64,000 nucleotides of DNA from Haliotis rufescens. Taxonomy: Eukaryota. The notes under the pieces were generated by a model. The model worked only from the letters and a program-made list of their open reading frames with translations. It did not search any database and was not told where the DNA came from. Position numbers and translations under genes: made by a program. Below, one piece after another: positions 1 through 64,000 of this stretch (the first letter of the stretch is position 1; every line of letters starts with the position of its first letter). The stretch covers positions 40,548,001 through 40,612,000 of the forward strand of contig NW_025964112.1 in assembly GCF_023055435.1 (NCBI RefSeq). Reading direction: 5' to 3'.

Positions 1-1093
1 TCCCTGCTTGGTGAACAGAGGCAAATTTGAACTAAGACTTTTGCCCAGGATGACACCACAAGTTTTGGACACTTGTTTTCCGGGTGTATGTACGTAATCG
101 TGTTTCCACCATCTGGCCCTCTACCATCGGACGAGTGGGTTCTTTTGAGAGCACAGGGTGTATGTACTGTACACTAGGGGTAGTGACAACACTGTAAAGA
201 CCTGCAAATATTGTTGGTCCCAAGGCTGAATAACAACCCGCCCACAAGCGGGGTACGATCTCAGACATGGCGCTTGCTAGCCTGGCGCTTTTGGCCTTTG
301 TCGGTTGTTCCTCCAGTGTCTGCACAACTACACTCGGTAATTAATCCTGCGTTCATAATCACGCAAAAGACTTGTTTATGCTTCACCTTTGATTGGCTTT
401 CAGTATTTATAATGGTCGAATGGTGGATATTTTACTATCGCTTCTTCAATCGAGCGCCAACAAATATCCCGCTTGCCGAACCTCAAATTTGATGCGTCTT
501 AAAATCATACCGAGTTCAGTGGGAGGTTTCGATCAACGCGTTGAAATTTCTGATCCAAGTGCAGCTGGTAATTTAGACAGATCACCATTCCCCCAAACTG
601 CTCTTCGCAATCGTCACTACATTTGGCATGAAAATATGAAAGAAGTACGAACGTAGTGACATTTTCAATTTAACAATACCAAAATTTGGGTTACCATGTA
701 GGTATCAACATGTGTATGCAGCGATTTGCAAAACCCACAAGATTACGACGATGGATGATAGAACAATGGGTAAAAACTAATGTTCTCTACTAATAAGCAT
801 GATCAAAACGTAGCAGTCCTTCTATGTAGACCAGTTGTTTTCCCCTCCTTGCTGATCTTAGCCTTGATGGGTATGAATTGGAAATTCTGATTAAAAGGAC
901 AAAATTTAAATTGAGCCGGGAGTTGACCTTAAATATAAGTTTCATGAACGTCGATGGTCTGATATTGTTCATTACTAATCAAAAAGCTATTTTGTAATAA
1001 CTTCCAATGATTTACCAATCTGCGTATATATTTACGAAAAGTGGGCAATGTATTTAACAGTGGTATTCAATAGTTATCGTTACGTACGTACGT

Positions 1094-1175
1094 GAGTGAG
1101 TGAGTGAGTGAGTATGGTTTTACGCCGCTTTTAGCAATATTCCAGCAATATCACGGCGGGGGACACCAGAAATGT
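1094..1175 (-). mobile_element. Young 5'-truncated SINE 3' fragment (family C)
   Basis: Core identical to the 17787 and 26870 copies; flanked by tacgtacgtacgt direct repeats. Confidence 0.85.
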
Positions 1176-1404
1176 ACGTACGTACGTAATGTGTACAGTA
1201 GACATACTTTCGCATCAGTTTAATCGGTACGTCACATTCATGAATATATGCAATATTATTAAGTACATGTACTGACATTTTGAAGTTACCTTCCACTCTT
1301 TACAATTCAACTTTTACATCCAACACATCACACGCATTCCCGAAAAGAAAACCAAAAGACATTAATATATGGTACCCTGCCTGACGCGCAGCATTGAATT
1401 TGTT

Positions 1405-1668
1405 TTATTTATTGGTTGTTAACCGCCGCAATCAGCACTATTCCAGCTATATGACGGTTGTCTGTAAATAATTGAATCTGGACCAGACAATCCAGTGGTT
1501 GACATCATGAGCATCGATCCACTCAATTAAGATATCATGACATGCATCAACCAAGTCAGCGAGTCTGACCACCCAATCCCGCTAGTCGCCTCTTACGACA
1601 AGCATAGTCGCCATGTACGGCAAACATGGGTTGCTGACGACCTATTGTACCCCGGGTCTTCACGGGTC
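1405..1668 (-). mobile_element. SINE-like family A (CCCGTGAAGATCC...GTCGTAAGAGGCGACTAA...GCGGCGTTAAAC)
   Basis: The reverse complement matches the + strand copies at 5008, 5469, 5913, 13897 and 20357. Confidence 0.85.
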
Positions 1669-3146
1669 GCTCGGCATTAATGGGAAACAACACAAGGCCT
1701 GGTCTGCTCGGAGTCAGTATACTGTGTCTGAGAGGGATTTTCATGTTAAACCGTGGCATGGTATCTCGTGTAATGACATTTTAAAATCGGCTTTAGTCTG
1801 GATCAGTACAAGTATACACTCAAGCACGCACGCACTCACGCACAGACATGCACGCGCACACATACGCGCACGTCGCTGTATAAGTGTATTAATTTTGAAC
1901 GCTCACTTTGTTTAAGCTCAATTCAGGGCGTTTTACATGTACCGGGTGTTAATAGTTTCACCTATATCTAATTAACAATGAAAATACACCAACATGCCTA
2001 TCTAAATCAATAGCTGTTGAAAACAAACAGAATTATCCGAATTGAAAAAGGAATGGAAGTGTGTGCCGCAAATTGAGAAACGGTTGAGAAACCTTTTTCG
2101 GACTCAGCTTAAAACATACTCACCATTATGATACGTGGATAATGTTATCGATGCGAGAAGCCAGTCCGATAAACTTTGTATCTCGATACGATAAATATGC
2201 AAAATTGTCACCAAGTACCAAACACGTTTAATCTCCATTCTTCAATGCCTTGTCCACTTGCTCAGTAAACTACTGAATTACGTTCTCAATAAGTTCAGAT
2301 GTGTTTCCTAATATGCAGGCGATTATGTAGACAATTTTTTGGCACTATAAGATAAATGGGCGGTTCACTCACAAAATGTATTCATACGCAGTTTCTGAAG
2401 TAACGGTTACTTCATTGAACGAAATTACGTCCTAAACATGGTTATTTTAAGAATGACATTATATGATAAAGAAAATATTACCAGTATGTGTTTCCGTATC
2501 GTAAATATCAAATGTAAGGATTACACATATGTAAGGCAGCAATAGGCTTGCATTATGCAGAAACACTCACACACTCAGCTAAACATCTCTATTTACTTGA
2601 GGCATTAACGTTATAATTAAAGTGAAGCAAATTCCCAACTCTTGAGAATATCTTGTTCCAACCTTTCTCACAGATTCCAACCGCAGAGACGCATTCGCCA
2701 ATAAGGTTCGAGTCAAAATACAAAATATAAATGTCCACATTTTATTTCCGTCAATAATGAACGATAGCGATCTTCGCGTGGTTGCGGCAAAACAAGGTAT
2801 AATGACATCCGCATATGTACTTTATTACCATATATTTGTGTTATTATAGAATCGCACGTAGCAAATTAAAAAAACAATTGTTAAGAAACGTGTCATATTA
2901 TAATTAATATATATCCAACAAATGGAACCGACATAAATGGGAGAGCTAATACCTATTTTTAAAAGAAATTAAATAATGGCATTCAATCTGACCTTGATTT
3001 AAAGTTACACAATATATTTTCATATAATATAATGATTTGTAAAGGATATATATTGTAACCGCATGAGAACTAGACAGGCTGCACGATAACACGGGACACG
3101 TTCTATGCATGTAGTTCTTTGAACATCGGATAAAGAGGATTGAGTG

Positions 3147-3384
3147 AGTGGGTGAGTTTTAACGATATTCCAGTTATATCACAGCGTGTCAGTTTCATGT
3201 AGGGGGAAAGCCCGAAGTGATGCAGGTCTCAGACGTTTACCACCACGAGCACGGATGTGGTGCTGGCAAACCTAGAAACATAATCGGGGCGAAGCCACAA
3301 TCATAGGTTTCTGGCGTGCCCAAGGGACGCATCTCTGTACAGCGAATCGGGGCGCCTTAGGCGACTGGGCCACCCGTGCCCCCC
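3147..3384 (-). mobile_element. tRNA-derived SINE family B with (ACTC)n tail
   Basis: Homologous to 9152-9423 and 14861-15135; flanked by the direct repeat AGAGGATTGAGTG (3134-3146 and 3385-3397). Confidence 0.85.
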
Positions 3385-5007
3385 AGAGGATTGAGTGTTG
3401 ATTGAGGTGACCATATTATTCAAAGCAATTACAGAGTAATTTAAAATATTTACCATGGGTGTTTGAGAGAATCGTTATATGTTATCTTCGTATATTTACC
3501 ATATATTGCGGATATGTATGGTATAAGTTTTGATCGGTCAAGCATGTTTTTTGTAGTTCGACCATAATTCACAATGCTCACTACGTTTCTCTCATACGTG
3601 TAAAAGATTCTCATTTATTCATACATAACTGACGAGTGAACAACTACACTTCTCTGTTGCTATTGACATTTCTCAGGTTTCGTTTGGTGCGTATCATCAG
3701 ATTTACAAAATATTCAAATGTATATTTGAAGGTAATTCATGTTGCGAACAATTTACAATGTGTGAGTATGCTGTGCGGGTTGTGTTGATGTAGTAATATG
3801 TGATAAGTAATTAATGTTATGATATTGTGGATTATCTTTGTGGCTAAGTACTTCACGGTCGTTATTATATCAATGATGATACGTTGTATCGTCTGCATCC
3901 CGGTACTGATACGTCATATGTGGATCTGTTACATCTGATAATTCACTCGATAGCCTGATATAGTGGACCAGACGGGATTCTTGGGTGGGTGTGGTCTCCA
4001 GTAACGTAAACTTGTCGTTATAGTCGACTTTAATGGATTAGATGGTTAGGCTCGGTGACACGGTTGGTGTCATCGCGTTCCTCAATATCAATGGTTTATT
4101 TGGCCTATTGATGTAGCTGAAATATATTCAACAACATTTACGCATAGGAATGCATTTAAACCCGCAAATGAATTTAGGGAAAACCACGAAGTGAAATAGC
4201 TATCCATAGTCAATCAAAGTTCGTGGCCTCACAATGAAAATTGAGCAGAAACGTTTGGGCATTATTTTCCAATATAATCTGCTTTGTCTTCAATACACTT
4301 GCTTCAGCGATGCTTTAGCTTGTTATCTCTGCCATATGGAAGTCTTCCCAAAGGGCCTCGATGGCGACAATCTACTCATCGTAATGATAAAAACTCTACC
4401 ACGCAGGTGTGATTTTAGTTTAGGGAAGTGGAAAAAGAGGGTGCCAGGTCAGGCGAGTGAGGCACAAATTCTGCCCCAGAAACTAACGACATCCGCTTGT
4501 ACTTCTTTGTTAGGAGAAAGGGTCAAACGTTTCCAATTTTGACTCTGGATGAACCGATGTTTCATTCTGGGTTTGAATTCGTATCAAACATATATTTCAG
4601 GATTCTGCTGATAGTTGGTCGAAAGGTTGAGTTGGTCAACATTCTCGGTACCCATCATTCAGAGATTGATCATGTCGAATTGCAGTTTTGGAGAACTGTA
4701 CTGACATAAAAATAAATACTCTTAACCTTAACACGTCGGTCAGTCAAAACCATGCGGTGGACATTTGCCTGTGAAGAGCAGCCACCCCAAAGTGTGCTTG
4801 TGATATCTTCGTGTATTTCCTTAAAGTTTGTTTATATGTCTTTTGTATGCAGGTGATTCGTTACAGTTCGTTTCTCAGTTTTCTCCATGTTTGCAGTTCA
4901 TTAACCCCTGTCAAGTTCTCCAGCTGAGTGCTGGAACACAGATGCAGTAATGCGCCCGCACCTTGGACTTTCATCCTTTTATGAATCCACCCCCGAACCT
5001 TTACCGA

Positions 5008-5272
5008 CTCGTGAAGATCCGGGTTAGAATAGGTCTTCAGCAACCCTTGCTTGCCCAAAAGGCGATTATGCTTGTCGTAAGAGGCGACTCACGGGATCAG
5101 GTGGTCAGGCTCGCTGACTTGGTTGATGCATATATCGTATCCCTATTGTGTGGATCGATGCTCATGATGTCAATCACTGGATTCTCTGGTCCTGACTCGC
5201 TTATTCCCAGACCGCAGTCATATAGCTGGAACATTGCGGAGTGCGGCGTTAAACAACAAACTAACAACAACC
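5008..5272 (+). mobile_element. SINE-like family A
   Basis: Near full-length copy ending gcggcgttaaacaacaaactaacaac. Confidence 0.88.
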
Positions 5273-5468
5273 AACCGAACCTTTACTCTCGTAGCAGGAA
5301 CACACAGTTGCAATGGCAAAGGCTTCCAGAACAAGTAATGGTTGAGTTACAGTTGCCGAATTCATATTTATGTAGAACACGTTTCTGTTAAACATATTAC
5401 TAACTAGACTTATCACTCGAAAGTGTTCATTTGATCAGTCAAAACTGCTGACGGTGACCGTTCCAAAA

Positions 5469-5655
5469 CCCGTGAAGATCCGGGGGAGGTTGTCTTCAGC
5501 AACCGATACTTGTCGTAACAGGCTACTAACGGGATCGGGAGGTCGAATTGCTGACTTGCTTGATGCATGTCATCGTATCGGATCCTGACTCGATTATTTA
5601 TAGACCGACGTCATATGGCTGGAATATTGCTGAGTGCGTCGTTAAACAAGAGACC
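5469..5655 (+). mobile_element. SINE-like family A (internally deleted)
   Basis: cccgtgaagatccggg ... gcgtcgttaaacaag. Confidence 0.8.
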
Positions 5656-5912
5656 AACACACAAACATTGAAACCAGACATTGGAAATAATAATATTCTA
5701 CTAATATTTACTCAGTGTGTGTTGATGTAAGTTGTAGTTGGTCATTGTCGTGCAACTGATAAGTTTTCTTGTATTTTTCTTTGGTAATTAGCTGTGTTTA
5801 TAAGACAAAAGCTTCAGCAGCCCTTCGGTGTTCAGATTGTTTGACACAAACACAAATTATCCTGACTTAAACGCATGCCTTCTTTTTGTGTACAGCTTAT
5901 GTGTTGAAAAAC

Positions 5913-6122
5913 CTCGTGAAGATCCGACTAAGAACTGGTCTTCAGCTGCACATGCTTGTCGTAAGAGGCGACTTGCGGCATTGGGAGGCTGATGAGACTC
6001 ACTGACTTGGTTAATGCATGTCATCGTATCCAAATGGCGTAGATCGATGCTCATGATGTCAATCACTGGATTGACTTGTCCAGACACGACTATTTATAGA
6101 CCGCCGTCATAAGGCTGGAAAG
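5913..6122 (+). mobile_element. SINE-like family A (3' truncated)
   Basis: ctcgtgaagatcc ... ccgccgtcataaggctggaa. Confidence 0.8.
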
Positions 6123-6633
6123 TAACAAATAATAATAATAATAATCATCTGGGAATCGAACCCACGATCATCGGATCCGGGTACACCTAAGGGACGCTAC
6201 TCCAGATGGTGAACTGCGGCAACTTATTCAACCTTGACCCCAAGTCCAGTAAAATAATCAGTCAACTAGATAGATTTCTCATATGATGATAAACTGAACA
6301 CTACGGATATATTGATGCTAACCAGAATCTTTTCTCGTTCTGAGAACAAGGACACACATCAACGTAAGGCTCTACCGATAATAAAGTTATCGATTATTGT
6401 GACTTTTCATGTTGTGTGATTAATATTTATGGTTCTACATAACAGCAACGAAACAGGCTTGTCGTTGGCATGAAAATAACTTATTAAAATTTGATAAGAA
6501 TGTCTATTAATTATTAATGATTCCCATAGCAATATACCATACACGACGAGTACATGAAACTATATATGGCCATTAATGTCAACTAGTTTTTTACCTTAGA
6601 GTTATGACAGTGAAGGAAATGGTTATCGTATAA

Positions 6634-7570
6634 TACTAGGGTTGATTGAAACGTTCTGAGACTCACATAGAACGACTTGACCTTAAGATATTAAAATGGT
6701 TTATTTTTTACCACATCCTCTTCCACACTGATACTCTTTGCCAACGAAGTTGGAGGTTTCTTTCCCAGTTTCGAAGAAGTCCTTCTCTTTGTCCAAACGT
6801 TCTCCACAACTGTAATGTCGACGTCGTTCTAGTTGAAATAGGTTCCGACTAGAGCGTTCTACATGTTTGGGAACAGATGGAAGTTTGACGGAGCCAAATC
6901 TGGAGAATAAGGTGAGTTTTGGAGGATTTCAAATCAACACTGAAGGATTGTATCCAAGGTGATGGCTGAATTGTGCACCGGTGCATTGTCGTAATGGAGG
7001 AGCACATCTAACATCTGGTTACCATGTCTCTTAGTCTTAATGTTATTTCGCAATTGCCTCAAAAGTGTAGCATACGATGCCCAGGTTTCATCCATAGTCA
7101 CAAATCGTTGCAAGAACCTTTCTGGAACAGCTTCAAATAGGTAGATTATCACGAGAAATGTAAAATGGAATGTACACTCGCTTGGTAAATGCTTTCTGAA
7201 CTAGCAATATGATACTCAGTCATCACCATATTGTGGATTCTCTGTATTATTTCTGCTGTTCTGTCCGTCATCGAAGGCTCTCCTTGAGAGCTTAAACTCT
7301 GCCAACTTCTTTAAGGTGGCATAGGAAGGAGCATCCTTCCATTCTGTTGTACTTTTCATGTAAAGCCATTTTAATGTAAGTATTTTATCACTGCAAGTTC
7401 TTCAAGTGTGTCCATTTTCCAAAGGTCACAGACCACTCCTTGTTTTATTGACTTAGCACAGCAAAATATCTTCTCAGTTGACTCAAGGTTTTGTGCATGT
7501 ACCTCAATGACATCATGTAATGTCGACAAGGAAATGTGAGAGGCTCAGAATTTATCAATCGCCAAGTGGT
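6634..7570 (-). mobile_element. Decayed, internally deleted mariner-family DNA transposon (transposase pseudogene)
   Basis: The minus strand gives MDTLEELAVIKYLH*NG (~7415), FLQRFVTMDETW, LLHYDNAPVH and SPYSPDLAPSNFHLFPNM (~6865-6915), with stops and frameshifts. Degenerate TIRs: gttgattgaaacgttctgagactcac / gtgagaggctcagaatttatcaatc. Confidence 0.88.
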
Positions 7571-8029
7571 AACAACTTAAGATCTGGCAAAAAGTAATCA
7601 GTTGGAATAGACAGTCTACTTAGAGTTGCCAGCGGTGAAATACGTATGTATCTGATCATGTGGGGTATTAATAATATTATATTTTACAGGCAAGTTTATC
7701 TTAGACTGGCTTTGCTCGTAGTCGGTTTTTTTCATTCATGGCGTCACATGTTTTTTTAATATTTTGGACACATTGTCTACGTCAGCTGGTATTTACTTTA
7801 AAAAAATGTGTTGTTATACGTTACTGATCTTTTTGTTCAGGAAAAGCTTTTCAGTCAGATGAAGATTATATTTGTAATTCTGTAATATTATGTTGTTGAC
7901 GAATGTTCCTGTGCATAGTGTTAATATGCCAAATCAGCTGTAGTTTAAAAGATGTTGTTGAGGTTTTAGATTGTGCAAAATGTAGTGCCTCATTATGTTT
8001 TTTTTTATTTTACATGTATGTACTATAAT

Positions 8030-8214
8030 NNNNNNNNNNNNNNNNNNNNNNNNNNNNNNNNNNNNNNNNNNNNNNNNNNNNNNNNNNNNNNNNNNNNNNN
8101 NNNNNNNNNNNNNNNNNNNNNNNNNNNNNNNNNNNNNNNNNNNNNNNNNNNNNNNNNNNNNNNNNNNNNNNNNNNNNNNNNNNNNNNNNNNNNNNNNNNN
8201 NNNNNNNNNNNNNN
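8030..8214. other. Assembly gap (185 N)
   Basis: Run of N. Confidence 1.
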
Positions 8215-9151
8215 AACAGAGTCCAGTTTTGTTCTTGTTACAAAATTTAAATCCTTTTGTGCGCACAAATCTTTCGCCGCTCAACGGCTCTTGAACTCTT
8301 GAGGTGTTGAGCGGCGAGATATCTTGTGTGTGTTTTATGTATATCTAATGCTTAAACACCCAAAGAAATCACTTGTTATGTTACATTGTAGACCATGGAC
8401 CATGTATATATAATCTTGAGATCGATGTTAACCAATGTTCGATCGTGTATACCTGGTAAGGACGGAGCAACTGATTTGTTTGATTGCCATATTCTTTTGA
8501 GGTCAATTCAGGCCAATTCTGCTGAAAAAATGCCAATGCGATTTTGAAAAAAGTAAACATAGGGTCCAATTATTCGATCATCTATTAGAAACATAACTGT
8601 TTCTATGTGTTGCAATAATGAAAACAACATACATTTGTTGAATATATATTCACAATGAAACCGAACTGTGATAAGATCAGCCTATGAATAACATATTTGA
8701 TGGCGCCAGAATGAAGCAACGGTCATGAAAAGATAAACCATAATGACCTGTGAGTAATAGAGAAACTAGGACTATAATGTAGGACGAGGACAAATTCCAT
8801 TTTCTACTGATTCCTCACCATGACAACTTGTTATTAATTGCGTTACTTATCTCTTGTGAGTAAAAAAAAGTATTAATTGAGCTCATGGAATGTATAAAGA
8901 ATCCGATGAAAATTATAATATCCATGTCTCTTTTGCTTTATAAAGACACAAATAAGATGTATCCACTGTAACATTGTTTCAACAGAATATTACTTGCATA
9001 GGGGTCGGTTGTCGCAAGTCTTATAAGAATACCTGACCTGAGAGTACTGTCAAGGTTAAGGTATATCCTCAATGATATACCCTCAAGTTACATATGTATT
9101 ATTATTTACATAAATATAATATTATACTCGACGTAGAGTCTATGTCACTGT

Positions 9152-9423
9152 GGCGGCACGGGTGGCCCAGTCAGTGGTGCAGACTTGCGTCCCCCCTTAG
9201 GCAGAAACCTATGATTGAGGGTTCGAATTCCGGTTCGCCCCGATTATGTTTCTAGGCTTGTCAGCACTATACTCGTGCTTGTTGGTTTCACCGAATTGGT
9301 AAACGTCTGAGATCTGCATCACTTCGGGCTTTCCTCCTACATTAAGCTGACCCGCCGCGATATAACTGGAATAATGTTAAAAGCGGCGTTAAACCCAATT
9401 CACTCACTCACTCACTCACTCAC
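9152..9423 (+). mobile_element. tRNA-derived SINE family B
   Basis: A-box-like TGGCCCAGTC, B-box-like GGTTCGAATTCC, and a 3' end gcggcgttaaacccaattcactcactcac. Confidence 0.85.
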
Positions 9424-10650
9424 TGTGTCACAGTAGAATAATAGTTACTTGAATCGAGACATAAACTTGATACAGAACTGAAGGTGTAAATAGTCTACAG
9501 CATTATCATGACATCTTTACAATATTGCAGATTTTTAGATTGAATTTCCAACAAGTGTTCCTGTACAAGCACAATGTGTTCATCTTTGTCATGATAGGTA
9601 AACACACAACTCTTGAATCACATCAACAATTCATTAAAGAGAGAATAACCAGTCGAAGCAGATTCCACTGGGCGTAAAAAGCGAAATAGCGTGGAAACTT
9701 ATATGAATGCATCACTCAAATTCGACAGACATTATTTTCGAAATTGATTTAATTAAACATAAATATATGTAAAAAATATATGTAATATGTCCCGAGTACA
9801 ACGGCCTCTTTTATTAGTCCATCAGCACTCTGTAACTTACCTTTTATGTATTTGTCTCTGTATAGGTCACATGTTCATGTATCTACATGTATATAATTAG
9901 GCCGCTAGCAACAGGATATTTACAATGACTCTATCCTCTCGACACCATGTATATTTAAACACTGTCATCAGTGGAATGTATAATTGAGAAGCCGAATCAA
10001 TATATCGCCATTATACATCCCCCATATTTACAATGAGGAATCTCAATGAGGAACTATACATTTGTTTTACTTAAAACTCCGAAAGACGTTCTCGTATGAA
10101 TACAGGAGCTGAGATATCTCTGTGTGCTATTGTATGACTCTGCTGCTCAAAATATGTCCACAAAAAATTAATAGATTAGAAAACAATAGTGCATTGTCAA
10201 GGCTATTTGTGACTAGAAACTGGGAACATATTTCAAGTCATCATTTCGTGATCGGTCCATGAGAACGGTTTGCAAGTACCATCGTATCATTATTGGGAAG
10301 GATACTGGAAACTGTTGACATGTACCACCGCATTCCCAAGAACTGGGAAACAGTGTGTATGTATCATCGTATCGTTGAGAAGGGTATTTAGAAACACTTT
10401 GTGGGTACCATCATATTTTAGGGATGTATGATAGCGTAAATATTGCAGATGACATCGTTTTATCCAAACGAATGTTAAAAAACATCATCTAACTACCAAT
10501 TTTCTTCTGGCTAAGGCTTACAGGGAACGTGTTGCAGGTATCATCATATTGTCGAGAAGAATACCCTTGAACAGCCTGAAGATATCATCGTATCGAGAAG
10601 GATACAGGGGTAAAGACTGATGGTGTCATCATACTGTCCAGCAGGATATT

Positions 10651-12870
10651 TGGGAACAGGTTAACAGTATCATTATATTATCCACAGGCTACTGGGGAAC
10701 AGGTTAACCGTGTCATTATATTATCCACAGGCTACTTGGGAACAGGTTAACCGTATCACTATATTATCCACAGGCTACTTGGGAACAGGTTAACAATATC
10801 ATTATATTATCCACAGGCTACTGGGGAACAGGTTAACAGTATCATTATATTATCCACAGGCTACTAGGAAACAGGTTAACAGTAGCATTATATTATCCAC
10901 AGGCTCCTCGGGATCAGGTTCACAATATCATTATATTATCCACAGGCTACTGGGGAACAGGTTAACAGTATCATTATATTATCCACAGGCTACTAGGGAA
11001 CAGGTTAACAGTAGCATTATATTATCAACAGGCTACTGGGGAACAGGTTAACAGTATCATTATATTATCCACAGGCTACTGGGGAACAGGTTAACAGTAG
11101 CATTATAGTATCCACAGGCTACTGGGGAACAGGTTAACCGTTTCATTATATTATCCACAGGCTACTGGGGAACAGGTTAACACTATCATTATATTATCCA
11201 CAGGCTACTCGGGAACAGGTGAACAGTATCATTATATTATCCACAGGCTACTGGGGAACAGGTTAACAGTATCATTATATTATCCACAGGCTACTCGGGA
11301 ACAGCTTAACAGTAGCATTATATTATCCACAGGCTACTGGGGAACAGGTTAACAGTATAATTATATTACCCACAGACTAGTAGGGAACAGGTTATTAGTA
11401 CCATTATTTTATCAACAGGCTACTGGGGAAAAGGTTAACAGTATCATTATATTATCAACAGGCTCCTGGGGAACAGGTTAACAGTAGCATTATATTATCA
11501 ACAGGCTACTGGGGAACAGGTTAACCGTTTCATTATATTATCCACAGGCTACTGGGGAACAGGTTAGCAGTATCATTATAGTATCCACAGGCTACTGGGG
11601 AACAGGTTAACAATATCATTATATTATCCACAGGCTACTGGGGAACAGGTTAACAGTATCATTATATTATCCACAGGCTACTAGGGAACAGGTTAACAGT
11701 AGCATTCTATTATCAACAGGCTACTGGGGGACAGGTTAACAGTATCATTATATTATCCACAGGCTACTGGGGAACAGGTTAACAGTATCATTATATTATC
11801 CACAGGCTACTCGTGAACAGGTTAACAGAATCATTATAGTATCCACAGGCTACTGGGGAACAGGTTAACAGAATCATTATATTATCCACAGGCTACTGGG
11901 GAACAGGTTAACAGTATCATTATATTATCCACAGGCTACTCGGGAACAGGTTAACAGAATCATTATATTATCCACAGGCTACTGGGGAACAGGTTAACAG
12001 TATCATTATATTATCCACAGGCTACTCGGGAACAGGTTAACAGAATCATAATATTATCCACAGGCTACTGGGGAACAGGTTAACAGTATCATTATATTAT
12101 CCACAGGCTTCTCGGGAACAGGTTAACAGAATCATTATATTATCCACAGGCTACTGGGGAACAGGTTAACAGAATCATTATATTATCCACAGGCTACTGG
12201 GGAACAGGTTAACAGTATCATTATAGTATCCACAGGCTACTGGGGAACAGGTTAACAGTATCATTATAGTATCCACAGGCTACTGGGGAACAGGTTAACA
12301 GTATCATTATATTATCCACAGGCTACTGGGGAACAGGTTAACAGTATCATTATATTATCCACAGGCTACTCGGGAACAGGTTAACAGTATCATTATATTA
12401 TCCACAGGCTACTGGGGAACAGGTTAACAGTATCATTATATTATCCACAGGCTACTGGGGAACAGGTTAACAGTATCATTATAGTATCCACAGGCTACTG
12501 GGGAACAAGTTAACAATATCATTATAGTATCCACAGGCTACTGGGGAACAGGTTAACAGTATCATTATATTATCCACAGGCTACTCGGGAACAGGTTAAC
12601 AGTATCATTATATTATCCACAGGCTACTCGGGAACAGGTTAACAGTATCATTATATTATCCACAGGCTACTGGGGAACAGGTTAACAGTATCATTATATT
12701 ATCCACAGGCTACTAGGGAACAGGTTAACCGTGTCATTATATTATCCACAGGCTACTGGGGAACAGGTTAACAGTATCATTTTATTATCCACAGGCTACT
12801 CGGGAACAGGTTAACAGTATCATTATATTATCCACAGGCTACTGGGGAACAGGTTAACAGTATCATTATA
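10651..12870. repeat. 43-bp minisatellite array, ~51-52 copies (TGGGGAACAGGTTAACAGTATCATTATATTATCCACAGGCTAC)
   Basis: Period read directly (tccacagg at 10681 and 10724). Units are head-to-tail with few substitutions and no unique spacers. Degenerate units lie upstream at ~10210-10650. Confidence 0.97.
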
Positions 12871-12971
12871 TGGTGGTCAGGGATACCGAGAATTGTTTTC
12901 TGTTGCAATCACCTGCCATCTTGTATCTTCACGTTTGGTAAAAAAGGTTTTGGACAACAGCTTCCCGGACG

Positions 12972-15900
12972 ATGTCGACTTTCAGATGGAATATTTATTT
13001 CGTGGTCATGACGACATTACCCGCAGTGTGTGATCTCGGTAAGTACAACGTACAGATTTTGACTCAGTGCCATTGATGACATGTGACAATGGGACGTTGG
13101 CTTGGAAATGGTTACACCCAAACCCAAACCCAAACCCAGAGCTACCAAAATGATTGCAAACACCTGGTGTCATCACTGCTTTTTAGTGATCCCTTTATAT
13201 AAACAATTCGAACTCAAAGACGCTTTAAAAAAAATGACAGTATGTGTGAAAAGTAAAACATTTATGCAACAGGTTCTGTGTTTCTTGTGAAAACTGTTAT
13301 GGAACACTTAAAGAAAACGTAAATGGATACTTAACAGTAAACAACAAGTCATATACATCTGCTATTTATGTTTACGTTTCTATGTTAACATAGGTAAAGT
13401 GACGTTTACAACGGTAGGAGCCGGTTCCTTTAAAAATCTCATAGAGAAAGGGGTTGTTGTGGCTGGGAAATCGTCGCTCATGTTCTCCGTCAAGTCCTGT
13501 CACAGTGCCGTTATAGTAATCTCAGACATCATGGCCATCAAGGATACGTCCGGCAACTACTTCCTGCTAATGCTCGGCAACAATGAGAACACCATGGTCG
13601 TAGGTCAGGACAGTTGTTTTGCCTGTAAACGGACGAACTCAACAGCAGTCAAAGCGTTAAACTGTGACGAGATGAAGGATTTCTGGATCAGATGGGACAA
13701 AAAGGGTTTTTTTGAAACGGGATCTGGGACGGCAGTAGGGGTTAATACGTTGTTATCCCTCCAAGGACAGAAGGACATGTACCAAATCAACACCGCCGCT
13801 ATTACGTCCACGAACAAGATAACAGCACTCTGGGAGTTTACGAATGGTAGGTTCAAACAGGATTATGTACATACACACGCATTTTGTTTATAATGGCCCC
13901 GTGGAGGTCCAGGGTAGAATGGACCTCCCCGTGAACCTATGCTGGACGTACGAGGCGACTTAATGAACCGGGTGGTCATGTTCGGTGACTTGGTTGATGG
14001 CGTGTCATAGCACTCCGACGGCGTGGGTCGTTTATCACGATATCAATCACTGAATTGTCTAGTATGACGTTGTCTACCTTGAATATTGCTGAGTGCGGAG
14101 TTAAACAAGAAGCAAAAGCTAGTTTAAGATGGAGATCGTTTCTAGAACTCATGTTATTGAATATTTGATTATATATGTAAGCCGATCAATGAATCTGTAA
14201 TGATGGTCTTTTCTGCGAGCTTTTGTTTTCCAATGGACTCTGGGACTATTATGTAGCTTAGCGCTTATTATGTTCGCGCGTCCGAGTTCAATTCATCGTA
14301 TGCGAAACCAATTATTGGCATTCCCTGCTGCTCTATTGCTGGAATATTCCTGAAAGCAGTATGAAACGATACTACACGCTCATCCTTTCCCCTGGCATCT
14401 AAACCCTTTGTCAAATTAATCCTTACTTATGAAGTCTGCCTGACTATAATAATATTGAATTATATCATATCACAAAAAGACAAATTATATAATGATATAT
14501 ATCACAACTATTGACCGAAACATGAAAGAGTTAAACGGTACGTGCCCTATATGCTATCAATGTGTATTTTCACAGAGGACACAACCACGACTATCTATGA
14601 GCCTGTTCCGAGCGGCAGCACGGTGGTAGAGATGAGTGAGACGACCCCAGTCGGGGCGGATGTGTTCGACATAATCCTGAAGCCGCCCAACGAGAATATA
14701 ACATTCAGATTAAACGGAAAAACGGCTGACATGTTCTTTGTAAATAAAACAAAGATCAAACTTGCGAAGAGTCTGGACTATGAGATGAAGCAGTTCCATA
14801 CACTGTCAATATCGTGAGATAATTAATAACATTCATATATTGGGAGAGTAGATTCTGTTAGAGTGAGTGAGTTTGGTTTAACGCCGCTTTAACAGTTTTT
14901 TCAGTTATATCACGGCTTGTGAGCGTAATGTCGGAGGAAGCCCGAAATGATGCAGGTCTCAGACGTTTATCCCTTTCGGGAAACCCACAAGCGGGGATAT
15001 AGAGCTGACAAACCTAGAAACATAATCGGGGCGAACCTGAATGCGAACCCATAATCATAGGATTCTGGCGTATCCAAGGAACGCAACTCTAAACAGCGAA
15101 TTGCGGCGCCTTAGACGACTGAGCCAACCGGCCCCATTCTTAAGATTAGAAATTTTTTATCTATGGAAAATAATTTAACGTCGAGATGATTATTATCATA
15201 TGTCGAAGATAATATGGTTGATGTCTATTGAGTGCTAGTGTTGTTCTTTATATCCTGACCAAAAGAAATTTCGTATGAGATTGTGTGCTCGGTCTTTACA
15301 AGAAAAAAAATACAAACAAAATATTTGTTCAGTTTTGTAGGATGGAACAATTATACATATAATACAAAAAAAATATTTGTTCTGTTTTGTAGGATTGAAC
15401 AAATATACATATTATACACTTTCAACCTTTGTGAGATTATACGTTTTAAATATTAAGCGTAGATGATACATTATACATAGTTGCACATAGGTGATTCCAT
15501 TTGTAGCTGCAGAAACGGACAATACGTGCACGTTTCTGATGATATTGTTCGGGTTTATTTGATACCCCTTGAATTTTGTTTCAATATGTTGTCAGCACAA
15601 CTGCTGGACTATCCGCTTCAATGACTATCGTTGTGCTGAACGCAATAGACGAAATTCCTCAAGTAAATGTCAGTGACCTCGTAATACCGGAAGAACTGCC
15701 TGTCGGTACAGTGATTGGATGGAATCTTACAGTACTAGACCCTGACACAAATGATACATTGTCCTACAAGATAGAAGGTATTTATTTTGTGTTTTGTTTT
15801 CTATACATTCGTGAGTATGCTATGCCCTTGTTCAGATATGACCTTGCAATTGACTCAGTTCTGTGACAAAATGCATGGGTCCTAACACGACTAAGGGACG

Positions 15901-18900
15901 TAACTCGTGAATATTAAGAACAGTCATTCAATTGATTAGTGTAATTACTGTGTTTATTCTAACTGATTCTTGATTCCAATAGCACAAGGTTATGAACTGC
16001 AATTTCTAACTTAGCTAATATTTCTAGTAGATTATCAATTTCTCTTCCTGACATGTAGTATTGTTTCGTTTTTCCTAGGCGTCATAAGTGACATGTTAAC
16101 AATTCTACCAAATGGGAATCTTCAAGTCACAAAGAGAATAGACCGAGACACTATGGACAACTCCAGCATCGTGAGCAATCTTACCGTCAGTGTGTCTGAC
16201 GCTAAACCTCACACCGTCACAGTTACTATTCCTGTGGAGATCAAGGACTTAAACGACAATCGGCCACAGTTCAACCAAACTATTTACCGGACTGAAACAC
16301 AAGAAAAACCAACCAAAGGTATCTTACAGTGTCGACTGTCGTATTTTGTTTAAAAATTATACACGATAGTTAGCTTCAACTCAAAGTACCCGAGACCTAT
16401 TGGCTTAGTCTTATGTTATAACTTTTAAGTGCAATTGTATTAATTTTACATTTGGAGTGCAACGGGAGTAAACGTAATGATTCCACTTTACACGTGGTTT
16501 AATTTGACGGATAATTCTTGTTTGATATTAGAACGATAAGGCTAATGAAATATGAAAATGAAAAAGGTCTCTCCTAGAGTTATGCCAGGATACATAATGT
16601 AATATAACCAGCGAATCTTTCCAGTATCAGACCAACTATTAAGATGGAGCAGACTTGTTGCCCGAGGTTTTGTCCATCAGATAATTCTCCTTAACTCGTC
16701 TACCAAGGGCATTATGTTGTGTATTCCAACGCTTTATAAAGCTTATACATTTTCTAAAAGACGTCCTCAAACGAAATAGAGAGGGGAGGTCTTAAGGGAC
16801 CAGTTCAAGTTTTGGGGCATACCTCTCCACCCGCCCCCCAAAAATAATTCCGAAGTTTCTTTACCGCTTTTGTCACGCATTCTTGTGCTTTCCATTATTT
16901 TTCAGAACATTTATCGACTGATGTTTATTTGCTAGGTGTTGAAAATACTTAGTAGACTTTTTATAGAATCTGATCAAATCTGCCATTCTGTATTACGCAC
17001 TGCACAGATGGACTTACCGCTATTGCCGGCGACTATTCAGTCCTACCTTGTGGACGAATGGATGTACTTTGTGACAAATCCTAACAGCATACGAATGAAA
17101 ATAGGATCGGATTAGTTTAATTCCTATGTAACACATTGAGAAATCAGGTAAGATTATTGTGTATGCATCCGACTTGGAAGTTTTGAACTGGCCCCTAAGA
17201 CACAGTGTGTATATCATTTAGAGTTAGTGTGATAATGAACACGGGACATGTCCTAACAGACGGGCGAACGCTGAACATGTGACAGATGCATTTAATTTGA
17301 CTTCAGATAGATCACTATTGACCCTGTCAGTCTGGGATGTGGATGAGGGTGCGAATGGTCATGTGAATCTGAGTATCCTGGAAGGTGGCAACAGTTTTTA
17401 CCTGAAGAACAACACTCTGTACGTCAAGGCTGGCCAGCTGGACTATAAAAGAACAAGCACCCATGAGGAGACTGTCATTGTGCAGGCGGTCGATCTACCT
17501 GAATCGGGTCCTTCTCAGTCAGAGACAATCGTCGTCCTTGTTCAAGTGAGTTTTTGAAATATTTGAATTTAGCATTAATAACGATATGTGTTCTGTACAT
17601 ACATAAAAATGATTTTCTTGGAATTTGTCTAGGAGATATTGTTGGAATCGAGGTGAAACACAAAGAGGTACATTGACCTTGGTTACACATTGATAGTATC
17701 TTCGCAAATATTTTGCAGGTATAATTTGAAGTATTATGAGTACTATGTATCATGAATTCGTGTTACAGTTATTCATATTTACTCTGACCCCGCCGTGATA
17801 TTGCTGGAATATTGCTAAAAGCGGCGTAAAACCATACTCACTCACTCACTCATATTTACTCTGTAGGTTCTTCAAAAGGAAGCACAACTGATTGCTTGGC
17901 TCTCGCCAGCGTCAGACGGCATAGGTAGCTTTAAAGAAATTGTGATGTCGAGTTCGACCCCACCTGGAAGTACAGTTACTAAATTTGAGGTTTCCACCGC
18001 CAACAGCAGTGACATCATTCGCTACAATGTTACATCAAAGTCTTCTGCAGGTAGGTGTACGTTTGTATTGTTCTCACACCCACAACACTGTATGACAGTT
18101 TGACCAAAATAATTTAAAGGCCATGAATAGTGGTTGAACGGAGGACTGGTAGTCGAATGTGCTCAGTTGTTAACATCTGCTTGGTCGCTGTTTTAAATGC
18201 TTGGTGTTAACCCCATCTATTATCCTTGGGATGTCCGTTTTAATGTTTCGTCCTGCCTTTTTAACGTATCAAATACGCAACAAAACTTATAAAAACGCTA
18301 TTGAAATATAATTAATGCGTAAATTATAAATATCAGATAAAACGAATCTGTATATTACAACTGCTTGATAAAATGATTGTGTATCAGCCGATTCACCTAC
18401 CGACAGTTACATTCGGAAAAGCTTCTGTGACAAACATACTGATAGATACCAATTGAAAAGCTCATCGTGCCTAGTTAATGTTCATGTTGTATCTTATTTA
18501 GTCTCTGATTGGTAATTCAAACAACAGTGCCTTTCTTACAATAATAAGTTTTGCAAACAAAAAATGGCTTCCGGAGAGGGAGCCGAAGCAATACGCAGAC
18601 AGGTATACTACTATTCATGTAGTTTTAAATTATTTACAGGGATTGTTACGAAACAGGTTTTAAGTTAAATTCCCAAATGTCAAGAAAGAGGTGGGTAAAA
18701 AAATGAATACCCTCTAAAGCTTGTGGATACCCAATCAAAATCAAACCCCTGGGTAAAATACCCAAATGACCAAAAGCTTATCTTTTGCTCTGTTATGTAT
18801 ATCATAAGTGAAGAAGAGTTACAGTGATTGACAGATATTTTTCAGACACTCCATCTAAGTTTTAACCTTTACTTTCGAGATGAACGATGAATGTCATGCA

Positions 18901-21900
18901 ATTCTTTCATGACGTCGTTTCTAGAGATTCATTATGGTGACGTAGTAAATTGGACGATCCTATTTTTGCACCCCTATTTGTTTATTCTCCCTGCAGTGTT
19001 TTATTGCAAGATACATACTCCTCCCGTTGGTTTCTTAAATATCCAAAGTTTACTGACATGGCACAAAAACAATTCGTGGTGTAACACGTCTTCATTAAAA
19101 TGGTTTGAATATTCTATTCTTCCTCAGAGTTTGATCTCAACCCTCATACAGGTGTGCTGAAGACAAAGTCGAAGTTAGAAAGGCCATCCTACACTGTCAT
19201 TATTACTGCAACCAACGGCAATATCTCAATCAGCGGCACCTTAACAGTTATGGTCCAGAAAGCATTAGATACAAACAAGAACGATTCCCAAACTGTTCAG
19301 TTTGATAGATCCGTGTATGTGGTATCAAGACCAGTCATGGGGGATGAAGGCAAATCTCTTGTAAAAATTCGCGTTCTCGCCCCAAATGCATCTGTCATTA
19401 ACATTTCAATGGACGACGAAGGTAAGAAGGCATTCGTGTTGAAGAAAGGAAACCATTTCTGGAATCTTGTAGCCAGGCAACACGCTGTTTCTATGCCTTC
19501 TGTCATAAACCTTACCGCCATAGATCTGAATAGCACTAAAAGAGTAACTTCGTTTGTTGTGGTGAATGGTTCATTCACGATACAGGGAACACCATCCCAT
19601 ACTGAAGCTAGGACCTCAAGGGCATCTACAAACACACCATCATGCGCCACACAGTCGTCGGCCGAAATAGTTACAGCAACTGAGTCACAACATACCACAG
19701 CTTCTACAACTGTGGCAACTACGATGACGACGACGACCGTAATACCGACCACCGTTACAGCATCTACCCATCAAACTAATATTGGATCAGATTCAACAAC
19801 GATGAGAGGTAATCAGATCGTTTTTCACTAAAAACAAGATGAAACTTGTAAACAACTGGATTGGACATGCAACGTTTATTTTATGAAAGAGAGCAAAACA
19901 CCATAATTGATCTTTTTCTCCTTCACAGAATGTCCTCCCCCAAGCAAAACGAAAGAAGTTGCCTACATCAGCGTCATAGCTACCCAGGGTCTGGCTGTGG
20001 GAGCTCTGATAGGAGTTAAAGTTTTTGCAATAATGAAAAGGTTGGTAAAAATAGCGGTCAAATGTCATTGTGTCAAGGCCACTTATCTTCAAATATCGTC
20101 AACCATTTTATTTCAAAATATATATATTAAAATATGGGTTTCATATTTACACAAAGCATTTCAACTCGTCAGTTGCCACTGTAGCTGAAAAACTGATCGA
20201 GTTCACTCATCCAAAAGTTCTTTCTACAAAATCATTGATCTCTCAATCACTTGTATCTCTCATTCAGACCATGCTCCCTTTAACTCTCATAACGTCTCGA
20301 AATCATTCAACCATTTGCCCCTACACAGATCCACTCGCCTCTTTCACTCACCCCGGTCCGTGAAGATCCGGCTGAGAACTGGTCTTCAGCAACCCATACT
20401 TGTCTTAAGAGGTGACTAACAGGATCAGGTTGTCAGAATTTGAAGCATGACATTGTATCCCAATTGCGTAGATCGATGATCATAGTGTTAATCACTGGAT
20501 TGTCTGGTCCTGAATCAATTATTTACAGAGCGCCATTGCTGCTGGAATATTGCTGAGTGACGCATTAAACAACAAATAAACAGTCACCTTCTTGGTTCAC
20601 CACTGATCCCCTTTCACTTGTCCCCCTCTGTATAATGGTGATCACCACTTTGTCAGTCAAGTGACCTCTCTAACTAACCCATTAACGCCTTGGGGATTCA
20701 GAGGTAGATTAGACTATGCTTATGATATAATCCATGTAAACTTTGCTTATGCTGACACGACTGGTTGCGTTTCATCGTCTCTCGTCGAAGAGTGCTCATG
20801 TATTCAGTGACAGATTTGGCCGACGATCCAGACTCGATTGTTTGAAGGCTGCTATGAAATTTGTGGAATGTTGCTCAATGACATTCACCGGTCACTGGTC
20901 CATTAAAGCCACCTCTGACCATTCCCACTGGTTTCTTTCACACGCCCATTTAATCCTTTCATACGTCCATTGGTTCCTCTTATTAACCCACAGATTTCTC
21001 TCGCATTATCTTACGTTTTCTTATGTCTCACTCACCTGCTCATCCCTCCTACTCGATGCCACGTTTCATAGTGCAACAATTCCACCAATCCCTCTTTCAG
21101 TGCTATACAGTTCAACGACACAAGCTACTTTTTATGCTTTCTTAATATGACAGGAAAAAGAAGAAGAACGCGATAGAGCCCGAAAGGCGAGAACCTGTTG
21201 GATGTGAACCAGGTACTTTCATTTATGAAACTAGCCTATATTCAACACGTATGTCATTTCAGCTTCTTGCCAGAAACGTCATGGTAATGTCAGGAGTGGT
21301 GATTAAGCTGAGATGGCATAGTCCTTATTTATGCAGAAGTAGTTAAATAGTTAATACCATGATTTTGACGTTCCACGCACAATATTATTAAACACAAGTT
21401 TAAACTTTGTCCTTTTAGTGTGTTTGAGAAGAGATATTCGATATCTAAGTAGAACATGTAGATACGTTCCCATTGGAAAACAATTTATTCACATTCACCC
21501 ATCCTCAACTGAATGTGTTTTTTATTTCAAAGGATAACTTTGCTATTCCTCAATCACGCGTGATATGGAAATATACATTTTTTTCTTCATCATTGATCAC
21601 GTTGTGTCTAATTATTATGTTTTCTAGAACGAAATTACTCTTCAAGAAAAGGAAATATAAAAAATGAAGCCACTTGTGAAGATACCATTTTGGAGATCGA
21701 AGACGAAACCAAGAACAGAAACCATATTTATAGCAAGGATCCAGTACATGGAAAGGAGTGGACTCAAGATAACCTCAACCAACATAGCCTTAAAGATGTA
21801 AACATTGAGAGCGACGCTGTAGTGTCTGGGAAACTGTCTTGCCTTGAAGTTGGGAAAGATTGTCTCGAGGATTCCAGTTCAACACACAGTAACGATTATG

Positions 21901-23204
21901 ATACTGGTGACAAAGAATCTGTTAAACCTGATGCTGCTGATTCAGAAGTAAAACAAACATACCCTGACGAGGGGAAACGGTGTGGTACGGAAGAAAGAGG
22001 ATCTTCAGTAGTTGAACCTTCAGAACTACCAACAAACCACGAAACTGAAGATCACAGTAAAGCTGATGATTCAAATGTGTCAGATGATGTTTCTGAAAGA
22101 AAGGCAGACATCGGTACATGTCAACCTGAAGTACTGAATGAGGGAGAAACAGCCACTGATCATGAGGAGACAGATAGAAAACCTATTTTAAGAGACGAGG
22201 AAATTAAAGAGTATGATGACATTCTGAATCAAGATATGACTACAGTCGAGAGCCATGTTGAGACGGGTAATAACACCATAGAGGAACCTCTTAGGCCCAA
22301 TACTGAGGGTACATTGGATGGTGAAAAGTCAGAAGAACCGTGGAATCTCCAAGGATTGACTCCTGCATATTTAAGCCATTTGCCCGGTAACACGCCAGAA
22401 AGCCCAACACAAGACGAAGAAAAAAATGCATCTGTGTATGCAGAGAGTACTGTGAATGAGACAGTGGCTCTATCGGACTTCATTGCCCAAGATGATGACT
22501 TTGACTACACCATCAGTAGAATGGAAGAAGGAAATCGGGCAATGAAGGATAACACAATGGACACCCAAGTAAATATCGACTCTCTTCCAAATTTCCAAGT
22601 TCGTGATATGTACAGCAGAGTACACACATCACCGTCGGAGATGACCTCGCCATGCATCCTCGTCGAGAAGAGGGAACAGAAACATGTTATAAACAACACC
22701 AATATTAACAAACAAAAGGACCAGAATAAAGTATCTGGCCAAACTCAGGCTGTAGACACCCTTATATCGAGGATAAGTCCTTCTGAGGGTGCAGGCACAC
22801 AACACTCTGTCTTACCTCAAACAGGACAACTATTTCCAGAAACTGCATCTAATGCACATAAGAACAACACAAAAGTAACTGACAATGGTTTCAATTCAGA
22901 AGATGACGACGACGATGAGGAAGAAGAAGAGGAGGGGGAAGACATAAAGGAGCCAGCACCAGAAGGTAATGGTACAGCCCCTGCTACAACATACCTTTCA
23001 TCACAAACAGTGGCGGCATTGAACATAGAGTCTGTCAAGCAAGATGTGACGAGGCCCCAGGCTCAGAACATCCCAGTAGACACCATTCCCCCAGAGACCA
23101 AAAAGTCAAAAAAGGATGGAAAGAAAAAGAAAGGCGAAAAGAAAGGCAAATCAAAAAAGAAAGGTGCTTCAAAGAAAAAGAACAAGAAAGGAAAAGGAAA
23201 ATAG
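12972..23204 (+). CDS. Cadherin-repeat type I membrane protein with an N-terminal FAMeT-like (Methyltransf_FA) domain; 11 coding exons, ~1343 aa
   Basis: Hand-spliced exons: 12972-13038, 13394-13846, 14576-14813, 15596-15777, 16079-16318, 17307-17545, 17867-18050, 19128-19808, 19929-20040, 21154-21212, 21628-23204. All junctions are GT-AG with consistent phases, total 4032 nt, ending in TAG. Exon 1 is signal-peptide-like (MSTFRWNIYFVVMTTLPAVCDLG). Cadherin motifs include LDYE, PEELPVGT, LDPD, IDRD, DLNDNRPQF and WDVDEGANG. There is a Thr/Ser-rich stalk and a TM segment VAYISVIATQGLAVGALIGVKVFAIM followed by KRKKKKN. Confidence 0.85.
13394..13846 (+). CDS. Exon 2: farnesoic acid O-methyltransferase-like (Methyltransf_FA / FAMeT-like) domain
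   Basis: FSVKSCHSAVIVIS...YFLLMLG..EN...LNCDEMKDFWIRWD..GFFETGSG...INTAAITS....ALWEF follows the family pattern as I recall it: F.VKAC.DA.I.L / YEI.IGG..N / LSC.E.R.FWISW..G.I.VG / W.F. The whole domain sits in one phase 1-1 exon. Confidence 0.75.
13897..14112 (+). mobile_element. SINE-like family A, divergent subfamily, in cadherin-gene intron 2
   Basis: cccgtggaggtcc...ggacctcc...gaggcgact...gagtgcggagttaaac. Confidence 0.78.
14240..14382 (+). mobile_element. Old, degenerate SINE related to family C
   Basis: B-box-like gagttcaattc and a 3' end attgctggaatattcctgaaagcagtatgaaacgatactacac. Confidence 0.55.
14861..15135 (-). mobile_element. tRNA-derived SINE family B, in cadherin-gene intron 3
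   Basis: The reverse complement matches 9152-9423. Confidence 0.82.
17787..17850 (+). mobile_element. Young 5'-truncated SINE 3' fragment (family C) in a splice-acceptor tract
   Basis: TSD CATATTTACTCTG at 17774-17786 and 17851-17863; acceptor AG at 17865-17866. Confidence 0.9.
20357..20581 (+). mobile_element. SINE-like family A, in cadherin-gene intron 9
   Basis: ccgtgaagatccgg...ggtcttcagcaacccat...cgcattaaacaacaaataaac. Confidence 0.8.
21628..23204 (+). CDS. Terminal exon: acidic, low-complexity cytoplasmic tail with a Lys-rich C-terminus
   Basis: The acceptor ttttctag at 21627 is in frame with ORF 21690..23204. The exon is D/E-rich and ends KKSKKDGKKKKGEKKGKSKKKGASKKKNKKGKGK*. Confidence 0.85.
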
Positions 23205-23894
23205 CACTTTACAGAAATTGTGTAACTGTCAGTGGGATATCGTGCAACAGATTAAACGTTATACATGATTGTGTGTACGTGCTTTTGGATGAAGGTGAAC
23301 CACACTCAAGAGCAAGCGGGTTGAGAGACTGATTTCAGTTTTGACAGTATGACAAAATGCGTCACTTTATTAATGTGAGCAAGGGACACTCATATTTTCG
23401 CATTCATGTCATATCCGTATTCATTTAATGATTGACAGTAGTGTATTTAAGTGTACATTGTAGCATGTACTATTGATTTCACCTTTCGTATATTTTGTAA
23501 AACCAAAAACTATTTGATGTATTCGTATACGACAAAGTAAGGACATTCAATCTTGTCGGGAAATAATGCAGACATCGCAATGCAGTAACGGCAAAGAGCT
23601 TCAATGACAAAGGAAATATATATCATACCCACAATTACATGGTTTTTCGTTTGAATGCTAGTTTTATAAAAGTTGACTATATTTGTGAGTGAGTGAGCGA
23701 GTGAGTGAGTTTAATTTATGGTCACATGTTTTATTTGTGGTACGGGGGTTATGGAAATTATATGTGTGAACTACTACAGTGTTTCTGTTTTTATCATTTA
23801 TCTGGTAGAAAGAGTGTACCTGTTGCCAAGTTGCAAATTCAGCTACTGGTACCCTTCGTTTACAATAACATCGTTTTTCAACATTGAATTGAAT

Positions 23895-24045
23895 TGGTAG
23901 AACGTCCGCCCGGAGTGTCGAGGGTCTGGGGTTAGATCCCCGGCAGCGTCATACCAAAAGACGTTAAAAGATGGTACTGCCTGGCGCTTTAGGCATTAAG
24001 GGGCTAAAACAAGGACTGGTCGGCTCGGAGTAAGTATACTGTGTT
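23895..24045 (+). mobile_element. tRNA-derived SINE family D fragment
   Basis: tRNA-like head (ggtagaacgtccgcccgg...ggttagatccc) followed by cataccaaaagacgttaaaagatggtac...ggcattaag...gctcggagtaagtatactgtgt. Homologous pieces lie at ~1345-1397 and 1668-1770. Confidence 0.65.
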
Positions 24046-25279
24046 ATTATTGAATATCGAATTCGCCTTTGTTAAAATACTGTTTGTATGAAAACTCATC
24101 ACAGAAATATGTGCCTTGTTAGATTGATAGACGCCCTCTAAAAGGATTTCTTCCATGGCTTTTTGTAATCCTGTATTCTGGATGAACCGCAAGTGGTATC
24201 GAAGCTAACTTGACCATGCTTGTTCAGACTTTGTAAGATGATTAATTATTATTGATGGATACAATAACATCTTTGTGTCCATAACTATACCAAATACGTA
24301 CCACCAATGTACAACACACTTCGAGAGTGATTTCCTATGAATGGAATGGTGAGGATAATATGAAGATTAAAATTTCATTTTAGATCTGTTCGTTATTGAT
24401 TACTTTACATTCAACACGCAAATAAGAAGTAGAAGTACAATAGACATATATTAGTGTCGAGTATAGTAGGTCTATCATAAAAGAGCCGTTCGGAAGAGAG
24501 ACATGTTTCAAACATATTGTAAGTACTGGAATCTATTTTTCTATGCAGTGGTTAACATGACATGTGACGTCAAACGTAAACTGCCTTAATCGCCACAACC
24601 CCGAGAACGGGTTAATTCATAGATCCAGTCTGTCGTCGACATGTTGGCCATTTCGTCCCACATTCCGTCAAGCGGTATTTGTTGGACATCCAGTAGGATG
24701 CGGGACAACGGGCACGTGCAATGCCAATTATCGATATAATGACATTTTTCTGGACAAGTTCACCTGTTTCCTAAGTCGAAGACCACATTGGTGCCTGCAG
24801 ACCACACAGCCAAATGAACATCGGTATAGCAAACAAACACAGTTGCGTGTGTTGTAATTGGGTATAATAAAAAGGTATGCGTGAAATGTTACTGTGTTCC
24901 GCTATTAATTTTAGTATATTACCAAGCCATTTTACGAAACAATCAAATTTTTATGATATTATATGATCCTAAGACAAATGCAATAAATTCTGGAAATTAT
25001 TACTAATTTGTGTATTTCTTCTTGAAAACGTCTTTCAAGACATTAAACCTTTTTTTAATTAAAGATATCACACATTGGACACTCACGTGAAACAAGGTCC
25101 TTTTTAAAAAGCGGAAAAATACATGCTTATGTTCTAAAATAACTTTAATTAAGTGAAAGTTATGAGCATTACCCTGATGTAGATAACGTCTTCAAGGCGA
25201 TAATATTGTCTTCCGATGAACATTAAAATGTCTGGCAACTTCGTTTAGCGCCATTGCTGTTTGAAGCATACTAACGGCG

Positions 25280-26205
25280 CATAGACGTTCATTTCTAGCA
25301 AGTTGTGGCCGGTCGTCCACGTGTGACGTCACGTCAACAAGACAACCATATTCGGTTGATGCATCTACGGAATCGATACCAAGCTGCTACATTAACAGCT
25401 CGAACAATTCCTGAGTTGAGACCAAATAGTGGCAGAACCGTACGCAACCGGTTGAGGGGGGACAACATCCGGTCCCGACCTCCAACGATTGTGCTTCCAC
25501 GTCATGGTTAGGCACGCCTAGCTTAGTGTAGACAGCATCGGAGATTTAGAAGACAAGACTGGTACAGTATACTGTTCACAGATGGGTCCAGGTTTCACCT
25601 GGACAGCAAGAAGACCATGCAAGGCGTCTACATGAGAATGCTTGCGTTACACAGCGTCGTCAGTTTGGGGATGGAGGTGGAATGGAATAGGGTGCCTACA
25701 CAACTTGTCATTGTTAGTGGCAATTGGAATTGGGTCCGCTTCCGGGACGACATCATTCAAGTTCATGTTCTACCATGTTCTAAATTCTAACATTTCTGCA
25801 CTGCCATAGCTGGCTTTTTCGCCAGACCTGTCCCCCAAAGAACTTGTATGAGATGAGAATGAGGGACGCCTACAACAGGAATAGAACCATCCTATTATTG
25901 CAGCACAGTTAAGCAAAGCGTTGGTTAATATTTGGACCAGGCGGTTTTCAATCATCCGGTGTCTTCATTGCACCGCCGCTGCCTCGCCTTTATATACGCA
26001 AAAGGTGGTCACGAGGTTGACATTGTTAATTCACCACCATCTTTTAGGGTGTGTCGCTCTATCTCCTGCAATCAGGTATGGGTTTTGTCAATGAATCTGT
26101 TATGGCAAAACACTGATCAGACGAATGACCAAATATCATGCTCTATAGATTAACATTTACACCACTTTTTATAAACCACAGTTACCGTTTTTTCCACCTG
26201 TATAT
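25280..26205 (+). mobile_element. Decayed Tc1-like transposase remnant
   Basis: GRPRVTSRQQDNHIRLMHLRNR...RTVRNRLR (HTH region), then WYSILFTDGSRFHL and PDLSP.ELV*DE, interrupted by stops and frameshifts. Ends are approximate. Confidence 0.85.
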
Positions 26206-26869
26206 ATCATAGCTCTCATAGCATTGTGCAAGGAATATATAGCATTAGGTCAGTTGAACAATTTCAACAGTAAACTTTTCATGAAATGTGTATGCGAAAC
26301 TCGTTGTACAAACAAATGTTTATAATGGTCATATTTCTGTCATGTTGAGACGTTTAATTTCCATAATGTGGCTGTTTCGCCAGAGTTCGTAAACTAAGAT
26401 AAGCAATATCAAATTATTATATGTTGAAGAATATGTATATTCTACCAATGACAACATCTCGCACTGATTTAACACACTGGAATTAAGACATTCATCGGGT
26501 TCAACTTCTCTATTCGTTTCGAGAGCGGTGTTTTCCAGTGATATAATCTTATGTGCTCTCATAAATCTATATGTTACAGAACTGTACACATGTAAAATCA
26601 TTTTTTTAAATGTAATAGCATGATACTAATAACAACTCGTTCTTTGTACCTGATTGGTTCACCTTCATCCTCGTTAAGGTAGCTCTTTTGAAGACATACA
26701 ACTGGTTCTCTTTCATGGATCAATCGGTAACACCTCTGTCTTCTGATCAAGTGTCATACGCTTTATTACACGTTCTTCTATGTAAAATTGTCTGTACAGT
26801 CCTTATTCCGCATCACTTCTACAATAAGCTGACAGGCTGTGATGCAAAAGAATTACTTCATATCAAAGA

Positions 26870-26926
26870 CCCGCCGTGATATTGCTGGAATATTGCTAAA
26901 AGCGGCGTAAAACCATACTCACTCAC
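26870..26926 (+). mobile_element. Young 5'-truncated SINE 3' fragment (family C)
   Basis: TSD TCATATCAAAGA at 26858-26869 and 26927-26938. Confidence 0.9.
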
Positions 26927-27700
26927 TCATATCAAAGAGGGCCTTAATTCAAATCCTTCACTCCTCAAACTCCTGAACACGATAAAATATGAATTCTTGA
27001 AAGTCGGATCTGATACGGATATCGTTAATAAACTTACCATGAATTGATGAAGTTTTCTCATGTCGTGGTATAAACAAGTTATCGTTTCTCGCTTCATTTG
27101 TGGAAGATGTGACATTATTCACGAATCGTATCCGGGGTGGGTATGACATTCTGTGCGTGAGATCCGGTCTAGAACATTTTTTGGCAAAGACGGCGTGCTA
27201 GTTACGTTCACTTTACTTACTCTCAGAGCAGGGATTTCATTGACGACCCCTGGGATTAAGGTAATTATAGTGACCGTTCATTGACGTCAGCTTCAAATTA
27301 TTGGAAGTTTGTTTGAATACTTTTCGAATGTTAATCCACTTAATTGAATCGTAAACATCAATGAAACCAAATAGCTTCCCTCGTCTCATTGTGTTCTATT
27401 GTCAGTAAGGGATTAACTACTGATCGCTAATTTGATACTTAACGACCAGTAATCCCAACACGGTGTCTGGCGCTTGTCACGTTTCCACAGCAGCAACAGT
27501 AAACACAACAGTGTCACGTTCGTTATGATGCCAAGAACGTTAGCGTGACATTATAAAGTGATCAGTGTCACTTTGCATTGGATATCAGACGAGAGGTATA
27601 AAAGAAGACTGGTAGTGGGGATAGCATCACTGTCCTCGGGTAACTGAACAAAGAGCTACATTTCTTTCTTGTAACCGGAAAATTTATACAACTTACCAAC

Positions 27701-29050
27701 ATGGAGATATGTGAATCTGGGCTGTGTCTCCTTGACAATGACCACTTAGAAAACACTACAAACACTTTCAACAGAGACAACGAAGGTAAGTTGATACTCA
27801 ATGACATTACAAATACAATCGATAAAGGCAAATAAATGAACAAATAATATTCATTGATCCGTTTAATATACTATCAGGATCAGAGAATGTTATTCGTGTC
27901 TATGAAACTATTCAAATCTCTTTTAAATATATATAACACGCACATGAATCAACTCTTTATGACAAATGTATGTAACATTTTCAGATGCAAGATCGTCGGG
28001 CTATGAATCGTGTGACTCATTCACCCAGACCTCGTCACCACCTTCAACTCCATCCTCCAAAGTCAGAGCCTCATCTAGCGGCCACAAGGAGATAATGATG
28101 TACAGCAACATGGCCGACCTGTCAGAAAGTCTACAGTACATCACTAGTATGCCGGAGTTGTGTGACGTCACTTTTCTAGTTGGCAACCGGCAGCTTCCCA
28201 TTCATGGAGTTAAAGCAATCCTGGCTACCAGGAGCAGGTAAATATCCCATACAACTGAAACACGTCAATGGTCTTTTATTCGGAAACTTTTAGAAGTAAA
28301 CACCATGATAAATGTGTGTATTCTAAATTAAAGCACATGCAACAACATGATTATCTGGCAGTAAGGATTTAAGAAAGTAGCAATGCTTCAACACATACAT
28401 TTCATCCCTGTCCTTTTATAATTATTCACACGTGCAGATGTGAGTTTCCTATGAGATCTGTAGATGAAAATATACATAGTTTCCCTTCATCTTTCCAGGG
28501 TTTTCTATCAGATGATCTTGCATCACCAGAGGAAGGTCACAGAGTCGGTGAAACCTAAATCTCGACTGAGGATGAGAGCCAAGTCGTCAGCTGTCAATCT
28601 GCACAGCAAACTCCAGATCCCAATCCCAGACTACGACCATGTTGTCTTTTCCAGTCTTCTTAACTTCTTACACTCCGGCCGAGTTCGAGTACAACTTGGA
28701 ACAGTCACAGGTGAGCAGTCAAATGTGTGTGGAGGAAGAAAAAACTTTCTGTTTATGACATTCGATATTGAAGCGTTTACTCCTTTACTGTAATAAACTG
28801 TAATATCAACAGTGAATTATAATATGTTATTATGAATATAACATCCTCATATCAATGGCTGCTTCTTATTTGAACAGGTTTATTCTGTGCTGCCATAGAA
28901 TTTGGACTGAAGGATCTGCAGAAAGCATGCTGGGACTTCTTAAAACGGTGTGAAGGTGAAGATCAGAAGAGGGCTTTGATGACGTCAACACAACACTACC
29001 TTAAGAAGAAGGGAGCTCAGAAAATCTTGTCCCAAGTGTGCAGGTTGTGA
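27701..29050 (+). CDS. BTB/POZ-domain protein (serine-enriched-protein-like), copy 1 (divergent 5' end), 240 aa
   Basis: Exons 27701-27785, 27985-28237, 28499-28710, 28878-29050 (723 nt, GT-AG). BTB motifs: LCDVTFLVG, IHGVKAILATRSRVF, IPDYDHVVFSSLLNFLHSGRV, LFCAAIEFGLKDLQKACWDFL. TATAAAA at 27597 and AATAAA at ~29594. An alternative last splice at CAA|GTGTGC cannot be excluded. Confidence 0.85.
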
Positions 29051-31689
29051 TTATTTGAGGACCGTAATTGCTCTGGTTTCCTATAATACATCTCTTGGAC
29101 ACAGTCAAACTGTGGAACCATTAGTGCTTCAATATACATTTTCAACGACTGACCATTGGCTGGCATTCCGACGGCCCGGGCGAAGCTGATCAAAGTGGAA
29201 ACTGATGTCACTTCCTATTGATTGTTAACTGACGCACAATACCAGAGATGGAGATCCCTGATTTTTCTTACACAAGCGAGAAAATCAGACAGCGAGTTGA
29301 ACTTAATGCTCCTTTAAATAGTATGTCGGTTATTCTTCCGTGTGTCAGCTTAGTGAGAGACGAAAATTTGAATTGACGCAGAGGATATCTCTGAAAGGAA
29401 TATGATCGGAACGAAGCTTCGACCAGAGTGTCCTGGCACGTCTAAGGGATGTAATTATGCATAGAGAACTATGGCGTAAATATTACTGTGTAACACTACT
29501 TAATATTGTAAGTCTCTTAGATTGTACATGTGCTATATATGTATTGTTATCCCTTTATGGGAGTTGTTCGTTTTGTTCTTGTTGTCAAATGCAAATAAAA
29601 TTTAAATCAAATCATGATCCTGTGTTGTCTGCCTGATGTTCCATTTCAGGAAGACCTGATGTCAATATTGTCTAGTTATTCTATTACGTGTGACAATTTG
29701 ACATTCTTCAGGAAAAGGAATATTTTTCTAATTCTTTAATGTTTTCCTAGAGTTTATTATCACATCTTGAAGCCACTACTTTATGATTGGCCATTACATG
29801 CCTACGTACCTGAAGGTAACTAGGGCCTTGTCTGTTCTGATAGCAAAAGGCTGGATTTAACATGATAAGCGCGCAGTAGAAAGAAAAATAGTAGAAATGA
29901 AGGAATAGCAGAGAAGTAAATGGATAGTTGTTGATGAGAAAGTGATGAATTTGATCAAATATGCTGCTTCTATCCCATTTGGACAGAACAAATATCTACA
30001 TTTTACACATTGCAAGCATATAAAATACCGGCAAAAGATCATTTGGTCCAGCGCTGGAGATATTCTCTATTTTAAACAAAACCGCTGCAATAAATAGTAC
30101 AGCATTATCATTCAACCGTATCTCATCTAACATGCGTCAACTTTTGTAACTGCATTACTCTGAACCTTCATTCCAGTTGTATCGTTTTTCTTACCACAAA
30201 TCTGCAATTTCTCTCACCGTTCATCATTTGGAAATGATTAAATAAACATTTTCTATCAGTTCATTTTCCCGACATGCATGTATCTCATCCAATAACAGAT
30301 ATAAATCGAACACGCCAAGTTTTTGACTAAATGTAAACTATTTCCATACACAACATATTTAATTCAAATGCCAGAAAAGACATGTAAATCTGTCAAAAGA
30401 CGGGGAAAAGAGGCAGTGAACATGATATCATGTTGGTAGACATGGAATGGTTTCAGAAGTGATGGAATTCGAATATGATTAGTAAACACAACATGGTGCC
30501 AGTAGTCACAGAGATGTTCCTTGTATCTGTTCATATAGAACAAGATATCCGTTATCATTAATTAATGCTGTACTTGGAAGATGTAGACTGATTAAAATAC
30601 AGAATAACTGTGTTTGGTCCCCAAAAACTATCCGATGCCGATATTCAGTCACTTTTTAAGAATATTCTTTATCGCATACAGCAGTTGTTTTATGCACCCG
30701 ACATGCTATGGAGAACAATCATATCATTATTATCTGTATTATTTGTCAATACCCTCAATAATATAATCACTGTACAATTCCAACCATGCACAATATTTTC
30801 CAATTGTTATGATTGAGCAATAACTGCAAATTAATAATTTCCGCTGAGTTTCTTCACACACTTTATTCAGTATATAAAGTATATGCTCTTTGTGTCAGAC
30901 TTCAATACAAAGTGCATCTATGAAATGTAACTGTTGTTTGAACATAGAGAAAATATCCATTTCACAAGAACACAAATACATTTACAGTGTTAAACAGATT
31001 GTTATAGATTATAGGATATCGGGTGTATGATAACCTTATTAGGTTCTATAACATCGCCATCAACTCAAAAGCATGTGCATAGGGAAACTGTTGCACTGGA
31101 TTTAATGATCTTAAACTTATCAATTGAAATAGACAAGTTGATCATCCACACTATCTTCTTATCAATTACCAGTTGTTTTAGTTAACTACGGAAACAAACT
31201 CACTTGTGTATGTAATGAGATATTTGGTAAGAAAACAAGCACGTTTCTTACCATATTGATTTCTTACTTCTTCAATAAATACGGATTAAACATATTAGTA
31301 CAGTACATACAGTACGTTCATAGTATCTAATAGTTCATCTTTCTAACGGATATCCATTTTAAACACCCTTGACGCAATTTTAGGATTGTTTCTTGGAATA
31401 GGAATAGTTTTCTTCAGGTGGCGCTTTTCGTTTTATAAAGAAGCCATCATCTCGGCTCTTCATTTACGGAACGTGTGACTTTATCCACACAGCGTGTGCG
31501 GAATGAATGAGCCTTGCATGGTGCATAGTCAGAAGATTCCTTTCTTGAACAAATTCCGGAAAAGATGGATGCCACTTACTTAGTGTCAAACGCAAACAAA
31601 CTTCATTCCACTTTAGATAATTGTCAGAACATAGGTTTAAGTTTCAATGACGACTCCCGACATCACAGTAATTACAATGACCGTAAGTT

Positions 31690-32055
31690 CACTGACGTCA
31701 ACAGCGTTTTCAATCTGTTTAAATCATTTCCGAATGCTAATTCAACTAATTGAATAGTAAAAATCACTGGACGCAAATACCTTACCTAATCTGATTATGT
31801 TCTATTGTTTGTAAAGGATTAACTATTGATCGCTAATTTGATACTTAACGGCCTTTAATCCCCCGATCCCAACATGCTCTTTGGCACTTGTCACGTGACC
31901 ACAGCAGCAAAAGTAAACATTACAGTGTCACGTTCCCAATAATGCTAAGAGCGTTGGCGTGACATTGTAAAGTGATCAGTGTCACTTTGCGTTTGGCCAC
32001 GTGGTATTGGAAAAGGGGTATTAAACGTGATTTGTAGAGAGCCTAACATCACTGT
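31690..32055 (+). promoter_or_regulatory. Proximal promoter of the BTB gene (copy 2 shown; repeated in each unit)
   Basis: CRE palindrome TGACGTCA at 31693-31700, GTCACGTGAC at 31890-31899 and CCACGTGG at ~31998. The TATA position reads TATTAAA (TATAAAA in copies 1 and 8). Inr-like TCACTG lies ~30 bp downstream and the ATG is at 32123. Confidence 0.6.
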
Positions 32056-32122
32056 TCTCTGGCAATTGAACATACAGCTAATGTTCATTCTTGTAACCGG
32101 ATAACTCATACAACTAAGCAGC

Positions 32123-33510
32123 ATGAAGAGATGTGAATCTGAGCTCTGTCTCCTTGACAGCGACCTCTTAGAAAACACAACAAACACGTACAACAGAGAT
32201 AGCGAAGGTGAGTTAATACTCAATGGTATTATGTATGTAATCGATAAAGTCAAATAAATGAACACATAATATTCGTTGTTCCGTTCAGTATGCTCTCAGC
32301 ATAAAAAATACTCGTTCTGAAGAAAACATAAAAAACTTCATCTTTTATATGAAACTATGCAAAGCTCTTTCAAAATATATCTTACTTGCGCATGAAACAA
32401 GTGTCCATGTCAAATGAATGGCTAAATTTATGTAACATTTTCAGATGCAAGATCGTCGGGCTATGAATCGTGTGACTCATTCACCCAGGCCCCGTCACCA
32501 CCTTCAACTCCATCCTCCAAGGTCAGAGCCTCATCTAGCGGCCACAAGGAGGTAATGATGTACAGCAACATGGCCGACCTGTCAGAAAGTCTACAGTACA
32601 TCACTAGTATGCCGGAGTTGTGTGACGTCACTTTTCTAGTTGGCAACCGGCAGCTTCCCATTCATGGAGTTAAAGCAATCCTGGCTACCAGGAGCAGGTA
32701 AATATCCCATACAACTGAAACACGCCAATTGTCTTTTATTCGGAAACTTTTAGAAGTAAACACCGTGATAAATGTGTGTATTCCAAATTAAAGCACATGC
32801 AACAACATGATTATCTGGCAGTAAGGATTTAAGAAAGTAGCGATGCTTCAACACATACATTTCATCCCTGCCCTTTTATTATTATTCACACGTGCAGATA
32901 TGAGTTTCCTATGAGATCTGTAGATGAAAATATACATAGTTTCCCTTCATCTTTCCAGGGTTTTCTATCAGATGATCTTGCATCACCAGAGGAAGGTCAC
33001 AGAGTCGGTGAAACCTAAATCTCGACTGAGGATGAGAGCCAAGTCGTCAGCTGTCAATCTGCACAGCAAACTCCAGATCCCAATCCCAGACTACGACCAT
33101 GTTGTCTTTTCCAGTCTTCTTAACTTCTTACACTCCGGCCGAGTTCGAGTACAACTTGGAACAGTCACAGGTGAGCAGTCAAATGTGTGTGGAGGAAGAA
33201 AAAACTTTCTGTTTATGACATTCGATATTGAAGCGTTTACTCCTTTACTGTAATAAACTGTAATATCAACAGTGAATTATAATATGTTATTATGAATATA
33301 ACATCCTCATATCAATGGCTGCTTCTTATTTGAACAGGTTTATTCTGTGCTGCCATAGAATTTGGACTGAAGGATCTGCAGAAAGCATGCTGGGACTTCT
33401 TAAAACGGTGTGAAGGTGAAGATCAGAAGAGGGCTTTGATGACGTCAACACAACACTATCTTAAGAAGAAGGGAGCTCAGAAAATCTTGTCCCAAGTGTG
33501 CAGGTTGTGA
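32123..33510 (+). CDS. BTB/POZ-domain protein, copy 2
   Basis: Exons 32123-32207, 32445-32697, 32959-33170, 33338-33510. Intact; starts MKRCESELCLLDSDLL. Confidence 0.85.
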
Positions 33511-36500
33511 TTATTTGAGGACCGTAATTGCTCTGGTTTCCTATAATATATCTCTTGGACACAGTCAAACTGTGGAACCATTAGTGCTTCAATATACATT
33601 TTCAACGACTGACCATTGGCTGGCATTCCGACGGCCCTGGCGAAGCTGATCAAAGTGGAAACTGACGTCACTTCCTAGTGATTGTTAACTGACACACAAT
33701 ACCAGAGATGGAGATCCCTGATTTTTCTTACACAACGAGAAAATCAGACAGCGAGTTGAACTTAATGCTCCTTTAAATAGTATGTCGGTTATTCTTCCGT
33801 GTGTCAGCTTAGTGAGAGACGAAAATTTGAATTGACGCAGAAGATATCACTGAAAGGAATATGATCGGAACGAAGCTTCGACCAGAGTGTCCTGGCACGT
33901 CTAAGGGATGTAACTATGCATAGAGAACTATGGCGTAAATATTACTGTGTAACACTACTTAATATTGTAAGTCTCTTAGATTGTACATGTGCTATATATG
34001 TATTGTTATCCCTTTATGGGAGTTGTTCGTTTTGTTCTTGTTGTCAAATGCAAATAAAATTTAAATCAAATCATGATCCTGTGTTGTCTGCCTGATGTTC
34101 CATTTCAGGAAGACCTGATGTCAATATTGTCTAGTTATTCTATTACGTGTGACAATTTGACATTCTTCAGGAAAAGGAATATTTTTCTAATTCTTTAATG
34201 TTTTCCTAGAGTTTATTATCACATCTTGAAGCCACTACTTTATAATTGGCCATTACATGCCTACGTACCTGAAGGTAACTAGGGCCTTGTCTGTTCTGAT
34301 AGCAAAAGGCTGGATTTAACATGATAAGCGCGCAGTAGAAAGAAAAATAGTAGAAATGAAGGAATAGCAGAGAAGTAAATGGATAGTGGTTGATGAGAAA
34401 GTGATGAATTTGATCAAATATGCTGCTTCTATCCCATTTGGACAGAACAAATATCTACATTTTACACATTGCAAGCATATAAAATACCGGCAAAAGATCA
34501 TTTGGTCCAGCGCTGGAGATATTCTCTATTTTAAACAAAACCGCTGCAATAAATAGTACAGCATTATCATTCAACCGTATCTCATCTAACATGCGTCAAC
34601 TTTTGTAACTGCATTACTCTGAACCTTCATTCCAGTTGTATCGTTTTTCTCACCACAAATCTGCAATTTCTCTCACCGTTCATCATTTGGAAATGATTAA
34701 ATAAACATGTTCTATCAGTTCATTTTCCCGACATGCATGTATCTCATCCAATAACAGATATAAATCGAACACGCCAAGTTTTTGACTAAATGTAAACTAT
34801 TTCCATACACAACATATTTAATTCAAATGCCAGAAAAGACATGTAAATCTGTCAAAAGACGGGGAAAAGAGGCAGTGAACATGATATCATGTTGGTAGAC
34901 ATGGAATGGTTTCAGAAGTGATGGAATTCGAATATGATTAGTAAACACAACATGGTGCCAGTAGTCACAGAGATGTTCCTTGTATCTGTTCATATAGAAC
35001 AAGATATCCGTTATCATTAATTAATGCTGTACTTGGAAGATGTAGACTGATTAAAATACAGAATAACTGTGTTTGGTCCCCAAAAACTATCCGATGCCGA
35101 TATTCAGTCACTTTTTAAGAATATTCTTTATCGCATACAGCAGTTGTTTTATGCACCCGACATGCTATGGAGAACAATCATATCATTATTATCTGTATTA
35201 TTTGTCAATACCCTCAATAATATAATCACTGTACAATTCCAACCATGCACAATATTTTCCAATTGTTATGATTGAGCAATAACTGCAAATTAATAATTTC
35301 CGCTGAGTTTCTTCACACACTTTATTCAGTATATAAAGTATATGCTCTTTGTGTCAGACTTCAATACAAAGTGCATCTATGAAATGTAACTGTTGTTTGA
35401 ACATAGAGAAAATATCCATTTCACAAGAACACAAATACATTTACAGTGTTAAACAGATTGTTATAGATTATAGGATATCGGGTGTATGATAACCTTATTA
35501 GGTTCTATAACATCGCCATCAACTCAAAAGCATGTGCATAGGGAAACTGTTGCACTGGATTTAATGATCTTAAACTTATCAATTGAAATAGACAAGTTGA
35601 TCATCCACACTATCTTCTTATCAATTACCAGTTGTTTTAGTTAACTACGGAAACAAACTCACTTGTGTATGTAATGAGATATTTGGTAAGAAAACAAGCA
35701 CGTTTCTTACCATATTGATTTCTTACTTCTTCAATAAATACGGATTAAACATATTAGTACAGTACATACAGTACGTTCATAGTATCTAATAGTTCATCTT
35801 TCTAACGGATATCCATTTTAAACACCCTTGACGCAATTTTAGGATTGTTTCTTGGAATAGGAATAGTTTTCTTCAGGTGGCGCTTTTCGTTTTATAAAGA
35901 AGCCATCATCTCGGCTCTTCATTTACGGAACGTGTGACTTTATCCACACAGCGTGTGCGGAATGAATGAGCCTTGCATGGTGCATAGTCAGAAGATTCCT
36001 TTCTTGAACAAATTCCGGAAAAGATGGATGCCACTTACTTAGTGTCAAACGCAAACAAACTTCATTCCACTTTAGATGATTGTCAGAACATAGGTTTAAG
36101 TTTCAATGACGACTCCCGACATCACAGTAATTACAATGACCGTAAGTTCACTGACGTCAACAGCGTTTTCAATCTGTTTAAATCATTTCCGAATGCTAAT
36201 TCAACTAATTGAATAGTAAAAATCACTGGACGCAAATACCTTACCTAATCTGATTATGTTCTATTGTTTGTAAAGGATTAACTATTGATCGCTAATTTGA
36301 TACTTAACGGCCTTTAATCCCCCGATCCCAACATGCTCTTTGGCACTTGTCACGTGACCACAGCAGCAAAAGTAAACATTACAGTGTCACGTTCCCAATA
36401 ATGCTAAGAGCGTTGGCGTGACATTGTAAAGTGATCAGTGTCACTTTGCGTTTGGCCACGTGGTATTGGAAAAGGGGTATTAAACGTGATTTGTAGAGAG

Positions 36501-36581
36501 CCTAACATCACTGTTCTCTGGCAATTGAACATACAGCTAATGTTCATTCTTGTAACCGGATAACTCATACAACTAAGCAGC

Positions 36582-37969
36582 ATGAAGAGATGTGAATCTG
36601 AGCTCTGTCTCCTTGACAGCGACCTCTTAGAAAACACAACAAACACGTACAACAGAGATAGCGAAGGTGAGTTAATACTCAATGGTATTATGTATGTAAT
36701 GGATAAAGTCAAATAAATGAACACATAATATTCGTTGTTCCGTTCAGTATGCTCTCAGCATAAAAAATACTCGTTCTGAAGAAAACATAAAAAACTTCAT
36801 CTTTTATATGAAACTATGCAAAGCTCTTTCAAAATATATCTTACTTGCGCATGAAACAAGTGTCCATGTCAAATGAATGGCTAAATTTATGTAACATTTT
36901 CAGATGCAAGATCGTCGGGCTATGAATCGTGTGACTCATTCACCCAGGCCCCGTCACCACCTTCAACTCCATCCTCCAAGGTCAGAGCCTCATCTAGCGG
37001 CCACAAGGAGGTAATGATGTACAGCAACATGGCCGACCTGTCAGAAAGTCTACAGTACATCACTAGTATGCCGGAGTTGTGTGACGTCACTTTTCTAGTT
37101 GGCAACCGGCAGCTTCCCATTCATGGAGTTAAAGCAATCCTGGCTACCAGGAGCAGGTAAATATCCCATACAACTGAAACACGCCAATTGTCTTTTATTC
37201 GGAAACTTTTAGAAGTAAACACCGTGATAAATGTGTGTATTCCAAATTAAAGCACATGCAACAACATGATTATCTGGCAGTAAGGATTTAAGAAAGTAGC
37301 AATGCTTCAACACATACATTTCATCCCTGCCCTTTTATTATTATTCACACGTGCAGATATGAGTTTCCTATGAGATCTGTAGATGAACATATACATAGTT
37401 TCCCTTCATCTTTCCAGGGTTTTCTATCAGATGATCTTGCATCACCAGAGGAAGGTCACAGAGTCGGTGAAACCTAAATCTCGACTGAGGATGAGAGCCA
37501 AGTCGTCAGCTGTCAACCTGCACAGCAAACTCCAGATCCCAATCCCAGACTACGACCATGTTGTCTTTTCCAGTCTTCTTAACTTCTTACACTCCGGCCG
37601 AGTTCGAGTACAACTTGGAACAGTCACAGGTGAGCAGTCAAATGTGTTTGGAGGAAGAAAAAACTTTCTGTTTATGACATTCGATATTGTTGCGTTTACT
37701 CCTTTACTGTAATAAACTGTAATATCAACAGTGAATTATAATATGTTATTATGAATATAACATCCTCATATCAATGGCTGCTTCTTATTTGAACAGGTTT
37801 ATTCTGTGCTGCCATAGAATTTGGACTGAAGGATCTGCAGAAAGCATGCTGGGACTTCTTAAAACGGTGTGAAGGTGAAGATCAGAAGAGGGCTTTGATG
37901 ACGTCAACACAACACTACCTTAAGAAGAAGGGAGCTCAGAAAATCTTGTCCCAAGTGTGCAGGTTGTGA
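36582..37969 (+). CDS. BTB/POZ-domain protein, copy 3
   Basis: Same 4-exon structure, offset 4459 from copy 2. ATG at 36582; TGA ends at 37969. Confidence 0.85.
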
Positions 37970-40900
37970 TTATTTGAGGACCGTAATTGCTCTGGTTTCC
38001 TATAATATATCTCTTGGACACAGTCAAACTGTGGAACCATTAGTGCTTCAATATACATTTTCAACGACTGACCACTGGCTGGCATTCCGACGGCCCGGGC
38101 GAAGCTGATCAAAGTGGAAACTGATGTCACTTCCTATTGATTGTTAACTGACACACAATACCAGAGATGGAGATCCCTGATTTTTCTTACACAACGAGAA
38201 AATCAGACAGCGAGTTGAACTTAATGCTCCTTTAAATAGTATGTCGGTTATTCTTCCGTGTGTCAGCTTAGTGAGAGACGAAAATTTGAATTGAAGATAT
38301 CACTGAAAGGAATATGATCGGAACGAAGCTTCGACCAGAGTGTCCTGGCACGTCTAAAGGATGTAACTATGCATAGAGAACTATGGCATAAATATTACTG
38401 TGTAACACTACTTAATATTGTAAGTCTCTTAGATTGTACATGTGCTATATATGTATTGTTATCCCTTTATGGGAGTTGTTCGTTTTGTTCTTGTTGTCAA
38501 ATGCAAATAAAGTTTAAATCAAATCATGATCCTGTGTTGTCTGCCTGATGTTCCATTTCAGGAAGACCTGATGTCAATATTGTCTAGTTATTCTATTACG
38601 TGTGACAATTTGACATTCTTCAGGAAAAGGAATATTTTTCTAATTCTTTAATGTTTTCCTGGAGTTTATTATCACATCTTGAAGCCACTACTTTATAATT
38701 GGCCATTACATGCCTACGTACCTGAAGGTAACTAGGGCCTTGTCTGTTCTGATAGCAAAAGGCTGGATTTAACATGATAAGCAGTAGAAAGAAAAATAGT
38801 AGAAATGAAGGAATAGCAGAGAAGTAAATGGATAGTGGTTGATGAGAAAGTGATGAATTTGATCAAATATGCTGCTTCTATCCCATTTGGACAGAACAAA
38901 TATCTACATTTTACACATTGCAAGCATATAAAATACCGGCAAAAGATCATTTGGTCCAGCGCTGGAGATATTCTCTATTTTAAACAAAACCGCTGCAATA
39001 AATAGTACAGCATTATCATTCAACCGTATCTCATCTAACATGCGTCAACTTTTGTAACTGCATTACTCTGAACCTTCATTCCAGTTGTATCGTTTTTCTT
39101 ACCACAAATCTGCAATTTCTCTCACCGTTCATCATTTGGAAATGATTAAATAAACATGTTCTATCAGTTCATTTTCCCGACATGCATGTATCTCATCCAA
39201 TAACAGATATAAATCGAACACGCCAAGTTTTTGACTAAATGTAAACTATTTTCATACACAACATATTTAATTCAAATGCCAGAAAAGACATGTAAATCTG
39301 TCAAAAGACGGGGAAAAGAGGCAGTGAACATGACATCATGTTGGTAGACATGGAATGGTTTCAGAAGTGATGGAATTCGAATATGATTAGTAAACACAAC
39401 ATGGTGCCAGTAGTCACAGAGATGTTCCTTGTATCTGTTCATATAGAACAAGATATCCGTTATCATTAATTAATGCTGTACTTGGAAGATGTAGACTGAT
39501 TAAAATACAGAATAACTGTGTTTGGTCCCCCAAAACTATCCGATGCCGATATTCAGTCACTTTTTAAGAATATTCTTTATCGCATATGGTTTGTCCATTT
39601 AATAAATAAGCAGTGGTTTGTTGTTTTCATTTATATCCATATTTTTATATTATGTCCATATTTCATGTACAATGCAAATTACCACTGTTATAAATAGCAT
39701 ACCACACATGTTAACAACAAATATAACGCGAATCTATTGCAGTCAAAGCAACATCTTGCAATATTCATTCTCAACGTGTCTCTATAATGTTTTTATATTT
39801 GTTATTGGGTATGTTTTCACAATTTAAGGTGTATACATACATTTTAATGTCGTAAAGTTTAACTCAAGTTTGACTCCATGCCTCATTTCTAAGTAAGATG
39901 AATTCCACATCGTTTATCTGAATCCAGTTTCGATAATGACATTTCCACAACATCCAGTGCGACACGAGCTCACACAGCAGTTGTTTTATGCACCCGACAT
40001 GCTATGGAGAACAATCATATCATTATTATCTGTATTATTTGTCAATACCCTCAATAATATAATCACTGTACAATTCCAACCATGCACGAAAAGAATATTT
40101 TCCAATTGTTGTGATTGAGCAATAACTGCAAATTAATCATTTCCGCTGAGTTTCTTCACACACTTTATTCAGTATATAAAGTATATGCTCTTTGTGTCAG
40201 ACTTCAATACAAAGTGCATCTATGAAATGTAACTGTTGTTTGAACATAGAGAAAATATCCATTTCACAAGAACACAAATACATTTACAGTGTTAAACAGA
40301 TTGTTATAGATTATAGGATATCGGGTGTATGATAACCTTATTAGGTTCTATAACATCGCCATCAACTCAAAAGCATGTGCATAGGGAAACTGTTGCACTG
40401 GATTTAATGATCTTAAACTTATCAATTGAAATAGACAAGTTGATCATCCACACTATCTTCTTATCAATTACCAGTTGTTTTAGTTAACTACGGAAACAAA
40501 CTCACTTGTGTATGTAATGAGATATTTGGTAAGAAAACAAGCACGTTTCTTACCATATTGATTTCTTACTTCTTCAATAAATACGGATTAAACATATTAG
40601 TACAGTACATACAGTACGTTCATAGTATCTAATAGTTCATCTTTCTAACGGATATCCATTTTAAACACCCTTGACGCAATTTTAGGATTGTTTCTTGGAA
40701 TAGGAATAGTTTTCTTCAGGTGGCGCTTTTCGTTTTATAAAGAAGCCATCATCTCGGCTCTTCATTTACGGAACGTGTGACTTTTTCCACACAGCGTGTG
40801 CGGAATGAATGAGCCTTGCATGGTGCATAGTCGGAAGATTCCTTTCTTGAACAAATTCCGGAAAAGATGGATGCCACTTACTTAGTGTCAAACGCAAACA

Positions 40901-41424
40901 AACTTCATTCCACTTTAGATGATTGTCAGAACATAGGTTTAAGTTTCAATGACGACTCCCGACATCACAGTAATTACAATGACCGTAAGTTCACTGACGT
41001 CAACAGCGTTTTCAATCTGTTTAAATCATTTCCGAATGCTAATTCAACTAATTGAATAGTAAAAATCACTGGACGCAAATACCTTACCTAATCTGATTAT
41101 GTTCTATTGTTTGTAAAGGATTAACTATTGATCGCTAATTTGATACTTAACGGCCTTTAATCCCCCGATCCCAACATGCTCTTTGGCACTTGTCACGTGA
41201 CCACAGCAGCAAAAGTAAACATTACAGTGTCACGTTCCCAATAATGCTAAGAGCGTTGGCGTGACATTGTAAAGTGATCAGTGTCACTTTGCGTTTGGCC
41301 ACGTGGTATTGGAAAAGGGGTATTAAACGTGATTTGTAGAGAGCCTAACATCACTGTTCTCTGGCAATTGAACATACAGCTAATGTTCATTCTTGTAACC
41401 GGATAACTCATACAACTAAGCAGC

Positions 41425-42812
41425 ATGAAGAGATGTGAATCTGAGCTCTGTCTCCTTGACAGCGACCTCTTAGAAAACACAACAAACACGTACAACAGAG
41501 ATAGCGAAGGTGAGTTAATACTCAATGGTATTATGTATGTAATGGATAAAGTCAAATAAATGAACACATAATATTCGTTGTTCCGTTCAGTATGCTCTCA
41601 GCATAAAAAATACTTGTTCTGAAGAAAACATAAAAAACTTCATCTTTTATATGAAACTATGCAAAGCTCTTTCAAAATATATCTTACTTGCGCATGAAAC
41701 AAGTGTCCATGTCAAATGAATGGCTAAATTTATGTAACATTTTCAGATGCAAGATCGTCGGGCTATGAATCGTGTGACTCATTCACCCAGGCCCCGTCAC
41801 CACCTTCAACTCCATCCTCCAAGGTCAGAGCCTCATCTAGCGGCCACAAGGAGGTAATGATGTACAGCAACATGGCCGACCTGTCAGAAAGTCTACAGTA
41901 CATCACTAGTATGCCGGAGTTGTGTGACGTCACTTTTCTAGTTGGCAACCGGCAGCTTCCCATTCATGGAGTTAAAGCAATCCTGGCTACCAGGAACAGG
42001 TAAATATCCCATACAACTGAAACACGCCAATTGTCTTTTATTCGGAAACTTTTAGAAGTAAACACCGTGATAAATGTGTGTAATCCAAATTAAAGCACAT
42101 GCAACAACATGATTATCTGGCAGTAAGGATTTAAGAAAGTAGCAATGCTTCAACACATACATTTCATCCCTGCCCTTTTATTATTATTCACACGTGCAGA
42201 TATGAGTTTCCTATGAGATCTGTAGATGAACATATACATAGTTTCCCTTCATCTTTCCAGGGTTTTCTATCAGATGATCTTGCATCACCAGAGGAAGGTC
42301 ACAGAGTCGGTGAAACCTAAATCTCGACTGAGGATGAGAGCCAAGTCGTCAGCTGTCAACCTGCACAGCAAACTCCAGATCCCAATCCCAGACTACGACC
42401 ATGTTGTCTTTTCCAGTCTTCTTAACTTCTTACACTCCGGCCGAGTTCGAGTACAACTTGGAACAGTCACAGGTGAGCAGTCAAATGTGTTTGGAGGAAG
42501 AAAAAACTTTCTGTTTATGACATTCGATATTGAAGCGTTTACTCCTTTACTGTAATAAACTGTAATATCAACAGTGAATTATAATATGTTATTATGAATA
42601 TAACATCCTCATATCAATGGCTGCTTCTTATTTGAACAGGTTTATTCTGTGCTGCCATAGAATTTGGACTGAAGGATCTGCAGAAAGCATGCTGGGACTT
42701 CTTAAAACGGTGTGAAGGTGAAGATCAGAAGAGGGCTTTGATGACGTCAACACAACACTACCTTAAGAAGAAGGGAGCTCAGAAAATCTTGTCCCAAGTG
42801 TGCAGGTTGTGA
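41425..42812 (+). CDS. BTB/POZ-domain protein, copy 4 (TRSR to TRNR variant)
   Basis: Same structure; exon 2 ends ...ACCAGGAACAG|GT. Confidence 0.85.
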
Positions 42813-45800
42813 TTATTTGAGGACCGTAATTGCTCTGGTTTCCTATAATATATCTCTTGGACACAGTCAAACTGTGGAACCATTAGTGCTTCAATATACA
42901 TTTTCAACGACTGACCACTGGCTGGCATTCCGACGGCCCGGGCGAAGCTGATCAAAGTGGAAACTGATGTCACTTCCTATTGATTGTTAACTGACACACA
43001 ATACCAGAGATGGAGATCCCTGATTTTTCTTACACAACGAGAAAATCAGACAGCGAGTTGAACTTAATGCTCCTTTAAATAGTATGTCGGTTATTCTTCC
43101 GTGTGTCAGCTTAGTGAGAGACGAAAATTTGAATTGACGCAGAAGATATCACTGAAAGGAATATGATCGGAACGAAGCTTCGACCAGAGTGTCCTGGCAC
43201 GTCTAAAGGATGTAACTATGCATAGAGAACTATGGCATAAATATTACTGTGTAACACTACTTAATATTGTAAGTCTCTTAGATTGTACATGTGCTATATA
43301 TGTATTGTTATCCCTTTATGGGAGTTGTTCGTTTTGTTCTTGTTGTCAAATGCAAATAAAATTTAAATCAAATCATGATCCTGTGTTGTCTGCCTGATGT
43401 TCCATTTCAGGAAGACCTGATGTCAATATTGTCTAGTTATTCTATTACGTGTGACAATTTGACATTCTTCAGGAAAAGGAATATTTTTCTAATTCTTTAA
43501 TGTTTTCCTGGAGTTTATTATCACATCTTGAAGCCACTACTTTATAATTGGCCATTACATGCCTACGTACCTGAAGGTAACTAGGGCCTTGTCTGTTCTG
43601 ATAGCAAAAGGCTGGATTTAACATGATAAGCAGTAGAAAGAAAAATAGTAGAAATGAAGGAATAGCAGAGAAGTAAATGGATAGTGGTTGATGAGAAAGT
43701 GATGAATTTGATCAAATATGCTGCTTCTATCCCATTTGGACAGAACAAATATCTACATTTTACACATTGCAAGCATATAAAATACCGGCAAAAGATCATT
43801 TGGTCCAGCGCTGGAGATATTCTCTATTTTAAACAAAACCGCTGCAATAAATAGTACAGCATTATCATTCAACCGTATCTCATCTAACATGCGTCAACTT
43901 TTGTAACTGCATTACTCTGAACCTTCATTCCAGTTGTATCGTTTTTCTTACCACAAATCTGCAATTTCTCTCACCGTTCATCATTTGGAAATGATTAAAT
44001 AAACATGTTCTATCAGTTCATTTTCCCGACATGCATGTATCTCATCCAATAACAGATATAAATCGAACACGCCAAGTTTTTGACTAAATGTAAACTATTT
44101 TCATACACAACATATTTAATTCAAATGCCAGAAAAGACATGTAAATCTGTCAAAAGACGGGGAAAAGAGGCAGTGAACATGACATCATGTTGGTAGACAT
44201 GGAATGGTTTCAGAAGTGATGGAATTCGAATATGATTAGTAAACACAACATGGTGCCAGTAGTCACAGAGATGTTCCTTGTATCTGTTCATATAGAACAA
44301 GATATCCGTTATCATTAATTAATGCTGTACTTGGAAGATGTAGACTGATTAAAATACAGAATAACTGTGTTTGGTCCCCCAAAACTATCCGATGCCGATA
44401 TTCAGTCACTTTTTAAGAATATTCTTTATCGCATATGGTTTGTCCATTTAATAAATAAGCAGTGGTTTGTTGTTTTCATTTATATCCATATTTTTATATT
44501 ATGTCAATATTTCATGAACAATGCAAATTACCACTGTTATAAATAGCATACCACACATGTTAACAACAAATATAACGCGAATCTATTGCAGTCAAAGCAA
44601 CATCTTGCAATATTCATTCTCAACGTGTCTCTATAATGTTTTTATATTTGTTATTGGGTATGTTTTCACAATTTAAGGTGTATACATACATTTTAATGTC
44701 GTAAAGTTTAACTCAAGTTTGACTCCATGCCTCATTTCTAAGTAAGATGAATTCCACATCGTTTATCTGAATCCAGTTTCGATAATGACATTTCCACAAC
44801 ATCCAGTGCGACACGAGCTCACACAGCAGTTGTTTTATGCACCCGACATGCTATGGAGAACAATCATATCATTATTATCTGTATTATTTGTCAATACCCT
44901 CAATAATATAATCACTGTACAATTCCAACCATGCACGAAAAGAATATTTTCCAATTGTTGTGATTGAGCAATAACTGCAAATTAATCATTTCCGCTGAGT
45001 TTCTTCACACACTTTATTCAGTATATAAAGTATATGCTCTTTGTGTCAGACTTCAATACAAAGTGCATCTATGAAATGTAACTGTTGTTTGAACATAGAG
45101 AAAATATCCATTTCACAAGAACACAAATACATTTACAGTGTTAAACAGATTGTTATAGATTATAGGATATCGGGTGTATGATAACCTTATTAGGTTCTAT
45201 AACATCGCCATCAACTCAAAAGCATGTGCATAGGGAAACTGTTGCACTGGATTTAATGATCTTAAACTTATCAATTGAAATAGACAAGTTGATCATCCAC
45301 ACTATCTTCTTATCAATTACCAGTTGTTTTAGTTAACTACGGAAACAAACTCACTTGTGTATGTAATGAGATATTTGGTAAGAAAACAAGCACGTTTCTT
45401 ACCATATTGATTTCTTACTTCTTCAATAAATACGGATTAAACATATTAGTACAGTACATACAGTACGTTCATAGTATCTAATAGTTCATCTTTCTAACGG
45501 ATATCCATTTTAAACACCCTTGACGCAATTTTAGGATTGTTTCTTGGAATAGGAATAGTTTTCTTCAGGTGGCGCTTTTCGTTTTATAAAGAAGCCATCA
45601 TCTCGGCTCTTCATTTACGGAACGTGTGACTTTATCCACACAGCGTGTGCGGAATGAATGAACCTTGCATGGTGCATAGTCAGAAGATTCCTTTCTTGAA
45701 CAAATTCCGGAAAAGATGGATGCCACTTACTTAGTGTCAAACGCAAACAAACTTCATTCCACTTTAGATGATTGTCAGAACATAGGTTTAAGTTTCAATG

Positions 45801-46273
45801 ACGACTCCCGACATCACAGTAATTACAATGACCGTAAGTTCACTGACGTCAACAGCGTTTTCAATCTGTTTAAATCATTTCCGAATGCTAATTCAACTAA
45901 TTGAATAGTAAAAATCACTGGACGCAAATACCTTACCTAATCTGATTATGTTCTATTGTTTGTAAAGGATTAACTATTGATCGCTAATTTGATACTTAAC
46001 GGCCTTTAATCCCCCGATCCCAACATGCTCTTTGGCACTTGTCACGTGACCACAGCAGCAAAAGTAAACATTACAGTGTCACGTTCCCAATAATGCTAAG
46101 AGCGTTGGCGTGACATTGTAAAGTGATCAGTGTCACTTTGCGTTTGGCCACGTGGTATTGGAAAAGGGGTATTAAACGTGATTTGTAGAGAGCCTAACAT
46201 CACTGTTCTCTGGCAATTGAACATACAGCTAATGTTCATTCTTGTAACCGGATAACTCATACAACTAAGCAGC

Positions 46274-47661
46274 ATGAAGAGATGTGAATCTGAGCTCTGT
46301 CTCCTTGACAGCGACCTCTTAGAAAACACAACAAACACGTACAACAGAGATAGCGAAGGTGAGTTAATACTCAATGGTATTATGTATGTAATCGATAAAG
46401 TCAAATAAATGAACACATAATATTCGTTGTTCCGTTCAGTATGCTCTCAGCATAAAAAATACTTGTTCTGAAGAAAACATAAAAAACTTCATCTTTTATA
46501 TGAAACTATGCAAAGCTCTTTCAAAATATATCTTACTTGCGCATGAAACAAGTGTCCATGTCAAATGAATGGCTAAATTTATGTAACATTTTCAGATGCA
46601 AGATCGTCGGGCTATGAATCGTGTGACTCATTCACCCAGGCCCCGTCACCACCTTCAACTCCATCCTCCAAGGTCAGAGCCTCATCTAGCGGCCACAAGG
46701 AGGTAATGATGTACAGCAACATGGCCGACCTGTCAGAAAGTCTACAGTACATCACTAGTATGCCGGAGTTGTGTGACGTCACTTTTCTAGTTGGCAACCG
46801 GCAGCTTCCCATTCATGGAGTTAAAGCAATCCTGGCTACCAGGAACAGGTAAATATCCCATACAACTGAAACACGCCAATTGTCTTTTATTCGGAAACTT
46901 TTAGAAGTAAACACCGTGATAAATGTGTGTATTCCAAATTAAAGCACATGCAACAACATGATTATCTGGCAGTAAGGATTTAAGAAAGTAGCAATGCTTC
47001 AACACATACATTTCATCCCTGCCCTTTTATTATTATTCACACGTGCAGATATGAGTTTCCTATGAGATCTGTAGATGAACATATACATAGTTTCCCTTCA
47101 TCTTTCCAGGGTTTTCTATCAGATGATCTTGCATCACCAGAGGAAGGTCACAGAGTCGGTGAAACCTAAATCTCGACTGAGGATGAGAGCCAAGTCGTCA
47201 GCTGTCAACCTGCACAGCAAACTCCAGATCCCAATCCCAGACTACGACCATGTTGTCTTTTCCAGTCTTCTTAACTTCTTACACTCCGGCCGAGTTCGAG
47301 TACAACTTGGAACAGTCACAGGTGAGCAGTCAAATGTGTTTGGAGGAAGAAAAAACTTTCTGTTTATGACATTCGATATTGTTGCGTTTACTCCTTTACT
47401 GTAATAAACTGTAATATCAACAGTGAATTATAATATGTTATTATGAATATAACATCCTCATATCAATGGCTGCTTCTTATTTGAACAGGTTTATTCTGTG
47501 CTGCCATAGAATTTGGACTGAAGGATCTGCAGAAAGCATGCTGGGACTTCTTAAAACGGTGTGAAGGTGAAGATCAGAAGAGGGCTTTGATGACGTCAAC
47601 ACAACACTACCTTAAGAAGAAGGGAGCTCAGAAAATCTTGTCCCAAGTGTGCAGGTTGTGA
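46274..47661 (+). CDS. BTB/POZ-domain protein, copy 5 (TRNR variant)
   Basis: Same structure; shares the Ser-to-Asn change with copy 4. Confidence 0.85.
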
Positions 47662-50600
47662 TTATTTGAGGACCGTAATTGCTCTGGTTTCCTATAATAT
47701 ATCTCTTGGACACAGTCAAACTGTGGAACCATTAGTGCTTCAATATACATTTTCAACGACTGACCATTGGCTGGCATTCCGACGGCCCGGGCGAAGCTGA
47801 TCAAAGTGGAAACTGATGTCACTTCCTATTGATTGTTAACTGACACACAATACCAGAGATGGAGATCCCTGATTTTTCTTACACAACGAGAAAATCAGAC
47901 AGCGAGTTGAACTTAATGCTCCTTTAAATAGTATGTCGGTTATTCTTCCGTGTGTCAGCTTAGTGAGAGACGAAAATTTGAATTGACGCAGAAGATATCA
48001 CTGAAAGGAATATGATCGGAACGAAGCTTCGACCAGAGTGTCCTGGCACGTCTAAGGGATGTAACTATGCATAGAGAACTATGGCGTAAATATTACTGTG
48101 TAACACTACTTAATATTGTAAGTCTCTTAGATTGTACATGTGCTATATATGTATTGTTATCCCTTTATGGGAGTTGTTCGTTTTGTTCTTGTTGTCAAAT
48201 GCAAATAAAATTTAAATCAAATCATGATCCTGTGTTGTCTGCCTGATGTTCCATTTCAGGAAGACCTGATGTCAATATTGTCTAGTTATTCTATTACGTG
48301 TGACAATTTGACATTCTTCAGGAAAAGGAATATTTTTCTAATTCTTTAATGTTTTCCTAGAGTTTATTATCACATCTTGAAGCCACTACTTTATAATTGG
48401 CCATTACATGCCTACGTACCTGAAGGTAACTAGGGCCTTGTCTGTTCTGATAGCAAAAGGCTGGATTTAACATGATAAGCAGTAGAAAGAAAAATAGTAG
48501 AAATGAAGGAATAGCAGAGAAGTAAATGGATAGTGGTTGATGAGAAAGTGATGAATTTGATCAAATATGCTGCTTCTATCCCATTTGGACAGAACAAATA
48601 TCTACATTTTACACATTGCAAGCATATAAAATACCGGCAAAAGATCATTTGGTCCAGCGCTGGAGATATTCTCTATTTTAAACAAAACCGCTGCAATAAA
48701 TAGTACAGCATTATCATTCAACCGTATCTCATCTAACATACGTCAACTTTTGTAACTGCATTACTCTGAACCTTCATTCCAGTTGTATCGTTTTTCTTAC
48801 CACAAATCTGCAATTTCTCTCACCGTTCATCATTTGGAAATGATTAAATAAACATGTTCTATCAGTTCATTTTCCCGACATGCATGTATCTCATCCAATA
48901 ACAGATATAAATCGAACACGCCAAGTTTTTGACTAAATGTAAACTATTTTCATACACAACATATTTAATTCAAATGCCAGAAAAGACATGTAAATCTGTC
49001 AAAAGACGGGGAAAAGAGGCAGTGAACATGACATCATGTTGGTAGACATGGAATGGTTTCAGAAGTGATGGAATTCGAATATGATTAGTAAACACAACAT
49101 GGTGCCAGTAGTCACAGAGATGTTCCTTGTATCTGTTCATATAGAACAAGATATCCGTTATCATTAATTAATGCTGTACTTGGAAGATGTAGACTGATTA
49201 AAATACAGAATAACTGTGTTTGGTCCCCAAAAACTATCCGATGCCGATATTCAGTCACTTTTTAAGAATATTCTTTATCGCATATGGTTTGTCCATTTAA
49301 TAAATAAGCAGTGGTTTGTTGTTTTCATTTATATCCATATTTTTATATTATGTCCATATTTCATGTACAATGCAAATTACCACTGTTATAAATAGCATAC
49401 CACACATGTTAACAACAAATATAACGCGAATCTATTGCAGTCAAAGCAACATCTTGCAATATTCATTCTCAACGTGTCTCTATAATGTTTTTATATTTGT
49501 TATTGGGTATGTTTTCACAATTTAAGGTGTATACATACATTTTAATGTCGTAAAGTTTAACTCAAGTTTGACTCCATGCCTCATTTCTAAGTAAGATGAA
49601 TTCCACATCGTTTATCTGAATCCAGTTTCGATAATGACATTTCCACAACATCCAGTGCGACACGAGCTCACACAGCAGTTGTTTTATGCACCCGACATGC
49701 TATGGAGAACAATCATATCATTATTATCTGTATTATTTGTCAATACCCTCAATAATATAATCACTGTACAATTCCAACCATGCACGAAAAGAATATTTTC
49801 CAATTGTTGTGATTGAGCAATAACTGCAAATTAATCATTTCCGCTGAGTTTCTTCACACACTTTATTCAGTATATAAAGTATATTATGCTCTTTGTGTCA
49901 GACTTCAATACAAAACGCATCTATGAAATGTAACTGTTGTTTGAACATAGAGAAAATATCCATTTCACAAGAACACAAATACATTTACAGTGTTAAACAG
50001 ATTGTTATAGATTATAGGATATCGGGTGTATGATAACCTTATTAGGTTCTATAACATCGCCATCAACTCAAAAGCATGTGCATAGGGAAACTGTTGCACT
50101 GGATTTAATGATCTTAAACTTATCAATTGAAATAGACAAGTTGATCATCCACACTATCTTCTTATCAATTACCAGTTGTTTTAGTTAACTACGGAAACAA
50201 AGTTAACTCACTTGTGTATGTAATGAGATATTTGGTAAGAAAACAAGCACGTTTCTTACCATATTGATTTCTTACTTCTTCAATAAATACGGATTAAACA
50301 TATTAGTACAGTACATACAGTACGTTCATAGTATCTAATAGACTAAGTTCATCTTTCTAACGGATATCCATTTTAAACACCCTTGACGCAATTTTAGGAT
50401 TGTTTCTTGGAATAGGAATAGTTTTCTTCAGGTGGCGCTTTTCGTTTTATAAAGAAGCCATCATCTCGGCTCTTCATTTACGTAACGTGTGACTTTATCC
50501 ACACAGCGTGTGCGGAATGAATGAGCCTTGCATGGTGCATAGTCAGAAGATTCCTTTCTTGAACAAATTCCGGAAAAGATGGATGCCACTTACTTAGTGT

Positions 50601-51136
50601 CAAACGCAAACAAACTTCATTCCACTTTAGATTATTGTCAGAACATAGGTTTAAGTTTCAATGACGACTCCCGACATCACAGTAATTACAATGATCGTAA
50701 GTTCACTGACGTCAACAGCGTTTTCAATCTGTTTAAATCATTTCCGAATGCTAATTCAACTAATTGAATAGTAAAAATCACTGGGCGCAAATACCTTACC
50801 TAATCTGATTATGTTCTATTGTTTGTAAAGGATTAACTATTGATCGCTAATTTGATACTTAACGGCCTTTAATCCCCCGATCCCAACATGCTCTTTGGCA
50901 CTTGTCACGTGACCACAGCAGCAAAAGTAAACATTACAGTGTCACGTTCCCAATAATGCTAAGAGCGTTGGCGTGACATTGTAAAGTGATCAGTGTCACT
51001 TTGCGTTTGGCCACGTGGTATTGGAAAAGGGGTATTAAACGTGATTTGTAGAGAGCCTAACATCACTGTTCTCTGGCAATTGAACATACAGCTAATGTTC
51101 ATTCTTGTAACCGGATAACTCATACAACTAAGCTGC

Positions 51137-52524
51137 ATGAAGAGATGTGAATCTGAGCTCTGTCTCCTTGACAGCGACCTCTTAGAAAACACAACAAACA
51201 CGTACAACAGAGATAGCGAAGGTGAGTTAATACTCAATGGTATTATGTATGTAATCGATAAAGTCAAATAAATGAACACATAATATTCGTTGTTCCGTTC
51301 AGTATGCTCTCAGCATAAAAAATACTTGTTCTGAAGAAAACATAAAAAACTTCATCTTTTATATGAAACTATGCAAAGCTCTTTCAAAATATATCTTACT
51401 TTCGCATGAAACAAGTGTCCATGTCAAATGAATGGCTAAATTTATGTAACATTTTCAGATGCAAGATCGTCGGGCTATGAATCGTGTGACTCATTCACCC
51501 AGGCCCCGTCACCACCTTCAACTCCATCCTCCAAGGTCAGAGCCTCATCTAGCGGCCACAAGGAGGTAATGATGTACAGCAACATGACCGACCTGTCAGA
51601 AAGTCTACAGTACATCACTAGTATGCCGGAGTTGTGTGACGTCACTTTTCTAGTTGGCAACCGGCAGCTTCCCATTCATGGAGTTAAAGCAATCCTGGCT
51701 ACCAGGAGCAGGTAAATATCCCATACAACTGAAACACGCCAATTGTCTTTTATTCGGAAACTTTTAGAAGTAAACACCGTGATAAATGTGTGTATCCCAA
51801 ATTAAAGCACATGCAACAACATGATTATCTGGCAGTAAGGATTTAAGAAAGTATCTGTGCTTCAACACATACATTTCATCCCTGCCCTTTTATTATTATT
51901 CACACGTGCAGATATGAGTTTCCTATGAGATCTGTAGATGAAAATATACATAGTTTCCCTTCATCTTTCCAGGGTTTTCTACCAGATGATCTTGCATCAC
52001 CAGAGGAAGGTCACAGAGTCGGTGAAACCTAAATCTCGACTGAGGATGAGAGCCAAGTCGTCAGCTGTCAATCTGCACAGCAAACTCCAGATCCCAATCC
52101 CAGACTACGACCATGTTGTCTTTTCCAGTCTTCTTAACTTCTTACACTCCGGCCGAGTTCGAGTACAACTTGGAACAGTCACAGGTGAGCAGTCAAATGT
52201 GTTTGGAGGAAGAAAAAACTTTCTGTTTATGACATTCGATATTGTTGCGTTTACTCCTTTACTGTAATAAACTGTAATATCAACAGTGAATTATAATATG
52301 TTATTATGAATATAACATCCTCATATCAATGGCTGCTTCTTATTTGAACAGGTTTATTCTGTGCTGCCATAGAATTTGGACTGAAGGATCTGCAGAAAGC
52401 ATGCTGGGACTTCTTAAAACGGTGTGAAGGTGAAGATCAGAAGAGGGCTTTGATGACGTCAACACAACACTACCTTAAGAAGAAGGGAGCTCAGAAAATC
52501 TTGTCCCAAGTGTGCAGGTTGTGA
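51137..52524 (+). CDS. BTB/POZ-domain protein, copy 6 (MAD to MTD variant)
   Basis: Same structure; exon 2 has AACATGACCGAC, as in copy 8. Confidence 0.85.
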
Positions 52525-55500
52525 TTATTTGAGGACCGTAATTGCTCTGGTTTCCTATAATATATCTCTTGGACACAGTCAAACTGTGGAACCATTAGTG
52601 CTTCAATATACATTTTCAACGACTGACCATTGGCTGGCATTCCGACGGCCCGGGCGAAGCTGATCAAAGTGGAAACTGATGTCACTTCCTATTGATTGTT
52701 AACTGACACACAATACCAGAGATGGAGATCCCTGATTTTTCTTACACAACGAGAAAATCAGACAGCGAGTTGAACTTAATGCTCCTTTAAATAGTATGTC
52801 GGTTATTCTTCCGTGTGTCAGCTTAGTGAGAGACGAAATTTTGAATTGACGCAGAAGATATCACTGAAAGGAATATGATCGGAACGAAGCTTCGACCAGA
52901 GTGTCCTGGCACGTCTAAGGGATGTAACTATGCATAGAGAACTATGGCGTAAATATTACTGTGTAACACTACTTAATATTGTAAGTCTCTTAGATTGTAC
53001 ATGTGCTATATATGTATTGTTATCCCTTTATGGGAGTTGTTCGTTTTGTTCTTGTTGTCAAATGCAAATAAAATTTAAATCAAATCATGATCCTGTGTTG
53101 TCTGCCTGATGTTCCATTTCAGGAAGACCTGATGTCAATATTGTCTAGTTATTCTATTACGTGTGACAATTTGACATTCTTCAGGAAAAGGAATATTTTT
53201 CTAATTCTTTAATGTTTTCCTAGAGTTTATTATCACATCTTGAAGCCACTACTTTATAATTGGCCATTACATGCCTACGTACCTGAAGGTAACTAGGGCC
53301 TTGTCTGTTCTGATAGCAAAAGGCTGGATTTAACATGATAAGCAGTAGAAAGAAAAATAGTAGAAATGAAGGAATAGCAGAGAAGTAAATGGATAGTGGT
53401 TGATGAGAAAGTGATGAATTTGATCAAATATGCTGCTTCTATCCCATTTGGACAGAACAAATATCTACATTTTACACATTGCAAGCATATAAAATACCGG
53501 CAAAAGATCATTTGGTCCAGCGCTGGAGATATTCTCTATTTTAAACAAAACCGCTGCAATAAATAGTACAGCATTATCATTCAACCGTATCTCATCTAAC
53601 ATACGTCAACTTTTGTAACTGCATTACTCTGAACCTTCATTCCAGTTGTATCGTTTTTCTTACCACAAATCTGCAATTTCTCTCACCGTTCATCATTTGG
53701 AAATGATTAAATAAACATGTTCTATCAGTTCATTTTCCCGACATGCATGTATCTCATCCAATAACAGATATAAATCGAACACGCCAAGTTTTTGACTAAA
53801 TGTAAACTATTTTCATACACAACATATTTAATTCAAATGCCAGAAAAGACATGTAAATCTGTCAAAAGACGGGGAAAAGAGGCAGTGAACATGACATCAT
53901 GTTGGTAGACATGGAATGGTTTCAGAAGTGATGGAATTCGAATATGATTAGTAAACACAACATGGTGCCAGTAGTCACAGAGATGTTCCTTGTATCTGTT
54001 CATATAGAACAAGATATCCGTTATCATTAATTAATGCTGTACTTGGAAGATGTAGACTGATTAAAATACAGAATAACTGTGTTTGGTCCCCAAAAACTAT
54101 CCGATGCCGATATTCAGTCACTTTTTAAGAATATTCTTTATCGCATATGGTTTGTCCATTTAATAAATAAGCAGTGGTTTGTTGTTTTCATTTATATCCA
54201 TATTTTTATATTATGTCCATATTTCATGTACAATGCAAATTACCACTGTTATAAATAGCATACCACACATGTTAACAACAAATATAACGCGAATCTATTG
54301 CAGTCAAAGCAACATCTTGCAATATTCATTCTCAACGTGTCTCTATAATGTTTTTATATTTGTTATTGGGTATGTTTTCACAATTTAAGGTGTATACATA
54401 CATTTTAATGTCGTAAAGTTTAACTCAAGTTTGACTCCATGCCTCATTTCTAAGTAAGATGAATTCCACATCGTTTATCTGAATCCAGTTTCGATAATGA
54501 CATTTCCACAACATCCAGTGCGACACGAGCTCACACAGCAGTTGTTTTATGCACCCGACATGCTATGGAGAACAATCATATCATTATTATCTGTATTATT
54601 TGTCAATACCCTCAATAATATAATCACTGTACAATTCCAACCATGCACGAAAAGAATATTTTCCAATTGTTGTGATTGAGCAATAACTGCAAATTAATCA
54701 TTTCCGCTGAGTTTCTTCACACACTTTATTCAGTATATAAAGTATATTATGCTCTTTGTGTCAGACTTCAATACAAAACGCATCTATGAAATGTAACTGT
54801 TGTTTGAACATAGAGAAAATATCCATTTCACAAGAACACAAATACATTTACAGTGTTAAACAGATTGTTATAGATTATAGGATATCGGGTGTATGATAAC
54901 CTTTTTAGGTTCTATAACATCGCCATCAACTCAAAAGCATGTGCATAGGGAAACTGTTGCACTGGATTTAATGATCTTAAACTTATCAATTGAAATAGAC
55001 AAGTTGATCATCCACACTATCTTCTTATCAATTACCAGTTGTTTTAGTTAACTACGGAAACAAACTCACTTGTGTATGTAATGAGATATTTGGTAAGAAA
55101 ACAAGCACGTTTCTTACCATATTGATTTCTTGCTTCTTCAATAAATACGGATTAAACATATTAGTACAGTACATACAGTACGTTCATAGTATCTAATAGA
55201 CTAAGTTCATCTTTCTAACGGATATCCATTTTAAACACCCTTGACGCAATTTTAGGATTGTTTCTTGGAATAGGAATAGTTTTCTTCAGGTGGCGCTTTT
55301 CGTTTTATAAAGAAGCCATCATCTCGGCTCTTCATTTACGGAACGTGTGACTTTATCCACACAGCGTCCGCGGAATGAATGAGCCTTGCATGGTGCATAG
55401 TCAGAAGATTCCTTTCTTGAACAAATTCCGGAAAAGATGGATGCCACTTACTCAGTGTCAAACGCAAACAAACTTCATTCCACTTTAGATGATTGTCAGT

Positions 55501-55980
55501 TTCAATGACGACTCCCGACATCACAGTAATGACAATGACCGTAAGTTCACTGACGTCAACAGCGTTTTCAATCTGTTTAAATCATTTCCGAATGCTAATT
55601 CAACTAATTGAATAGTAAAAATCACTGGACGCAAATACCTTACCTAATCTGATTATGTTCTATTGTTTGTAAAGGATTAACTATTGATCGCTAATTTGAT
55701 ACTTAACGGCCTTTAATCCCCCGATCCCAACATGCTCTTTGGCACTTGTCACGTGACCACAGCAGCAAAAGTAAACATTACAGTGTCACGTTCCCAATAA
55801 TGCTAAGAGCGTTGGCGTGACATTGTAAAGTGATCAGTGTCACTTTGCGTTTGGCCACGTGGTATTGGAAAAGGGGTATTAAACGTGATTTGTAGAGAGC
55901 CTAACATCACTGTTCTCTGGCAATTGAACATACAGCTAATGTTCATTCTTGTAACCGGATAACTCATACAACTAAGCAGC

Positions 55981-57374
55981 ATGAAGAGATGTGAATCTGA
56001 GCTCTGTCTCCTTGACAGCGACCTCTTAGAAAACACAACAAACACGTACAACAGAGATAGCGAAGGTGAGTTAATACTCAATGGTATTATGTATGTAATC
56101 GATAAAGTCAAATAAATGAACACATAATATTTGTTGTTCCGTTCAGTATGCTCTCAGCATAAAAAATACTTGTTCTGAAGAAAACATAAAAAACTTCATC
56201 TTTTATATGAAACTATGCAAAGCTCTTTCTAAATATATCTTACTTGCGCATGAAACAAGTGTCCATGTCAAATGAATGGCTAAATTTATGTAACATTTTC
56301 ATGCTCAGATGCAAGATCGTCGGGCTATGAATCGTGTGACTCATTCACCCAGGCCCCGTCACCACCTTCAACTCCATCCTCCAAGGTCAGAGCCTCATCT
56401 AGCGGCCACAAGGAGGTAATGATGTACAGCAACATGGCCGACCTGTCAGAAAGTCTACAGTACATCACTAGTATGCCGGAGTTGTGTGACGTCACTTTTC
56501 TAGTTGGCAACCGGCAGCTTCCCATTCATGGAGTTAAAGCAATCCTGGCTACCAGGAGCAGGTAAATATCCCATACAACTGAAACACGCCAATTGTCTTT
56601 TATTCGGAAACTTTTAGAAGTAAACACCGTGATAAATGTGTGTATTCCAAATTAAAGCACATGCAACAACATGATTATCTGGCAGTAAGGATTTAAGAAA
56701 GTAGCAATGCTTCAACACATACATTTCATCCCTGCCCTTTTATTATTATTCACACGTGCAGATATGAGTTTCCTATGAGATCTGTAGATGAAAATATACA
56801 TAGTTTCCCTTCATCTTTCCAGGGTTTTCTATCAGATGATCTTGCATCACCAGAGGAAGGTCACAGAGTCGGTGAAACCTAAATCTCGACTGAGGATGAG
56901 AGCCAAGTCGTCAGCTGTCAATCTGCACAGCAAACTCCAGATCCCAATCCCAGACTACGACCATGTTGTCTTTTCCAGTCTTCTTAACTTCTTACACTCC
57001 GGCCGAGTTCGAGTACAACTTGGAACAGTCACAGGTGAGCAGTCAAATGTGTTTGGAGGAAGAAAAAACTTTCTGTTTATGACATTCGATATTGTTGCGT
57101 TTACTCCTTTACTGTAATAAACTGTAATATCAACAGTGAATTATAATATGTTATTATGAATATAACATCCTCATATCAATGGCTGCTTCTTATTTGAACA
57201 GGTTTATTCTGTGCTGCCATAGAATTTGGACTGAAGGATCTGCAGAAAGCATGCTGGGACTTCTTAAAACGGTGTGAAGGTGAAGATCAGAAGAGGGCTT
57301 TGATGACGTCAACACAACACTACCTTAAGAAGAAGGGAGCTCAGAAAATCTTGTCCCAAGTGTGCAGGTTGTGA
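55981..57374 (+). CDS. BTB/POZ-domain protein, copy 7
   Basis: Same structure, with a 6-bp insertion (atgctc) just before the intron 1 acceptor AG. Confidence 0.83.
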
Positions 57375-60300
57375 TTATTTGAGGACCGTAATTGCTCTGG
57401 TTTCCTATAATATATCTCTTGGACACAGTCAAACTGTGGAACCATTAGTGCTTCAATATACATTTTCAACGACTGACCACTGGCTGGCATTCCGACGGCC
57501 CGGGCGAAGCTGATCAAAGTGGAAACTGATGTCACTTCCTATTGATTGTTAACTGACACACAATACCAGAGATGGAGATCCCTGATTTTTCTTACACAAC
57601 GAGAAAATCAGACAGCGAGTTGAACTTAATGCTCCTTTAAATAGTATGTCGGTTATTCTTCCGTGTGTCAGCTTAGTGAGAGACGAAAATTTGAATTGAC
57701 GCAGGAGATATCACTGAAAGGAATATGATCGGAACGAAGCTTCGACCAGAGTGTCCTGGCACGTCTAAGGGATGTAACTATGCATAGAGAACTATGGCGT
57801 GAATATTACTGTGTAACACTACTTAATATTGTAAGTCTCTTAGATTGTACATGTGCTATATATGTATTGTTATCCCTTTATGGGAGTTGTTCGTTTTGTT
57901 CTTGTTGTCAAATGCAAATAAAATTTAAATCAAATCATGATCCTGTGTTGTCTGCCTGATGTTCCATTTCAGGAAGACCTGATGTCAATATTGTCTAGTT
58001 ATTCTATTACGTGTGACAATTTGACATTCTTCAGGAAAAGGAATATTTTTCTAATTCTTTAATGTTTTCCTAGAGTTTATTATCACATCTTGAAGCCACT
58101 ACTTTATAATTGGCCATTACATGCCTACGTACCTGAAGGTAACTAGGGCCTTGTCTGTTCTGATAGCAAAAGGCTGGATTTAACATGATAAGCAGTAGAA
58201 AGAAAAATAGTAGAAATGAAGGAATAGCAGAGAAGTAAATGGATAGTGGTTGATGAGAAAGTGATGAATTTGATCAAATATGCTGCTTCTATCCCATTTG
58301 GACAGAACAAATATCTACATTTTACACATTGCAAGCATATAAAATACCGGCAAAAGATCATTTGGTCCAGCGCTGGAGATATTCTCTATTTTAAACAAAA
58401 CCGCTGCAATAAATAGTACAGCATTATCATTCAACCGTATCTCATCTAACATACGTCAACTTTTGTAACTGCATTACTCTGAACCTTCATTCCAGTTGTA
58501 TCGTTTTTCTTACCACAAATCTGCAATTTCTCTCACCGTTCATCATTTGGAAATGATTAAATAAACATGTTCTATCAGTTCATTTTCCCGACATGCATGT
58601 ATCTCATCCAATAACAGATATAAATCGAACACGCCAAGTTTTTGACTAAATTTTAACTATTTTCATACACAACATATTTAATTCAAATGCCAGAAAAGAC
58701 ATGTAAATCTGTCAAAAGACGGGGAAAAGAGGCAGTGAACATGATATCATGTTGGTAGACATGGAATGGTTTCAGAAGTGATGGAATTCGAATATGATTA
58801 GTAAACACAACATGGTGCCAGTAGTCACAGAGATGTTCCTTGTATCTGTTCATATAGAACAAGATATCCGTTATCATTAATTAATGCTGTACTTGGAAGA
58901 TGTAGACTGATTAAAATACAGAATAACTGTGTTTGGTCCCCAAAAACTATCCGATGCCGATATTCAGTCACTTTTTAAGAATATTCTTTATCGCATATGG
59001 TTTGTCCATTTAATAAATAAGCAGTGGTTTGTTGTTTTCATTTATATCCATATTTTTATATTATGTCCATATTTCATGTACAATGCAAATTACCACTGTT
59101 ATAAATAGCATACCACACATGTTAACAACAAATATAACGCGAATCTATTGCAGTCAAAGCAACATCTTGCAATATTCATTCTCAACGTGTCTCTATTATG
59201 TTTTATATTTGTTATTTGGTGGGTTTTTTCACAATTTAAGGTGTATACATACATTTTAATGTCGTAAAGTTTAACTCAAGTTTGACTCCATGCCTCATTT
59301 CTAAGTAAGATTAATTCCACATCGTCTATCTGAATCCAGTTTCGATAATGACATTTCCACAACATCCAGTGCGACACGAGCTCACACAGCAGTTGTTTTA
59401 TGCACCCGACATGCTATGGAGAACAATCATATCATTATTATCTGTATTATTTGTCAAAACCCTCAATAATATATACACTGTACAATTCCAACCATGCATG
59501 GAAAGAATATTTCCGAATTGTTGTGATTGAGCAACAACTGCAAATTAATAATTTCCGCTGAGTTTCTTCACACACTTTATTCAGTATATAAAGTATAATA
59601 TATTTTTTTATGCTCTTTGTGTCAGACTTCAATACAAAGTGCATCTATGAAATGTAACTGTTGTTTGAACATAGAGAAAATATCCATTTCACAAGAACAC
59701 AAATACATTTACAGTGTTAAACAAATTTAATGATTATAGGATATCGGGTGTATGATAACCTTATTAGGTTCTATATCATCGCCATCAACTCAAAAGCATG
59801 TGCATAGGGAAACTGTTGCACTGGATTTAATGATCTTAAACTTATCAATTGAAATAGACAAGTTGATCATCCACACTATCTTGTTATCAATTACCAGTTG
59901 TTTTAGTTAACTACGGAAACAAAGCCACTTGTGTATGTAATGAGATATTTGGTAAGAAGACGAGCACGTTTCTTACCATATTGATTTCTTACTTCTTCAA
60001 TAAACACGAAATAAACATATTGGTACGGTACATACAGTACGTTCATAGTATCTAATAGTTCATCTTTCTAACGGATATCCATTTTAAACACCCTTGACGC
60101 AATTTTAGGATTGTTTCTTGGAATAGGAATAGTTTTCTTCAGGTGGCGCTTTTCGTTTTATAAAGAAGCCATCATCTCGGCTCTTCATTTACGGAACGTG
60201 TGACTTTATCCACACAGCGTGTGCGGAATGAATGAGCCTTGCATGGTGCATAGTCAGGAGGTTCCTTTCTTGAACAAATTCCGGAAAAGATGGATGCCAC

Positions 60301-61487
60301 TTACTCAGTGTCAAACGCAAACAAACTTCATTCCACTTTAGATGATTGTCAGAACACAGGTTTCATTGACGACTCCCGACATCACAGTAATTACAATGAC
60401 CGTAAGTTCACTGACGTCAGCAGCGTTTTCAATCTGTTTAAATCATTTCCGAATACTAATTCAACTAATTGAATAGTAAAAATCACAGATTGTTATAGTT
60501 TAAAGGATGTCGGGTGTTTAACTTTATTAGGTTCTATAACATTGCCATAAACTCAAAGGCATGTGCATAGGGAAACTGTTGGACTGGATTTAATTATCTT
60601 AAACTTATCAATTGTAATAGAGAAGTTGATCATCCACACTCTCTTGTTATCATTACCACTTGTTATAGTTAACTGCGAAAACTGTATGTAATGAGATATT
60701 TGGTAAGAAAATAAGCCCCTTTCTCAATATATGAATTTGATACTTCTTCAATAAATACTAAATAAACCTACTAGGCATAGTACGTTAATTGTATCTAATA
60801 GTTCATCTTTATGACAGATATCAATTTTAACCACCCTTGACGCAATTTTAGAATATTTTCTTGGAATTGAAAAAGTTTTCTTCAGGCGGCGCACTTCGCT
60901 GTAGAAAGAAGCCATCACCTTGACTCTTCATTTCCGGAACGTGTGACGTTATCCACAAATCGTGTGCGGGATGGATGTGGCTTTCCAGAACAAATTCTGG
61001 ATAAGATGGAGTGGATGCCACTTACTTACTGTCAAACTCAAACAAACTTCATTTCACTTTAGATGATTGTTAGAACACAGGTTTCATTGACGACTCCCGG
61101 GATCGCGGTAATTACAATGACCGTAAGTTCACTGACGTCAGTAGCGTTTTCAATCTGTCTAAATGATTTTCGAATGTTAATCCGCATAATTGAATAGTAA
61201 AAATCACTGGAACAAAATACCTTACCTACTCTCATTGTGTTCTATTGTTTGTAAAGGATTAACTATTGATCGCTAATTTGATGCTTAACGACCTTTAATC
61301 CCCCGATCCAAACATGCTCTTTGGCACTTGTCACGTGACCACAGCAGCAAAAGTAAACATTACAGAGTCACGTTCGTAATACTGCTAAGAGCGTTGGCGT
61401 GACATTATAAAGTGATCAGTGTCACTTTGCGTTTAGCCACGTGATATTGGAAAGGGGGTATAAAACGTGACTTGTAGAGAGCCTGGC

Positions 61488-62586
61488 CTCCAAACACACA
61501 GGTTTCGGAGTCCATACCACACAACCAACTAAAACTACACAATCCTTCCGACTCCCAAACAACCAATCAATATTCACGGCAGAACTAATGGGCATGGCCT
61601 CAGCCCTCCATAGTCAAGAATCCAAAAACCACAATAAAATCCTAATACTTACCGACTCCCTAAGTGGACTGCAAGCCCTCCAAAACAAAAATACCAAAAA
61701 CCGACCTAAATTAATAAATCTAATACTTAAAAGCTCCAACGACCTAACTAACGCAGGCAAACAAATAACCTTCTTGTGGATACCCGCCCACGTAGGAATA
61801 TACGGTAATGAAAACGCCGATAAGGCAGCTAAACTATCCCTCAAAATCCCAGAAATAAGCTTAAACTTACCCATCTCAAAATCAGAAATTAAAAGTGTAA
61901 ATAAGCAAAAAATCACCAAAAAATGGCATAACCTATATCTTAACTCAAATAGCCAAATCAAAAAGGTACTCAGCAAACCACTAACCAAACCAAAAATTCA
62001 CCATCCATCAAAAAAAATCGACAGAGTAATCACTAAACTCCAAACAGGACACACCAACCTAAATAACCACCTAAAAAAAATAAAAAAACATACTACAGGT
62101 AACTGCCCACACTGCAAACAACTAGAAACCCCAGAACACGCACTCATCTACTGCACACACTACCTAACACATCGAACCGCATTACAAACCACCCTCAATC
62201 TAAACAAGGCTCTCACTCTAGAAGCAATACTAAACCCACAAAATAAACTAGAAAACTTCAAGGCCTTAGGCGTATTCTTAATCAAAACGGAACTAATAAA
62301 ACGCATCTAAAAACACCATAATCCACCAAATCAAAATTACATAAACACACAAACATCCACCATACCCAGCTCCCTTAGTTCTCCTCCCCTACCCCATTGG
62401 CATCTATTCCAAATCTCAAAATTCCCAAATTCTATATAAGCAACCCCTAAAGCCCCCTCTTGGGTTGCGCACACCACTTTCGCCCCTTTCGGAAACACAT
62501 TAAATGGCCTGGCCGGGCCCGTGTGCGAAATACGCATCAGTCGGAAAGCGCACGTTAAATCTCCAAAGTAAGTAAGTAAGTAAGTA
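61488..62586 (+). mobile_element. 5'-truncated non-LTR retrotransposon (I-group/Nimb-like): RNase H domain, CCHC knuckle, 3' UTR and (TAAG)n tail
   Basis: RNase H motifs SIFTAEL, ILTDSLS and WIPAHVGIYGNENADKAAK. C-terminal LQTGH...CPHCKQLETPEHALIYC; stop at 62310. The tail is aagtaagtaag. Target-site duplication AGAGCCTGGC at 61478-61487 and 62587-62596. Absent from the other units. Confidence 0.93.
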
Positions 62587-62673
62587 AGAGCCTGGCATCA
62601 CTGTTCTCTGGCAATTGAACATACAGCTCATTTTCATTCTTGTAACCGGATAACTCATAAAACTTAGCAGCAT

Positions 62674-64000
62674 ATGAAGAGGTGTGAATCTGAGATCTGT
62701 CTACTTGATAACGACCTCTTAGAAAACACAATAAACACGTACAACAGAGATAGCGAAGGTGAGTTAATACTCCATGGTATTATGTATGCAATCGATAAAG
62801 TCAAATAAATGAAATTACATAATAATCATTGTTCCGTTCAGTATGCTATCAGCATTAAATAATACTTGTTGTTCTGAAGCAAGCTTAAACTAAATTCAAC
62901 TTTTAAATGAAACTATGCAAAGCTCTTTCAAAATATATCTTACTTGCGCATGGAACAACTCTCCAGGTCAAATGAATGGCTAAATTTAGGTAACATTTTC
63001 AGATGCAAGATCGTCGGGCTATGAATCGTGTGACTCATTCACCCAGACCCCGTCACCACCTTCAACTCCATCCTCCAAAGTCACAGCGTCATCTAGCGGC
63101 CACAAGGAGGTAATGGTGTACAGCAACATGACCGACCTGTCAGAAAGTCTGCAGTACATTACTAGTATGCCGGAGTTGTGTGACGTCACTTTTCTAGTTG
63201 GCCACCGGCAGCTTCCCGTTCATGGAGTTAAAGCAATCCTGGCTACCAGGAGCAGGTAAATATCCCATACAACTGAAACACGCCAATGGCGTATTATTCG
63301 GAAACTTTTAGAAGTAAAAGTTAATGTGTGTATTCCAAATTAAAGCACATGCAACAACATGGTTATCTGGCAGTAAGGATTTCCAAAAGTATCTGTGCTT
63401 CAACACATACATTTAATCCCGGCACTTTTATAATTATTCACCCAAGTAGATATGAGTTTCCTATGAGATCTGTAGTGGAAAATATAAATAGTTTTCCTTC
63501 ATCTTTCCAGGGTTTTCTATCAGATGATCTTGCATCACCAGAGGAAGGTCACCGAGTCGGTGGAACCCAAATCTCGACTGAGGATGAGAGCCAAGTCGTC
63601 AACTGTCAATCTGCACAGCAAACTCCAGATACCAGTCCCAGACTACGACCATGATGTCTTTTCCAGTCTTGTTAACTTCTTACACTCGGGTCGAGTTCGA
63701 GTACAACTAGGGACAGTCACAGGTAAGCAGTAAAATGTGTTTGAGGAAGAAAAACGTTTCTGCTTATGACATTCGATATTGAATCATTTACCCCTTTTCT
63801 ATAATAAACTGTAATATCAACACTGATTTATAAAAGGTTATTATACATAACATCACCATATCAATGGCTGCTTCTTATTTGTACAGGTTTATTCTGTGCT
63901 GCCATAGAATTTGGACTAAAAGATTTGCAGAAGGCATGCTGGGACTTCTTGAAACGGTGTGAAGGTGAAGATCAGAAGAAGGCTTTGATGGCGTCAACAC
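62674..64000 (+). CDS. BTB/POZ-domain protein, copy 8 (divergent; runs off the window end; promoter interrupted by a LINE)
   Basis: Exons 62674-62758, 63003-63255, 63511-63722 and 63887 to beyond 64000. The frame is intact as far as visible. Confidence 0.8.

What the first reader, a model, noticed from the sequence alone, without database searches (positions are those of the whole stretch)
12972..23204. FAMeT-like domain fused to a mucin-stalked cadherin: an unusual receptor architecture
Seen: a clean 11-exon ORF giving signal peptide, FAMeT-like domain (one symmetrical phase 1-1 exon, typical of a shuffled module), ~5 cadherin repeats, Thr-rich stalk, TM and a long tail. Established: classical cadherins adhere through an N-terminal EC1. 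Methyltransf_FA domains also occur as probably non-enzymatic extracellular modules, for example in CPAMD8, and in many mollusc proteins. Vertebrate CDHR5 has a comparable EC + mucin + TM layout. Inference: EC1 is capped by a putative ligand-binding module held away from the membrane, so the protein looks more like a sensing or recognition receptor than a homophilic adhesion molecule. I do not recall this combination being characterised.
Basis: partly seen in the sequence, partly recalled or inferred. Interest (0 to 1): 0.8.

Follow-up and report, generated by a model that had tools for sequence, protein, structure and literature searches.

The report
Lectin-fold-headed cadherin of abalone
This red abalone gene encodes a membrane protein with a galectin-like "FAMeT" head on a short cadherin stalk; it belongs to an undescribed gastropod family of at least seven such genes, and its ligand, expression and function are unknown.

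Summary
On the + strand, 12972-23204 has 11 GT-AG exons with consistent phases, 4032 nt (1343 codons plus stop).

- **Order of parts:** signal-like exon; one 453-nt phase 1-1 exon matching Pfam Methyltransf_FA (34.2 bits, cut-off 24.2); four cadherin repeats seen piecewise; a fifth unverified domain; a 76-residue Ser/Thr-rich stalk; a transmembrane helix; a 19-codon basic microexon; a 524-codon acidic tail ending in lysines.
- **Head fold:** it models confidently (pLDDT 93.8) as a concanavalin-A-like/galectin-like beta-sandwich (Z 11-12.6), not a methyltransferase fold.
- **Not a one-off:** the genome is Haliotis rufescens. At least six other loci carry the same head-then-cadherin order. In one, head and first cadherin repeat share a single open exon.
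- **Public models:** RefSeq models auto-named "protocadherin-like" in three Haliotis species and Gigantopelta have both domains.
- **Literature:** no paper in the searched library mentions both domains.

Another first-stage note (s1-810368) reports the same architecture elsewhere in this genome.

Verdict: a real, uncharacterised variant of the cadherin superfamily; moderate interest.

The parts
12972..13038 (+). Exon 1: start codon and signal-peptide-like segment (22 codons + 1 nt, ends in phase 1)
   Evidence: Read from sequence: ATG with A at -3, a hydrophobic run, then a GTAAGT donor. Paralogue proteins P0151, P0034 and P0108 also have a hydrophobic N-terminus directly before the head. SignalP was not available.
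13394..13846 (+). Exon 2: FAMeT-like (Pfam Methyltransf_FA) head domain, 453 nt, phase 1-1
   Evidence: PF12248 34.2 bits, E 2.6e-8, cut-off 24.2. AlphaFold2 with 82 homologues gave pLDDT 93.8, all beta. Fold matches: CBM66 Z 12.6, galectins Z 11-12, L-type lectins. At least 50 single-exon relatives in the genome.
14576..14813 (+). Exon 3: short Thr-rich linker and most of cadherin repeat 1
   Evidence: PF00028 22.8 bits. Colinear tblastn hits in paralogues (E 1e-9 to 3e-17). There is no basic or furin-like site at the head/EC1 junction (sequence).
15596..15777 (+). Exon 4: end of repeat 1 and start of repeat 2
   Evidence: No Pfam hit alone. tblastn to paralogue exons 34-48% identical. A DxD-type motif is visible in the translation.
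16079..16318 (+). Exon 5: rest of repeat 2 with a full DxNDNxPxF linker motif, and start of repeat 3
   Evidence: PF00028 16.5 bits. The motif is read from the translation. Paralogue hits.
17307..17545 (+). Exon 6: cadherin repeat 3 (DxDxGxN motif)
   Evidence: PF00028 29.7 bits, above the 28.8 cut-off. Nine own-genome relatives, six of them near a same-strand FAMeT-like exon.
17867..18050 (+). Exon 7: first half of repeat 4 (degenerate)
   Evidence: Open frame with an acceptor and a CAG|GTAGGT donor. No Pfam hit; assigned by position and pattern only.
19128..19808 (+). Exon 8: end of repeat 4, a roughly 95-residue membrane-proximal domain of unverified fold, and a 76-residue Ser/Thr-rich stalk
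   Evidence: PF00028 19 bits on residues 6-49 of the piece. Colinear with the equivalent exon of the C2 paralogue, 21% identity. Stalk 47% S+T, 7 N-glycosylation sequons. The AlphaFold model was unusable.
19929..20040 (+). Exon 9: transmembrane helix
   Evidence: Highest hydropathy of all exon pieces (1.81 over 19 residues), followed by K/R. Same exon position as the TM exon of the C2 paralogue.
21154..21212 (+). Exon 10: 59-nt basic juxtamembrane microexon with a conserved P-(V/I)-G-C motif
   Evidence: Read from sequence. tblastn hit in the C235 paralogue (47% over 19 aa, E 0.006). A microexon at the same position carries the same P-(V/I)-G-C motif in the C2 paralogue's RefSeq model.
21628..23204 (+). 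Exon 11: 524-codon cytoplasmic tail, acidic (21% D+E, a run of 13 D/E), ending in about 30 residues rich in lysine; stop at 23202-23204
   Evidence: Lies in a 530-codon open frame; composition. Only a sub-threshold Pfam hit (CDV3 19 bits) and no relatives by word search. The C2 paralogue's last exon is also a long acidic open frame with a K-rich end, but it is not alignable.

Best explanation
This is an intact gene of Haliotis rufescens for a type I membrane glycoprotein of the cadherin superfamily. It belongs to a lineage-restricted, so far undescribed family in which a FAMeT-like head follows the signal peptide directly, ahead of the first cadherin repeat.

Shown here:
- The exon structure.
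- The two domain families.
- The lectin-like beta-sandwich fold predicted for the head.
- The same head-then-cadherin order at six or more other loci and in RefSeq models of other gastropods.
- The conserved TM exon / microexon / tail exon layout.

Inferred:
- The head is not an enzyme. It is a binding module for a glycan, a matrix component or a protein.
- It stays attached, because no basic cleavage site lies at the junction.
- Four cadherin repeats, a fifth domain and a probably O-glycosylated stalk hold it roughly 20 nm from the membrane.
- Only the linker between repeats 2 and 3 has a full calcium-binding motif set, so the rod is probably only partly rigid.
- The long acidic tail with a polybasic end is disordered and serves signalling or scaffolding.

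The most likely role is a cell-surface recognition or matrix-anchoring receptor rather than a classical homophilic adhesion cadherin.
For: - **Gene model:** (all GT-AG, consistent phases, 1343 codons).
- **Domains:**
- **Head fold:** pLDDT 93.8. Foldseek top hits are galectins, L-type lectins and GH16. VIA-align gives CBM66 Z 12.6 and galectins Z 11-12 over 120-140 residues.
- **Family in the genome:** relatives of the EC3 exon lie 4-21 kb downstream of FAMeT-like exons on the same strand. Exon-by-exon tblastn is colinear at C1, C2 and three C235 loci. In the C1 paralogue, head and EC1 are one 251-codon open frame.
- **Public proteins with both Pfam domains:** P0001, P0027, P0034, P0108 and P0131, from Haliotis and Gigantopelta.
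- **Tree:** our head groups with other cadherin-linked heads (SH-aLRT 91-93).
- **Constraint:** against a roughly 2% diverged individual or sister taxon, the listed exon 1-3 differences are 6 synonymous and 4 non-synonymous. All 12 listed indels are non-coding.
- **Extracellular use of the domain:** architectures; papers PMC9382459, PMC6003135, PMC9363628.
- **Glycosylation:** 20 N-glycosylation sequons in the ectodomain exons.
Against: - No transcript evidence could be obtained. The runs that hold the locus are DNA (contigs cover the introns) and the possible RNA runs are sparse.
- This gene's own product was not seen in the protein collections. The best hit to exon 2 is a 47% identical paralogue.
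- Three of the four cadherin matches are below Pfam's cut-off when scored exon by exon.
- The fifth domain is unverified.
- A shared fold does not show sugar binding. Identity to galectins is 6-12% and there is no Gal-bind_lectin Pfam hit.
- Ligand binding, retention of the head and the role of the tail are inference only.
- Antiparallel protocadherin-type or handshake-type trans binding could tolerate an N-terminal cap.
Confidence: 0.7

Rival explanations
1. It is mainly a cell-cell adhesion cadherin (homophilic, or heterophilic with a paralogue). The FAMeT-like head only modulates or extends the trans interface, much as other cadherin-related proteins use extended N-terminal contacts.
For: Cadherin repeats with at least one complete calcium-binding linker. 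A family of paralogues could supply combinatorial partners. Its nearest non-family relatives are Fat-like and protocadherin-like proteins.
Against: Most inter-repeat linkers have lost calcium-binding motifs (translation). No catenin-binding or other known cadherin cytoplasmic domain was found. Heads of the same clade also cap EGF-type membrane proteins, which suggests the head carries its own function independent of the cadherin stalk.
Confidence: 0.2
2. The model joins two genes wrongly. Exons 1-2 would make a small secreted FAMeT-like protein, like the abalone shell-matrix protein UP5. Exons 3-11 would belong to a separate cadherin gene.
For: Many 130-200-aa single-domain FAMeT-like proteins exist. 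Reading through the exon 2 donor meets a stop after 15 codons, so an unspliced product is possible. No RNA evidence for the junction was obtainable.
Against: Exon 3 has no start codon or signal peptide of its own in its open stretch. The phases match (1 to 1). The same head-then-cadherin order recurs at six or more loci, inside single RefSeq proteins and inside one exon at the C1 locus.
Confidence: 0.05
3. The locus is a recently silenced or unexpressed duplicate whose reading frame is still intact.
For: No protein of this locus was found in public sets by the searches possible here. A 2.2-kb minisatellite ends about 100 bp upstream of the ATG. The tail has no detectable relatives.
Against: 4032 nt stay open over 11 exons with intact splice sites. 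The listed exon differences from a 2% diverged genome are mostly synonymous, and all listed indels avoid the exons. The searches could not see proteins of 1343 aa from exon-sized queries, so absence means little.
Confidence: 0.05

Closest known systems
RefSeq paralogues in Haliotis and Gigantopelta: XP_048242089.1 'protocadherin gamma-A2-like' and XP_046330605.2 'protocadherin Fat 3-like' (H. rufescens), XP_071102907.1 (H. cracherodii), XP_046561080.1 and XP_046562252.1 (H. rubra), XP_041372466.1 (G. aegis)
   Same: Signal peptide, FAMeT-like head, cadherin repeats, Ser/Thr-rich or similar stalk, single TM. The TM exon / microexon / tail exon layout and the juxtamembrane P-(V/I)-G-C motif are shared with the C2 paralogue.
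   Different: Heads are only 27-47% identical. The models are 530-924 aa with short tails, against 1343 aa here with a 524-residue tail. Intron positions around the head differ. These are automatic names; no study of them was found.
CDHR5 (mucin-like protocadherin) of vertebrates (from general knowledge)
   Same: Few cadherin repeats, a Ser/Thr-rich juxtamembrane region, one TM and a non-classical tail.
   Different: CDHR5 has no non-cadherin N-terminal head and has true tandem mucin repeats. Here the stalk is 76 residues without repeats. No sequence relation was shown.
Calsyntenins/alcadeins, and the laminin-G-bearing cadherins Fat, CELSR/Flamingo and DN-cadherin (from general knowledge)
   Same: They combine cadherin repeats with a concanavalin-A-like beta-sandwich domain. 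Calsyntenins also have an acidic cytoplasmic region.
   Different: In those proteins the ConA-like (LNS/LG) domain lies between the cadherin repeats and the membrane. Here it is the outermost domain and belongs to a different sequence family (PF12248).
Hedgling of sponges and cnidarians (from general knowledge)
   Same: A non-cadherin signalling or binding domain sits at the N-terminus of a cadherin-repeat membrane protein.
   Different: The head is a Hedgehog N-terminal domain, the protein is much larger, and the lineage is different.
Other FAMeT-domain proteins: arthropod FAMeT, CPAMD8, sea-star footprint proteins, abalone shell protein UP5
   Same: The same Pfam domain. It is extracellular and of unknown function in sea-star adhesive and mollusc shell proteins (PMC9382459, PMC8194122, PMC6003135, PMC9363628).
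   Different: None of those is reported with cadherin repeats or as the head of a type I membrane protein. Arthropod FAMeT is a two-domain soluble protein.

Membership tests
Cadherin superfamily | Tandem extracellular cadherin repeats matching PF00028 | tested here: met
   Four exon pieces match (22.8, 16.5, 29.7 and 19.0 bits); one is above the 28.8 cut-off although the repeats are split by introns. They are colinear with paralogues that score 56-152 bits.
Cadherin superfamily | Calcium-binding linker motifs (DxD, LDRE-type, DxNDNxP) between repeats | tested here: inconclusive
   Read from the translations. The set is complete between repeats 2 and 3 and degenerate or absent at the other linkers.
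Classical (type I/II) cadherins | Catenin-binding cytoplasmic domain and a pro-peptide-exposed EC1 with Trp2 | tested here: not met
   No cadherin cytoplasmic Pfam family in exons 9-11. EC1 is preceded by the head without a basic cleavage site.
Clustered protocadherins (the source of the RefSeq names of the paralogues) | Six repeats plus TM encoded in one large variable exon spliced to constant exons | tested here: not met
   The ectodomain is spread over exons 2-8, with four to five repeats.
Methyltransf_FA / FAMeT-like domain (PF12248) | Sequence match above Pfam's gathering score | tested here: met
   34.2 bits against 24.2. It has the near-invariant Cys pair, three Trp and the G-x-G of an 82-sequence family alignment.
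Farnesoic acid O-methyltransferase (enzyme) | A SAM-dependent methyltransferase fold or demonstrated activity | tested here: not met
   The predicted fold is an all-beta sandwich of the lectin/glucanase type. Activity is not testable here.
Galectins | Gal-bind_lectin sequence signature and beta-galactoside binding | tested here: not met
   No PF00337 hit at E <= 0.1. Only the fold is similar, at 6-12% identity. Sugar binding is not testable here.
Mucin-like protocadherin (CDHR5 type) | Tandem mucin repeats between the last repeat and the TM | tested here: not met
   No tandem repeat in exon 8; only a 76-residue stretch with 47% Ser+Thr.

The most novel reading that the evidence does not exclude
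Basal gastropods (Vetigastropoda and Neomphaliones) evolved their own class of surface receptors. In it, one clade of lectin-fold FAMeT-like heads was placed by exon shuffling on either cadherin or EGF-type stalks. These receptors would recognise glycans or matrix, for example tying mantle or other epithelia to the shell matrix or mucus, where secreted FAMeT-like proteins are known, or sensing microbes. That would be a cadherin-based matrix or pattern receptor with no counterpart in model organisms.
Probability: 0.2. Interest if true: 0.65.

Novelty: new variant of a known kind. Interest (0 to 1): 0.45.

Why it matters
Cadherin function is usually explained through the outermost repeat. A whole family in which that repeat is capped by a lectin-fold module suggests a different use of the cadherin rod: a spacer that presents a binding head.

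It also gives the widespread but functionally unknown FAMeT-like extracellular domain a tractable membrane-anchored context. That domain occurs in shell matrix proteins, sea-star adhesive proteins and CPAMD8.

Automatic names such as 'protocadherin gamma-like' hide this architecture. In some members the head scores below Pfam's threshold (P0151: 22.6 bits), so domain-architecture databases under-report the family.

Tried and rejected
- **Transcript test:** The look-up of sequencing runs and read laying. The four runs laid are contigs. X2 and X4 cover the introns at about 40x, so they are DNA of a roughly 2% diverged animal. X1 and X10 are sparse. No exon-exon joint was seen, so splicing could not be tested.
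- **Word search with exon 2**: nothing at E <= 1e-10.
- **Word search with the tail**: nothing.
- **Word search with paralogue P0151**: swamped by generic vertebrate protocadherins.
- **Spliced products in Logan ORFs:** the ORFs in the paralogue clusters read into introns, so they are genomic, not spliced.
- **AlphaFold of exon 8** with a 2-sequence alignment: pLDDT 31.8, unusable.
- **PDB by sequence profile of the head:** no chain at E <= 1.
- **Tail against the C2 paralogue's tail:** no alignment (E 12). Only composition and layout are alike.
- **Downstream of three other FAMeT-like exons** (C235:1.81 Mb, C68:5.07 Mb, C135:5.42 Mb): no cadherin exons within 10 kb. By tree placement two of these belong to EGF-type genes.
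- **Joined protein:** it was deliberately not assembled, searched or folded. SignalP, DeepTMHMM and InterProScan were not available.
Full report
**Observation.** The + strand between 12972 and 23204 carries an 11-exon reading frame. I checked it base by base.
- Exons: E1 12972-13038, E2 13394-13846, E3 14576-14813, E4 15596-15777, E5 16079-16318, E6 17307-17545, E7 17867-18050, E8 19128-19808, E9 19929-20040, E10 21154-21212, E11 21628-23204.
- Every intron is GT-AG and the phases chain.
- The total is 4032 nt, which is 1343 codons plus a TAG stop.
- Exon 2 is 453 nt and phase 1-1.
- I never assembled, searched or folded the joined protein.

**Domains.**
- Exon 2 matches Pfam Methyltransf_FA (PF12248) at 34.2 bits, E 2.6e-8, above the 24.2 cut-off.
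- Cadherin (PF00028) matches four pieces: E3 at 22.8 bits, E5 at 16.5, E6 at 29.7 (cut-off 28.8) and the start of E8 at 19.0.
- Introns cut each repeat, which explains the low single-piece scores.
- Read from the translations, the linker between repeats 2 and 3 has the full DxNDNxPxF and DxDxGxN set. The other linkers are degenerate.
- The middle of E8 (about 95 residues) is colinear with the equivalent exon of a paralogue. It has no Pfam match, and its AlphaFold model failed (pLDDT 31.8). The count is therefore four supported repeats plus one unverified domain.
- Next comes a 76-residue stretch with 47% Ser+Thr and no tandem repeat.
- E9 holds the most hydrophobic 19-residue window of the gene (1.81), followed by basic residues.
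- E10 is a 19-codon basic microexon.
- E11 is a 524-codon tail with 21% Asp+Glu and a run of 13 acidic residues. Its last 24 residues carry a net charge of +13.
- There are 20 N-glycosylation sequons in exons 2-8.

**The head.**
- An alignment of 82 homologues shows a near-invariant Cys pair, three Trp and a G-x-G.
- AlphaFold2 on it gives pLDDT 93.8 and pTM 0.89, an all-beta fold.
- Foldseek against the PDB is led by galectins, L-type lectins (VIP36, ERGIC-53, Emp46p), GH16 enzymes and carbohydrate-binding modules.
- The independent VIA-align search gives CBM66 at Z 12.6, galectins at Z 11-12, then SPRY and laminin-G domains, over 120-140 aligned residues at 2.6-3.0 Å.
- The head is therefore a concanavalin-A-like beta-sandwich, not a SAM-methyltransferase fold.
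- Identity to the lectins is 6-12%, and there is no Gal-bind_lectin Pfam hit. Sugar binding is a lead, not a result.
- No PDB chain matches the family profile by sequence.

**Which genome, and is the architecture a one-off?**
- Contig lengths identify the genome as the Haliotis rufescens RefSeq assembly.
- Exon 2 has at least 50 single-exon relatives in the genome.
- Relatives of the EC3 exon lie 4-21 kb downstream of FAMeT-like exons on the same strand.
- Exon-wise tblastn shows the same exon order at these loci:

| Locus | Strand | Public protein |
|---|---|---|
| C1:29.72 Mb | + | XP_046330605.2 (P0027) |
| C2:41.97-41.99 Mb | - | XP_048242089.1 (P0151) |
| C235:5.81-5.83 Mb | - | not identified |
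| C235:1.93 Mb | + | not identified |
| C235:1.96 Mb | + | not identified |

- By tree placement, C68:19.40 Mb is the orthologue of H. rubra P0034.
- At the C1 locus, the head and the first cadherin repeat lie in one uninterrupted 251-codon open frame. This shows the fusion at the DNA level, without any RNA evidence.
- Intron positions vary. An intron splits the head in the C2 gene. The head is a separate exon here and at C235:5.8 Mb. It is fused to EC1 at C1.
- The TM exon, a microexon of about 57-59 nt with a conserved P-(V/I)-G-C motif, and a long last exon are arranged alike here and in the C2 gene.

**Other species.**
- The exhaustive HMMER search with exon 2 found 217 proteins at E <= 1e-3. 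The best was only 47% identical.
- Among those I scanned, five combine PF12248 with PF00028: P0001, P0027, P0034, P0108 and P0131.
- They come from H. cracherodii, H. rufescens, H. rubra and the vent snail Gigantopelta aegis, under automatic names such as 'protocadherin gamma-A1-like', 'Fat 3-like' and 'stan'.
- A Littorina cadherin and a Haliotis 'Fat 4-like' cadherin related to the stalk lack the head.
- Elsewhere the domain accompanies the following, in molluscs, an annelid, a brachiopod and amphioxus: MAM; WSC and fn3; PAN; C-type lectin; galectin and sushi; fibrinogen-C; F5/8-C; GH16; EGF_laminin; and an adhesion GPCR.
- In a tree of 117 heads, ours groups with C235:5.8 Mb (SH-aLRT 93), and then with the C2 gene and its H. 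cracherodii orthologue (SH-aLRT 91). This sits inside a 30-row clade (SH-aLRT 85) that holds all cadherin-linked heads and the heads of MEGF10-like EGF proteins.
- A single origin of the cadherin link is not excluded.

**Constraint and expression.**
- The runs that hold the locus (X2, X4) are DNA of a roughly 2% diverged animal. Their contigs cover the introns.
- The differences listed in exons 1-3 are 6 synonymous and 4 non-synonymous. All 12 listed indels are non-coding. The numbers are small and the list is partial, but they fit purifying selection.
- Logan ORFs in the paralogue clusters read into introns and are genomic.
- I could not find this gene's own product in the protein collections. 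Exon-sized queries cannot see a 1343-aa protein in the word search, so this says little.

**Literature.**
- No paper in the library holds both Methyltransf_FA and cadherin.
- FAMeT domains are reported in the following, always with unknown function:
  - sea-star footprint adhesive proteins (PMC9382459);
  - Mytilus shell-repair genes, with reference to Haliotis shell proteins (PMC8194122);
  - the secreted H. laevigata shell protein UP5 (PMC6003135);
  - CPAMD8 (PMC9363628).

**Interpretation.** The gene is real and intact, and it belongs to an uncharacterised family.
- What is shown: the structure, the domains, the predicted fold and the family.
- What is inferred:
  - The lectin-fold head binds a ligand.
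  - The head stays attached, since no basic site lies at the head/EC1 junction.
  - The cadherin rod mainly presents the head.
  - The acidic, polybasic-ended tail is disordered.
- The tail's layout recurs in the last exon of the C2 paralogue. That RefSeq model stops early at an internal donor. The two tails do not align.

**Verdict.** It is a new variant of a known kind and of moderate interest. A first-stage note on another piece of this genome (s1-810368) describes the same kind of protein, which agrees with the family found here.

Noticed in passing
window 10626-12871: A 43-bp minisatellite, 52 copies, 93% matches. It ends about 100 bp upstream of the gene's start codon.
   Followed up: partly
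window 13900-14300, 14700-15300, 17700-17899, 18300-18899: The introns hold very high-copy repeats. Summed contig depth reaches 7 million at 17700-17899. The element at 17788-17852 ends 15 bp before the exon 7 acceptor.
   Followed up: no
L026 2939-4342 (G000:C2:41967939-41969342, minus strand): The RefSeq model XP_048242089.1 of the C2 paralogue ends at an internal GT after ...DDQ. The genome frame stays open for about 400 more codons, giving an acidic tail with a lysine-rich end. This points to a possible longer isoform or a truncated annotation.
   Followed up: partly
L027 2552-3517 (G000:C2:41997551-41998516, plus strand): A partial copy of the C2 paralogue's tail exon on the opposite strand, about 28 kb away. 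It is 93% identical over the part matched and diverges at its end.
   Followed up: no
G000:C68:5068106-5068537 and G000:C135:5415975-5416358: FAMeT-like heads of the same clade cap EGF_laminin/MEGF10-like membrane proteins (P0157, P0028). One head type therefore sits on two kinds of stalk.
   Followed up: partly
window 13847-13893: Reading through the exon 2 donor meets a stop after 15 codons. An unspliced transcript would encode a roughly 190-aa secreted single-domain FAMeT-like protein.
   Followed up: no

Follow-up and report, generated by a model that had tools for sequence, protein, structure and literature searches.

The window analyzed here, which is the whole 64,000-nt stretch of Haliotis rufescens DNA, contains a head-to-tail array of BTB genes. 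In the reading that we favor, with confidence about evenly balanced, this is an old, continually re-homogenized array of a mollusc-specific, BACK-truncated Gprs-type gene, whose product would be a BTB/3-box homodimer with a beta-TrCP phosphodegron. Given the predicted N-terminal phosphodegron, we propose that the protein is a short-lived regulator with a dose-dependent effect and not simply a CUL3 adaptor.

Composition of the array

The array comprises seven complete four-exon gene copies and an eighth that is truncated by the window edge. Exon lengths are 85, 253, 212, and 173 nt per copy, all introns are GT-AG, and the product is 240 amino acids long. The main features, in which each coding span begins at its ATG, were as follows:

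27964..60486, + strand: young homogenized block of head-to-tail units, 4.46 kb (units 1-2) or ~4.85 kb (units 3 onward)
27701..29050, + strand: copy 1 (exons 27701-27785, 27985-28237, 28499-28710, 28878-29050); protein identical to P0034
29051..29600, + strand: copy 1 3' UTR, AATAAA at 29594; a contig of run X18 spans 28996-29546
32123..33510, + strand: copy 2, 4.46-kb unit type; identical to P0036
36582..37969, + strand: copy 3; identical to P0036
41425..42812, + strand: copy 4, S112N; identical to P0033
46274..47661, + strand: copy 5, S112N; identical to P0033
51137..52524, + strand: copy 6, A72T; identical to P0032
55981..57374, + strand: copy 7; identical to P0036; the intron-1 acceptor has a small insertion that leaves AG intact
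62674..64000, + strand: copy 8, older edge paralogue, ~9% diverged; the window ends in exon 4

None of the seven complete copies is broken, and copy 8 remains open for 221 codons up to the window end. Hence, the intact ATG, splice sites, and frame claimed in the original prediction were borne out for copies 1-7, and its count of at least eight intact copies becomes seven plus one that is unverifiable, because copy 8 runs off the window. The proteins of copies 1-7 correspond to RefSeq H. rufescens entries named 'serine-enriched protein-like'; that of copy 8 was matched by none of the protein sequences collected.

Self-alignments of the window covered 20 kb at 99% identity, far exceeding chance. 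As predicted, copies 2-7 differ by only a few residues (0-2 amino acids and 0-4 coding nucleotides), while the distance to this group is 10-11 amino acids for copy 1 and 15-17 for copy 8. Copy 1 is a chimera: its promoter and its first exon and intron are old, and they are joined to a body that is young from ~27964 on. The ~4.85-kb units consist of the 4.46-kb type with an extra segment of 385-390 bp.

A truncated offshoot of the Gprs family

The nearest non-mollusc relatives belong to the Gprs family, represented by Drosophila gprs (P0091) and by deuterostome and chiton forms, at ~31-38% identity over the BTB domain. A PELCDVTFLVG start and an insertion between alpha3 and beta4 are common to the array protein and Gprs, and the mollusc forms were recovered as one clade (SH-aLRT 99). 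The BACK domain (PF07707) was found in P0010, P0091, and the chiton forms, with no match in P0036 or five other short forms; the short forms are therefore classified as a truncated Gprs subfamily rather than as canonical members. Judged from its sequence, the array protein is a truncated mollusc offshoot of Gprs, whose BACK ends with the 3-box and which has lost the serine-rich C-terminal tail, having instead a disordered N-terminal arm with the motif SSGY[ED]S. A search for longer relatives returned four matches, none from a named mollusc, which is weak evidence as to whether abalone retain a long Gprs.

Runs of accessions indicate further clusters of this family in Lottia, in Patella, and in a second Haliotis cluster. 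Tandem BTB clusters in gastropods also include the BTBD6-like expansion of vent snails, although the accessible portion of that report names another family and mentions neither homogenization nor degrons (PMC7736800). Among the papers listed, searches by name and for mollusc expansions found no functional literature on the 'serine-enriched protein'/gprs (CG18471) BTB family. A heat-stress synthesis on abalone does not give the gene name in its supplements, where other identifiers may be used (PMC12070547), and the accessible text of a red-abalone stress paper mentions neither BTB nor serine (PMC11806381). The genes bear an automatic annotation name only and form a previously undescribed variant within a known family.

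Pfam identified BTB as the sole significant domain of the array protein (E 4e-16), with no significant match to Kelch, MATH, zinc finger, or BACK. These results and the sequence confirmed the BTB domain with its basic loop and the lack of Kelch, MATH, and zinc-finger domains in the original prediction; the HMMER search for BTB and BACK that it had suggested found the first and not the second. The helical tail that it described is also present, but calling the protein 'BTB-only' understates its anatomy, as this tail is a predicted 3-box (helices at residues 211-222 and 228-239). Residues 72-240 of the model aligned to the BTB/3-box construct of SPOP (residues 184-324; 140 residues aligned at rmsd 3.6, Z 13.3), and the chain terminates where the 3-box ends. 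The homodimerization expected of a BTB protein was likewise predicted, with a score of 0.77 versus 0.00 for the best control, contact agreement of at least 81%, and pLDDT of at least 83, a pass that may reflect likeness to solved BTB dimers. In microbes, 21 of 30 solved pairs attained the mark for a dimer, as did none of 23 single chains; in animals, 7 of 16 did. In the ESM Atlas, the whole protein retrieved generic BTB clusters and residues 1-64 retrieved nothing above 0.80.

A degron-like motif in the N-terminal arm

The original prediction described the N-terminus as serine-rich only, overlooking a conserved degron-like motif:

32453..32470, + strand: codons for SSGYES (S32-S37) in copy 2, a predicted phosphodegron for beta-TrCP that all eight copies have

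Of 30 non-redundant short relatives, 23 contained SSGY[ED]S, compared with 0.5 expected from shuffling, and the other seven lacked it. In contrast, the strict form SSG[YF][EDG]S was found in none of 34 long-form N-termini. The motif fits the degron pattern [DSTE][SD]G-x-x-[STED], is conserved, and sits in an acidic, serine-rich N-terminal segment that the structure model left unstructured at low confidence. Published beta-TrCP degrons include SSGYFS in BIM and DEPTOR and SSGYGS in PER2 (PMC10317156, PMC11223080). BIM, DEPTOR, and PER2 degron 2 likewise place SSG-Y-x-S in a disordered, acidic, serine-rich context, but in the array the predicted motif lies on a protein almost without any other function-bearing domain. 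In two of three long forms from chitons, DSG-type motifs occur in the tail instead, and long-form tails overall showed no clear enrichment of degron-like motifs (9 of 131, with 5.3 expected). We predict that SSGY[ED]S serves as a tag for destruction through beta-TrCP, although it could be a docking site for another partner.

Binding to CUL3

The original prediction regarded the protein as a minimal CUL3 adaptor or decoy. Under this alternative, BTB and the 3-box would bind CUL3, and short N-terminal motifs would recruit substrates or nothing. A 3-box raises CUL3 affinity and the remaining BACK is dispensable for binding, so a chain that aligns to the SPOP construct and stops at the end of the 3-box would be consistent with an adaptor. 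Additionally, the window protein has V-T-E four residues downstream of the canonical phi-x-E register. However, Q123-x-K125 occupies the register itself, and the CUL3 phi-x-E motif was in register in only two of 35 short forms (four of 35 within S+8 to S+18) and in none of ten long forms. In the model, an extended helix and a basic disordered loop make up the alpha3/beta4 site, whereas the corresponding region of KLHL3 is electronegative and essential, and E85A severely disrupts CUL3 binding (PMC3616122). The array protein resembles SPOP, KEAP1, KLHL3, and KLHL11 in its long-form BTB, predicted strand-swapped dimer, and 3-box, but differs in its out-of-register phi-x-E, in the basic insertion that it has at the principal contact site for CUL3, and in the absence of a folded substrate-binding domain (Kelch, MATH, or PHR). 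Hence, while the 3-box is kept, the scarcity of in-register phi-x-E makes the adaptor or decoy reading doubtful, and any CUL3 binding by the array protein is probably weak or non-canonical.

Homogenization and copy number among abalone

H. cracherodii and H. asinina each have nine near-identical accessions, homogenized within species; their tandem order is inferred from runs of successive accessions that share a single contig in each species. The array clade includes six, nine, and nine accessions in three abalone species, and one listed member in H. rubra. The seven distinct H. asinina proteins are 1-3 amino acids apart, form a single clade (100/99), and differ from the window copies by 30-36 amino acids; the inner copies of H. 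cracherodii have four fixed residue differences from those of the window. Copies are therefore closer within than between species, as judged for the other species by proteins only. Edge copies share private residues across species (two in the first 18 positions for copy 1 and P0031, four for copy 8 and P0038); the tree did not group the edge copies with support. The four-gamete test was failed by 46 of 171 informative site pairs, at a mean inner-unit distance of 0.5%, and the array has units of two lengths and falls into four layers by age. Both exchange among units and divergent edge copies, as expected of concerted evolution, were thus observed.

These patterns suggest that the array is probably no one-off recent amplification but has been kept and repeatedly re-homogenized across abalone. 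The original prediction of a recent event holds for the inner units and is restricted to them, because same-family clusters occur in both abalone lineages. No divergence date for these lineages was found in the accessible literature. A pN/pS of 0.24 between copies 2 and 8 (Fisher p 2e-5) indicates purifying selection. Positive selection of the immune arms-race type was ruled out (pN/pS 0.23-0.43).

It is unlikely that copy number is selectively neutral, with purifying selection preserving one function while unequal crossing-over churns the array, in the manner of numerous invertebrate BTB clusters. The low same-species expression, the other clusters of the family, and the tandem BTB expansions described in the accessible part of the vent-snail report agree with such churning, but six, nine, and nine accessions persist in three species despite turnover, and every complete copy is intact. 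A dosage role of the array is plausible, and we infer selection on copy number.

In the favored reading of a re-homogenized array with a short-lived product, unequal crossing-over and gene conversion would keep the inner units alike, with edge copies falling behind. S33/S37 would be phosphorylated by an acidic-primed kinase of the CK1/CK2 type, after which SCF(beta-TrCP) would remove the dimer along with cargo bound through the BTB surface or the basic loop, and ~8-10 gene copies would yield a fast, large pulse of unstable protein. If so, a subfamily as yet unstudied is common to gastropods and bivalves, with BTB-BACK cut to BTB/3-box and joined to a beta-TrCP degron, and abalone maintain it as a homogenized multi-copy array. 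Such arrays are better known for histone and rRNA genes than for genes of the ubiquitin system. The array would also provide a copy-number marker in a farmed, partly endangered genus. Should the degron be false and copy number neutral, it would be an ordinary invertebrate BTB cluster.

By analogy, the dimer may act as an endogenous beta-TrCP trap, displaying two phosphodegrons with which it binds beta-TrCP and either sequesters it or, via BTB/3-box, delivers it to CUL3 to be destroyed, which we consider improbable. Rotavirus NSP1 imitates a degron and thereby brings beta-TrCP to a CUL3 ligase, and the array protein likewise pairs, within a small chain, a degron-like motif with a possible link to CUL3; according to the accessible portion of the source, NSP1 has a RING motif rather than BTB, and the comparison is an analogy with no claim of homology (PMC5574712). 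If true, the array would tune SCF(beta-TrCP) output (NF-kB, beta-catenin, and PER turnover) through gene dosage, as a ligase-on-ligase switch that the host itself encodes and that is peculiar to gastropods and bivalves.

Read depth and expression

In the public DNA run X1, array contigs had a depth of 120-128 versus 9.6-13.7 for four flank contigs, a ~10-fold ratio that is not a copy number and that heterozygous flanks could halve to ~5. The array is thus not an obvious over-expansion of the assembly, the outcome that the original prediction had proposed to check by read depth. Assembly over-expansion or haplotypes placed in tandem is very improbable: mosaic units can arise in assembly and the inner-unit distance does not exceed the differences found in the flanks between the window and X1 (15 in 2905 bases and 16 in ~950 bases), but the depth ratio, a head-to-tail joint (32420>27964) found in X1, the presence of two unit lengths and of four age layers, and similar clusters in two other assemblies argue against it.

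The splice of copy 1 intron 2 was present in runs X18 and X20, both presumed to be RNA. Spliced transcripts included a non-copy-1 type, which supports expression beyond copy 1; the same-species transcript contig had a depth of only 2.7. No reads of the small-RNA run X21 mapped to the array, a result without bearing on its expression.

Promoters and a retrotransposon insertion

Two upstream features were annotated:

31693..32025, + strand: copy 2 proximal promoter, with TGACGTCA at -430, CACGTG at -231 and -125, and a TATA-like site at -104 (motif matches only)
61478..62596, + strand: 5'-truncated non-LTR retrotransposon, with an RNase H ORF at 61471-62310 (PF00075, E 8e-13)

The TGACGTCA site is kept in the promoters of all copies, including that of copy 1 (79% identical). 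The promoter motif scan found no NF-kB, ISRE, HSE, or AP-1 consensus, and its CRE and E-box matches are unspecific leads; the suggested link to stress or immunity gained no support beyond such motifs. The retrotransposon is flanked by a 10-bp target-site duplication (61478-61487 and 62587-62596), and this 1.1-kb LINE fragment separates the TATA box of copy 8 from its 5' UTR.

Organization of the BTB gene array

Self-alignment of the window revealed head-to-tail repeats of 98-99% identity at 27964-60486, followed by a copy of 91% identity that starts near 62.6 kb and extends to the end of the window. Eight BTB gene copies with GT-AG introns were identified by mapping four exons across the window. 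The original prediction had described all eight as intact, with frame and splice sites kept; this held for seven, which have complete 240-codon frames, while the eighth stays open over 221 codons before it is cut at the window end. Its remaining description of the copies was borne out by the exon mapping and self-alignment. One identical protein is encoded by copies 2, 3, and 7, with S112N found in copies 4 and 5 and A72T in copy 6. The copy 1 protein has 10-11 residue differences, all within the first 65 residues, and the copy 8 protein has 15-17. Two unit lengths occur, 4.46 kb and about 4.85 kb, the longer with an additional 385-390 bp. Copies 1-7 encode proteins identical at every residue to RefSeq H. 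rufescens entries named "serine-enriched protein-like" (P0032, P0033, P0034, and P0036); hence, these genes already had an annotation, with an automatically assigned name. No match to the copy 8 protein was found among stored proteins. Additionally, 59383-61484 holds a partial promoter/spacer duplication, in which a 3-4% diverged unit fragment runs up to 60486, where the sequence returns to an older promoter of 85% identity.

Further features of the window
10626-12871: 43-bp tandem repeat, 52 copies, 93% matches
13312-20200, + strand: multi-exon gene, farnesoic-acid O-methyltransferase-like domain (PF12248, E 3e-8)
21612-23204: 530-codon acidic low-complexity open frame, Lys-rich run at its end
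25200-26150: decayed transposase-like sequence, high depth in sequencing runs
61478-62596: LINE fragment, 1109 bp, about 20 bases past the copy 8 TATA box and before the 5' UTR; RNase H (E 8e-13), 10-bp target-site duplication

The gene at 13312-20200 also encodes cadherin-like repeats, a region rich in Thr, and what is probably a membrane segment. The open frame at 21612-23204, for which Pfam gave no significant match, may represent the terminal exon of the gene upstream. A Pfam search of 25200-26150 returned no match; we take this sequence to resemble Tc1/mariner.

Protein fold and family

An AlphaFold2 model built with 59 relatives (mean pLDDT 81) placed the BTB domain at residues 65-207, with residues 1-60 unstructured, helix 3 prolonged to 129, a basic loop modelled at low confidence (about 130-150), and two further helices past the BTB domain. 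Residues 72-240 matched residues 184-324 of SPOP, a BTB/3-box construct (Z 13.3, rmsd 3.6, 140 aligned), suggesting that the tail is a 3-box and that the chain ends where the 3-box ends. The homodimer prediction scored 0.77 against 0.00 for the best of three controls (contact agreement at least 81%, pLDDT at least 83). This passes a mark that 21 of 30 solved microbial pairs, 7 of 16 animal pairs, and none of 23 microbial single chains attained; such a pass may stem from resemblance to solved BTB dimers. Homodimerization of the window protein is supported by this prediction.

The closest non-mollusc relatives were Gprs-type BTB-BACK proteins (long forms). A quick tree built on 45 core domains grouped the mollusc forms, one long form included, into one clade (SH-aLRT 99) and put the 24 BTB/3-box relatives without a full BACK (short forms) on one side of a weak branch (72). 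BACK was retained in three chiton proteins. Named short forms came from gastropods and bivalves, so the truncation is likely older than the split between them. A 778-aa protein (P0233) carries a Rap-GAP domain fused to a BTB related to this family. Twelve of 35 non-redundant short relatives (P0056, P0165, P0007, P0008, P0206, and others) have the C-terminus x-[ST]-x-[VIL], in many cases ET-x-V, which resembles a class I PDZ-binding motif and which the window protein lacks.

A degron-like motif in the N-terminal arm

SSGY[ED]S was the most conserved feature of the arm. Among 30 short forms of less than 50% mutual identity and with arms of at least 30 residues, drawn from 59 alignment rows picked as short, [SDTE][SD]G[YF]x[STED] occurred in 23, against 0.5 expected from shuffles. 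The strict form, SSG[YF][EDG]S, appeared in 50 of 66 N-termini from short forms and in 0 of 34 from long forms, redundant sequences included. DSG-type motifs were observed in the tails of two of three chiton long forms; across all long forms, such tail motifs numbered 9 of 131, against 5.3 expected. A looser Leu-Leu-acidic motif lay upstream of SSGY[ED]S in 15 of 21 forms, a count with no shuffle control behind it. By sequence, SSGY[ED]S resembles SSG-type beta-TrCP degrons such as SSGYFS of BIM and DEPTOR (reviewed in PMC10317156, available part) and the CK1-phosphorylated degron 2 of PER2, SSGYGS (PMC11223080, available part); the latter source also proposes that a subunit with a degron can hasten the loss of its partners.

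In the promoters, TGACGTCA was present in all copies and two CACGTG in copies 2-8 (chance background per 620 bp: 0.05 and 0.09, respectively). These motifs fit inducible expression and point to no particular signal.

The most likely reading, though no better than an even call, is that the genes encode an unstable BTB/3-box dimer under kinase/beta-TrCP control, pulsed from a multi-copy array sized for dose. A kinase and beta-TrCP would govern the stability of the dimer, the multiple copies would supply pulses of unstable protein, and dose would keep the array at its size. Neutral churn of the array is unlikely. By analogy with NSP1 (PMC5574712, available part), the protein might instead act as a beta-TrCP trap, which seems quite improbable.

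CUL3 binding

A genuine CUL3 adaptor or decoy, as put forward in the original prediction, is a doubtful though possible alternative. In the available parts of the sources, phi-x-E of the alpha3/beta4 loop makes the largest contact in KLHL3, where E85A severely impairs binding (PMC3616122), and CUL3 affinity is increased by the 3-box (PMC3616122; bioRxiv 461806). The window protein reads Q-x-K in the SPOP register of phi-x-E. The motif was in register in 2 of 35 short and 0 of 10 long forms, and nearby in four of the 35, including the window protein. The loop is basic in most forms. The sequence thus speaks neither for nor decisively against CUL3 binding.

Turnover of the array

A cluster look-up found nine family accessions in H. 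cracherodii (XP_071101811 to 821), nine in H. asinina (XP_067687030 to 039), six in H. rufescens, and one in H. rubra. The nine of each of the first two species share a contig, and their numbering suggests tandem order. H. asinina is placed in the other principal lineage of abalone (PMC12627906, available part). Its seven distinct proteins differ from one another by 1-3 residues and from the window proteins by 30-36, and form a single clade (support 100/99). Inner copies of H. cracherodii and the window differ at four fixed positions. The first H. cracherodii entry shares two private residues with copy 1 within the first 18 positions, and the last shares four with copy 8; the tree of family proteins gave no supported placement of the edge-copy forks. 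Divergence in the window is layered. Inner units differ by 0.5%, the last spacer by 3-4%, and copy 8 by about 9%; in copy 1, a promoter, exon 1, and intron 1 of about 20% divergence are joined onto a young body. The four-gamete test was failed by 46 of 171 informative site pairs. These age layers, the four-gamete failures, and the relations between species show the pattern of concerted evolution with lagging edges. Between copies 2 and 8, pN/pS was 0.24 (p 2e-5), indicating purifying selection.

Gastropod tandem BTB clusters have been described (PMC7736800, available part), and the literature searched, outside most subscription papers, contained nothing on the short subfamily, the degron-like motif, or the homogenized array. 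More short-family paralogue clusters with consecutive identifiers were observed in Haliotis, Lottia, and Patella (P0004, P0005, P0046-P0050, P0052, P0054, P0055, P0057, and P0058).

Read depth and transcripts

In X1, a DNA run, three long contigs covered one unit at depth 120-128 and four flank contigs had depth 9.6-13.7. Contig depth does not equal copy number, and the ratio could be half as large if the flanks are heterozygous; it was therefore read as roughly 5-10 copies, which rules out two or three. One X1 contig links 32420 back to 27964, and a flank contig stops at 27988. An assembly artefact is highly improbable. In flank sequence, X1 carried 15 mismatches to the window over 2905 bases and 16 over about 950, and thus probably represents another individual or haplotype.

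Contigs spliced over intron 2 (GT..AG) were found in X18 and X20, two runs guessed to be RNA, and this joint was not listed for the DNA run. Across exon 2, the X20 contig (same label as X1, depth only 2.7) departed from copy 1 at four sites, and its exon 3 sequence, as far as covered, was identical to copy 1; this is the number that the copy 2/7 type should show. Only one of the four sites was displayed, and the contig lacked two copy-8 markers. A transcript of non-copy-1 type is thus seen in this guessed RNA run. The X18 transcript, from a related organism (depth 73.5), has a 3' UTR reaching 29546 and shares six of ten displayed coding differences with copy 8, suggesting that genes of the copy-8 type are expressed elsewhere. 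In the window, copy 8 may be silenced by the LINE fragment.

Follow-up and report, generated by a model that had tools for sequence, protein, structure and literature searches.

An array of eight BTB-domain genes in the red abalone, probably kept uniform by unequal exchange, with edges frozen in steps and a mosaic first copy

Eight same-strand, head-to-tail copies of a four-exon BTB-domain gene lie within the 64-kb window of Haliotis rufescens DNA that forms the whole stretch analysed here, and their layout is probably to be read as (A/C)-Cx6-B, that is, as a long-lived array that has been kept uniform by unequal exchange, whose edges have frozen and whose first copy is a mosaic. This model proposes that repeated unequal crossover and conversion homogenise the interior copies, and that the sequence nearest each boundary, being replaced least often, would come to freeze. 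The promoter, exon 1 and intron 1 of copy 1 would have been the first to drop out of the exchange, and copy 8 would have dropped out later, as a whole unit; a later deletion may have left a C-type stump before copy 8, and a LINE fragment may have split the core promoter of that copy. The body of copy 1 would have been overwritten by the array, with its old 5' end joined at exon 2, and exchange between copy 1 and the array may have stopped where intron 1 meets exon 2 and homology drops to ~78%. The outcome would be a single protein body behind two promoter types, A once and C six times. It is held to be very probable that the gene which recombined at exon 2 was copy 1, a proposition shared by this model and by a rival in which the array was born from a crossover of two paralogs.

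The start codons of copies 1-8 are found at 27701, 32123, 36582, 41425, 46274, 51137, 55981 and 62674, the repeat unit is protein-coding and 4.5-4.9 kb long, and units 2-7 differ from one another by only 0.22-0.71% in pairwise comparison. Copies 1-7 encode 240 aa each, and their proteins are identical to H. rufescens RefSeq entries named 'serine-enriched protein-like', which is an automatic label. Exons 1 and 2 of copy 1 occupy 27701-27785 and 27985-28237 on the + strand. Copy 2, of C type, extends from promoter to stop over 31642..33510 (+), with exons at 32123-32207, 32445-32697, 32959-33170 and 33338-33510, and the other C-type copies, likewise on the + strand, run from ATG to stop at 36582..37969 (copy 3), 41425..42812 (copy 4), 46274..47661 (copy 5), 51137..52524 (copy 6) and 55981..57374 (copy 7). 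Copy 7 is further distinguished by a private 6-bp insertion beside the intron 1 acceptor, by which splicing might be weakened; the insertion (~56299-56308, just before the acceptor) is not in the contigs of three of three DNA-like sequencing runs, among the matches listed. Copy 8, of B type (62674..64000, +), has exons at 62674-62758, 63003-63255, 63511-63722 and 63887 to the window end, which it reaches inside exon 4 with its frame open over the 221 codons seen; its introns are 9-12% from those of copy 2, and its protein matches none of the cluster members (12 of 12 compared).

The seam near exon 2 was central to the original prediction, in which an unequal crossover between two older paralogs placed the BTB body of A under the promoter of B and the hybrid was then amplified into copies 2-7. 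The strings quoted in its favour were all recovered in place, including the exon 1 peptides of copy 1, of copies 2-7 and of copy 8; the intron 1 donor is GTAAG in copy 1 and GTGAG in copies 2-8, the body markers of exons 3 and 4 are VKPK and DHVV in copies 1-7 as opposed to VEPK and DHDV in copy 8, and the intron 3 donors differ accordingly (gtgagcagtc versus gtaagcagta). The switch of nearest neighbour along the gene is also real: of 219 informative sites, copy 2 is copy-8-like at 118 of the 145 that precede 32492-32526 and at 5 of the 74 that follow, a contrast that goes far beyond chance and that none of 2000 permutations equalled. Max-chi-square served as the breakpoint test, and a three-taxon clock likelihood as the test of direction. 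The resemblance of the promoter, exon 1 and intron 1 of copies 2-7 to copy 8 holds relative to copy 1, but copy 2 is only ~91% alike there (62/700 non-coding sites differ), which is no closer than the likeness of the same two copies in the 3' introns (45/419 sites differ). Exon 2, described as mosaic, does contain both kinds of site, yet it is mostly copy-1-like (8 sites shared with copy 1, 2 with copy 8 and 2 private to copy 2). K131, the lysine of VKPK, had been taken as a mark of A ancestry, but it cannot serve as one: each of the six columns of the species table other than copy 8, H. rubra and H. asinina among them, has K131, and E131 is private to copy 8. In copy 1 the densely differing stretch extends to 27968, 16 bases ahead of exon 2. 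A seam at the intron 1/exon 2 boundary and the involvement of unequal exchange are thereby supported, but the proposed direction, with an A body under a B promoter in copies 2-7, is probably wrong, because the distance between copies 2 and 8 is flat while both distances to copy 1 drop at the seam.

A switch of nearest neighbour arises whichever of three genes has recombined, and the parents are the pair whose distance stays constant. Copies 2 and 8 differ at 34/386 sites in the promoter, 23/237 in intron 1, 26/255 in intron 2 and 19/164 in intron 3, or, when pooled, by 8.9% in 5' non-coding sequence versus 10.7% in the 3' introns (Fisher p 0.34). Copies 1 and 8 differ by 20.6% on the 5' side of the seam versus 11.2% on the 3' side (p 5.5e-5), and copies 1 and 2 by 21.8% versus 1.9%. 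Synonymous sites behave in the same manner, with 15/133 (11%) differing between copies 1 and 8 in exons 2-4 as against 7/15 in exon 1, and 16/133 between copies 2 and 8 in exons 2-4. By clock likelihood with one rate, the model in which the interior copies are B/A hybrids was rejected for each of copies 2-7 (p 7.5e-6 to 3.1e-5); the model of a mosaic copy 1 was not rejected, at borderline values (p 0.055-0.16), and was ~7-9 log units better with an equal number of parameters for each of copies 2-7, the six tests being non-independent. Freely estimated splits were 0.041 for the 5' part and 0.060 for the 3' part, with 0.122 for the 5' end of copy 1. The borderline fit of the mosaic model may be due to constraint on the proximal promoter, because the distal upstream regions are 13% apart and the proximal ones 7%.

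Divergence climbs stepwise to both ends of the array, as is expected of concerted evolution, although the two edges are unlike. On the left the steps are of 21%, 2% and 0-1%. The A-type promoter, 5' UTR, exon 1 and intron 1 of copy 1 (27150..27968, +) stand ~21-22% from both copy 2 and copy 8, with private columns at 94/440 in promoter and UTR, 12/85 in exon 1 and 42/199 in intron 1. Exon 2 and intron 2 of the same copy (27969..28498, +) are array-type and would represent an older exchange tract, differing from copy 2 at 12/514 sites and carrying 4/253 and 7/261 private substitutions, respectively. Exon 3, intron 3 and exon 4 (28499..29050, +) have no private column among 552 when set against copies 2-7, and the 3' flank of unit 1 has 8 private substitutions in 1239. 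On the right the steps are of under 1%, 3-4% and 7-13%: spacer 7 is less than 1% from the other spacers up to ~59200 and then 3-4% from them (59221..59733). On the right, then, the recently homogenised sequence stops within the spacer, whereas on the left it stops within the gene; one crossover near exon 2 would set both edges at the same place in the unit. A spacer segment of ~385 bp (58998..59382) is carried by spacers 3-7 and missing from the first two (in spacer 1, at 30677), which sets units 1-2 apart from units 3-7, and no target duplication was seen at this indel.

Between spacer 7 and copy 8 lies a truncated C-type upstream region (block 1; 59734..60486, +), 22/806 sites away from that of copy 2, which is likely the stump of a deleted C unit. 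It is followed by copy 8's own upstream sequence and proximal promoter (60485..61487, +), which differ from those of copy 2 at 91/701 distal and 20/295 proximal sites. A local 770-bp duplication that produced blocks 1 and 2, with one block lost from copy 2, was considered and rejected, as copy 2 tracks block 1 over its full length and at least two runs have copy 8 without block 1 before it. The promoter of copy 8 is split by a 1109-bp insertion, absent from the original prediction, that lies between an element at 61459, which we take to be a TATA-like box, and the 5' UTR. The inserted sequence is a 5'-truncated LINE-like fragment (61488..62586, +) with an RNase H domain (PF00075, E 8e-13), a tail of 4-bp repeats and a 10-bp target duplication (61478-61487 and 62587-62596). 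Its 5' truncation, simple-repeat tail, target duplication and RNase H domain, together with an empty site elsewhere, are those of a non-LTR retrotransposon, the empty site being found in at least one sequencing run. Copy 8 is probably decaying. The contig depth of the LINE-like fragment is thousands of times that of its flanks in three runs, and it therefore belongs to a very abundant family.

Other individuals were represented by 4 of 24 listed runs, of which three are DNA-like and one is RNA-like, compared over 55300-64000 of the window, with copy 1 outside this coverage. A joint of 59720 to 60485, by which the upstream region of copy 8 follows without the stump, occurs in at least two of the three DNA-like runs, these being labelled as different organisms; in one such run the DNA before the joint is spacer-like and differs from that of the window at 38/280 letters, such that the stumpless copy 8 upstream region sits there beside its own older spacer. 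The stump is missing in two runs, and therefore the structure before copy 8 varies among species or individuals. A second class of 3' flank, 10-14% from that of the array, is present in all four runs, and a position before or after copy 8 is equally compatible with it; no contig crosses position 64000 in the four runs compared. In three runs the C unit has a contig depth several times that of copy 8, contig depth being no measure of copy number. In the RNA-like run, which bears another organism label, intron 2 is spliced out in a C-like contig and exon 1 is not seen, so that the run is compatible with use of any of the promoters; its lack of coverage over exon 1 of copy 8 carries no weight. 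A joint of 56638 to 63309 in one run, with 74 letters on its short side, was set aside as a likely mapping effect.

Comparable sets of proteins exist in other abalones. H. cracherodii, the black abalone, has eight similar proteins on one contig, with gene order taken from accession order only; in H. asinina one contig encodes at least seven near-identical but distinct proteins (1-3 aa of difference) whose accessions run consecutively; and H. rubra has one. A two-gene A-B state was seen in none of the few species compared (8, 7 and 1 proteins, respectively). The first H. cracherodii protein in accession order has E2 and G7 in common with copy 1, but lacks its I3, H15, S45 and I65 and has the array-type S13, and the last has I8, T56, V101 and D161 as in copy 8, with a divergent C-terminus. 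From these protein sequences, the black abalone appears to have the same edge types as the red. Of these H. cracherodii edge proteins (P0010 and P0017), the first is also without nine exon 1 residues and has several private changes. The H. asinina proteins P0002, P0018-P0021, P0023 and P0024 form a homogenised set of their own, with no distinct edge protein among the seven seen. Residue A144 is found in copies 1-7 versus T in copy 8 and in all eight H. cracherodii proteins, and V210 is found in the first and the six middle H. cracherodii proteins. Each first copy therefore carries the array variant of its own species (A144 in red, V210 in black), which shows that exchange went on after the split. 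Interior copies are more alike within species than between them, at 1-2 aa within red, 1-8 within black and 6-13 between, the ranges overlapping because of one black-abalone protein. It seems that copy 1 has kept a different promoter since before the red-black split while its body was refreshed from the array. A protein tree with six distant relatives does not fix the root (p-AU 0.276 for both rival groupings), and a tree of the N-terminal part gives no firm placement of copy 1. With a rate of 8.6e-9 per generation and 6-year generations, as given in a preprint (bioRxiv 10.1101/2024.09.16.613283), the layers of the array date roughly, and crudely, to 84, 36, 11 and 8 million years. The same source gives 4.3 million years for the ancestor of the Californian abalones and 36.4 million for the East-West Pacific split, and the crude ages fit edges older than the red-black split and an interior homogenised around or after it.

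Several other histories could have produced this arrangement. Unlikely, though by no means negligible, is an origin of the array by unequal crossover of A with B, either after conversion had made their bodies alike or with the crossover itself near the 3' end, such that the unit would consist of a B promoter, a B-like body and an A 3' flank and the exon 2 seam would mark where copy 1 stopped exchanging. The geometry of A, units and B with a repeated A-B spacer is the expected product of such a crossover (PMC4041002); the flat distance between copies 2 and 8 is fitted equally well, and the deeper 3' split (0.060 versus 0.041) fits a body that stopped exchanging slightly earlier. However, the H. 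asinina set of at least seven near-identical proteins suggests a multi-copy rather than a two-gene ancestor, and a 3'-flank class only 10-14% from that of the array does exist, though unplaced relative to copy 8. A very improbable possibility is that the array, or the seam of copy 1, is an artefact of assembly. Units as similar as 2-7 and a seam that lies outside the read coverage would be in keeping with an artefact, but the units share structured indels and substitutions, copy 1 has private changes on both sides of its seam, and the eight similar proteins of H. cracherodii on one contig present the same edge types. In addition, the only run of N in the window is an assembly gap of 185 bases at 8030-8214, outside the array, which is itself without N.

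The direction set out in the original prediction, with the body of an old paralog A brought under the B promoter by crossover near exon 2 and the hybrid amplified, is improbable, and would have to attribute the low 3' distance to copy 8 to slower 3' evolution or to partial earlier conversion. It accommodates the sharp switch of nearest neighbour, the grouping of first and middle copy bodies apart from copy 8 in each of the two species (90/89 support, not starred) and a tree root that the distant relatives do not fix. However, introns 2-3 and synonymous sites would need to evolve only half as fast as the 5' part (ratio 0.50, 95% interval 0.35-0.70), and would have to arrive by chance at the 9-13% that the upstream region and intron 1 show. 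Among copies 2-7, 5/237 columns vary in intron 1 and 9/428 in introns 2-3 (14 columns in all), and these few sites give no sign that the 3' introns evolve slowly. Further, a single rate leads to rejection at p ~2e-5, and private changes are as numerous in the 5' part of copy 2 as in that of copy 8 (31 and 27), so that the former is no recent copy of B. It is improbable that a true anti-Lepore hybrid, with an A body under a B promoter that bears two additional E-boxes, became fixed before the Californian abalones diverged. If it was, the hybrid would have been amplified to about six copies per species and replaced its B parent, with B lost separately through the LINE in the red promoter and the altered C-terminus in black, and the array would be an invertebrate counterpart of the elephant HBB/HBD fusion to which dosage amplification had been added.

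The preferred reading, of a long-lived exchanging array with a mosaic first copy, can be set beside three known systems. The Lepore and anti-Lepore rearrangements of mammalian HBD and HBB (PMC4041002) resemble the array in that the paralogs have one orientation, the seam parts the promoter side from the body, the cause is unequal crossover or conversion, and a flanking gene appears to decay; in the anti-Lepore case, the middle gene is the fusion and both parents were intact at its birth. In the abalone array, by contrast, it is copy 1 that appears from the distances to be the fusion, whether Lepore-like or converted, and copies 2-7 resemble sisters of copy 8 over the whole gene. Same-strand paralogs with a neighbour switch inside the middle gene are indeed present, but the array lacks two further anti-Lepore features, under equal rates: the flanking genes do not behave as non-recombinant parents at constant distance, as the distance between copies 1 and 8 changes (which assumes equal rates), and the middle gene is not much closer to B in its 5' part than in its 3' part (8.9% versus 10.7%), a small difference being still compatible. 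The Rsp satellite arrays of Drosophila (PMC5411766) have a homogenised centre, divergent ends and elements at those ends, and the abalone array resembles them in its homogeneous centre, divergent ends and transposable element at one end. Unlike Rsp, its unit is a protein-coding one of 4.5-4.9 kb in eight copies, and one edge keeps an open frame under another promoter. The chicken BG array is similar in that two promoter types stand on shared bodies by way of unequal crossover or deletion; expression by promoter type was measured in chicken (PMC4046983), whereas the abalone array is known from sequence and has its second promoter on one copy only. No new mechanism is revealed by the abalone array, the process being already known. 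As most likely read, it offers a clean and fully resolved case of array ends freezing in steps, and it carries the caution that a nearest-neighbour switch does not say which gene is the hybrid. It also brings to notice a little-studied BTB gene kept at ~7-8 copies in three abalone species, and the A and C promoters, as a candidate difference, raise the question of differing tissue or stress expression.

With regard to the protein, a scan of relatives found one BTB domain (PF00651) and no other Pfam family, the relatives P0001 and P0002 scoring 59-61 bits versus a cut-off of 20.5; P0001 is 94% identical to the copy 1 protein, and relatives at 36-50% occur in abalones, limpets, scallops and a clam. 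Many BTB proteins are Cullin-3 substrate adaptors. It is a guess, drawn from motifs, that the present protein is a short-lived adaptor of Cullin-3 type under cAMP or stress control. The motif SSGY(E/D)S at the start of exon 2 (e.g., 32456-32473) is kept in 15 of 15 aligned proteins, out to limpet and scallop, and presumably resembles a beta-TrCP phosphodegron, for which it is a candidate. All three promoter types (A, B and C) have kept TGACGTCA, which occurs at 24565, 25324, 27282, 31693, 60412 and 61133, with two extra sites upstream of copy 1 and others in exons 2 and 4. The promoter of copy 2 holds the TGACGTCA at 31693 together with CACGTG at 31892 and 31998, and the two CACGTG sites of the C and B promoters are absent from the proximal promoter of copy 1. 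We take TGACGTCA to be a candidate CRE and CACGTG a candidate E-box, by which cAMP or stress control would be possible. Counts against shuffled sequence (27 versus 0.82 for TGACGTCA and 25 versus 10.4 for CACGTG) are inflated by the repeats and are not read as enrichment. No published account of this array or of the BTB family was found, subscription journals and some supplements being outside the scope of the search, and the array is not mentioned in PMC12070547 (text and three supplement files), PMC9936805 (text) or PMC13229213 (text). Elsewhere in the window, a minisatellite at 10626-12871 comprises 52 copies of a 43-bp unit with 93% matches, and long open frames on the + strand at 13312-13893, 19109-19831 and 21612-23204 are likely exons of one or more upstream genes; one of these frames, by eye, we take to be cadherin-like with a Thr-rich stretch, and another is acidic and ends in a Lys-rich segment.
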